NCBI GenBank assembly: GCA_964016885.1
Contig: OZ024742.1
Span: forward strand, 245,892,001 to 245,956,000
Length of the DNA stretch: 64,000 nt
Reading direction: 5' to 3'
Origin: Eledone cirrhosa
Taxonomy: Eukaryota
In this document: piece by piece, positions 1-64,000 of the stretch
Layout: every line of letters begins with the position of its first letter
Position numbering within the stretch: position 1 is the stretch's first letter
Notes under the pieces: model-generated
Seen by the model: the letters and a program-made list of their open reading frames with translations, nothing else
Database searches by the model: none
What the model was told of the DNA's origin: nothing
Position numbers and translations under genes: made by a program

Positions 1-1591
1 CGTCTGCGTATAGGAGTTCCCATGGGCAGCCTGTCTTGAACTCCTCTGTTATAGCCTGAAGGGCAATAATAAATAGTAGGGGGCTGAGAACAGAGCCCTG
101 ATGGACGCCAACTTTTACGCTAAACTCTTCACTATATTCGTTGTTAATTCTAACCTTGCTGACTGTTTCTTTATACATGGCTTGTATAGCCCTCACAAGC
201 CATTCGTCAACGCCTAGTTTTCTAAGAGCCCACCAGATAATGGAGCGGGGGACTCTGTCGAAGGCTTTCTCCAAGTCGACAAAAGCTAAGTAGAGGGGTT
301 TACCTTTAGCTAGGTACTTCTCCTGTAGTTGTCGTACTATGAAAAGAGCGTCTGTGGTACTTTTGCCTGACACAAACCCGAACTGCATTTCATCTAGGTC
401 AATTCTCTCTCTGATTAGTTGCGCTATTACTTTTTCTGTGACCTTCATGACCTGGTCGATTAATTTAATGCCTCTATAGTTACTCCTATCTAGGGCGTCT
501 CCTTTACCCTTATAACAGTTAACGATGATGCTGCTATGCCAGTCCTTCGGAACAACCCCATTCTGTACGACTTGGTTAACTATGCGGGTGACCATGGTGT
601 GTCCCACCGTGCCAGATGCCTTCAGCATCTCAGCAACTATTTCCGAAGGCCCAGCCGCCTTACCTGTCTTCATATCCTTGATTGCCTTACTTATTATACT
701 CCCCTCGACTAACACTGCTGGTCCCTCTATTGGGTCGACATGGGGGAGACTGTCTTTCTCCCATTTATTCTCCTCATTTAGTAGCCTTTCATAGTGACAC
801 TTCCAAGCTGCCTTCTTATCAGTGTCGGTGATGGCAAGTATGCCATCATCGTTAAGTACACACTTCTCCCCGACAATATCACGGTTTTCCTTGACGCATT
901 GCCTAGCAATCCTGAACACCTCACGTTTTTGGTCATCGCGTTGTAGGACATGCTTGAACTTTCTTTCCTCAGCTTCCCTTCTTGCTAAGTACACTTCTCT
1001 CCTAGCTTCCCTCCTGGCCACTTGATAGTCTACTCTACTTCCCCCATCCCGCCATACTTTCCAAGCCTGCTTTTTGGCCTTAATTGACTCCTCCACCTTA
1101 CTGTTCCACCACCATGTTACTCTCCTCCTGCCTACAGGCCTGCTCCAGCCACAGACTTCGTCTGTGGCCAACAGCAGGTTTGCTTTCAGAAATTCCCACT
1201 GTCCCTCTATATTGTCCGACTCTAAGTGTTCTTCCTTACTGTCGAAAGCATCAAGTAATATGTTTTGAAATTTATTTTTGGCTGTGGGGTCCTTTAGCTT
1301 CCATATTTTTCTCCTGAGGATAGTCCTCTTCTGCTGTCGAGTACGTCTCGACCTGACTATGAGGTCGCTAATTATCAGTCTATGTTGGGAGGTGCATTCT
1401 TCATGGGGGAGGGATTTAGTGTTTACAACAGACACTCTGTCACGTCTTCTGGTAAGGATATAATCTACCTGGCTTGTGTGTTCCCCGGATCTATAGGTGA
1501 TCAGGTGATTGTCACGTTTTTTGAAGTTAGTGTTACAGATAGTTAGGTTATTTGCATCACAGAATTCCAGGATTCTGGAGCCTTCCTCATT
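1..1591 (-). mobile_element. 5'-truncated RTE-clade LINE ORF (end of APE endonuclease plus reverse transcriptase), running off the window start
   Basis: The minus frame reads NEEGSRILEFCDANNLTICNTNFKK...TSQVDYIL...QHRLII (APE C-term), KTGKAAGPSEI, NYRGIKL, QFGFVSGKSTTDA, LAFVDLEKAFDRV, GVHQGSVLSPLLF, and ends in LLYAD at the window edge. The same frame holds at 1591 and at position 4. The 5' end abuts a (TA)n tract. Confidence 0.95.
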
Positions 1592-1620
1592 TATATAAAT
1601 ATATATATATATATATAATT

Positions 1621-1815
1621 AATAATTGTTTCTAGTTTTGGAACAAGGTCAGCAATTACCCAGTGCAATACTGGTACTTTATTTTATCGACCCTGTAAGG
1701 ATGAAAGGCAAAGTTAACCTCGGCGGGATTTGAACTCAGAACGTAAAGGGCCATAACTCCATGCTGCAAAATATGATGTCTGACGCTCTACCGATACTGC
1801 CAATTCACCACCCTT
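1621..1815 (-). mobile_element. tRNA-derived SINE, family A (Meta-SINE-like central domain)
   Basis: The reverse complement has box A (TGGCAGTATCGGT), box B (GTTCAAATCC) and the core GCCTTTCATCCTTACAGGGTCGATAAAATAAAGTACCAG shared with copies at 52493, 58298 and 58497. Confidence 0.85.
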
Positions 1816-2009
1816 ATTAATGACTAACATAAAGTAATTAAGACAAAACATTACTTTGAATTGACTCTAACAAGAAATTCTAATTATATTGTAGTCTCTG
1901 CTACTGTATCTACCATATTACAAATCCATAGATATAACAAAATTGTATCTTATATGGTTATTTGGTTCTCTACCTACTATGTTATTCAAGAAGCATGTAT
2001 GTTCAAGAT

Positions 2010-2335
2010 ACTTACGAGTAATAGAGAATTTCTGGTGAAGAAAAACATTCCCACATCCCCCTTACAGCCCAAATCAAGCTCTGTATTATTTCTACCTTTT
2101 CTCTAAGTTGAAATCAAAGTTGAAGAGTAATCATTTTGTGAATGTGAAAAACACAAAAAATTGTAACTAATGAGATAAGGACACTCACAGAAAATGACTT
2201 CTTCTCGTACAGCTATGATCAATGGGAGAACCGTTGGAACCAGTGTGAGACTTCCCAAGTGTCGTATTTTGAAGTGTAATTCAATGTACGTCTAATATAC
2301 ATTTAAATGAAACATCAGTGCTATTACCTTTAACC
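2010..2335 (+). mobile_element. Decayed mariner transposase C-terminal fragment
   Basis: The frameshifted translation REFLVKKNIP/HPPYSPNQALYYFYLF/SKLKSKLKSNHF...YDQWENRWNQCETSQVSYFE matches the mariner HPPYSPDLAPxDF...W..RW..C....G.YFE signature. Confidence 0.8.
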
Positions 2336-2774
2336 GCAGTAGGAGTTACAGTTTTCTCCAGGGCATCTCCCTCACCATTCTTCAGGGCAATGTCTTCTCA
2401 TCCTGTCCACCAGGACTATAAGGCTGACAGACCCTTAACCTGCAATGATAGATTTGAAGATATTTGTATGTTAGTTTTGATAACCAAACTTTGTTTTTAA
2501 TGAAGCATACTGACAAACTACTTATAAAAAAAAAACGCCTCTAAATTGGCTAAAAGAGTTTTCTCCCTTATGGTTGGTGATGTGGTTTCATGTGGAATAA
2601 GGTACTAAGAGTTTTACAGCTTTTAAACATTAAATATATATATATATATATTTACCAAACACAGATGTCCAACATTTGAAACCACGTAAAACATTGTATA
2701 TAACAGTGTGACCAATAATAAATTGTGCTGTATTTCTTGATTCAATACCTCAGAATGATGCATTATGGTAAAGA

Positions 2775-2885
2775 TGGGTGGCTTAGTAGTTAGAGTGTTG
2801 GACTCATGATCATAAGGTTGTGAGTTTGATTCTTGAACCAGACGGTGCATTGCTTTCTTGAGCAAAATATTTCATTTCATGTTGG
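2775..2885 (+). mobile_element. tRNA-derived SINE, family B (CORE-like); related copies at ~3915-4060 and ~56470-56585
   Basis: TGGCTTAGTAGTTAGAGTG (box A), GAGTTTGATTCTTG (box B), then TTGAGCAAAATATTTCATTTCATGTTG; the same layout recurs in the other two copies. Confidence 0.7.
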
Positions 2886-2904
2886 TTTTCATGATCGGAC
2901 TGAG

Positions 2905-3630
2905 GCTTCTATCATAAAACACTTGAGAAACCTCCAATGAGATTAAATATTGTAGGAGGCCCGTTAACCCTTTAGCATTCACATTACTCTATATTTACTA
3001 TTTTATTTTCATAGAAAAGGCTTTACCTCACATAATTATCTTACATAATATCGAATCTACGAGATTTTATTCTTATTTATTTTGAGAATAATACCTTAAC
3101 ATTGGTATGAGCGGCTGGTTATCAGTTTGAACAGAAAGATGTGAGCGAATTATGGCTGGATACAGCCGGTTTAAATGCTAAAGGGTTAAATCTATATAGG
3201 TGTGAGCTGTAACAATATGATATGACTGGGGCACCCATTATTAAAAGACCTGAGAAACCTATGAAATTAAATCTTATAAGAGGGCAACTAAATCTGTATA
3301 GAAAGTGAGCTGTAATATGATAAGATTGGGGAGTCTATCATTAAAGCACCTAAGAAACCTCCTATGAGATGTTACCCCATAGGAGACCAACTAAACCTAT
3401 ATAGATAAGTGTCAGCTGTAACTCATGATAGGTTTGGAGACCTTATCATTAAAATACCTGAGAAACCTCTTAGGAGATTCAACCTCATAGCAGGTTCACT
3501 AAACTTGTCTAGTTGTGAGCTGTAACAATATGATAGGATGTGTGACCCTAACATTAACACACCTGAGAAACCTCCTATGAGATGCAACCTCATAGCAGGT
3601 TGACTAAACCTGCATAGATAGGTGTGGGCT
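2905..3630 (+). repeat. Degenerate ~100-108-bp tandem repeat (~4-5 units); first unit split by a MITE
   Basis: The motif CCTGAGAAACC (or a 1-mismatch variant) recurs at ~2922, 3249, 3349, 3457 and 3563, each followed by similar ...GAGCTGTAA...ATGATA sequence. Confidence 0.8.
2968..3185. mobile_element. piggyBac-type MITE (TTAA TSD, CCCTTTAGCATT termini)
   Basis: TTAA|CCCTTTAGCATT ... AATGCTAAAGGG|TTAA with TTAA at 2964-2967 and 3186-3189. Confidence 0.9.
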
Positions 3631-3752
3631 ATAAATATCATTTCAATTCAATGATGCCTTATATGAAGATTTTTAAGGTATTGTTTCTTCTGTCATTTAC
3701 AGCAACCCAATACAAAATGTTTATCTCTATAATATTTATTGATCTTTTTCAG

Positions 3753-3821
3753 ATCACCACTCTTCTAAATGACCTGTACAGTGCATTTGATTCTGTGCTG
3801 GAAAATTTCGATGTTTACAAG
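3753..3821 (+). CDS. Receptor guanylyl cyclase, catalytic domain exon (69 nt, phase 0/0)
   Basis: ttttcAG|ATC...AAG|GTaaac; translates ITTLLNDLYSAFDSVLENFDVYK, the class III cyclase LNDLY..FD.....DVYK motif. Confidence 0.95.
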
Positions 3822-4189
3822 GTAAACATATTTTGAATATGTTATTTATGTTTTTCCTAGTAGTCATTGAAAGAAATAGTGGGAAATGATAATAGTATAT
3901 GGTAGGCTGTGAAGGCACATGGCTTAGTGGTTAGTGTGTTTGACTTAGGATTGTAAAGTCATGGATTCAATTCCTGGCAATGCATTGTGTTTTTGTGGAA
4001 AACAATTTATTTCTTATTGCTCCAGTTCACTCAGCTAGAAAAATGTGTTGTATCAGCAGTTCAAAGTTCCAGCCATGTCACCCTTGTGTCACAATGAATC
4101 AGGTAAATAGCTCTGGAGATAAGTGAGTGCATTAACTGATATATCAAAGAGCCACTGGCCACCAATTCTGTCTTTTTAGAAGAGTTTAA

Positions 4190-4357
4190 CCCTTTAGCAT
4201 TTACATTATTCTATATTTACTTTTGTATTTTCACAGTAAACACTTTATTTCACATAACAATACCTTAACAACAGTATGAGTGGCCAGCTACAGCTGATTT
4301 GAGCAGAAAGAGGTGAGAGAATTCTGGCCGGATATGGTCGGTTTAAATGCTAAAGGG
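4190..4357. mobile_element. piggyBac-type MITE, same family as 2968-3185
   Basis: TTAA|CCCTTTAGCATTT ... AAATGCTAAAGGG|TTAA with shared internal sequence (CAGAAAGAGGTGAGAGAATT). Confidence 0.9.
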
Positions 4358-4529
4358 TTAAACCTGTAGCTAAATGTGTAAACAAAACAGTTGACTTAAG
4401 CATTGGGAAAATTTGAAATGTGTGCATCCCAACACAAATGGCCATTATAATAGTTAATAAATTTAAATAATATTTGAGAAAATTGGGCAAAGTACCCTTG
4501 GAGCTAGAATAAAGAATTGAACGCTACAT

Positions 4530-4822
4530 CTCTTATATGTCTGTGTGTTTGTACATGTGTCTGTGTGTTTGCATATATGTGTGTGTCTCTCTGCACATAT
4601 GTATGTGTGTATGCCTCTTTGCCCATATATATGTGTGTGTGTGTGTGCCTCTCTGTATGTGTATGTGTATCTGCCCACATATGTGTTTGCACATGTGTGT
4701 GTGTGTTTGCATATATGTGAGTGTGTCTGTATGTATGTGTGTTTGTCTGTACATATGTGTGTGTGTTTGCAAATATGTGTCTGTACATATGTGTGTGTGT
4801 GTGTGTCTGTGTGTGTCTGTAC
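4530..4822. repeat. (TG)n-rich compound microsatellite
   Basis: Runs of tgtgtg/tatgtg/tgca. Confidence 0.9.
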
Positions 4823-4961
4823 ATCATCTGGCGGTCTCAGCCAAAATCAACTCAACAATTGATCTCCACGTGGGTCTGTTGTTTATTGCCGTAGCCAAAT
4901 CCTGGATTTCAATACCAGAATCTCTGGAGATGACATCAGGATAGGAGAGCTTGCGCTCCCT
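4823..4961 (-). mobile_element. Short LINE (RTE-like) 3' end fragment
   Basis: The minus frame reads [45 protein letters not shown], typical of an RTE ORF C-terminus. Confidence 0.55.
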
Positions 4962-5097
4962 ATTATTATTGACTTCTTGTGGTTTCCAAACTGTGCACAC
5001 AACTGTGTATATGTGAGTGTGTAAGGATGTGAGTGTTGAAACCTATAAAGGATACATATGTTGTTTGTGAATCTAAATATTTTGCATTCAACAACAG

Positions 5098-5272
5098 GTT
5101 GAAACTATTGGAGATGCTTATATGGTGGCCTCTGGTTTGCCTATACGTAATGGCAAGAAGCATGCTGGAGAAATTGGACGGGTGTCTCTTCAATTGTTGA
5201 AGAAGGTTGGCACATTTGTTGTAAAACACCGCCCTGAAGAGGTCTTGAAGCTCAGAATAGGCATTCATTCAG
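5098..5272 (+). CDS. Receptor guanylyl cyclase exon (175 nt, phase 0/1)
   Basis: aacAG|GTT...TCAG|GTataa; [58 protein letters not shown](G). It contains the GTP-specifying Glu and the metal-binding Asp of the ETIGD motif. Confidence 0.97.
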
Positions 5273-5303
5273 GTATAAATGATTTATTTTTCTTTGCTTT
5301 TAA

Positions 5304-5512
5304 CCTTTTAGCATTTACATTACTCTATATTTACTATTATATTTTCATTGTAAATGCTTTACCTCACATAATTATCTCACATAATATAGAATCTAAGAGA
5401 TTTTGATATTATTTATTTTGAGAACAATACCTTAACATCAGTATGAGAAACCAATTTTGGCTGGTTTGAACAGAAAGAGGTGAGAGAATTTTGGCCAGAT
5501 ACAGCCTGTTTA
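5304..5512. mobile_element. piggyBac-type MITE copy (right end disrupted by a second TTAA-type MITE, ~5511-5800)
   Basis: TTAA|CCTTTTAGCATTTACATTACTCT... aligns with 2968-3185 up to ...CCTGTTTAAA, then CCCTTTCATACCAAAC resembles one end of 55993-56244. Confidence 0.75.
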
Positions 5513-5809
5513 AACCCTTTCATACCAAACTGCCTGGAAGCCACACCTGGGTCTATGATACAACATAATAGAATATATGATATGCAATTCTAATGCCCTA
5601 GTAAGAAATATATGGTTAAATACTGCTAGACTCTCTTAAGAGTTTGCTATTTAATATCATTGTGTGTGTGTGTGTGGGGGGGGGGGGGCAACTGAAACTG
5701 TTTATTTTAAAGTATATATATTTATCTAAAAATCTTCCATCAAAATTTTATGTAAGAAACTCTGTTAAGTTATGTTCCAAACACTAGCTTAATAATATTT
5801 TTTGCCCAG

Positions 5810-5990
5810 TTATTTCTCGGAGGGTCATAGGGACAGAGTCCTCAAGCATACCTTCCAGCAGGTCCTGTCATAAGCAATTGTCTCCAGTTTATCCGGCTGG
5901 ATCCCTATGCGAGACCAGCCAAGCTCATGGATGTTATCCAACCATCTTGCTTGGGATCTACCCCAGGGTCACCAAGCAATTCTTTCCTGA
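5810..5990 (-). mobile_element. RTE LINE 3' fragment
   Basis: The minus frame reads PWGRSQARWLDNIHELGWSRIGIQPDKLETIAYDRTCWKVCLRTL; similar to the 3' end at 57915-57990. Confidence 0.65.
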
Positions 5991-6166
5991 GACATTCTAA
6001 TCACATCTCTGTCCTGCATGCTGATATTCAACCACATTGTTGTTGAGAATCAACATGCACCAGTTTTAACGAAAAAATAATTTAACCTAATAACAAATGA
6101 TTTGATAATCCAAAACAGAGAAAGTGGGCTTTGCTCACATCAATTTTTGTACATGTTATAAAGATT

Positions 6167-6207
<41 letters not shown>

Positions 6208-6248
6208 AGGTGTGTTTTTCAAATACCTTTTTGTAAAATCATTCGTCT

Positions 6249-6284
<36 letters not shown>

Positions 6285-6368
6285 AAAGGTAAACATAAAT
6301 AACAACACAATTGGTACAGTATATGGAAGGGATATATTAGGTTAATGCTTGATATAGCAGGTAGAGGG

Positions 6369-6404
6369 TCTTAACGTTTCGGACGCTAGTCCTTCATCAG
6401 AAGA
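6369..6404 (-). ncRNA. Minimal type I hammerhead ribozyme motif (Penelope-associated type)
   Basis: Minus strand: TCTT-CTGATGA-A-GGAC-TAGC-GTCC-GAAA-CG-TT-AAGA. Stem I is TCTT/AAGA, the core is CUGAUGA plus GAAA, stem II is GGAC/GTCC, and the palindrome AACGTT sits in place of stem III. Confidence 0.75.
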
Positions 6405-6739
6405 AAAAAATGAGAAATAAGATAGATTGAGGGGATGGGTGGGATGGAATTGAAAAAAATGTCTTTAGATAAAAATAACAGGTCCATTCATGTTGACATC
6501 TCTTGCTTTGCAAGATTTTTGATATGAAATCGTGTGTCAAAACAAATATAGTTATACTTGGGGAGGGTCATATTGTTGTAATAATATTGCCAGAAATAAT
6601 AACAACACACTCACTGTTTGGTTGGTTTTCACTTCTGTATCTTTTATATCTCCATAGTTAATTTATTTGGCAATCAATGTTTATCATTGACTGACCAATG
6701 GTTAAAAATACAGATATAAATATATATATATAGTCTAAC

Positions 6740-7835
6740 AAAGTTCTTTGTTGCACATCTACAACATCATCAGTGGTACTATTATAATGTTCCCTCCTAT
6801 TGTATTGTAATGTTTACGCCATTTTTATTTTATTTATTTATTTATTTATTTTTGTCTCCGTCTCTGCTCATGCGTTTGAGTGTATGTGTTTTGGTTTTTG
6901 TATTCTATCTTTGTTTACTAGTATGTGTTTATATGTGTTTGTTGTTATTGTACTTATGTATATATTTATTTCTTTATTTCTTTATTTATTTATATTTCCC
7001 TTAAGTTAGTATTGTTTGTTTAGGTATGATTGTTGTTGTTATTCCATTCGTTTTTTCTGTTTAACTTTGGTTTTCTAAGCTCTATTTCACTTACTTCTCT
7101 GATTTGCCTACCTGTTGGGTCATTTTTATGTTTACATATTATTTTAATTTCTATGTTGTTTATATTACCGTCATGTCTTTGTCTGGCGTGTTCATATAGT
7201 ACTGAATCATTCTTTTGTCCTTTTAATTCCCCTCAGTGTTGGTCTATTCTTTCTCCTATGCTTCGAGCTGTCTCACCTATGTATGTTGTTGTCATGTTTC
7301 TGCAAGTACCCTCTGTACATCTTATGCTATAGACTACATTTCTAGTTTTACAGTTTATCTGGGGGTTCACTTTACATATAACACATTTCTTATTAGTACA
7401 GTGGGTTTTCTTAAAGGAGTATGTTTTGCTGATCAGGGATTTTATGGTAGTTCCTGGCTTTTCTACCACTTTAATCTTCAAGTGGGTCTTTCTTAGGGCC
7501 TTTCTACATTGGTTAGCTAATTTCCCCCCAGGGGTAGCATCCACGAACATGACACTGTGGTATCTCTGGTTGTCATACTATGAAGTGGCTTTCCTTATCT
7601 TATGTTTAGTCCTATCTCAGCTATTCCATGATTTGCTCCTGTATAATGGGCAAATTCCTTTCATGTCCATTTCTATGAGGGTCTTATACTTCTCCGTGGC
7701 TCCTTTGTATACTCTGATTCTATCTCTTTGGTAGCAGCTAGAGAACTGCATGCGGTTGATGAAGTGTTGGATATGTCTTTCCATTTCAGTTGGGGCGCAC
7801 ATGCGGGACACGTTCTTCATAACTCGTACCAAGTC
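6740..7835 (-). mobile_element. Penelope-like retroelement 3' part (RT thumb/linker plus GIY-YIG endonuclease), pseudogenised
   Basis: ORFs 7617-7832 and 7233-7550 give ...CTNKKCVIC...CKTRNVVYSIRC...YIGETARSIGERIDQH*GELKGQKNDSVLYEH...RQIREVSEI...LNRKNEW: a Cys-rich linker plus a VVY...YIGET.R GIY-YIG motif, with an internal stop at 7233-7235. The 3' boundary is approximate. Confidence 0.88.
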
Positions 7836-8057
7836 TGCAATCAGAATATTAAACTGAATATTAAATTAAAAAAATATATAACTTTAAGTTATATATATAT
7901 ATATATATACACAATATAATATATATATATATTAGGGTTGCACTGATTAACCAGCAGATAATCAATATCTGCCCTATCAGCCATTTTGGTGATTAATTGA
8001 TATCAGCCAATTTGCCACCTTAGATTAACTATGAGTATACAAAAAAATATAGAATAA

Positions 8058-8893
<836 letters not shown>

Positions 8894-8906
8894 ATTGTGT
8901 ATGAGT

Positions 8907-9312
8907 AACAATAATGATGGTGGAGGTTGTGGTAGTTATGATGATGATGATGGTGGTGGTAGTAGTGGTGATAATGATGTTGTTAGTGGTGGTGATGATG
9001 GTGGTGGTAATGATACAATCATGATGGTAGTGATGGGGATGGTGATGATGATGAGGATGATGATGATGAGAGTGATCTTGATGATGATAATGATGGTGGT
9101 AGTGATGATGGTGATGATGATGATAGTGGTGATGATGGTGATGATGGTGGAAATGGTGATGGAGAGGGTGATCTTGATGATGATAATGATGGTATGATGG
9201 TTGTAGTGGTGGTGTTGATGATGATGGTCGTGGTAGTGATGATGGCGGTGGTGGTGTTGGTGTTAATGATGATGGTTGTGGTGATGATGATGATGATAAT
9301 AATGATAATAAT
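8907..9312. repeat. (GAT/GGT)n degenerate trinucleotide tract
   Basis: Continuous gatgatgat/ggtggt runs ending ~20 nt before the exon acceptor. Confidence 0.95.
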
Positions 9313-9332
9313 GGATATTCATTCACTTCCAG

Positions 9333-9424
9333 CTTTAAAGATCCATTGTTCAGAAATGACAACACGTTTGTTGGAAGAAATTGGTGGATTTTCCATTGAA
9401 CCTCGGGGAGAAATAGAAGTTAAG
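9333..9424 (+). CDS. Receptor guanylyl cyclase exon (92 nt, phase 1/0)
   Basis: ttccAG|CT TTA...AAG|GTAAGC; (A)LKIHCSEMTTRLLEEIGGFSIEPRGEIEVK. Confidence 0.96.
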
Positions 9425-9430
9425 GTAAGC

Positions 9431-12400
9431 TAGTTCTTCAGATATTGTCAGTTCTTCAGAATATTGTTAGTTCTTCAGAATATTGTTAGTTCTTCAGAAT
9501 ATTGTTAGTTCTTCAGATATTGTTAGTTATCAGAATATTGTTAGTTATGAGAATATTGTTAGTTCTTCAGAATATTGTTAGTTATCAGAATATTGTTAGT
9601 TCTTCAGAATATTGTTAGTTATCAGAATATTGTCAGTTCTTCAGAATATTGTTAGTTCTTCAAAATATTGTCAGTTCTTCAGAATATTGTCAGTTCTTCA
9701 GATATTGTCAGTTCTTCAGAATATTGTTAGTTCTTCAAAATATTGTCAGTTCTTCAGAATATTGTTAGTTCTTCAAAATATTGTCAGTTCTTCAAAATAT
9801 TGTTAGTTCTTCAGAATATTGTCAGTTCTTCAGAATATTGTTAGTTCTTCAAAATATTGTCAGTTCTTCAGAATATTGTCAGTTCTTCAGAATATTGTCA
9901 GTTCTTCAGAATATTGTCAGTTCTTCAGAATATTGTCAGTTCTTCAGAATATTGTCAGTTCTTCAAAATATTGTTAGTTCTTCAGAATATTGTCAGTTCT
10001 TCAGAATATTGTCAGTTCTTCAAAATATTGTTAGTTCTTCAGAATATTGTCAGTTCTTCAGAATATTGTCAGTTCTTCAGAATATTGTCAGTTCTTCAGA
10101 ATATTGTTAGTTCTTCAAAATATTGTCAGTTCTTCAGAATATTGTCAGTTCTTCAGAATATTGTCAGTTCTTCAGAATATTGTTAGTTCTTCAAAATATT
10201 GTCAGTTCTTCAGAATATTGTTAGTTCTTCAGAATATTGTCAGTTCTTCAAAATATTGTTAGTTCTTCAGAATATTGTCAGTTCTTCAGAATATTGTCAG
10301 TTCTTCAGAATATTGTCAGTTCTTCAGAATATTGTCAGTTCTTCAGAATATTGTCAGTTCTTCAGAATATTGTTAGTACTTCAGAATATTGTTAGTTTGT
10401 TAGAATATTGTGAGTACTTCAGAATATTGTCAGTTCTTCAGAATATTGTCAGTTCTTCGGAATATTGTCAGTTCTGCAGAATATTGTTAGTTCTTCAGAA
10501 TATTGTCAGTTCTTCGGAATATTGTCAGTTCTGCAGAATATTGTCAGTTCTTCGGAATATTGTCAGTTCTTCAGAATATTGTTAGTTCTTCAGAATATTG
10601 TTAGTTCTTCAGAGTATTGTTAGTTCTTCAGAATATTGTTAGTTCTTCAGAATATTGTTAGTTCTTCAGAATATTGTTAGTTCTTCAGAATATTGTTAAT
10701 TCTTCAGAATATTGTTAGTTCTTCTGAATATTGTTAGTTCTTCAGAATATTGTTAGTTATCAGAATATTGTTAGTTCTTCAGAATATTGTCAGTTCTTCA
10801 GAATATTGTTAATTCTTCAGAATATTGTTAGTTCTTCTGAATATTGTTAGTTCTTCAGAATATTGTTAGTTATCAGAATATTGTTAGTTCTTCAGAATAT
10901 TGTCAGTTCTTCAGAATATTGTTAGTTCTTCAGAATATTGTTAGTTATCAGAATATTGTTAGTTCTTCAGAATATTGTCAGTTCTTCAGAATATTGTCAG
11001 TTCTTCGGAATATTGTCAGTTCTGCAGAATATTGTTAGTTCTTCAGAATATTGTCAGTTCTTCGTAATATTGTCAGTTCTGCAGAATATTGTCAGTTCTT
11101 CGGAATATTGTCAGTTCTGCAGAATATTGTTAGTTCTTCAGAATATTGTTAGTTCTTCAGAATATTGTTAGTTCTTCAGAGTATTGTTAGTTCTTCAGAA
11201 TATTGTTAGTTCTTCAGAATATTGTTAGTTCTTCAGAATATTGTTAGTTCTTCAGAATATTGTTAATTCTTCAGAATATTGTTAATTCTTCAGAATATTG
11301 TTAGTTCTTCTGAATATTGTTAGTTATCAGAATATTGTTAGTTCTTCAGAATATTGTCAGTTCTTCAGAATATTGTTAGTTCTTCAGAATATTGTTAGTT
11401 ATCAGAATATTGTTAGTTCTTCAGAATATTGTTAGTTATCAGAATATTGTTAGTTCTTCAGAATATTGTTAGTTCTTCAGAATATTGTTAGTTATCAGAA
11501 TATTGTTAGTTCTTCAGAATATTGTTAGTTCTTCAGAATATTGTCAGTTCTTCAGAATATTGTCAGTTCTTCAGAATATTGTTAGTTATCGGAATATTGT
11601 CAGTTCTTCAGAATATTGTTAGTTCTTCAGAATATTGTTAGTTATGAGAATATTGTTAGTTCTTCACAATATTGTTAGTTATCAGAATATTGTTAGTTCT
11701 TCAGAATATTGTTAGTTATCAGAATATTGTTAGTTCTTCAGAATATTGTTAGTTCTTCAGAATATTGTTAGTTATCAGAATATTGTTAGTTCTTCAGAAT
11801 ATTGTTAGTTATCAGAATATTGTTAGTTCTTCAGAATATTGTTAGTTATCAGAATATTGTTAGTTCTTCGGAATATTGTTAGTTCTTCAGAATATTGTCA
11901 GTTCTTCAGAATATTGTTAGTTCTTCAGAATATTGTTAGTTCTTCAGAATATTGTTAGTTATCAGAATATTGTTAGTTATCAGAATATTGTTAGTTATCA
12001 GAATATTGTTAGTTCTTCAGAATATTGTTAGTTCTTCAGAATATTGTTAGTTATCAGAATATTGTCAGTTATTCAGAATATTGTTATTTATCAAAATATT
12101 GTTAGTTATCAGAACATTGTTAGTTCTTCAGAATATTGTCAGTTCTTAGTTCTTCAGAATATTGTTAGTTTTTCAGAATATTGTTAGTTCTTCAGAATAT
12201 TGTTAGTTACCAGAAAATTGTTAGGTCTTTAGAATATTGTTAGTTTTTCAGAATATTGTTAGTTCTTCAGAATATTGTCCGTTATTCAGAATATTGTTAA
12301 TTATCAGAATATTGTTAGTTATCAGAATATCGTTAGTTCTTAAGATTATTGTTAGTTCTTCAGAATATTGTTATTTCTTCAGAATATTATTAGTTATCAG

Positions 12401-15400
12401 AATATTGTTAGTTCTTCAGAATATTGTTAGTTCTTCAGAATATTGTTAGTTATCAGAATATTGTTGTTTTCAGAATATTGTTAGTTCTTCAGAATATTGT
12501 TAGTTATCAGAATATTGTTAGTTATCAGAATATTGTTAGTTCTTAATATTATTGTCAGTTCTTCAGAATATTGTTATTTCTTCAGAATATTGTTAGTTAT
12601 CAGAATATTGTTAGTTCTTCAGAATATTGTTAGTTATCAGAGAATTGTTAGTTCTTCTGAATATTGTTAGTTATCAGAATATTGTTAGTTCTTCAGAATA
12701 TTGTCAGTTATTCAGAATATTGTTAGTTCTTCAGAATATTGTTTCTTATCAGAATATTGTTAGTTATCAGAACATTGTTAGTTCTTCAGAATATTGTTTC
12801 ATCTTCAGAATATTGTTAGTTCTTCAGAATATTGTTAGTTATCAGAATATTGTTTCTTCTTCAGAATATTGTTAGTTCTTCAGAATATTGTTAGTTATCA
12901 GAATATTGTTAGTTCGTTAGAATATTGTTAGTTCTTCAGAATATTGTTAGTTCTTTAGAATATTTTTATTTATCAGAATATTGTTAGTTCGTTAGAATAT
13001 TGTTAGTTATCAGAATATTGTTAGTTCTGCAGAATATTGTTAGTTTTTCAGAATATTGTTAGTTCTTCAGAATATTGTCAGTTATTCAGAATATTGTTAG
13101 TTCTTCAAAATATTGTTAGTTATCAGAATATTGTTAGTTCTTCAGAATATAGTTAGTTATCAGAATATTGTTAGTTCTTCAGAATATAGTTAGTTATCAA
13201 AATATTGTTAGTTTTTCAGAATATTGTTAGTTCTTCAGAATATTGTCAGTTATTCAGAATATTGTTAGTTCTTCAGAATATTGTTAGTTATCAGAATATT
13301 GTTAGTTCTTCAGAATATTGTTAGTTATGAGAATATTGTTAGTTCTTCAGAATATTGTTAGTTATCAGAATATTGTTAGTTCTTCAGAATATTGTTAGTT
13401 ATCAGAATATTGTTAGTTCTTAAGATTATTGTCAGTTCTTCAGAATATTGTTAGTTCTTCAGAATATTGTTAGTTATCAGAATATTGTTAGTTCTTCAGA
13501 ATATTGTTAGTTCTTCAGAATATTATTAGTTATCAGAATATTGTTAGTTATCAGAATATTGTTAGTTGTCAGAATATTGTAAGTTCTGCAGAATATTGTT
13601 AGTTATCAGAATATTGTTAGTTGTCAGAATATTGTTAGTTCGTCAGAATATTGTTAGTTATGATAATATTGTTGTTTTCAGAATGTTATTAGTTCTTCAG
13701 AATATTGTTAGTTATCAGAATATTGTTAGTTCTTCAGAATATTGTTAGTTCTTTAGAATATTGTTAGTTATCACAATATTGTTAGTTCTGCAGAATATTG
13801 TCAGTTATCACAATATCGTTAGTTCTTCAGAATATTGTTATTTATCAGAATATTGTTAGTTCTTAAGATTATTGCCAGTTCTTCAGAATATTGTTAGATT
13901 TCAGAATATTGTTAATTCTTCAGAATGAGTTAATTCTTCAGAATATTGTTAGTTATCAGAATATTGTTAGTTATCAGAATATCGTTAGTTCTTCAGAATA
14001 TTGTTATTTCTTAGAATATTGTTAGTTCTTTATAATATCGTTAGTTCTTCAGAATATTGTTAGTTCTTAAGAATATTGTTAGTTCTTTAGAATATTGTTA
14101 GTTCTTAATATTATTGTCAGTTCTTCAGAATATTGTTATTTCTTCAGAATATTGTTAGTTCTTCAGAATATTGTTAGTTATCGGAGAATTGTTAGTTATC
14201 AGAATATTGCTAGTTCTTGAGAATATTGTTAATTCTTCGAAATATTGTTAGTTATCTGATTATTGTTAGTTCATTAGAATATTGTTAGTTATCAGAATAT
14301 TGTTAGATTTTCAGAATATTGTTACTTATCAGAATATTATTAGTTATCACTATTGTTAGTTTTTCAGAATATTATTAGTTTTTCAGAATATTGTTAGTTT
14401 TTCAGAATATTGTTAGTTCTTCAGAATATTGTTAGTTATCAGAATATTGTCAGTTATTCAGAATATTGTTACTTATCAAAATATTGTTAGTTCTTCAGAA
14501 TATTGTCAGTTCTTCAGAACATTGTTAGTTCTTCAGAATATTGTTAGTTCTTCAGAATATTGTTAGTTCTTCAGAATATTGTTAGTTACCAGAAAATTGT
14601 TAGGTCTTTAGAATATTGTTAGTTCTTCAGAATATTGTTAGTTCTTCAGAATATTGTTAGTTCTTCAGAATATTGTTAGTTATCAAAATATCGTTAGTTC
14701 TTCAGAATATTGTTAGTTCTTCAGAATATTGTCAGTTATTCAGAATATTGTTAGTTCTTCAAAATATTGTTAGTTATCAGAATATTGTTAGTTCTTCAGA
14801 ATATTGTTAGTTCTTCAGAATATTATTAGTTATCAGAATATTGTTAGTTGTCAGAATATTGTTAGTTCTGCAGAATATTGTTAGTTCTTCAGAATATTGT
14901 TAGTTATCATAATATTGTTGTTTTCAGAATAGTGTTAGTTCTTCAGAATATTGTTAGTTATCAGAACATTGTTATTTATCAGAATATTGTTAGTTATCAG
15001 AGAATTGTTAGTTCTTCTGAATATTGTTAATTATCAGAATATTGTTAGTTCTTAATATTATTGTCAGTTCTTCAGAATATTGTTATTTCTTCAGAATATT
15101 GTTAGTTATCAGAATATTGTTAGTTCTGCAGAATATTGTTAATTATCAGAATATTGTTAGTTCTTCAGAATATTGTCAGTTATTCAGAATATTGTTAGTT
15201 CTTCAGAATATTGTTTCTTATCAGAATATTGTTAGTTATCAGAACATTGTTAGTTCTTCAGAATATTGTTAGTTATCAGAATATTGTTAGTTCGTTAGAA
15301 TATTGTTAGTTCTTCAGAACATTGTTAGTTTTTCAGAATATTGTTAGTTTTTCAGAATATTGTTAGTTTTTCAGAATATTTTCAGTTCTTTAGAATATTG

Positions 15401-18400
15401 TTAGTTCTTCAGAATATTGTTAGTTCTTCAGAATATTGTTAGTTCTTCAGAATATTGTTAGTTCTTCAGAATATTGTTAGTTACCAGAATATTGTTAGTT
15501 CTTCAGAATATTGTTAGTTATCAGAACATTGTTAGTTCTTCAGAATATTGTCAGTTCTTCAGAACATTGTTAGTTCTTCAGAACATTGTTAGTTCTTCAG
15601 AATATTGTTAGTTCTTCAGAATATTGTTAGTTCTTCAGAATATTGTTAGTTTTTCAGAATATTGTTAGTTCTTCAGAATATTGTTAGTTACCAGAAAATT
15701 GTTAGGTCTTTAGAATATTGTTAGTTTTTCAGAATATTGTTAGTTCTTCAGAATATTGTCAATTATTCAGAATATTGTTAGTTCTTCAAAATATTGTTAT
15801 TTATCAGAATATTGTTAGTTCTTCAGAATATTGTTAGTTATCAGAATATTGTCAGTTATTCAGAATATTGTTACTTATCAAAATATTGTTAGTTATCAGA
15901 ACATTGTTAGTTCTTCAGAATATTGTCAGTTCTTCAGAACATTGTTAGTTCTTCAGAATATTGTTAGTTCTTCAGAATATTGTTAGTTCTTCAGAATATT
16001 GTTAGTTATCAAAATATCGTTAGTTCTTCAGAATATTGTTAGTTCTTCAGAATATTGTCAGTTATTCAGAATATTGTTAGTTCTTCAAAATATTGTTAGT
16101 TATCAGAATATTGTTAGTTCTTCAGAATATTGTTAGTTCTTCAGAATATTATTAGTTATCAGAATATTGTTAGTTGTCAGAATATTGTTAGTTCTGCAGA
16201 ATATTGTTAGTTCTTCAGAATATTGTTAGTTATCATAATATTGTTGTTTTCAGAATAGTGTTAGTTCTTCAGAATATTGTTAGTTATCAGAACATTGTTA
16301 TTTATCAGAATATTGTTAGTTATCAGAGAATTGTTAGTTCTTCTGAATATTGTTAATTATCAGAATATTGTTAGTTCTTAATATTATTGTCAGTTCTTCA
16401 GAATATTGTTATTTCTTCAGAATATTGTTAGTTATCAGAATATTGTTAGTTCTGCAGAATATTGTTAATTATCAGAATATTGTTAGTTCTTCAGAATATT
16501 GTCAGTTATTCAGAATATTGTTAGTTCTTCAGAATATTGTTTCTTATCAGAATATTGTTAGTTATCAGAACATTGTTAGTTCTTCAGAATATTGTTAGTT
16601 ATCAGAATATTGTTAGTTCGTTAGAATATTGTTAGTTCTTCAGAACATTGTTAGTTTTTCAGAATATTGTTAGTTTTTCAGAATATTGTTAGTTTTTCAG
16701 AATATTTTCAGTTCTTTAGAATATTGTTAGTTCTTCAGAATATTGTTAGTTCTTCAGAATATTGTTAGTTCTTCAGAATATTGTTAGTTCTTCAGAATAT
16801 TGTTAGTTACCAGAATATTGTTAGTTCTTCAGAATATTGTTAGTTATCAGAACATTGTTAGTTCTTCAGAATATTGTCAGTTCTTCAGAACATTGTTAGT
16901 TCTTCAGAACATTGTTAGTTCTTCAGAATATTGTTAGTTCTTCAGAATATTGTTAGTTCTTCAGAATATTGTTAGTTTTTCAGAATATTGTTAGTTCTTC
17001 AGAATATTGTTAGTTACCAGAAAATTGTTAGGTCTTTAGAATATTGTTAGTTTTTCAGAATATTGTTAGTTCTTCAGAATATTGTCAATTATTCAGAATA
17101 TTGTTAGTTCTTCAAAATATTGTTATTTATCAGAATATTGTTAGTTCTTCAGAATATTGTTAGTTATCAGAATATTGTCAGTTATTCAGAATATTGTTAC
17201 TTATCAAAATATTGTTAGTTATCAGAACATTGTTAGTTCTTCAGAATATTGTCAGTTCTTCAGAACATTGTTAGTTCTTCAGAATATTGTTAGTTCTTCA
17301 GAATATTGTTAGTTCTTCAGAATATTGTTAGTTATCAAAATATCGTTAGTTCTTCAGAATATTGTTAGTTCTTCAGAATATTGTCAGTTATTCAGAATAT
17401 TGTTAGTTCTTCAAAATATTGTTAGTTATCAGAATATTGTTAGTTCTTCAGAATATTGTTAGTTCTTCAGAATATTATTAGTTATCAGAATATTGTTAGT
17501 TGTCAGAATATTGTTAGTTCTGCAGAATATTGTTAGTTCTTCAGAATATTGTTAGTTATCATAATATTGTTGTTTTCAGAATAGTGTTAGTTCTTCAGAA
17601 TATTGTTAGTTATCAGAACATTGTTATTTATCAGAATATTGTTAGTTATCAGAGAATTGTTAGTTCTTCTGAATATTGTTAATTATCAGAATATTGTTAG
17701 TTCTTAATATTATTGTCAGTTCTTCAGAATATTGTTATTTCTTCAGAATATTGTTAGTTATCAGAATATTGTTAGTTCTGCAGAATATTGTTAATTATCA
17801 GAATATTGTTAGTTCTTCAGAATATTGTCAGTTATTCAGAATATTGTTAGTTCTTCAAAATATTGTTTCTTATCAGAATATTGTTAGTTATCAGAACATT
17901 GTTAGTTCTTCAGAATATTGTTAGTTATCAGAATATTGTTTCCCCTTCAGAATGTTATTAGTTCTTCAGAATATTGTTAGTTATCAGAATATTGTTAGTT
18001 CGTTAGAATATTGTTAGTTCTTCAGAACATTGTTAGTTTTTCAGAATATTGTTAGTTTTTCAGAATATTGTTAGTTTTTCAGAATATTTTCAGTTCTTTA
18101 GAATATTGTTAGTTCTTCAGAATATTGTTAGTTCTTCAGAATATTGTTAGTTCTTCAGAATATTGTTAGTTCTTCAGAATATTGTTAGTTACCAGAATAT
18201 TGTTAGTTCTTCAGAATATTGTTAGTTATCAGAACATTGTTAGTTCTTCAGAATATTGTCAGTTCTTCAGAACATTGTTAGTTCTTCAGAATATTGTTAG
18301 TTCTTCAGAATATTGTTAGTTCTTCAGAATATTGTTAGTTTTTCAGAATATTGTTAGTTCTTCAGAATATTGTTAGTTACCAGAAAATTGTTAGGTCTTT

Positions 18401-21400
18401 AGAATATTGTTAGTTTTTCAGAATATTGTTAGTTCTTCAGAATATTGTCAGTTATTCAGAATATTGTTAGTTCTTCAGAATATTGTTAGTTCTTCAGAAT
18501 ATTGTTAGTTATCAGAATATTGTTAGTTATCAGAATATTGTTAGTTCTTCAGAATATTGTTAGTTATCAGAATATTGTTAGTTCTTCAGAATATTGTCAG
18601 TTCTTCAGAATATTGTCAGTTATTCAGAATATTGTTAGTTCTTCAGAATATTGTCAGTTATTCAGAATATTGTTAGTTCTTCAGAATATTGTCAGTTCTT
18701 CAGAATATTGTCAGTTCTTCAGAATATTGTTAGTTATCGGAATATTGTCAGTTCTTCAGAATATTGTTAGTTCTTCAGAATATTGTTAGTTATGAGAATA
18801 TTGTTAGTTCTTCACAATATTGTTAGTTATCAGAATATTGTTAGTTCTTCAGAATATTGTCAGTTCTTCAGAATATTGTCAGTTATTCAGAATATTGTTA
18901 GTTCTTCAGAATATTGTCAGTTCTTCAGAATATTGTCAGTTCTTCAGAATATTGTTAGTTATCGGAATATTGTCAGTTCTTCAGAATATTGTTAGTTCTT
19001 CAGAATATTGTTAGTTATGAGAATATTGTTAGTTCTTCAGAATATTGTTAGTTCTTCAGAATATTGTCAGTTCTTCAGAATATTGTTAGTTATCGGAATA
19101 TTGTCAGTTCTTCAGAATATTGTTAGTTCTTCAAAATATTGTTATTTATCAGAATATTGTTATTTCTTCAGAATATTGTTAGTTATCAGAATATTGTTAG
19201 TTCTTCAGAATATTGTCAGTTCTTCAGAATATTGTCAGTTATTCAGAATATTGTTAGTTCTTCAGAATATTGTCAGTTATTCAGAATATTGTTAGTTCTT
19301 CAGAATATTGTTTCTTATCAGAATATTGTTAGTTATCAGAACATTGTTAGTTCTTCAGAATATTGTTTCATCTTCAGAATATTGTTAGTTCTTCAGAATA
19401 TTGTTAGTTCTTCAGAATATTGTTAGTTCTTCAGAATATTGTTAGTTATCAGAATATTGTTAGTTCCTCAGAATATTATTAGTTCTTCAGAATATTGTTA
19501 GTTATCAGAATATTGTTAGTTCTTCAGAATATTGTTAGTTCTTCAGAATATTGTTAGTTCTTCAGAATATTGTTAGTTATCAGAATATTTTCATTTCTTC
19601 AGAATATTGTTAGTTCTTCAGAATATTGTTAGTTATCAGAATATTGTTAGTGCTGCAGAATATTGTTAATTATCAGCATATTGTTATTTCTTAATATTAT
19701 TGTCAGTTCTTCGGAGTATTGTTAGTTCTTCAGAATATGGTTAGTTATCAGAATATTGTTAGTTCTGCAGAATATTGTCAGTTATCACAATATCGTTAGT
19801 TCTTCAGAATATTGTTATTTATCAGAATATTGTTAGTTCTTAAGATTATTGTCAGTTCTTCAGAATATTGTTAGATTTCAGAATATTGTTAGTTCTTCAG
19901 AATATTATTGTTAATTCTTCAGAATATTGTTAGTTATCAGAATATTGTTAGTTATCAGAATATTGTTAGTTCTTCAGAATATTGTTATTTCTTAGAATAT
20001 TGTTAGTTCTTTATAATATCGTTAGTTCTTCAGAATATTGTTAGTTCTTAAGAATATTGTTAGTTCTTTAGAATATTGTTAGTTCTTAATATTATTGTCA
20101 GTTCTTCAGAATATTGTTATTTCTTCAGAATATTGTTAGTTATAAGAATATTGTTAGTTCTTAATATTATTGTCAGTTCTTCAGAACATTGTTATTTCTT
20201 CAGAATATTGTTAGTTATAAGAATATTGTTAGTTCTTCAGAATATTGTTAGTTATCGGAGAATGTTAGTTATCAGAATATTGCTAGTTCTTCAGAATATT
20301 GTTAATTCTTCGAAATATTGTTAGTTATCTGATTATTGTTAGTTCATTAGAATATTGTTAGTTATCAGAATATTGTTAGATTTTCAGAATATTGTTACTT
20401 ATCAGAATATTATTAGTTATCAATATTGTTAGTTTTTCAGAATATTATTAGTTTTTCAGAATATTGTTAGTTTTTCAGAATATTGTTAGTTCTTCAGAAT
20501 ATTGTTAGTTATCAGAACATTGTTAGTTCTTCAGAATATTGTCAGTTCTTCAGAACATTGTTAGTTCTTCAGAATATTGTTAGTTCTTCAGAATATTGTT
20601 AGTTCTTCAGAATATTGTTAGTTATCAAAATATCGTTAGTTCTTCAGAATATTGTGAGTTTTTCAGAATATTGTTAGTTCTTCAGAATATTGTCAGTTAT
20701 TCAGAATATTGTTAGTTCTTCAGAATATTGTTTCTTATCAGAATATTGTTAGTTATCAGAACATTGTTAGTTCTTCAGAATATTGTTTCATCTTCAGAAT
20801 ATTGTTAGTTTTTCAGAATATTGTTAGTTATCAGAATATTGTTTCTTCTTCAGAATATTGTTAGTTCTTCAGAATATTGTTAGTTATCAGAATATTGTTA
20901 GTTCGTTAGAATATTGTTAGTTCTTCAGAATATTGTTAGTTCTGCAGAATATTGTTAGTTTTTCAGAATATTGTCAGTTATCAGAATATTGTTAATTCTT
21001 CAGAATATTGTTAGTTCTTCAGAATATTGTTAGTTTTTCAGAATATTGTTAGTTTTTCAGAATATTGTTAGTTTTTCAGAATATTGTCAGTTCTTCAGAA
21101 TATTGTTAGTTCTTCAGAATATTGTTAGTTCTGCAGAATATTGTTAGTTTTTCAGAATATTGATAGTTATCAGAATATTGTCAGTTATCAGAATATTGTT
21201 AATTGTTCAGAATATTGTTAGTTCTTCAGAATATTGTTAGTTCTTCAGAATATTGTTAGTTCTGCAGAATATTGTTAGTTTTTCAGAATATTGTTAGTTA
21301 TCAGAATATTGTCAGTTATCAGAATATTGTTAATTCTTCAGAATATTGTTAGTTCTTCAGAATATTGTTAGTTTTTCAGAATATTGTTAGTTTTTCAGAA

Positions 21401-24400
21401 TATTGTTAGTTTTTCAAAATATTGTCAGTTCTTCAGAATATTGTTAGTTTTTCAGAATATTGTTAGTTTTTCAGAATATTGTCAGTTCTTTAGAATATTG
21501 TTAGTTCTTCAGAATTTTGTTAGTTCTGCAGAATATTGTTAGTTATCAGAATATTGTCAGTTATCAGAATATTGTTAATTCTTCAGAATATTGTTAGTTC
21601 TTCAGAATATCGTTAGTTTTTCAGAATATTGTCAGTTCTTCAGAATATTGTTAGTTATCAGAATATTGTTAGTTCTTCAGAATATTATTAGTTCTTCAGA
21701 ATATTGTTAGTTATCAGAATATTGTCAGTTCTTCAGAATATTGTTAGTTCTTCAGAATATTGTTAGTTCTTCAGAATATTGTTAGTTCTTCAGAATATTG
21801 TTAGTTATCAGAATATTGTTAGTTCTTCAGAATATTATTAGTTCTTCAGAATATTGTTAGTTATCAGAATATTGTTAGTTCTTCAGAATATTGTTAGTTC
21901 TTCAGAATATTGTTAGTTCTTCAGAATATTGTTAGTTCTTCAGAATATTGTTAGTTATCAGAATATTATCAGTTCTTCAGAATATTGTTAATTCTTCAGA
22001 ATATTGTTAGTTATCAGAATATTGTTAGTTCTTCAGAATATTGTTAGTTATCAGAATATTATCAGTTCTTCAGAATATTATTAGTTCTTCAGAATATTGT
22101 TAGTTATCAGAATATTATCAGTTCTTCAGAATATTGTTAGTTCTTAATATTATTGTCAGTTCTTCGGAGTATTGTTAGTTCTTCAGAATATGGTTAGTTA
22201 TCAAAATATTGTTAGTTCTGCAGAATATTGTCAGTTATCACAATATCGTTAGTTCTTCAGAATATTGTTATTTATCAGAATATTGTTAGTTCTTAAGATT
22301 ATTGCCAGTTCTTCAGAATATTGTTAGATTTCAGAATATTGTTAATTCTTCAGAATGAGTTAATTCTTCAGAATATTGTTAGTTATCAGAATATTGTTAG
22401 TTATCAGAATATCGTTAGTTCTTCAGAATATTGTTATTTCTTAGAATATTGTTAGTTCTTTATAATATCGTTAGTTCTTCAGAATATTGTTAGTTCTTAA
22501 GAATATTGTTAGTTCTTTAGAATATTGTTAGTTCTTAATATTATTGTCAGTTCTTCAGAATATTGTTATTTCTTCAGAATATTGTTAGTTCTTCAGAATA
22601 TTGTTAGTTATCAGAGAATTGTTAGTTATCAGAATATTGCTAGTTCTTGAGAATATTGTTAATTCTTCGAAATATTGTTAGTTATCTGATTATTGTTAGT
22701 TCATTAGAATATTGTTAGTTATCAGAATATTGTTAGATTTTCAGAATATTGTTACTTATCAGAATATTATTAGTTATCAATATTGTTAGTTTTTCAGAAT
22801 ATTATTAGTTTTTCAGAATATTGTTAGTTTTTCAGAATATTGTTAGTTCTTCAGAATATTGTTAGTTATCAGAATATTGTCAGTTATTCAGAATATTGTT
22901 ACTTATCAAAATATTGTTAGTTATCAGAACATTGTTAGTTCTTCAGAATATTGTCAGTTCTTCAGAACATTGTTAGTTCTTCAGAATATTGTTAGTTCTT
23001 CAGAATATTGTTAGTTCTTCAGAATATTGTTAGTTATCAAAATATCGTTAGTTCTTCAGAATATTGTTAGTTCTTCAGAATATTGTCAGTTATTCAGAAT
23101 ATTGTTAGTTCTTCAAAATATTGTTAGTTATCGGAATATTGTTAGTTCTTCAGAATATTGTTAGTTCTTCAGAATATTATTAGTTATCAGAATATTGTTA
23201 GTTGTCAGAATATTGTTAGTTCTGCAGAATATTGTTAGTTCTTCAGAATATTGTTAGTTATCATAATATTGTTGTTTTCAGAATATTGTTAGTTATCAGA
23301 ACATTGTTATTTATCAGAATATTGTTAGTTATCAGAGAATTGTTAGTTCTTCTGAATATTGTTAATTATCAGAATATTGTTAGTTCTTAATATTATTGTC
23401 AGTTCTTCAGAATATTGTTATTTCTTCAGAATATTGTTAGTTATCAGAATATTGTTAGTTCTGCAGAATATTGTTAATTATCAGAATATTGTTAGTTCTT
23501 CAGAATATTGTCAGTTATTCAGAATATTGTTAGTTCTTCAGAATATTGTTTCTTATCAGAATATTGTTAGTTATCAGAACATTGTTAGTTCTTCAGAATA
23601 TTGTTAGTTATCAGAATATTGTTTCCCCTTCAGAATGTTATTAGTTCTGCAGAATATTGTTAGTTATCAGTATATTGTTAGTTCGTTAGAATATTGTTAG
23701 TTCTTCAGAACATTGTTAGTTTTTCAGAATATTGTTAGTTTTTCAGAATATTTTCAGTTCTTTAGAATATTGTTAGTTCTTCAGAATATTGTTAGTTCTT
23801 CAGAATATTGTTAGTTCTTCAGAATATTGTTAGTTCTTCAGAATATTGTTAGTTACCAGAATATTGTTAGTTCTTCAGAATATTGTTAGTTATCAGAACA
23901 TTGCTAGTTCTTCAGAATATTGTCAGTTCTTCAGAACATTGTTAGTTCTTCAGAATATTGTTAGTTCTCACAGAATATTGTTAGTTCTTCAGAATATTGT
24001 TAGTTATCAGAATATTGTTAGTTCTTCAGAATATTGTTAGTTCTTCAGAATATTATTAGTTATCAGAATATTGTTAGTTATCAGAATATTGTTAGTTGTC
24101 AGAATATTGTTAGTTCTTCAGAATATTGTTAGTTACCAGAAAATTGTTAGGTCTTTAGAATATTGTTAGTTTTTCAGAATATTGTTAGTTCTTCAGAATA
24201 TTGTCAATTATTCAGAATATTGTTAGTTCTTCAAAATATTGTTATTTATCAGAATATTGTTAGTTCTTCAGAATATTGTTAGTTATCAGAATATTGTCAG
24301 TTATTCAGAATATTGTTACTTATCAAAATATTGTTAGTTATCAGAACATTGTTAGTTCTTCAGAATATTGTCAGTTCTTCAGAACATTGTTAGTTCTTCA

Positions 24401-27400
24401 GAATATTGTTAGTTCTTCAGAATATTGTTAGTTCTTCAGAATATTGTTAGTTATCAAAATATCGTTAGTTCTTCAGAATATTGTTAGTTCTTCAGAATAT
24501 TGTCAGTTATTCAGAATATTGTTAGTTCTTCAAAATATTGTTAGTTATCAGAATATTGTTAGTTCTTCAGAATATTGTTAGTTCTTCAGAATATTATTAG
24601 TTATCAGAATATTGTTAGTTGTCAGAATATTGTTAGTTCTGCAGAATATTGTTAGTTCTTCAGAATATTGTTAGTTATCATAATATTGTTGTTTTCAGAA
24701 TAGTGTTAGTTCTTCAGAATATTGTTAGTTATCAGAACATTGTTATTTATCAGAATATTGTTAGTTATCAGAGAATTGTTAGTTCTTCTGAATATTGTTA
24801 ATTATCAGAATATTGTTAGTTCTTAATATTATTGTCAGTTCTTCAGAATATTGTTATTTCTTCAGAATATTGTTAGTTATCAGAATATTGTTAGTTCTGC
24901 AGAATATTGTTAATTATCAGAATATTGTTAGTTCTTCAGAATATTGTCAGTTATTCAGAATATTGTTAGTTCTTTGAATATTGTTTCTTATCAGAATATT
25001 GTTAGTTATCAGAACATTGTTAGTTCTTCAGAATATTGTTAGTTATCAGAATATTGTTTCCCCTTCAGAATGTTATTAGTTCTTCAGAATATTGTTAGTT
25101 ATCAGAATATTGTTAGTTCGTTAGAATATTGTTAGTTCTTCAGAACATTGTTAGTTTTTCAGAATATTTTCAGTTCTTTAGAATATTGTTAGTTCTTCAG
25201 AATATTGTTAGTTCTTCAGAATATTGTTATTTCTTCAGAATATTGTTAGTTCTTCAGAATATTGTTAGTTACCAGAATATTGTTAGTTCTTCAGAATATT
25301 GTTAGTTATCAGAACATTGTTAGTTCTTCAGAATATTGTCAGTTCTTCAGAACATTGTTAGTTCTTCAGAATATTGTTAGTTCTTCAGAATATTGTTAGT
25401 TCTTCAGAATATTGTTAGTTTTTCAGAATATTGTTAGTTCTTCAGAATATTGTTAGTTACCAGAAAATTGTTAGGTCTTTAGAATATTGTTAGTTTTTCA
25501 GAATATTGTTAGTTCTTCAGAATATTGTCAGTTATTCAGAATATTGTTAGTTCTTCAAAATATTGTTATTTATCAGAATATTGTTATTTCTTCAGAATAT
25601 TGTTAGTTATCAGAATATTGTTAGTTCTTCAGAATATTGTTAGTTATCAGAATATTGTTAGTTCTTCAGAATATTGTCAGTTCTTCAGAATATTGTCAGT
25701 TATTCAGAATATTGTTAGTTCTTCAGAATATTGTTTCTTATCAGAATATTGTTAGTTATCAGAACATTGTTAGTTCTTCAGAATATTGTTTCATCTTCAG
25801 AATATTGTTAGTTCTTCAGAATATTGTTAGTTCTTCAGAATATTGTTAGTTCTTCAGAATATTATTAGTTCTTCAGAATATTGTTAGTTATCAGAATATT
25901 GTTAGTTCTTCAGAATATTGTTAGTTCTTCAGAATATTGTTAGTTCTTCAGAATATTGTTAGTTATCAGAATATTTTCAGTTCTTCAGAATATTGTTAGT
26001 TCTTCAGAATATTGTTAGTTATCAGAATATTGTTAGTGCTGCAGAATATTGTTAATTATCAGCATATTGTTATTTCTTAATATTATTGTCAGTTCTTCGG
26101 AGTATTGTTAGTTCTTCAGAATATGGTTAGTTATCAGAATATTGTTAGTTCTGCAGAATATTGTCAGTTATCACAATATCATTAGTTCTTCAGAATATTG
26201 TTATTTATCAGAATATTGTTAGTTCTTAAGATTATTGTCAGTTCTTCAGAATATTGTTAGATTTCAGAATATTGTTAGTTCTTCAGAATATTATTGTTAA
26301 TTCTTCAGAATGAGTTAATTCTTCAGAATATTGTTAGATTTCAGAATATTGTTAGTTCTTCAGAATATTATTGTTAATTCTTCAGAATGAGTTAATTCTT
26401 CAGAATATTGTTAGTTATCAGAATATTGTTAGTTATCAGAATATTGTTAGTTCTTCAGAATATTATTAGTTCTTCAGAATATTGTTAGTTATCAGAATAT
26501 TGTCAGTTCTTCAGAATATTGTTAGTTCTTCAGAATATTGTTAGTTCTTCAGAATATTGTTAGTTCTTCAGAATATTGTTAGTTCTTTATAATATCGTTA
26601 GTTCTTCAGAATATTGTTAGTTCTTAAGAATATCGTTAGTTTTTCAGAATATTGTCAGTTCTTCAGAATATTGTTAGTTATCAGAATATTGTTAGTTCTT
26701 CAGAATATTATTAGTTCTTCAGAATATTGTTAGTTATCAGAATATTGTCAGTTCTTCAGAATATTGTTAGTTCTTCAGAATATTGTTAGTTCTTCAGAAT
26801 ATTGTTAGTTCTTCAGAATATTGTTAGTTATCAGAATATTGTTAGTTCTTCAGAATATTATTAGTTCTTCAGAATATTGTTAGTTATCAGAATATTGTTA
26901 GTTCTTCAGAATATTGTTAGTTCTTCAGAATATTGTTAGTTCTTCAGAATATTGTTAGTTCTTCAGAATATTGTTAGTTATCAGAATATTATCAGTTCTT
27001 CAGAATATTGTTAGTTCTTCAGAATATTGTTAGTTATCAGAATATTGTTAGTTCTTCAGAATATTGTTAGTTATCAGAATATTATCAGTTCTTCAGAATA
27101 TTATTAGTTCTTCAGAATATTGTTAGTTATCAGAATATTATCAGTTCTTCAGAATATTGTTAGTTCTTAATATTATTGTCAGTTCTTCGGAGTATTGTTA
27201 GTTCTTCAGAATATGGTTAGTTATCACAATATTGTTAGTTCTGCAGAATATTGTCAGTTATCACAATATCGTTAGTTCTTCAGAATATTGTTATTTATCA
27301 GAATATTGTTAGTTCTTAAGATTATTGCCAGTTCTTCAGAATATTGTTAGATTTCAGAATATTGTTAATTCTTCAGAATGAGTTAATTCTTTAGAATATT

Positions 27401-30400
27401 GTTAGTTATCAGAATATTGTTAGTTATCAGAATATCGTTAGTTCTTCAGAATATTGTTATTTCTTAGAATATTGTTAGTTCTTTATAATATCGTTAGTTC
27501 TTCAGAATGTTGTTAGTTCTTAAGAATATTGTTAGTTCTTTAGAATATTGTTAGTTCTTAATAATATTGTTAGTTCTTCAGAATATTGTTATTTCTTCAG
27601 AATATTGTTAGTTCTTCAGAATATTGTTAGTTATCAGAGAATTGTTAGTTATCAGAATATTGCTAGTTCTTGAGAATATTGTTAATTCTTCGAAATATTG
27701 TTAGTTATCTGATTATTGTTAGTTCATTAGAATATTGTTAGTTATCAGAATATTGTTAGATTTTCAGAATATTGTTACTTATCAGAATATTATTAGTTAT
27801 CAATATTGTTAGTTTTTCAGAATATTATTAGTTTTTCAGAATATTGTTAGTTTTTCAGAATATTGTTAGTTCTTCAGAATATTGTTAGTTATCAGAATAT
27901 TGTCAGTTATTCAGAATATTGTTACTTATCAAAATATTGTTAGTTATCAGAACATTGTTAGTTCTTCAGAATATTGTCAGTTCTTCAGAACATTGTTAGT
28001 TCTTCAGAATATTGTTAGTTCTTCAGAATATTGTTAGTTCTTCAGAATATTGTTAGTTATCAAAATATCGTTAGTTCTTCAGAATATTGTTAGTTCTTCA
28101 GAATATTGTCAGTTATTCAGAATATTGTTAGTTCTTCAAAATATTGTTAGTTATCAGAATATTGTTAGTTCTTCAGAATATTGTTAGTTCTTCAGAATAT
28201 TATTAGTTATCAGAATATTGTTAGTTGTCAGAATATTGTTAGTTCTGCAGAATATTGTTAGTTCTTCAGAATATTGTTAGTTATCATAATATTGTTGTTT
28301 TCAGAATATTGTTAGTTATCAGAACATTGTTATTTATCAGAATATTGTTAGTTATCAGAGAATTGTTAGTTCTTCTGAATATTGTTAATTATCAGAATAT
28401 TGTTAGTTCTTAATATTATTGTCAGTTCTTCAGAATATTGTTATTTCTTCAGAATATTGTTAGTTATCAGAATATTGTTAGTTCTGCAGAATATTGTTAA
28501 TTATCAGAATATTGTTAGTTCTTCAGAATATTGTCAGTTATTCAGAATATTGTTAGTTCTTCAGAATATTGTTTCTTATCAGAATATTGTTAGTTATCAG
28601 AACATTGTTAGTTCTTCAGAATATTGTTAGTTATCAGAATATTGTTTCCCCTTCAGAATGTTATTAGTTCTGCAGAATATTGTTAGTTATCAGTATATTG
28701 TTAGTTCGTTAGAATATTGTTAGTTCTTCAGAACATTGTTAGTTTTTCAGAATATTGTTAGTTTTTCAGAATATTGTTAGTTTTTCAGAATATTTTCAGT
28801 TCTTTAGAATATTGTTAGTTCTTCAGAATATTGTTAGTTCTTCAGAATATTGTTAGCTCTTCAGAATATTGTTAGTTCTTCAGAATATTGTTAGTTACCA
28901 GAATATTGTTAGTTCTTCAGAATATTGTTAGTTATCAGAACATTGTTAGTTCTTCAGAATATTGTCAGTTCTTCAGAACATTGTTAGTTCTTCAGAATAT
29001 TGTTAGTTCTCACAGAATATTGTTAGTTCTTCAGAATATTGTTAGTTATCAGAATATTGTTAGTTCTTCAGAATATTGTTAGTTCTTCAGAATATTATTA
29101 GTTATCAGAATATTGTTAGTTATCAGAATATTGTTAGTTGTCAGAATATTGTTAGTTCTTCAGAATATTGTTAGTTACCAGAAAATTGTTAGGTCTTTAG
29201 AATATTGTTAGTTTTTCAGAATATTGTTAGTTCTTCAGAATATTGTCAATTATTCAGAATATTGTTAGTTCTTCAAAATATTGTTATTTATCAGAATATT
29301 GTTAGTTCTTCAGAATATTGTTAGTTATCAGAATATTGTCAGTTATTCAGAATATTGTTACTTATCAAAATATTGTTAGTTATCAGAACATTGTTAGTTC
29401 TTCAGAATATTGTCAGTTCTTCAGAACATTGTTAGTTCTTCAGAATATTGTTAGTTCTTCAGAATATTGTTAGTTCTTCAGAATATTGTTAGTTATCAAA
29501 ATATCGTTAGTTCTTCAGAATATTGTTAGTTCTTCAGAATATTGTCAGTTATTCAGAATATTGTTAGTTCTTCAAAATATTGTTAGTTATCAGAATATTG
29601 TTAGTTCTTCAGAATATTGTTAGTTCTTCAGAATATTATTAGTTATCAGAATATTGTTAGTTGTCAGAATATTGTTAGTTCTGCAGAATATTGTTAGTTC
29701 TTCAGAATATTGTTAGTTATCATAATATTGTTGTTTTCAGAATAGTGTTAGTTCTTCAGAATATTGTTAGTTATCAGAACATTGTTATTTATCAGAATAT
29801 TGTTAGTTATCAGAGAATTGTTAGTTCTTCTGAATATTGTTAATTATCAGAATATTGTTAGTTCTTAATATTATTGTCAGTTCTTCAGAATATTGTTATT
29901 TCTTCAGAATATTGTTAGTTATCAGAATATTGTTAGTTCTGCAGAATATTGTTAATTATCAGAATATTGTTAGTTCTTCAGAATATTGTCAGTTATTCAG
30001 AATATTGTTAGTTCTTTGAATATTGTTTCTTATCAGAATATTGTTAGTTATCAGAACATTGTTAGTTCTTCAGAATATTGTTAGTTATCAGAATATTGTT
30101 TCCCCTTCAGAATGTTATTAGTTCTTCAGAATATTGTTAGTTATCAGAATATTGTTAGTTCGTTAGAATATTGTTAGTTCTTCAGAACATTGTTAGTTTT
30201 TCAGAATATTTTCAGTTCTTTAGAATATTGTTAGTTCTTCAGAATATTGTTAGTTCTTCAGAATATTGTTAGTTCTTCAGAATATTGTTAGTTCTTCAGA
30301 ATATTGTTAGTTACCAGAATATTGTTAGTTCTTCAGAATATTGTTAGTTATCAGAACATTGTTAGTTCTTCAGAATATTGTCAGTTCTTCAGAACATTGT

Positions 30401-33400
30401 TAGTTCTTCAGAATATTGTTAGTTCTTCAGAATATTGTTAGTTTTTCAGAATATTGTTAGTTCTTCAGAATATTGTTAGTTACCAGAAAATTGTTAGGTC
30501 TTTAGAATATTGTTAGTTTTTCAGAATATTGTTAGTTCTTCAGAATATTGTCAGTTATTCAGAATATTGTTAGTTCTTCAAAATATTGTTATTTATCAGA
30601 ATATTGTTATTTCTTCAGAATATTGTTAGTTATCAGAATATTGTTAGTTCTTCAGAATATTGTTAGTTATCAGAATATTGTTAGTTCTTCAGAATATTGT
30701 CAGTTCTTCAGAATATTGTCAGTTATTCAGAATATTGTTAGTTCTTCAGAATATTGTTTCTTATCAGAATATTGTTAGTTATCAGAACATTGTTAGTTCT
30801 TCAGAATATTGTTTCATCTTCAGAATATTGTTAGTTCTTCAGAATATTGTTAGTTCTTCAGAATATTGTTAGTTCTTCAGAATATTGTTAGTTATCAGAA
30901 TATTGTTAGTTCTTCAGAATATTATTAGTTCTTCAGAATATTGTTAGTTATCAGAATATTGTTAGTTCTTCAGAATATTGTTAGTTCTTCAGAATATTGT
31001 TAGTTCTTCAGAATATTGTTAGTTATCAGAATATTTTCAGTTCTTCAGAATATTGTTAGTTCTTCAGAATATTGTTAGTTATCAGAATATTGTTAGTGCT
31101 GCAGAATATTGTTAATTATCAGCATATTGTTATTTCTTAATATTATTGTCAGTTCTTCGGAGTATTGTTAGTTCTTCAGAATATGGTTAGTTATCAGAAT
31201 ATTGTTAGTTCTGCAGAATATTGTCAGTTATCACAATATCATTAGTTCTTCAGAATATTGTTATTTATCAGAATATTGTTAGTTCTTAAGATTATTGTCA
31301 GTTCTTCAGAATATTGTTAGATTTCAGAATATTGTTAGTTCTTCAGAATATTATTGTTAATTCTTCAGAATGAGTTAATTCTTCAGAATATTGTTAGATT
31401 TCAGAATATTGTTAGTTCTTCAGAATATTATTGTTAATTCTTCAGAATGAGTTAATTCTTCAGAATATTGTTAGTTATCAGAATATTGTTAGTTATCAGA
31501 ATATTGTTAGTTCTTCAGAATATTGTTATTTCTTAGAATATTGTTAGTTCTTTATAATATCGTTAGTTCTTCAGAATATTGTTAGTTACCAGAAAATTGT
31601 TAGGTCTTTAGAATATTGTTAGTTTTTCAGAATATTGTTAGTTCTTCAGAATATTGTCAATTATTCAGAATATTGTTAGTTCTTCAAAATATTGTTATTT
31701 ATCAGAATATTGTTAGTTCTTCAGAATATTGTTAGTTATCAGAATATTGTCAGTTATTCAGAATATTGTTACTTATCAAAATATTGTTAGTTATCAGAAC
31801 ATTGTTAGTTCTTCAGAATATTGTCAGTTCTTCAGAACATTGTTAGTTCTTCAGAATATTGTTAGTTCTTCAGAATATTGTTAGTTCTTCAGAATATTGT
31901 TAGTTATCAAAATATCGTTAGTTCTTCAGAATATTGTTAGTTCTTCAGAATATTGTCAGTTATTCAGAATATTGTTAGTTCTTCAAAATATTGTTAGTTA
32001 TCAGAATATTGTTAGTTCTTCAGAATATTGTTAGTTCTTCAGAATATTATTAGTTATCAGAATATTGTTAGTTGTCAGAATATTGTTAGTTCTGCAGAAT
32101 ATTGTTAGTTCTTCAGAATATTGTTAGTTATCATAATATTGTTGTTTTCAGAATAGTGTTAGTTCTTCAGAATATTGTTAGTTATCAGAACATTGTTATT
32201 TATCAGAATATTGTTAGTTATCAGAGAATTGTTAGTTCTTCTGAATATTGTTAATTATCAGAATATTGTTAGTTCTTAATATTATTGTCAGTTCTTCAGA
32301 ATATTGTTATTTCTTCAGAATATTGTTAGTTATCAGAATATTGTTAGTTCTGCAGAATATTGTTAATTATCAGAATATTGTTAGTTCTTCAGAATATTGT
32401 CAGTTATTCAGAATATTGTTAGTTCTTTGAATATTGTTTCTTATCAGAATATTGTTAGTTATCAGAACATTGTTAGTTCTTCAGAATATTGTTAGTTATC
32501 AGAATATTGTTTCCCCTTCAGAATGTTATTAGTTCTTCAGAATATTGTTAGTTATCAGAATATTGTTAGTTCGTTAGAATATTGTTAGTTCTTCAGAACA
32601 TTGTTAGTTTTTCAGAATATTTTCAGTTCTTTAGAATATTGTTAGTTCTTCAGAATATTGTTAGTTCTTCAGAATATTGTTAGTTCTTCAGAATATTGTT
32701 AGTTCTTCAGAATATTGTTAGTTACCAGAATATTGTTAGTTCTTCAGAATATTGTTAGTTATCAGAACATTGTTAGTTCTTCAGAATATTGTCAGTTCTT
32801 CAGAACATTGTTAGTTCTTCAGAATATTGTTAGTTCTTCAGAATATTGTTAGTTTTTCAGAATATTGTTAGTTCTTCAGAATATTGTTAGTTACCAGAAA
32901 ATTGTTAGGTCTTTAGAATATTGTTAGTTTTTCAGAATATTGTTAGTTCTTCAGAATATTGTCAGTTATTCAGAATATTGTTAGTTCTTCAAAATATTGT
33001 TATTTATCAGAATATTGTTATTTCTTCAGAATATTGTTAGTTATCAGAATATTGTTAGTTCTTCAGAATATTGTTAGTTATCAGAATATTGTTAGTTCTT
33101 CAGAATATTGTCAGTTCTTCAGAATATTGTCAGTTATTCAGAATATTGTTAGTTCTTCAGAATATTGTTTCTTATCAGAATATTGTTAGTTATCAGAACA
33201 TTGTTAGTTCTTCAGAATATTGTTTCATCTTCAGAATATTGTTAGTTCTTCAGAATATTGTTAGTTCTTCAGAATATTGTTAGTTCTTCAGAATATTGTT
33301 AGTTATCAGAATATTGTTAGTTCTTCAGAATATTATTAGTTCTTCAGAATATTGTTAGTTATCAGAATATTGTTAGTTCTTCAGAATATTGTTAGTTCTT

Positions 33401-36400
33401 CAGAATATTGTTAGTTCTTCAGAATATTGTTAGTTATCAGAATATTTTCAGTTCTTCAGAATATTGTTAGTTCTTCAGAATATTGTTAGTTATCAGAATA
33501 TTGTTAGTGCTGCAGAATATTGTTAATTATCAGCATATTGTTATTTCTTAATATTATTGTCAGTTCTTCGGAGTATTGTTAGTTCTTCAGAATATGGTTA
33601 GTTATCAGAATATTGTTAGTTCTGCAGAATATTGTCAGTTATCACAATATCATTAGTTCTTCAGAATATTGTTATTTATCAGAATATTGTTAGTTCTTAA
33701 GATTATTGTCAGTTCTTCAGAATATTGTTAGATTTCAGAATATTGTTAGTTCTTCAGAATATTATTGTTAATTCTTCAGAATGAGTTAATTCTTCAGAAT
33801 ATTGTTAGATTTCAGAATATTGTTAGTTCTTCAGAATATTATTGTTAATTCTTCAGAATGAGTTAATTCTTCAGAATATTGTTAGTTATCAGAATATTGT
33901 TAGTTATCAGAATATTGTTAGTTCTTCAGAATATTGTTATTTCTTAGAATATTGTTAGTTCTTTATAATATCGTTAGTTCTTCAGAATATTGTTAGTTCT
34001 TAAGAATATTGTTAGTTCTTTAGAATATTGTTAGTTCTTAATATTATTGTCAGTTCTTCAGAATATTGTTATTTCTTCAGAATATTGTTAGTTATAAGAA
34101 TATTGTTAGTTCTTTATATTATTGTCAGTTCTTCAGAACATTGTTATTTCTTCAGAATATTGTTAGTTATAAGAATATTGTTAGTTCTTCAGAATATTGT
34201 TAGTTATCGGAGAATTGTTAGTTATCAGAATATTGCTAGTTCTTCAGAATATTGTTAATTCTTCGAAATATTGTTAGTTATCTGATTATTGTTAGTTCAT
34301 TAGAATATTGTTAGTTATCAGAATATTGTTAGATTTTCAGAATATTGTTACTTATCAGAATATTATTAGTTATCAATATTGTTAGTTTTTCAGAATATTA
34401 TTAGTTTTTCAGAATATTGTTAGTTTTTCAGAATATTGTTAGTTCTTCAGAATATTGTTAGTTATCAGAATATTGTCAGTTATTCAGAATATTGTTACTT
34501 ATCAAAATATTGTTAGTTATCAGAACATTGTTAGTTCTTCAGAATATTGTCAGTTCTTCAGAACATTGTTAGTTCTTCAGAATATTGTTAGTTCTTCAGA
34601 ATATTGTTAGTTCTTCAGAATATTGTTAGTTATCAAAATATCGTTAGTTCTTCAGAATATTGTGAGTTTTTCAGAATATTGTTAGTTCTTCAGAATATTA
34701 TCAGTTCTTCAGAATATTGTTAGTTCTTCAAAATATTGTTAGTTATCAGAATATTGTTAGTTCTTCAGAATATTGTTAGTTCTTCAGAATATTATTAGTT
34801 ATCAGAATATTGTTAGTTGTCAGAATATTGTTAGTTCTGCAGAATATTGTTAGTTCTTCAGAATATTGTTAGTTATCATAATATTGTTGTTTTCAGAATA
34901 GTGTTAGTTCTTCAGAATATTGTTAGTTATCAGAACATTGTTATTTATCAGAATATTGTTAGTTATCAGAGAATTGTTAGTTCTTCTGAATATTGTTAAT
35001 TATCAGAATATTGTTAGTTCTTAATATTATTGTCAGTTCTTCAGAATATTGTTATTTCTTCAGAATATTGTTAGTTATCAGAATATTGTTAGTTCTGCAG
35101 AATATTGTTAATTATCAGAATATTGTTAGTTCTTCAGAATATTGTCAGTTATTCAGAATATTGTTAGTTCTTTGAATATTGTTTCTTATCAGAATATTGT
35201 TAGTTATCAGAACATTGTTAGTTCTTCAGAATATTGTTAGTTATCAGAATATTGTTTCCCCTTCAGAATGTTATTAGTTCTTCAGAATATTGTTAGTTAT
35301 CAGAATATTGTTAGTTCGTTAGAATATTGTTAGTTCTTCAGAACATTGTTAGTTTTTCAGAATATTTTCAGTTCTTTAGAATATTGTTAGTTCTTCAGAA
35401 TATTGTTAGTTCTTCAGAATATTGTTAGTTCTTCAGAATATTGTTAGTTCTTCAGAATATTGTTAGTTACCAGAATATTGTTAGTTCTTCAGAATATTGT
35501 TAGTTATCAGAACATTGTTAGTTCTTCAGAATATTGTCAGTTCTTCAGAACATTGTTAGTTATTCAGAATATTGTTAGTTCTTCAGAATATTGTTAGTTT
35601 TTCAGAATATTGTTAGTTCTTCAGAATATTGTTAGTTACCAGAAAATTGTTAGGTCTTTAGAATATTGTTAGTTTTTCAGAATATTGTTAGTTCTTCAGA
35701 ATATTGTCAGTTATTCAGAATATTGTTAGTTCTTCAAAATATTGTTATTTATCAGAATATTGTTATTTCTTCAGAATATTGTTAGTTATCAGAATATTGT
35801 TAGTTCTTCAGAATATTGTTAGTTATCAGAATATTGTTAGTTCTTCAGAATATTGTCAGTTCTTCAGAATATTGTCAGTTATTCAGAATATTGTTAGTTC
35901 TTCAGAATATTGTTTCTTATCAGAATATTGTTAGTTATCAGAACATTGTTAGTTCTTCAGAATATTGTTTCATCTTCAGAATATTGTTAGTTCTTCAGAA
36001 TATTGTTAGTTCTTCAGAATATTGTTAGTTCTTCAGAATATTGTTAGTTATCAGAATATTGTTAGTTCTTCAGAATATTATTAGTTCTTCAGAATATTGT
36101 TAGTTATCAGAATATTGTTAGTTCTTCAGAATATTGTTAGTTCTTCAGAATATTGTTAGTTCTTCAGAATATTGTTAGTTATCAGAATATTTTCAGTTCT
36201 TCAGAATATTGTTAGTTCTTCAGAATATTGTTAGTTATCAGAATATTGTTAGTGCTGCAGAATATTGTTAATTATCAGCATATTGTTATTTCTTAATATT
36301 ATTGTCAGTTCTTCGGAGTATTGTTAGTTCTTCAGAATATGGTTAGTTATCAGAATATTGTTAGTTCTGCAGAATATTGTCAGTTATCACAATATCATTA

Positions 36401-39400
36401 GTTCTTCAGAATATTGTTATTTATCAGAATATTGTTAGTTCTTAAGATTATTGTCAGTTCTTCAGAATATTGTTAGATTTCAGAATATTGTTAGTTCTTC
36501 AGAATATTATTGTTAATTCTTCAGAATGAGTTAATTCTTCAGAATATTGTTAGATTTCAGAATATTGTTAGTTCTTCAGAATATTATTGTTAATTCTTCA
36601 GAATGAGTTAATTCTTCAGAATATTGTTAGTTATCAGAGAATTGTTAGTTATCAGAATATTGCTAGTTCTTGAGAATATTGTTAATTCTTCGAAATATTG
36701 TTAGTTATCTGATTATTGTTAGTTCATTAGAATATTGTTAGTTATCAGAATATTGTTAGATTTTCAGAATATTGTTACTTATCAGAATATTATTAGTTAT
36801 CAATATTGTTAGTTTTTCAGAATATTATTAGTTTTTCAGAATATTGTTAGTTTTTCAGAATATTGTTAGTTCTTCAGAATATTGTTAGTTATCAGAATAT
36901 TGTCAGTTATTCAGAATATTGTTACTTATCAAAATATTGTTAGTTATCAGAACATTGTTAGTTCTTCAGAATATTGTCAGTTCTTCAGAACATTGTTAGT
37001 TCTTCAGAATATTGTTAGTTCTTCAGAATATTGTTAGTTCTTCAGAATATTGTTAGTTATCAAAATATCGTTAGTTCTTCAGAATATTGTTAGTTCTTCA
37101 GAATATTGTCAGTTATTCAGAATATTGTTAGTTCTTCAAAATATTGTTAGTTATCAGAATATTGTTAGTTCTTCAGAATATTGTTAGTTCTTCAGAATAT
37201 TATTAGTTATCAGAATATTGTTAGTTGTCAGAATATTGTTAGTTCTGCAGAATATTGTTAGTTCTTCAGAATATTGTTAGTTATCATAATATTGTTGTTT
37301 TCAGAATATTGTTAGTTATCAGAACATTGTTATTTATCAGAATATTGTTAGTTATCAGAGAATTGTTAGTTCTTCTGAATATTGTTAATTATCAGAATAT
37401 TGTTAGTTCTTAATATTATTGTCAGTTCTTCAGAATATTGTTATTTCTTCAGAATATTGTTAGTTATCAGAATATTGTTAGTTCTGCAGAATATTGTTAA
37501 TTATCAGAATATTGTTAGTTCTTCAGAATATTGTCAGTTATTCAGAATATTGTTAGTTCTTCAGAATATTGTTTCTTATCAGAATATTGTTAGTTATCAG
37601 AACATTGTTAGTTCTTCAGAATATTGTTAGTTATCAGAATATTGTTTCCCCTTCAGAATGTTATTAGTTCTGCAGAATATTGTTAGTTATCAGTATATTG
37701 TTAGTTCGTTAGAATATTGTTAGTTCTTCAGAACATTGTTAGTTTTTCAGAATATTGTTAGTTTTTCAGAATATTGTTAGTTTTTCAGAATATTTTCAGT
37801 TCTTTAGAATATTGTTAGTTCTTCAGAATATTGTTAGTTCTTCAGAATATTGTTAGCTCTTCAGAATATTGTTAGTTCTTCAGAATATTGTTAGTTACCA
37901 GAATATTGTTAGTTCTTCAGAATATTGTTAGTTATCAGAACATTGTTAGTTCTTCAGAATATTGTCAGTTCTTCAGAACATTGTTAGTTCTTCAGAATAT
38001 TGTTAGTTCTCACAGAATATTGTTAGTTCTTCAGAATATTGTTAGTTATCAGAATATTGTTAGTTCTTCAGAATATTGTTAGTTCTTCAGAATATTATTA
38101 GTTATCAGAATATTGTTAGTTATCAGAATATTGTTAGTTGTCAGAATATTGTTAGTTCTTCAGAATATTGTTAGTTACCAGAAAATTGTTAGGTCTTTAG
38201 AATATTGTTAGTTTTTCAGAATATTGTTAGTTCTTCAGAATATTGTCAATTATTCAGAATATTGTTAGTTCTTCAAAATATTGTTATTTATCAGAATATT
38301 GTTAGTTCTTCAGAATATTGTTAGTTATCAGAATATTGTCAGTTATTCAGAATATTGTTACTTATCAAAATATTGTTAGTTATCAGAACATTGTTAGTTC
38401 TTCAGAATATTGTCAGTTCTTCAGAACATTGTTAGTTCTTCAGAATATTGTTAGTTCTTCAGAATATTGTTAGTTCTTCAGAATATTGTTAGTTATCAAA
38501 ATATCGTTAGTTCTTCAGAATATTGTTAGTTCTTCAGAATATTGTCAGTTATTCAGAATATTGTTAGTTCTTCAAAATATTGTTAGTTATCAGAATATTG
38601 TTAGTTCTTCAGAATATTGTTAGTTCTTCAGAATATTATTAGTTATCAGAATATTGTTAGTTGTCAGAATATTGTTAGTTCTGCAGAATATTGTTAGTTC
38701 TTCAGAATATTGTTAGTTATCATAATATTGTTGTTTTCAGAATAGTGTTAGTTCTTCAGAATATTGTTAGTTATCAGAACATTGTTATTTATCAGAATAT
38801 TGTTAGTTATCAGAGAATTGTTAGTTCTTCTGAATATTGTTAATTATCAGAATATTGTTAGTTCTTAATATTATTGTCAGTTCTTCAGAATATTGTTATT
38901 TCTTCAGAATATTGTTAGTTATCAGAATATTGTTAGTTCTGCAGAATATTGTTAATTATCAGAATATTGTTAGTTCTTCAGAATATTGTCAGTTATTCAG
39001 AATATTGTTAGTTCTTTGAATATTGTTTCTTATCAGAATATTGTTAGTTATCAGAACATTGTTAGTTCTTCAGAATATTGTTAGTTATCAGAATATTGTT
39101 TCCCCTTCAGAATGTTATTAGTTCTTCAGAATATTGTTAGTTATCAGAATATTGTTAGTTCGTTAGAATATTGTTAGTTCTTCAGAACATTGTTAGTTTT
39201 TCAGAATATTTTCAGTTCTTTAGAATATTGTTAGTTCTTCAGAATATTGTTAGTTCTTCAGAATATTGTTAGTTCTTCAGAATATTGTTAGTTCTTCAGA
39301 ATATTGTTAGTTACCAGAATATTGTTAGTTCTTCAGAATATTGTTAGTTATCAGAACATTGTTAGTTCTTCAGAATATTGTCAGTTCTTCAGAACATTGT

Positions 39401-42400
39401 TAGTTCTTCAGAATATTGTTAGTTCTTCAGAATATTGTTAGTTTTTCAGAATATTGTTAGTTCTTCAGAATATTGTTAGTTACCAGAAAATTGTTAGGTC
39501 TTTAGAATATTGTTAGTTTTTCAGAATATTGTTAGTTCTTCAGAATATTGTCAGTTATTCAGAATATTGTTAGTTCTTCAAAATATTGTTATTTATCAGA
39601 ATATTGTTATTTCTTCAGAATATTGTTAGTTATCAGAATATTGTTAGTTCTTCAGAATATTGTTAGTTATCAGAATATTGTTAGTTCTTCAGAATATTGT
39701 CAGTTCTTCAGAATATTGTCAGTTATTCAGAATATTGTTAGTTCTTCAGAATATTGTTTCTTATCAGAATATTGTTAGTTATCAGAACATTGTTAGTTCT
39801 TCAGAATATTGTTTCATCTTCAGAATATTGTTAGTTCTTCAGAATATTGTTAGTTCTTCAGAATATTGTTAGTTCTTCAGAATATTGTTAGTTATCAGAA
39901 TATTGTTAGTTCTTCAGAATATTATTAGTTCTTCAGAATATTGTTAGTTATCAGAATATTGTTAGTTCTTCAGAATATTGTTAGTTCTTCAGAATATTGT
40001 TAGTTCTTCAGAATATTGTTAGTTATCAGAATATTTTCAGTTCTTCAGAATATTGTTAGTTCTTCAGAATATTGTTAGTTATCAGAATATTGTTAGTGCT
40101 GCAGAATATTGTTAATTATCAGCATATTGTTATTTCTTAATATTATTGTCAGTTCTTCGGAGTATTGTTAGTTCTTCAGAATATGGTTAGTTATCAGAAT
40201 ATTGTTAGTTCTGCAGAATATTGTCAGTTATCACAATATCATTAGTTCTTCAGAATATTGTTATTTATCAGAATATTGTTAGTTCTTAAGATTATTGTCA
40301 GTTCTTCAGAATATTGTTAGATTTCAGAATATTGTTAGTTCTTCAGAATATTATTGTTAATTCTTCAGAATGAGTTAATTCTTCAGAATATTGTTAGATT
40401 TCAGAATATTGTTAGTTCTTCAGAATATTATTGTTAATTCTTCAGAATGAGTTAATTCTTCAGAATATTGTTAGTTATCAGAATATTGTTAGTTATCAGA
40501 ATATTGTTAGTTCTTCAGAATATTGTTATTTCTTAGAATATTGTTAGTTCTTTATAATATCGTTAGTTCTTCAGAATATTGTTAGTTACCAGAAAATTGT
40601 TAGGTCTTTAGAATATTGTTAGTTTTTCAGAATATTGTTAGTTCTTCAGAATATTGTCAATTATTCAGAATATTGTTAGTTCTTCAAAATATTGTTATTT
40701 ATCAGAATATTGTTAGTTCTTCAGAATATTGTTAGTTATCAGAATATTGTCAGTTATTCAGAATATTGTTACTTATCAAAATATTGTTAGTTATCAGAAC
40801 ATTGTTAGTTCTTCAGAATATTGTCAGTTCTTCAGAACATTGTTAGTTCTTCAGAATATTGTTAGTTCTTCAGAATATTGTTAGTTCTTCAGAATATTGT
40901 TAGTTATCAAAATATCGTTAGTTCTTCAGAATATTGTTAGTTCTTCAGAATATTGTCAGTTATTCAGAATATTGTTAGTTCTTCAAAATATTGTTAGTTA
41001 TCAGAATATTGTTAGTTCTTCAGAATATTGTTAGTTCTTCAGAATATTATTAGTTATCAGAATATTGTTAGTTGTCAGAATATTGTTAGTTCTGCAGAAT
41101 ATTGTTAGTTCTTCAGAATATTGTTAGTTATCATAATATTGTTGTTTTCAGAATAGTGTTAGTTCTTCAGAATATTGTTAGTTATCAGAACATTGTTATT
41201 TATCAGAATATTGTTAGTTATCAGAGAATTGTTAGTTCTTCTGAATATTGTTAATTATCAGAATATTGTTAGTTCTTAATATTATTGTCAGTTCTTCAGA
41301 ATATTGTTATTTCTTCAGAATATTGTTAGTTATCAGAATATTGTTAGTTCTGCAGAATATTGTTAATTATCAGAATATTGTTAGTTCTTCAGAATATTGT
41401 CAGTTATTCAGAATATTGTTAGTTCTTTGAATATTGTTTCTTATCAGAATATTGTTAGTTATCAGAACATTGTTAGTTCTTCAGAATATTGTTAGTTATC
41501 AGAATATTGTTTCCCCTTCAGAATGTTATTAGTTCTTCAGAATATTGTTAGTTATCAGAATATTGTTAGTTCGTTAGAATATTGTTAGTTCTTCAGAACA
41601 TTGTTAGTTTTTCAGAATATTTTCAGTTCTTTAGAATATTGTTAGTTCTTCAGAATATTGTTAGTTCTTCAGAATATTGTTAGTTCTTCAGAATATTGTT
41701 AGTTCTTCAGAATATTGTTAGTTACCAGAATATTGTTAGTTCTTCAGAATATTGTTAGTTATCAGAACATTGTTAGTTCTTCAGAATATTGTCAGTTCTT
41801 CAGAACATTGTTAGTTCTTCAGAATATTGTTAGTTCTTCAGAATATTGTTAGTTTTTCAGAATATTGTTAGTTCTTCAGAATATTGTTAGTTACCAGAAA
41901 ATTGTTAGGTCTTTAGAATATTGTTAGTTTTTCAGAATATTGTTAGTTCTTCAGAATATTGTCAGTTATTCAGAATATTGTTAGTTCTTCAAAATATTGT
42001 TATTTATCAGAATATTGTTATTTCTTCAGAATATTGTTAGTTATCAGAATATTGTTAGTTCTTCAGAATATTGTTAGTTATCAGAATATTGTTAGTTCTT
42101 CAGAATATTGTCAGTTCTTCAGAATATTGTCAGTTATTCAGAATATTGTTAGTTCTTCAGAATATTGTTTCTTATCAGAATATTGTTAGTTATCAGAACA
42201 TTGTTAGTTCTTCAGAATATTGTTTCATCTTCAGAATATTGTTAGTTCTTCAGAATATTGTTAGTTCTTCAGAATATTGTTAGTTCTTCAGAATATTGTT
42301 AGTTATCAGAATATTGTTAGTTCTTCAGAATATTATTAGTTCTTCAGAATATTGTTAGTTATCAGAATATTGTTAGTTCTTCAGAATATTGTTAGTTCTT

Positions 42401-45400
42401 CAGAATATTGTTAGTTCTTCAGAATATTGTTAGTTATCAGAATATTTTCAGTTCTTCAGAATATTGTTAGTTCTTCAGAATATTGTTAGTTATCAGAATA
42501 TTGTTAGTGCTGCAGAATATTGTTAATTATCAGCATATTGTTATTTCTTAATATTATTGTCAGTTCTTCGGAGTATTGTTAGTTCTTCAGAATATGGTTA
42601 GTTATCAGAATATTGTTAGTTCTGCAGAATATTGTCAGTTATCACAATATCATTAGTTCTTCAGAATATTGTTATTTATCAGAATATTGTTAGTTCTTAA
42701 GATTATTGTCAGTTCTTCAGAATATTGTTAGATTTCAGAATATTGTTAGTTCTTCAGAATATTATTGTTAATTCTTCAGAATGAGTTAATTCTTCAGAAT
42801 ATTGTTAGATTTCAGAATATTGTTAGTTCTTCAGAATATTATTGTTAATTCTTCAGAATGAGTTAATTCTTCAGAATATTGTTAGTTATCAGAATATTGT
42901 TAGTTATCAGAATATTGTTAGTTCTTCAGAATATTGTTATTTCTTAGAATATTGTTAGTTCTTTATAATATCGTTAGTTCTTCAGAATATTGTTAGTTCT
43001 TAAGAATATTGTTAGTTCTTTAGAATATTGTTAGTTCTTAATATTATTGTCAGTTCTTCAGAATATTGTTATTTCTTCAGAATATTGTTAGTTATAAGAA
43101 TATTGTTAGTTCTTTATATTATTGTCAGTTCTTCAGAACATTGTTATTTCTTCAGAATATTGTTAGTTATAAGAATATTGTTAGTTCTTCAGAATATTGT
43201 TAGTTATCGGAGAATTGTTAGTTATCAGAATATTGCTAGTTCTTCAGAATATTGTTAATTCTTCGAAATATTGTTAGTTATCTGATTATTGTTAGTTCAT
43301 TAGAATATTGTTAGTTATCAGAATATTGTTAGATTTTCAGAATATTGTTACTTATCAGAATATTATTAGTTATCAATATTGTTAGTTTTTCAGAATATTA
43401 TTAGTTTTTCAGAATATTGTTAGTTTTTCAGAATATTGTTAGTTCTTCAGAATATTGTTAGTTATCAGAATATTGTCAGTTATTCAGAATATTGTTACTT
43501 ATCAAAATATTGTTAGTTATCAGAACATTGTTAGTTCTTCAGAATATTGTCAGTTCTTCAGAACATTGTTAGTTCTTCAGAATATTGTTAGTTCTTCAGA
43601 ATATTGTTAGTTCTTCAGAATATTGTTAGTTATCAAAATATCGTTAGTTCTTCAGAATATTGTGAGTTTTTCAGAATATTGTTAGTTCTTCAGAATATTA
43701 TCAGTTCTTCAGAATATTGTTAGTTCTTCAAAATATTGTTAGTTATCAGAATATTGTTAGTTCTTCAGAATATTGTTAGTTCTTCAGAATATTATTAGTT
43801 ATCAGAATATTGTTAGTTGTCAGAATATTGTTAGTTCTGCAGAATATTGTTAGTTCTTCAGAATATTGTTAGTTATCATAATATTGTTGTTTTCAGAATA
43901 GTGTTAGTTCTTCAGAATATTGTTAGTTATCAGAACATTGTTATTTATCAGAATATTGTTAGTTATCAGAGAATTGTTAGTTCTTCTGAATATTGTTAAT
44001 TATCAGAATATTGTTAGTTCTTAATATTATTGTCAGTTCTTCAGAATATTGTTATTTCTTCAGAATATTGTTAGTTATCAGAATATTGTTAGTTCTGCAG
44101 AATATTGTTAATTATCAGAATATTGTTAGTTCTTCAGAATATTGTCAGTTATTCAGAATATTGTTAGTTCTTTGAATATTGTTTCTTATCAGAATATTGT
44201 TAGTTATCAGAACATTGTTAGTTCTTCAGAATATTGTTAGTTATCAGAATATTGTTTCCCCTTCAGAATGTTATTAGTTCTTCAGAATATTGTTAGTTAT
44301 CAGAATATTGTTAGTTCGTTAGAATATTGTTAGTTCTTCAGAACATTGTTAGTTTTTCAGAATATTTTCAGTTCTTTAGAATATTGTTAGTTCTTCAGAA
44401 TATTGTTAGTTCTTCAGAATATTGTTAGTTCTTCAGAATATTGTTAGTTCTTCAGAATATTGTTAGTTACCAGAATATTGTTAGTTCTTCAGAATATTGT
44501 TAGTTATCAGAACATTGTTAGTTCTTCAGAATATTGTCAGTTCTTCAGAACATTGTTAGTTATTCAGAATATTGTTAGTTCTTCAGAATATTGTTAGTTT
44601 TTCAGAATATTGTTAGTTCTTCAGAATATTGTTAGTTACCAGAAAATTGTTAGGTCTTTAGAATATTGTTAGTTTTTCAGAATATTGTTAGTTCTTCAGA
44701 ATATTGTCAGTTATTCAGAATATTGTTAGTTCTTCAAAATATTGTTATTTATCAGAATATTGTTATTTCTTCAGAATATTGTTAGTTATCAGAATATTGT
44801 TAGTTCTTCAGAATATTGTTAGTTATCAGAATATTGTTAGTTCTTCAGAATATTGTCAGTTCTTCAGAATATTGTCAGTTATTCAGAATATTGTTAGTTC
44901 TTCAGAATATTGTTTCTTATCAGAATATTGTTAGTTATCAGAACATTGTTAGTTCTTCAGAATATTGTTTCATCTTCAGAATATTGTTAGTTCTTCAGAA
45001 TATTGTTAGTTCTTCAGAATATTGTTAGTTCTTCAGAATATTGTTAGTTATCAGAATATTGTTAGTTCTTCAGAATATTATTAGTTCTTCAGAATATTGT
45101 TAGTTATCAGAATATTGTTAGTTCTTCAGAATATTGTTAGTTCTTCAGAATATTGTTAGTTCTTCAGAATATTGTTAGTTATCAGAATATTTTCAGTTCT
45201 TCAGAATATTGTTAGTTCTTCAGAATATTGTTAGTTATCAGAATATTGTTAGTGCTGCAGAATATTGTTAATTATCAGCATATTGTTATTTCTTAATATT
45301 ATTGTCAGTTCTTCGGAGTATTGTTAGTTCTTCAGAATATGGTTAGTTATCAGAATATTGTTAGTTCTGCAGAATATTGTCAGTTATCACAATATCATTA

Positions 45401-48400
45401 GTTCTTCAGAATATTGTTATTTATCAGAATATTGTTAGTTCTTAAGATTATTGTCAGTTCTTCAGAATATTGTTAGATTTCAGAATATTGTTAGTTCTTC
45501 AGAATATTATTGTTAATTCTTCAGAATGAGTTAATTCTTCAGAATATTGTTAGATTTCAGAATATTGTTAGTTCTTCAGAATATTATTGTTAATTCTTCA
45601 GAATGAGTTAATTCTTCAGAATATTGTTAGTTATCAGAATATTGTTAGTTATCAGAATATTGTTAGTTCTTCAGAATATTGTTATTTCTTAGAATATTGT
45701 TAGTTCTTTATAATATCGTTAGTTCTTCAGAATATTGTTAGTTCTTAAGAATATTGTTAGTTCTTTAGAATATTGTTAGTTCTTAATATTATTGTCAGTT
45801 CTTCAGAATATTGTTATTTCTTCAGAATATTGTTAGTTATAAGAATATTGTTAGTTCTTTATATTATTGTCAGTTCTTCAGAACATTGTTATTTCTTCAG
45901 AATATTGTTAGTTATAAGAATATTGTTAGTTCTTCAGAATATTGTTAGTTATCGGAGAATTGTTAGTTATCAGAATATTGCTAGTTCTTCAGAATATTGT
46001 TAATTCTTCGAAATATTGTTAGTTATCTGATTATTGTTAGTTCATTAGAATATTGTTAGTTATCAGAATATTGTTAGATTTTCAGAATATTGTTACTTAT
46101 CAGAATATTATTAGTTATCAATATTGTTAGTTTTTCAGAATATTATTAGTTTTTCAGAATATTGTTAGTTTTTCAGAATATTGTTAGTTCTTCAGAATAT
46201 TGTCAGTTATTCAGAATATTGTTACTTATCAAAATATTGTTAGTTATCAGAACATTGTTAGTTCTTCAGAATATTGTCAGTTCTTCAGAACATTGTTAGT
46301 TCTTCAGAATATTGTTAGTTCTTCAGAATATTGTTAGTTCTTCAGAATATTGTTAGTTATCAAAATATCGTTAGTTCTTCAGAATATTGTGAGTTTTTCA
46401 GAATATTGTTAGTTCTTCAGAATATTGTCAGTTATTCAGAATATTGTTAGTTCTTCAAAATATTGTTAGTTATCAGAATATTGTTAGTTCTTCAGAATAT
46501 TGTTAGTTCTTCAGAATATTATTAGTTATCAGAATATTGTTAGTTGTCAGAATATTGTTAGTTCTGCAGAATATTGTTAGTTCTTCAGAATATTGTTAGT
46601 TATCATAATATTGTTGTTTTCAGAATAGTGTTAGTTCTTCAGAATATTGTTAGTTATCAGAACGTTGTTATTTATCAGAATATTGTTAGTTATCAGAGAA
46701 TTGTTAGTTCTTCTGAATATTGTTAATTATCAGAATATTGTTAGTTCTTCAGAATATTGTCAGTTATTCAGAATATTGTTAGTTCTTCAGAATATTGTTT
46801 CTTATCAGAATATTGTTAGTTATCAGAACATTGTTAGTTTTTCAGAATATTGTTAGTTATCAGAATATTGTTTCTCCTTCAGAATGTTATTAGTTCTTCA
46901 GAATATTGTTAGTTATCAGAATATTGTTAGTTCGTTCGAATATTGTTAGTTCTTCAGAAAATTGTTAGTTTTTCCGAATATTGTTAATTTTTCAGAATAT
47001 TGTTAGTTCTTCAGAATATTGTTAGTTACCAGAATATTGTTAGTTCTTCAGAATATTGTTAGTTATCAGAACATTGTTAGTTCTTCAGAATATTGTCAGT
47101 TCTTCAGAACATTGTTAGTTCTTCAGAATATTGTTAGTTCTTCAGAATATTGTTAGTTCTTCAGAATATTGTTAGTTTTTCAGAATATTGTTAGTTCTTC
47201 AGAATATTGTTAGTTACCAGAAAATTGTTAGGTCTTTAGAATATTGTTAGTTTTTCAGAATATTGTTAGTTCTTCAGAATATTGTCAGTTATTTAGAATA
47301 TTGTTAGTTCTTCAAAATATTGTCATTTATCAGAATATTGTTATTTCTTCAGAATATTGTTAGTTATCAGAATATTGTTAGTTCTTAAGATTATTGTCAG
47401 TTCTTCAGAATATTGTTAGTTCTTCAGAATATTATTAGTTATCAGAATATTGTTAGTTCTTCAGAATATTGTTAGTTCTTCAGAATATTGTTAGTTATCA
47501 GAATATTGTTAGTTCTTAATATTATTGTCAGTTCTTCAGAATATTGTTATCTCTTCAGAATATTGTTAGTTATCAGAATATTGTTAGTTCTTCAGAATAT
47601 TGTTAGTTATCAGAGAATTGTTAGTTCTTCTGAATATTGTTTGTTATTCAGAATATTGTTAGTTCTTCAGAATATTGTTTCTTATCAGAATATTGTTAGT
47701 CATCAGAACATTGTTAGTTCTTCAGAATATTGTTTCTTCTTCAGAATATTGTTAGTTCTTCAGAATATTGTTAGTTATCAGAATATTGTTTCTTCTTCAG
47801 AATATTGTTAGTTCTTCAGAATATTGTTAGTTATCAGAATATTGTTAGTTCGTTAGAATATTGTTAGTTCTTAAGAATATTGTTAGTTCTTTAGAATATT
47901 GTTAGTTATCAGAATATTGTTAGTTCGTTAGAATATTGTTAGTTCTTCAGAATATTGTTAGTTATCAGAATATTGTCAGTTATCAGAATATTGTTAATTC
48001 TTCAGAATATTGTTAATTCTTCAGAATATTGTTAGTTCTTCAGAATATTGTTAGTTTTTCAGAATATTGTTAGTTTTTCAGAATATTGTTAGTTTTTCAG
48101 AATATTGTCAGTTCTTCAGAATATTGTTAGTTTTTCAGAATATTGTTAGTTTTTCAGAATATTGTCAGTTCTTTAGAATATTGTTAGTTCTTCAGAATTT
48201 TGTTAGTTCTGCAGAATATTGTTAGTTATCAGAATATTTTCAGTTATCAGAATATTGTTAATTCTTCAGAATATTGTTAGTTCTTCAGAATATCGTTAGT
48301 TTTTCAGAATATTGTCAGTTCTTTAGAACATCGTTAGTTCTGCAGAATATCGTTAGTTATCAGAATATTGTTAATTCTTCAGAATATTGTTAGTTCTTCA

Positions 48401-48993
48401 GAATATTGTTAGTTTTTCAGAATATTGTTAGTTCTTCTGAATATTGTTAGTTATCAGAATATTGTCAGTTATTCAGAATATTGTCAGTTATTCAGAGTAT
48501 TGTTAGTTATCAAAATATTGTCAGTTCTTCAGAACATTGTTAGTTCTTCAGAATATTGTTAGTTCTGCAGAATATTGTTAGTTATCAGAATATTGTTAGT
48601 TATCAGAATATTGTTAGTTATCAGAATATTGTTAGTTCTTCAGAATATTGTTAGTTATCAGAATATTGTTAGTTATCAGAATATTGTTAGTTCTGCAGAA
48701 TATTGTTAGTTCTGCAGAATATTGTTATTTCTTCAGAGTATTGTTAGTTCTTCAGAATATTGTTAGTTCTTCAGAATATTGTTAGTTCTTCAGAATATTG
48801 TTAGTTCTTCAGAATATTGTTAGTTATCAGAATATTGTTATTTCTTCAGAATATTGTTAGTTCTTCAGAATATTGTTAGTTATCAGAATATTGTTATTTC
48901 TTCAGAATATTGTTAGTTCTTCAGAATATTGTTAGTTCTTCAGAATATTGTTAATTATCTGAATATTGCTAGTTCTTCAGAATATCATAGTTA
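9431..48993. repeat. ~39.5-kb intronic satellite of 19/18-bp monomers (roughly 2,100 copies by length) with higher-order repeats
   Basis: Head-to-tail GAATATTGTTAGTTCTTCA / GAATATTGTTAGTTATCA and variants, all in one orientation. Identical ORF-track translations recur at offsets 1326, 2411, 2745, 5023/5042 and 9000. Confidence 0.99.
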
Positions 48994-48994
48994 A

Positions 48995-49296
48995 TTTATA
49001 TTATAATAAGCGCTGTCTGTCTGTCCCTACGTCCGTCACGCTCACTTTATTGAGGGAGGAGGAGCGCCAAGTGAGAGATATGTACATAGAGAAAGAGAGA
49101 GAAGTGAATGCCGTGTGACAGAATTAGGTAGATAGACAGAAAGTTATGACGTCGCCCTCATCTATATATAGAGAAGGGGAGCAACAAGTGAAAGAGATGT
49201 ACATAAATAGAGAGAGAAAAGGAACATCATTGGTTTAGAGTGAGTGTGTGTATGTGTGTGTGACAGAAATAGGGAGAAGACGTTGCTCTCATCTAG
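48995..49296 (+). mobile_element. Probable non-autonomous Helitron at the satellite's right edge
   Basis: Starts A|TTTATATTATAATAAG...CTGTCTGTCTGTCC (Helitron-like 5' end, with T in place of the canonical C). Ends with a weak hairpin GAGAAGACGTTGCTCTC followed by CTAG|T. Confidence 0.5.
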
Positions 49297-49304
49297 TAAT
49301 AAGC

Positions 49305-49506
49305 GTTTCTTATTTAGGCACAAGACCAAAAATTTGGGGGAAGGGAAAGTCAAAATAAATCGACGCCAGTGTATTACTGGTGCTTTATTTATCGATCCTA
49401 TAAGGATAAAAGGCAAAGTTAACCAAGGTGGAATTTGAACTCGGTACATAAAGTGCTGTAACTCTATGCCACAAAGCATGGTGCCGGCGCTCTACTGCAC
49501 AGCTCC
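49305..49506 (-). mobile_element. tRNA-SINE family A copy
   Basis: TTTATCGATCCTATAAGGATAAAAGGCAAAGTTAACC...ATTTGAACTC is the reverse complement of the family A core plus box B. Confidence 0.8.
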
Positions 49507-50255
49507 AATATTACAGACATGTGGTTAGAATGTTAAAGGAAAGAATTGCTGCACCAATTTTATAGGCAAAGCCAACTGGCAGGTGATCAGAGGTAGATCA
49601 CAGAAGTAAATATAGTTGTTAATTTGCCCCATACTGAAATATCTTTTAAGATTTCTTACAGGCTACATTAACTCATTAGTGATAGGATGATAGCAACTTG
49701 ATATATGCATAGTTTCATGGTTTTATATCTAGATTATACAATTACTAACAGGACTCATGGAAATCTCACGGACAAAAAAATGAAGAGCAGCTATTTAAGA
49801 GACGTCCGTCTAGCTATATATTATCTCTTCTCTCATGTTGTCTTAGTCTAACTCGCTCTAACACGATGTCTTTGTTCTCCATTCATTTCCTCACATCTCT
49901 GTACACATACATAGACACAATTCATTACAATTGTGTGTGTGTATGTGCATATGTATACATTTATATGTATGAGTATATAAATATAAACACACATACTTAC
50001 ACAAAACACATTCACACATACAAATATACTCACACAAAACAAACACATACATACACTTACACAAGTGTAGCTAATCTTGGAACGCTCATTGCTATAGCAT
50101 TTCACCAGCCCTTTCCTTCCTCAATCATTACATAGATCATAGATGTGTGTGTATTTAATAATTATTTTGTATAATGTGTCTATTTATGAATATGTATGAG
50201 CAGATATGTGTGCTTGCACTTCTGTTGTCTGTGTATTATGTATTTACATGTAGAT

Positions 50256-51055
50256 AGGTGCTCTCAAAAGGGTGCACACTGCAGCCGCCGCTGTTGGTCT
50301 ACGAATCAATGCCGCCAAGTCGAAAGTCATGACGTCACTGGTCTCGCCTGATGCCTGGCAGCCAATATCTCTCGAGGGCATGGATCTGGAGGATGTGGAG
50401 TCCTTCGTTTACCTAGGCTCAACAGTGGTTCCAATGGGACAGGGCGTAGCCAAGGTCAAGCGTCGCATAGGTGCTACCAGATCTGCCTTTGGGCGCCTCC
50501 AACAGTGTCTGTGGGACAGAAGAGAGATCACCTCGGTGACCAAAGCGCGAATCTACCAGGCCGTCGTTCGCACTATCCTCCTCTATGGCTGTGAAACATG
50601 GCCTATGAGGGTAGTCGATCAACGGGAGCTGGAGGTCTTCGACAATGACTGTCTCCGCCGCCGACGCGTTGATCGAGTACCTACCACCAGTCCTCGTCTT
50701 CGCCTGAATCTTCGACCCCTTCAGTGCTTCTGCAACAGCACTTGAGATGGTTTGGTTACGCAGCCCAGCGCCCTGAGAGTGAGCTGATCTGCGATGTTCT
50801 CCTCCCACATTCACTCCTTAACTGGAGCAAACGCGTTGGCGGGCAGCTGAAGACCTGGGCAATGACGATCAAGGAGGACCTCTCAGGTCCACAGGTGGTC
50901 GGCCTGCGCTGATGGAACCGTGACTGGCTCGCTATCTTCAGTGACCTAGCCTGGGACCGTCGTGTGGGGGCTGCCATCGTTCGGGATGCCGTTAGGACAA
51001 GGGAAGAAGCCAGCTCAACCTGTCCAGGGTGAATGTCGACACAAGTACAAGTAAG
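50256..51055 (+). mobile_element. 5'-truncated GC-rich RTE-like LINE with 12-bp TSD
   Basis: Translations GLRINAAKSKVM...VESFVYLGS...IYQAVVRTILLYGCETW...LRWFGYAAQR; tail ACAAGTACAAGTAAG; TSD TTACATGTAGAT at 50244-50255 and 51056-51067. Confidence 0.93.
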
Positions 51056-51474
51056 TTACATGTAGATGTGTGTGTGTATGTAACTAAAGCATAACCTACA
51101 TTACAAATGGACAAAACACACCAATAATTATATTATGATTATGTTCTCTGCAATTAATGAGCATTCTATGTTCTTCATGCTTCATTTCTTCCAAACAACA
51201 CCATCCTATTTTGGAAGTACCATTGTGGTAGGTCTCTAAGCTATGGTTTGTCAACCTTTTTCCTACTGAAAAACCCTTCGTTCAGAAGAATCGACCAATC
51301 ACTGGAATTCTTCATTGTTGTTATTGTTGTGTTGTCCCGTTCTTCAGTTTTTTTGTTTTGCACCCATTTCTGTATTGTCCTGTTTTCTTTATGATTCCTT
51401 GTTAAGAAATTACAAATAAATAAATCTTAATAATGAAATAATAAGGAAAGAATTAAACCACATTGTTTTGTTTT

Positions 51475-51535
<61 letters not shown>

Positions 51536-51540
<5 letters not shown>

Positions 51541-51724
51541 GAAATAGAGGCTTTCGCCGGATTTTTTGAATAAAGAAATTTTAGCCTGATTGTGGGGTTT
51601 AAAACCCTCTAAAAATGGAAAAGGATGATTATTAACGTACATGTATGTCAATACTGATTAAACCCCACTATCAAGCTAAAATTTCTTTACTCAAAATATA
51701 CGTTGAAAACTTCTATTTCTACTA
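51536..51724. mobile_element. Fold-back MITE with ~67-bp imperfect terminal inverted repeats
   Basis: TAGTAGAAATAGAGGCTTTC...AAAGAAATTTTAGCCTGATTGTGGGGTTTAA (51536-51602) is the near reverse complement of 51658-51724. Confidence 0.8.
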
Positions 51725-51769
51725 AATTCCAAACTTTGCTCTCTGTTCCAAATCAAACTTACTTGATAT

Positions 51770-51930
51770 GTCTAAGGCGGGTAAAATTCCCGAGATCCAT
51801 GGACGAGTTCTCTCCAGCGGTCTCTGTCCCTCATTATCGCTGCCATGTCCTGCATCTCCAACAGACCAGTGTCTGTCCTTAGGGCATCAACATACGTTAA
51901 CCTTGGTCTTCCTCTTCTAGTGTGTCCATG
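51770..51930 (-). mobile_element. Short RTE 3' fragment flanked by an 11-bp direct repeat
   Basis: The minus frame reads HGHTRRGRPRLTYVDALRTDTGLLEMQDMAAIMRDRDRWRELV; TTACTTGATAT at 51759-51769 and 51931-51941. Confidence 0.8.
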
Positions 51931-52094
51931 TTACTTGATATATATATATATATATAAGTAGTTCCACAACAGTTAGTTCACCATACCAAGAACAATTGTT
52001 TCACCTTATTCAGATCATCAGCTCGGTCTAGACCCATGGACTGAGTGCTCTACTACTATGAATATAACCCACCAGTGTTCTACTATTATATATA

Positions 52095-52131
52095 CTAGCA
52101 GAAAACCACCCGAAGGGTGGTTTTCTGCTAG
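52095..52131. other. Perfect 17-bp DNA hairpin with GAA loop
   Basis: CTAGCAGAAAACCACCC-GAA-GGGTGGTTTTCTGCTAG. Confidence 0.9.
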
Positions 52132-52492
52132 CATGTGTAGTGTGTATATTGATATTATATGCAAGTATATATACATGTAGATATGATATGTCAAAATCGT
52201 AATTGATAATATACACAGAAATTGAAGGAAGATTGTGTTACACTGTCTTATGTAATCAGTAACGTAATCCATGATACATTAAAAAAAGATGATATTATAT
52301 ATAAACTGCATTAGGAGAAAATTAGTGACAGAAAATTAATATGTTTATTTAAGCGATCTCCACCGGAAGTGTTGACATTTGACAATTTTAAAGAAGTGAA
52401 TCTTGAAATAAATAATAAAATATATTTAATGAACAGCCACGAAATTTAGTAGATAAATTATGTAATATTCATTAATTACTTATTCAAAGTAA

Positions 52493-52654
52493 GGCAGTGA
52501 ATTGGCAGTACCGGTAGAGGGTTGGACACCATGCTTTCTAGCATAGTTACGTCCCTTTACGGTCTGAGCTTTCATCCTTATGGAGTCGATAAAATAAAGT
52601 ACCAGTAATGTACTGGGTAATTGCTGGCCTTGTGCCAAAAGTAGAAACAATTAT
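52493..52654 (+). mobile_element. tRNA-SINE family A copy lacking box B, with 13-bp TSD
   Basis: TTATTCAAAGTAA at 52480-52492 and 52655-52667; the internal sequence matches the 58298 copy except for a deletion spanning GTTCAAATCC. Confidence 0.85.
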
Positions 52655-52846
52655 TTATTCAAAGTAATCCAACTTATTTTACTAATGGGATAAAAAATTA
52701 TAAACCATACGCAATCCCACGCTTCTTACTTTATTATAGTTTAGATATATATATATATATATAGAGGGGGGGGGGGGAGTAAAACATCCCTGATACTAAC
52801 TTCTTTTTTCTTTTCTCTCTAATTTCTTGTCAATGTATATTTGCAG

Positions 52847-52939
52847 GGTAAAGGTATGATGAAGACATATTGGTTGAAAGGAGAGAAGGTCACAGAAAAA
52901 CAACCAGATCCCAATTGTCTAACAGAAGTGTCTGAGTGA
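52847..52939 (+). CDS. Receptor guanylyl cyclase, probable last coding exon
   Basis: Pyrimidine tract plus ttgcAG|GGT AAA GGT ATG...; GKGMMKTYWLKGEKVTEKQPDPNCLTEVSE* completes the conserved VK|GKG.M.TYWL motif in phase 0; TGA at 52937-52939. Confidence 0.93.
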   Translation, partial: GKGMMKTYWLKGEKVTEKQPDPNCLTEVSE

Positions 52940-52947
52940 AAACTGGT

Positions 52948-53380
52948 GAGATAGAGAGAGAGGGGAGTTAGAGAGAAGGAAATAGGAGAGAAAAAGAGAG
53001 AGAGAGAGTTGGGGGAGATAAAAAGAGAGAAAAAAGGAGAGGGAGATAGAGAGAAAAAGAGAGGGGGAGATAGAAAGAGAGAAAAAGAAAGAGGTAGATA
53101 GAAACAAAGAGTGGAGGAGATAGTAAGAGAGAAAAGAGAAAGAGTTGGAAAGGGAGTTAGAGAGAGTTGGAGAGATAGAAAGAGAGAATAAGAGAGAGGA
53201 AGATAGAAAAATAGAATAAGAGAGAGGAGATAGTAAGACAGAAAAGGAGCTGGGGAGATAGAAAGAGAGAATAAGATAAAGGGAGAAAGAGAGAAAAAGA
53301 GAGGAGGAGATAGAAAAAGGGAAGGAGATAGAAAGAGAGAGATGAAAAAATGAATATAGAGTGAGATACAAGAAAGAGCA
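52948..53380. repeat. (GA)-rich polypurine tract immediately after the stop codon
   Basis: ~430 nt that are almost entirely A/G. Confidence 0.9.
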
Positions 53381-54434
53381 TAAATAGTGAAAAAAATTAG
53401 TTTAATTTACATTGACAACAGGATTAATGTAGCATATGGTGATGATTTGTTGTTGTTGTCACAGTTCACATCTATGTAAGTTTAGCTTACCTCCTATGGG
53501 GTTTCATCTCTTAAGTTTCTTCTGTGTTTTAATGATAGGGGCCTTAGTTCTATCAATGGCGAAGGCCAGATGTAGATATTCATAATTTCATAACCTGCTG
53601 CAATACGTATTTCTGTGGTGTTAATAATTACATAATGTTATCATCACACAACTACCAACACAATTTCATCAGGTAGTATCCCAAGTAATAGAGTTGTTAT
53701 TTAACTTTTGTAATGAAATACATTAAGGGGACAGATGAATTTGATGTTGCTTCTATGAGAATCCTTCCCCTTATTATATACTAGAATTTTTTTTCCATAC
53801 ACTGACGCGTATGTGTGTGTATGTGCATATGCATACATTATATGTATGAGTATATAAATATAAATACACAAACACACAAAAATACACACTCACAGGCATA
53901 CATTCACACAAATAAACACATTTACACAAACACACACATAGACTCACACACAGCGTAGTTTTTTCACCATCCCTTCCTTCCTTTTACACACACATACATT
54001 CATGCAAGCAGCAGATGTAAAGAGAGAGCAGTAGTATGAGGTAGTCAAACTACTCCTCTCTCTTTACCTGTTGTGACAGAATTGCAGAAGTTTATATAGA
54101 GATATGTGTGTGACCTTATGATTGTGAGTTCGACATCCTAACCCATTATGTTGATGGATGTTACCCTAGATTGACTAATGTAACTCAAATTGAGTTGTAC
54201 AGTTCAGGTATTATTTAAGTATCATCAGAGGCATAACATGGCATGTGCCACGGGTGCCACTTGGACAAGGAGCATTTTCAGATAAGCTATCATTGGTGAA
54301 GAGTGCAAAAAGAAACTTCTTCAGATGTCTGTCTTTCATTAACATGGGTGAAAAGTAAAAAAAAAAAAAAAAAAGAAAAAAAAAGTAGAAACAATTATCA
54401 TGGGTGAGAAGCACTATAGTGGCTGGATCATTAA

Positions 54435-54615
54435 CCCTTTAGCATTCACATTACTCTATAGTTACTATTGTATTTTTGTGGTATCTATGAGATTTTGATG
54501 TTATTTATTTTGAGAACAATACCTTATATACCTATGAGTAACCAGTTACGGTTGGTTTGAACAGAAAGAGGTGAGAGAATTCTGGCTGGATACGGCCGGT
54601 TTAAATGCTAAAGGT
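54435..54615. mobile_element. piggyBac-type MITE copy (family of 2968-3185)
   Basis: TTAA|CCCTTTAGCATTCACATTACTCT ... AAATGCTAAAGGT|TTAA. Confidence 0.88.
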
Positions 54616-54636
54616 TTAAACCATTTATATAAATTA

Positions 54637-55555
54637 CTAGCAGTGGTACCTGGCGTTGCACGGGATAAGGTATTTTGGAACGCGGGCCGCCAACAGACCT
54701 AATCGTGGAAAAACTGAATGCCAGGACAATATGTAAAGAAAATAAACCGAATACTCTGATGGCTGGATAATCTTTAAGATTTTCCTCGATGAAGCAGGAA
54801 AAATGCAGGTTTTCACCTAATGCGGGCCCTAGGGGATCAAGAAAATGAATTTTTTTTATGTGCATAATATGCCTTGAAATTTCGGCTAGACGTAATGCCT
54901 CCAAAAAGCCCTAAGAAACTGAAAAAATGAAGTTTTTCACCTAACGTGGGACCTAGGCCATAAAAAAAGTTGGATTTTCTTTGCTCACAGTATGAAGAAG
55001 AAACTGACTAATACATAGTTACAATTTCAAGGAAATCGGTCTGATGTAACGCCTCAAAAAAACCTTAAAAAGCTTTAAAAACGCAGTTTTTCACCTAATG
55101 TGGGCCCTAGGAGATCAAAAAGTTGAATTTTTGTATGTGCATAACACTCCCTAAAACATAAGTAATACACATGTAAAGTTTGAAAAATATCGGTTGGGTA
55201 CTTCTCGAGTTTTAGGGATTCAAACTCACAGATGCACACATACACATACACACATCCTCAGGGAAGTGACGTAATGCAGATAGCCAGACATACAGACAGA
55301 TATTATAAGGGCGCGACGTTATCTGTATGTATCTAAAAAGAGAAAGACTAAGAATTATAGAGAGAGACCGCTAAATCGCCTAATGCGGTCCCTAGGGCAT
55401 TGGAAATTTGAAATTTGTTTTGCTCAGAACACTCCCTGAAACATAAGTATTACATGTGTAAAGTTTGAAAAGAGTCAGTTGGGTGTGTCTAGAGTTTTAG
55501 GGATTCAAACTCACACACACACACAGACAGACATCCTCAGTTTTATATATATAGA
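54637..55555 (-). mobile_element. Non-autonomous Helitron
   Basis: The minus strand starts A|TCTATATATATAAAACTGAGGATGTCTGTCTG and ends with hairpin CCCGTGCAACGCCAGG...CTAG|T (A-T target, no TSD). Internal CCTAATGCGGGCCCTAGG-like repeats at ~54816, 54940, 55094 and 55379. Confidence 0.85.
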
Positions 55556-55992
55556 TTAGGCCCATATTTAAAAATACAGGGCAGGGGTGCAATTTCACTG
55601 CATGTCATGGGCACTATTTTCCCTAGCTACACCTCTGAATATTATGATTATTAAATGAACATGTAAACATGTTGATTAGTGATGACAGACTGTATTGATG
55701 ATGATTAGGCATAAGATGCTCTGATTCTGTTCACCTAAATATTGATAAATACCACTGTGGGAGTACAGTTAACCACCTTAAACAACGAAAATTCTATATA
55801 ATTGATGCATGTTTTATTGAATATTTGGCAGTTTAGAATTCAACTGTTCCCATTGGTGTATAGCTCCCTAGGTTGACTTCTTGTAAATACACTGCATAAA
55901 AAAAGGCATTAGTGATGTTCTATATTGACTTAATGGTTTATGAGATTTTGCTGTGCACAGAAATTATTCTTTTTAAACATTATCAACTTTAA

Positions 55993-56244
55993 CCCTTTCG
56001 TTACTGATACTTCTAATGAAAGACGCTGTCTATGATTTTCTATTAATTTTGAAAATAACAAAAAAATCTGGAGGGATTTAATAAAATAATTAACTTTCTC
56101 ATTAAGCTGGTGTTTGAAACATTACTTACCAAAAAGTTCTTACACAAAATTATGATAGGTTTTTAAATAAATATAAATACTTTAAAACAAACAGTTTGTA
56201 TCATAGAATCAGTGGTTGTTTCAGCTGGTTTGGTATCAAAGGTG
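55993..56244. mobile_element. Second TTAA-type MITE family (degenerate); related piece at ~63720-63935
   Basis: TTAA|CCCTTTCGTTAC ... GGTATCAAAGGTG|TTAA. Confidence 0.6.
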
Positions 56245-56859
56245 TTAAAGTAGTTCAAACGAATTTCACAATGTGACTGAAAGAGGTTCAAAGTTTGAAC
56301 TAATTTTATGTGATAAATTATATGTTGTTCTTTTTGAACTTGTGTCTGTGAATAGTTAAACTGGAGAAAATATATTTGTACTATCCTCTTTGTTATTCAG
56401 TCCTAGTTGCTAATAAAGAAATTGTTGTTGATGTTGTTGTTATCATTATATGGCAGTAAATTGGTGAAGGCATGTGGCTTGGTGGTTAGAGAATTGCATT
56501 CACAATTGTGAGGTTGCGAGTTTGATTCCTGGACCAGGTAATGCATTATGTCCATGAGCAAGATACTTTATTTCATGTTGCTCCTTCTGCCAGGAGTTGC
56601 AGCTGGTAGGTAGTATCACCAATGGAAAGACCAAATGAAACATTGTTTCCTTGGTCCTATTTGTCAAGTTTCATCCCATTCGGTAAGTGAATGAGGTTTG
56701 GCAACTTATTGATTGATTCAAGAGTAAATTGGTAGAATTGGATAACATGACTTGCTGAATTTTATCACATTATCTTTTACATTCTGAGTTCAAATGAACT
56801 TTGCCTTTAATGTCTTAGGGGTTAATAAAATAAATTACCAGTCAAGTTCTGGAGTGTTT

Positions 56860-57260
56860 TTTCTTTTACTTGGTAGGTCTGGAGGAAAGAGCAGTGCTCA
56901 TGGCCAACATAGGTCCTCTGTGACTGGAGAGTAGTAGATGCTGTTAATATTCTGTTTAAACAGTTGTAGATCCAGTCATTTTGGAAAGACATGAGAAGAA
57001 AGGGAGTTCAAGAGGACCAGGAAGGACTGGGCAAAGTGGTTAGTGCAGGGCTAGGAGGAAGGGGGATTGAATACAATATGGGTGGTAAGAAGAAGAGAGA
57101 CGAGTGACTTCGGAGTACCTGAGTGGAAGTAGTATTAGATTAGCAAGCTCTGAGGAGCAGAGATCTTGTAGTAATTGTAGATGAGGCATAAGAAGACAGC
57201 ACATGTATGGACCAGAGGTTGGGGAATGTCAATGAGAGGCACAACCATACCACCTATATA
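56860..57260 (-). mobile_element. Decayed CR1/L2-like LINE 3' end
   Basis: The minus strand gives ...LLNSLSSHVFPK..DLQLFKQNINSI, resembling the WNSLP..VFP....L..FK C-terminus. Confidence 0.55.
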
Positions 57261-57914
57261 AGAATGTATGGTCTTGTGTCTATCTTAACATTTATTTTCC
57301 TTGAAAAGATGAGTATGGAGATTGAGGTGCTGTGTTCCCGTGAATTTCATGAAAGCTGCACAAGACTGGTGAAACTGGTATGCTAAAATGGGTATTGATA
57401 TTCAGCTTCAGGCTAGCAACAACAACTAAAACAGGACACTTGCCTATGATATCTCAGTGTAATCAAGGGTTTCATGTGAAATGATTTGAATCACCTAATG
57501 TGGTTAACCTCCTCTCTTCATGTTGAAGATCCTTTATTGTTGTTATTTAGTTATTCTTTATTGTTCAGTTATTACTTATTGTTATAAAGGTAATGGATTA
57601 GCAGAGTCATTAGAGCGTTGGACAAATGCTCAGCAGTATTTGTTCTGAGTTCAACTTTGCCTTGAATTCTTCCGAGGGTGATAAAAAGTACCAGTTCAGA
57701 ACTGTGGTTGTTTCTTTCTCTATATCTCTTTCTTACTTCCTTACTATCAGATTCTCTCTCCTTCTCTGGAAGAAATCATATGTGTTATAACAGCTCTGAA
57801 AATTCATCATCTCTGCTGATAAAATCAAGTACCAGTAAAGTACTGAGGTTGATGTAATCAACTTTTGCCTTCTCCCAAAATTGCTAACCTTGTGCCTGTG
57901 CTCTTCTTCGCTGA

Positions 57915-58283
57915 CTTATTCCTGGGAGGGTTGTGGGGCCAGAGTCCTCAAACACTCCTTCCAGCAGGTTATGTCAGAAACAACCATCTCCAATTGATCC
58001 AGTTGAAGATCATGAACAGAAGAGGTGACAGTACGCATGCTTGGCAGAGTGAGACACCCAGATTGAATGTTTTCAATTTAGCACAATTTATCTGAACACA
58101 AATACTAGGGCATTCATATAGAGACATCAAAGCAACACGAAACTGTCTATCAATCCCATACTCCTGCAGAACTTCCATAACAGGCCCTGTGGAACATGGT
58201 CATATGCCTTTTTGAGATCTACAAAACAAGAATACACCTCTTGGTAATACTCCCACAATTTCTCAAAGACCTGCTGCAGTGAA
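57915..58283 (-). mobile_element. Internally deleted RTE LINE (RT segment joined directly to the 3' end)
   Basis: SLQQVFEKLWEYYQEVYSCFVDLKKAYDHVP...GVSLCQACVLSPLLFMIF is followed at once by a 3' end similar to 5810-5890. Confidence 0.75.
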
Positions 58284-58297
58284 ATCATTATTACTTA

Positions 58298-58700
58298 GTG
58301 GATTGGCAGTATCGGTAGAGGGTCGGACGCTATGCTTTGCAGCATAGTTACGTCCCTTTACGGACTTAGTTCAAATCCCGCCGAGGTTAGCTTTGCCTTT
58401 CATCCTTACGGGGTCGATAAAATAAAGTACCAGTAATGCACTGGGTAATTGTTGGCCTTGTGCCAAAAGTAGAAACAATTATTACTTATTGTTAAGGGTG
58501 GTGGATTGGCAGCATAGGTAGAGGGTCAGACGTCATGCTTTGCAGCATAGAGTTACGGCCCTTCACAGTCTGAGTTCAAATCCCGTCGAGATTAACTTTG
58601 CTTTTAATCCTTACGGGGTTGATGAAATAAAGTACCAGTAAAGCACTGGGATAATTGCTGGCCATGTGCCAAATGTAGAGACAATTATTACTTATTGTTA
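58298..58700 (+). mobile_element. Two tandem tRNA-SINE family A copies (~58298-58493, ~58497-58700); degenerate copies at ~56720-56850, 57590-57710, 57815-57900
   Basis: Each has box A, GTTCAAATCCCG box B, the CCTTACGGGGT(C/T)GAT core and the tail ACAATTATTACTTATTGTTA. Confidence 0.9.
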
Positions 58701-58815
58701 TATATTTATTATTTCTCTTCATTGTAAATGTTAATGTCACCTGTTTAGTCACTCTAAGAACACAAACACTATTTTTGTATTTCATCTTTGTACTGTCTCT
58801 AGCATCTTGGGCAAT

Positions 58816-59362
58816 TCATCATCATTTTATGTCTGCTTTTCCATGCTTGCACGAGTTGGTCCTTTTCAGCACAGCATCTCTCCACTGTTGCAATCCTTTG
58901 TCATCTTTACCATGAGCTCTAATAATTTGAGATCAGCTCTCATCACTTCCACCCAGGTCTTTCTTGGTTTTTCTCTACTGTGGCTTCCTTCCACTGAGAT
59001 TTCTTGGCACTTCTTAACCCAGCAATCATCATCGATACACGTTACATATCCTTACCAGCACAGTGTCCTCTCTTGCTCACTACATCTCATTCCTCATATA
59101 CACAGTTTCTCTCTCAGTTCATCCATGCTTTATGTTTTATTGTTTATGCCCATTACCTTGCACATCCATTGAAGCATGTTCTCTTCATTTCTCTTCAGCC
59201 TTCACACATCCTCTGCATTTTTTTCACTGCCCATCTTTCCCTTCTATGCAACATTGCACATTGCACACAGGCATCATACAGTCAACCTTTCTTTCATAGA
59301 AAGAAAGCATTTGTTGTCAACAAGGGCAGTAGGTTCCTAAACTTCTACCATCCCATTCTTAT
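58816..59362 (-). mobile_element. Old decayed RTE 3' fragment related to 8218-8893
   Basis: TCATCATCA tail plus TTCCATGCTTG as at 8218-8261; degenerate KFRNLLPLLT...LYDACVQ on the minus strand. Confidence 0.65.
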
Positions 59363-59699
59363 TGTGAATAATAAAAGAAATCATTATTATTATTATTAAT
59401 ATATTTATTATCATTATAACAAACTTACCTTATATGTCTTTAATCGTTATTTTTACTGTCGTTGTGAGTTTATAATATATATATGAGAATGTGAGTATGT
59501 ATGTGTGTGTATTAACAGATACATATTTGTGTATATATTTGTTGTATGAGAACATGTATGTGTATAAGTCACTTATATTATACTCTGAGTATACAGTGAG
59601 ATGTAACATGAATGTACATGTTATAGACTATGTGTACGTGCATGTATGTGTATGTCTATGTACATGTGAGATCATATATGTACATATATGTGTGTGTGG

Positions 59700-59875
59700 T
59701 AGGTAGCTACCCAGAGTGGAACATTTCTAGATGTGCCCTACATGTGGGAGAGGATTTCGAAATCAGAAAGGTCTCCTCAACTACCGATAGGACAATGGCC
59801 AACTGGACCAAACCAGACCAGTCATACAAGACCAGAGCCAATGGTGAATTTTGGCTATCTTCAACAATGAGTGTG
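59700..59875 (+). mobile_element. Possible RTE 3' fragment with C-terminal zinc-finger remnant
   Basis: One frame gives CPTCGRGFRNQKGLLNYR; no splice context was seen. Confidence 0.4.
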
Positions 59876-59944
59876 TAATATAAAATCTACATACATATGT
59901 AAGTACCTACATACATACACATAGTTTTTCTAGTATTTATTCAT

Positions 59945-63111
<3,167 letters not shown>

Positions 63112-63949
63112 AATATATATATAATGAGTATATATCTGTGGATGGGTGTGGGTGAATGTGTGGAAAACTGAAATAGAAAACAATGTTCTGTTTAGCAAGC
63201 AACTTCAGCTGTCAGGTGGCCTGATAGATCCAATCAGTCATCTAGCTGACATACACTTGCTACCCCACAGTTAATCCAATGTTCCTCTGGTTTTTCAGAG
63301 GGAAGCTGCAAAAATAGTACAAAATTGGTGGAGTGTCCAGTAGTGGATAAAGTCCCACGTCGGGCAGTTGTCTTGTACACTGGACATGAGTAACTTTGTA
63401 ATGGTGTAAATTTCTCTATGTCGTTGGGTTTTAGCCAGATCTTTGGTGCTGAGTTAAGGAGTATGACTCAATGAGAAATTAGGAAGGATCCAGGCTCCTG
63501 GAATTCTGTGATGCCAATGATCTAACTATCTTTAACACAAACTTCAGAAAACCAACCAATAAATAGATTTCATCTGTACCAGAAAATGAAATCGATTGTT
63601 GTAAACACCAAGTCTCTTTTTGGTGATGAATACAGCTCTGAACATAATCCAGTAGTTAGCAACATTAAAGTTAAAGCTAGACAAACTTGGCAACTTGGAG
63701 AAGGTCATAGAAACTGAAGGAGCCCTTTTTATACATACATACCCCAAAACTGCCTATGATTCTATATACATACATACCCCAAAACTGCCTATGATTCTAT
63801 AAATAAAAACCACTGATTGTAAAATGTTCCTATATAAATCAAAGTCTTCGATCATAATTTCATATAAGAACTATATCTTAGTAATAAAATTATTAATAAT
63901 TTTAGTAAATACCTCAACATTCTTCATTGGTTGAAAGGTGACTGATTAA

Positions 63950-64000
63950 CTCTTTAGTATTTAAACTGGCCGTATCTGGCCAGAATTCTCTCACCTCTTT
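63950..64000. mobile_element. Start of another piggyBac-type MITE copy (inverted relative to the others)
   Basis: TTAA|CTCTTTAGTATTTAAACTGGCCGTATCTGGCCAGAATTCTCTCACCTCTTT is the reverse complement of the right end of 4190-4357. Confidence 0.8.

What the first reader, a model, noticed from the sequence alone, without database searches (positions are those of the whole stretch)
9425..52846. A ~39.5-kb pure satellite fills an intron that splits the catalytic domain of an apparently intact guanylyl cyclase
Seen: the motif RGEIEVK|GKGMMKTYWL is split by a 43,422-bp intron. About 39.5 kb of it is one 18/19-bp satellite beginning 6 nt after the GT. All five exons are in frame and stop-free and keep the catalytic residues. 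The other introns in view are only 1.1-2.8 kb. Known: satellite-filled giant introns are best described in Drosophila Y-linked fertility genes (kl-3, kl-5), which need dedicated RNA-binding proteins for expression. Inference: if this gene is expressed, Pol II must cross the array, giving a satellite RNA, a transcription delay and possibly a length-dependent control on cyclase output.
Basis: partly seen in the sequence, partly recalled or inferred. Interest (0 to 1): 0.75.

Follow-up and report, generated by a model that had tools for sequence, protein, structure and literature searches.

The report
Private minisatellite swelling an octopod intron
In what is likely an octopus-family genome, a 19-base repeat that exact probes find only here fills 39.5 kb of the last intron of an intact hormone-receptor-type guanylyl cyclase gene; the same gene has a longer ordinary intron and three related genes carry unrelated repeats in the same intron, so this is likely tolerated local repeat growth rather than a control device.

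Summary
Observation confirmed: 2,117 units of 16-26 bp (98% are 18/19 bp) fill 39,555 of 43,422 bp of the last intron of a 23-exon, 1,089-aa, stop-free NPR-type guanylyl cyclase (84% identical to Octopus orthologues). The repeat is private: 603 of 603 exact probe hits in the 3-Gb assembly lie in the window. It grew by nested kilobase duplications, the youngest an exact 9,000-bp copy. A related species carries the same unit at the same place, so the seed is old and local. The Drosophila giant-intron reading is weak: intron 1 of this gene is longer (46 kb); the K|GKG intron position is shared by 11 paralogues (0.5-29.7 kb), three of them mostly filled by unrelated repeats; a pre-set test found no general preference of arrays for donors (0 of 14). 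Splicing and true array length are untested. Closest known: avian intronic 'sequence stuttering'. The scan noted the same kind of intron before in other genes of this genome (ALDH5A1, VPS15, DCP2, REXO5-like). One open lead: about 850 acceptor-like sites in the array could act as decoys.

The parts
3753..3821 (+). exon 19 of 23 (ITTLLNDLY...FDVYK), 69 bp
   Evidence: 23/23 aa identical to O. sinensis P0122
5098..5272 (+). exon 20 (VETIGDAY...GIHS), 175 bp; holds the Glu and the second Asp of the cyclase core (roles recalled)
   Evidence: 93% identical to Octopus proteins
8092..8190 (+). exon 21 (PCVAGVVG...[17 protein letters not shown]), 99 bp; Cys, Asn, Arg of the core (roles recalled)
9333..9424 (+). 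exon 22 (LKIHCSE...RGEIEVK), 92 bp
9425..9430 (+). 5' splice site AAG|GTAAGC, strong (10.8 bits; median of 32 training donors 9.0)
9431..48985 (+). locus-private minisatellite, consensus TAGTTCTTCAGAATATTGT, 2,117 units, about 75% A+T, higher-order cassettes of 1.3-2.7 kb
14615..17857 (+). exact 1,326-bp cassette repeat (1,917 bp match, 0 differences)
27612..36611 (+). first copy of the exact 9,000-bp unit (contains an exact 2,411-bp duplication)
36612..45638 (+). second copy of the 9,000-bp unit; 9,027-bp match, 0 differences; junction sequence occurs once
48986..52846 (+). non-array remainder of intron 22 (3,861 bp), ending in a pyrimidine tract, a CTAAT branch-like motif and GCAG acceptor (10.0 bits)
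52847..52939 (+). coding part of exon 23 (GKGMMKTYWL...TEVSE, stop TGA)
   Evidence: 70% identical to the last 30 aa of P0122

Best explanation
The array is a single-locus intronic minisatellite inside an intact receptor guanylyl cyclase gene; it likely grew in place from a short duplication next to the donor and is likely spliced out and tolerated, with no dedicated regulatory job. Shown: the array, its privacy, its nested duplications, the intact 23-exon frame, a matching unit at the same place in a related species. Inferred steps: (1) a 19-bp stretch at intron +7 was duplicated before the split from organism B; (2) slippage and point changes built a mixed 18/19-bp block; (3) misaligned exchange between units (unequal crossover or template switching) copied 1.3-, 2.4-, 2.7-, 5.0- and finally 9.0-kb blocks; (4) the gene survives because the unit carries no strong donor and no poly(A) signal, so exon definition at the strong real sites still works. 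The cost would be 33% more DNA to transcribe (119 to 158 kb), about 13-40 min at 1-3 kb/min (rate recalled from other animals). The array is predicted to vary in length between animals.
For: Privacy: 603 of 603 exact 22-nt hits in G000 are in the window; 428 of 436 hits of a second probe with 1 mismatch. Old local seed: a contig of run X5 (organism B, DNA by guess) covers 9311-9440 with 9 differences and goes on with the last 9 nt of a unit and one whole unit 17/19 identical to the consensus. Growth by block copying: differences 0/9,027, 0/2,437, 0/1,917, 1/2,496, 1/1,931, 1/1,497, 7/2,149; 19,029 of 39,555 bp are exact copies of 500 bp or more. Remainder 3.9 kb lies within the paralogue range. 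Gene intact: 22 GT-AG introns, 1,089 aa, no stop, 908/1,076 identical to P0122. Same intron in 11 paralogues: 505, 600, 1,070, 3,396, 3,404, 3,755, 4,578, 12,358, 16,172, 17,786, 29,734 bp; 3 of 11 are mostly filled by unrelated units (L038 52-mer 4,188/4,578; L032 47-mer 829/1,070; L034 52-mer plus 28-mer 11,200/17,786). No donor at or above the lower-quartile score and no AATAAA/ATTAAA in 39.5 kb, against 0.8-1.3 and 1.9-2.9 per kb in ordinary intron.
Against: No RNA shows the 9424/52847 junction. Arrays of this size are rare on this chromosome: 0 of 20 evenly spaced 10-kb stretches of C3 lay in a large array, and none over 4 kb in the 200 kb upstream. This intron is the longest of the 12 homologous introns measured. 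Acceptor-like sites are 21.7 per kb in the array against 1.0-1.7 elsewhere, and only 5% of shuffled units make one. Neutrality is inferred from comparison, not measured. Of 5 listed exon-22 differences to organism B, 4 change the amino acid (too few to judge selection).
Confidence: 0.75

Rival explanations
1. Regulatory array: the repeat delays or throttles the receptor, either as transcription time or as about 850 decoy acceptors that would pull exon 22 into a product ending 9 residues later (NIVSSSEYC-stop, read by hand from the consensus) and lacking the GKG strand of the catalytic core; copy number would set output.
For: 857 AG sites in the array reach the lower quartile of real acceptors, a few reach 9.5 bits against 10.0 for the true one; 5% of shuffled units do so. 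The seed is kept at the same position in organism B. Long genes are enriched in neuronal tissue in O. bimaculoides (PMC7222433, passages).
Against: The score is a 27-site matrix without a branch-point term; the array has no CTAAC, CTGAC, TTAAC or CTAAT and 3.4 YTRAY per kb against 5.2-8.9. Intron 1 already imposes a longer transit. Paralogues carry unrelated units in the same intron. Half the array is very young. The transcript folds less stably than shuffles (z +1.75; one 300-nt piece tested).
Confidence: 0.1
2. Assembly artefact in length: the array is real but the exact 9,000-bp copy (or more) was duplicated by assembly or polishing.
For: Two adjacent 9-kb copies have 0 differences and the period is a round number. 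No read spanning the array was seen.
Against: The junction shares only 27 exact bases with the flank, the 300 bp upstream of the two copies differ at 26 positions plus 7 gaps, and 40-200-nt words across the junction occur once: a false overlap join would need long identity (inference). 9,000 is the sum of marker spacings 913+523+2,411+2,745+2,408, and exact copies of 1,326 and 2,411 bp show the same pattern at non-round sizes. No Ns. Removing one copy still leaves 30.5 kb; collapse could equally hide more copies.
Confidence: 0.1
3. The expansion has disabled the gene recently: exon 23 is no longer reached or spliced, and the frame has not yet decayed.
For: Exons 22 and 23 are among the less conserved (74% and 70% to P0122); 4 of 5 listed exon-22 differences to organism B are non-synonymous.
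Against: All 23 exons and splice sites are intact; exons 1, 2, 8, 11 are as variable (64-72%); it is the only 100% hit for exon 21 in the genome. An earlier unreviewed note reports spliced contigs across a larger satellite intron in this genome (not checked here).
Confidence: 0.05

Closest known systems
Avian intronic 'sequence stuttering' (PMC12954441; 12 passages; section 8 part 1 of 2)
   Same: Local tandem expansion of a short unit, confined to one intron, exons intact, recognised by TRF; unrelated units in different introns.
   Different: Birds: GC-rich dot microchromosomes, exon-stuttering expansions 112-23,555 bp, length polymorphism shown. Here: AT-rich unit, mid-arm of a 379-Mb sequence, 39.5 kb with kilobase higher-order copies, polymorphism untested, seed shared with a related species.
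Drosophila Y-loop genes kl-3, kl-5 (PMC6508621 abstract and outline; PMC11207136, 11 passages)
   Same: Satellite-type DNA inside an intron of a protein-coding gene that polymerase would have to cross.
   Different: Megabase introns, over 99% of the locus, about 90 h of transcription, dedicated proteins Blanks and Heph. Here 39.5 kb, 25% of a 158-kb gene, inside the 10-80 kb range that PMC11207136 sets apart from 'gigantic'.
NPR-A/NPR-B-type receptor guanylyl cyclases
   Same: Domain order and catalytic motifs; the Octopus orthologue P0005 carries PF01094, PF07714/PF00069 and PF00211 and hits NPR1 structures at 7e-240.
   Different: RYCLIG in place of RYCLFG, shared with O. vulgaris, O. bimaculoides (I) and Argonauta (M), so a lineage trait and not a lesion. 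Ligand unknown.

Membership tests
Drosophila-type intron gigantism | intron of hundreds of kb to Mb | tested here: not met
   43,422 bp; intron 1 is 46,026 bp
Drosophila-type intron gigantism | satellite over 99% of the locus | tested here: not met
   25% of the gene span
Drosophila-type intron gigantism | intronic satellite transcribed; dedicated RNA-binding proteins; germline programme | not testable with these tools
   needs RNA and cell work
intronic sequence stuttering (avian definition) | repeat of local origin | tested here: met
   603/603 and 428/436 probe hits in the window; same unit at the same place in organism B
intronic sequence stuttering (avian definition) | confined to one intron, coding exons intact | tested here: met
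intronic sequence stuttering (avian definition) | length varies between individuals | not testable with these tools
   no spanning reads; exact kb duplications only suggest it
intronic sequence stuttering (avian definition) | GC-rich dot microchromosome setting | tested here: not met
   25% G+C unit, 378.9-Mb contig; so it works like stuttering but is not filed as the avian phenomenon
multi-locus satellite DNA family | copies at several loci | tested here: not met
   single locus in this assembly; unassembled arrays cannot be excluded
NPR-type receptor guanylyl cyclase | extracellular, membrane, kinase-homology and cyclase domains in one frame | tested here: met
   23-exon model collinear with P0122 over 1,076 aa; domains read from orthologue P0005
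NPR-type receptor guanylyl cyclase | SDIVG, KVETIGD, RYCL, NTASR and KGKG motifs | tested here: met
   alignment with seven relatives; residue roles recalled
NPR-type receptor guanylyl cyclase | expressed, ligand-activated cGMP synthesis | not testable with these tools
   needs RNA and assay

The most novel reading that the evidence does not exclude
The array is a copy-number dial on cGMP signalling: each unit offers a decoy 3' splice site but no donor or poly(A) signal, so kilobase gains and losses set the share of transcripts that reach exon 23 and encode an active receptor rather than a truncated one, and alleles of different length segregate in the population.
Probability: 0.07. Interest if true: 0.7.

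Novelty: new member of a known kind. Interest (0 to 1): 0.3.

Why it matters
As a single locus it is ordinary for this genome. Its value is as a clean case: a datable seed shared with another species, a readable series of block duplications, strong flanking splice sites and 11 paralogous introns as built-in controls. It supports the view that private intronic repeat growth, so far described for bird dot chromosomes, also occurs in octopods, including mid-arm on a large chromosome. Six literature searches that named octopus, cephalopods or intronic repeats listed no paper on satellite-filled cephalopod introns by title or abstract start; the library lacks most subscription journals and I read no supplements. 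If the decoy-acceptor reading held, repeat copy number would tune a signalling enzyme.

Tried and rejected
RNA test: no RNA holder listed for a two-exon query; on 9308-9450 nothing was laid from X4, X1 or X6, 3 of 4 runs; these blanks say nothing on expression. Arrays prefer to start at donors: suggested by 3 of 14 array starts at 24 paralogue donors (0.3 expected), but these prompted the idea; own gene 0 of 8 (21 donors), myosin/kinesin set 1 of 13 (38 of 60 donors kept by score), and the pre-set set (note) 0 of 14 (37 of 58 kept): rejected as a general rule. Acceptor side 3 of 17 and 3 of 16 ends within 90 nt, about 1 expected each (P 0.08, 0.07): inconclusive. Selection against donors and poly(A) signals in the array: only 2.1% of 20,000 shuffled units carry either, so their absence needs no selection. 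Recursive splicing: no CAGGT or AGGTAAG in the array. Exon stuttering here: the unit does not include the exon end or donor (sequence). Coding potential: the unit carries stops on both strands (sequence; ORF scan covered the flanks only). Structured RNA: z +1.75. RYCLIG as a lesion: shared with relatives. Earlier-finding look-ups near the window and for exact duplications returned nothing; one search returned unrelated LINE notes. A search for cephalopod receptor guanylyl cyclase papers listed two, neither on this gene by title.
Full report
Observation. The window is G000:C3:245,892,001-245,956,000 of a 3.0-Gb assembly; C3 is 378.9 Mb. Exon 20 is 93% identical to Octopus bimaculoides and O. 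vulgaris 'atrial natriuretic peptide receptor 1' proteins and 84% to Argonauta, so the animal is likely an octopod. Splicing the five exons at GT-AG sites gives one open frame through RGEIEVK|GKGMMKTYWL with introns of 1,276, 2,819, 1,142 and 43,422 bp. TRF places one array at 9431-48985, period 19. It has 2,117 units, 131 distinct, 28% equal to the consensus, mean 1.6 edits, and no foreign insertion.

The gene. With 200 kb fetched upstream, tblastn and a splice-site search give 23 exons, 22 GT-AG introns, 1,089 aa and no stop; 908 of 1,076 aligned residues match O. sinensis P0122. The cyclase motifs align with seven relatives. Median intron is 2.7 kb, but intron 1 is 46,026 bp and intron 9 is 13,729 bp. 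The array intron is thus the second longest and the array is 25% of the 158-kb span. Intron 1 holds only small arrays (up to 2.7 kb).

Privacy and origin. An exact 22-nt probe has 603 hits in the assembly and 603 in the window. A probe for the 18-bp variant with one mismatch has 436 hits, 428 in the window, with 1 hit for the reversed control. One of four runs laid on 9308-9450 gave a contig: X5, organism B, covers 9311-9440 with 9 differences (5 listed) and runs on 78 nt, of which 30 are shown: the last 9 nt of a unit, ending as the last unit of the window array does (AATATCAT), then a whole unit 17/19 identical to the consensus, then two letters that do not start a third unit. So at least a short duplication stood at intron +7 before the two species split. 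Its length in organism B is unknown.

How it grew. Exact or near-exact block copies: lag 9,000 (0 differences in 9,027 bp), 2,411 (0/2,437), 1,326 (0/1,917), 2,745 (1/2,496), 5,156 (1/1,931), 5,042 (1/1,497), 5,023 (7/2,149). A rare marker unit recurs 19 times at cassette spacings, and 48% of the array is exact copy in pieces of 500 bp or more. The 5' 2 kb is simpler (17 distinct units against 30-56 in the other 2-kb bins). This is what repeated misaligned exchange would leave (inference). With 0 differences in 9 kb the last event is young: under 83,000 years at 2e-9 per site per year (rule of three; the rate is assumed). The round period raised the question of an artefact; the junction has 27 bp of exact overlap, is unique as a 40-200-nt word and has dissimilar upstream flanks, which argues for a real adjacency but does not prove the copy number.

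Controls in the same genome. Exon 21 finds 18 other cyclase loci. Eleven have a phase-0 intron at the same K|GKG position, 505 to 29,734 bp long. Seven were left out: three have no intron across this region (L039, L041, L042), two adenylyl-type loci have no intron at this point (L043, L045), one is broken (L040), one ends at a contig end (L046). Three of the 11 introns are mostly filled by their own unrelated units. On C3, 20 evenly spaced 10-kb stretches held 1.0% of bases in minisatellites of 1 kb or more, and none lay in a large array; the 17 paralogue stretches held 11%. So arrays are common in the genome, and one of 39.5 kb mid-arm on C3 is the tail of the distribution. Earlier unreviewed notes list 84-421 kb private satellite introns in ALDH5A1, VPS15, DCP2 and a REXO5-like gene; I did not check those loci.

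Why the gene can carry it. Matrices from 32 donors and 27 acceptors score the true sites 10.8 and 10.0 bits. The 1,353 commonest ATT|GTTAGT sites score 0.6; none in the array reaches the lower quartile (6.5), against 0.8-1.3 per kb in ordinary intron; AATAAA and ATTAAA are absent. GTTAGT does serve as a donor in intron 14, but after AAA. Shuffled units lack both signals 98% of the time, so this is permissive, not evidence of selection. Against the simple picture, 857 AG sites reach the acceptor lower quartile (21.7 per kb against 1.0-1.7), which 5% of shuffled units would give. Branch-like motifs are scarce. These sites cannot form internal exons without donors, but could compete for the exon-22 donor; this is the basis of the novel case.

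The start at +7. Three paralogue arrays also begin near a donor, but a pre-set test on new exons gave 0 of 14, and all independent sets together 1 of 35 against about 0.7 expected. The position is a property of this seed, not a rule.

Comparison. It works like avian intronic stuttering (PMC12954441: local, intron-confined, length-variable; passages and section 8 part 1 read), but not in the GC-rich dot-chromosome setting. It fails the size features of Drosophila intron gigantism (PMC6508621 abstract and outline; PMC11207136 passages). Papers on the fly genes were found. No supplements were read.

Verdict. Real, well-formed, likely neutral; a further case of a pattern that this scan has noted in other genes of this genome. 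Splicing, expression and allele lengths remain untested. Interest 0.3.

Noticed in passing
L045:101-1227 (G000:C26, about 6,490,130-6,491,250): Adenylyl-cyclase-type gene: a 23-bp unit made of the exon end plus its donor (CAG|GTAGG) is repeated about 47 times, giving 45 strong donor copies in a row. This is exon stuttering as described in birds; use of a later donor would shift the frame or meet a stop.
   Followed up: partly
L038:1094-5281 (G000:C11, about 43.87 Mb): The homologous K|GKG intron of a paralogue holds a 52-bp array, 4,188 of 4,578 bp, starting at +11.
   Followed up: partly
L034 and L195-L198 (G000:C28, 114.15-114.20 Mb): A paralogue region with five different arrays (17, 52, 28, 48, 30 bp units; 1.8-10.1 kb) in 50 kb.
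   Followed up: no
L039, L041 (G000:C13, 7.26-7.27 Mb), L042 (G000:C2, 223.18 Mb): Guanylyl-cyclase-like genes with no intron across exons 21-23; two lie in open frames of 1,677 and 1,689 aa: likely retrocopies.
   Followed up: no
L040 (G000:C13, 26.84 Mb): Exon-21 copy with a stop codon whose downstream intron reads like that of L035: likely a broken partial duplicate.
   Followed up: no
G000:C3, 105,084 bp upstream of the window start (intron 1, +23): The 13-nt core of the unit occurs once in the 224 kb outside the array, just after the first donor of the same gene. Seen after the fact; may be chance.
   Followed up: no
window 1-1618, minus strand: Open frame of 539 aa running off the window start, endonuclease-tail and reverse-transcriptase-like, in intron 18 (label recalled, not searched).
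   Followed up: no
window 7023-7865, minus strand: Frameshifted pieces with a VY-I-C...YIGET motif, like the GIY-YIG nuclease of Penelope-type elements (label recalled).
   Followed up: no
window 50190-50910: G+C-rich, broken LINE-like fragment in the non-array part of intron 22 (label recalled).
   Followed up: no
window 3196-3625 and 59947-63123: A 105-bp unit in 4 copies in intron 18, and a 3.2-kb TA-rich microsatellite downstream of the gene.
   Followed up: no
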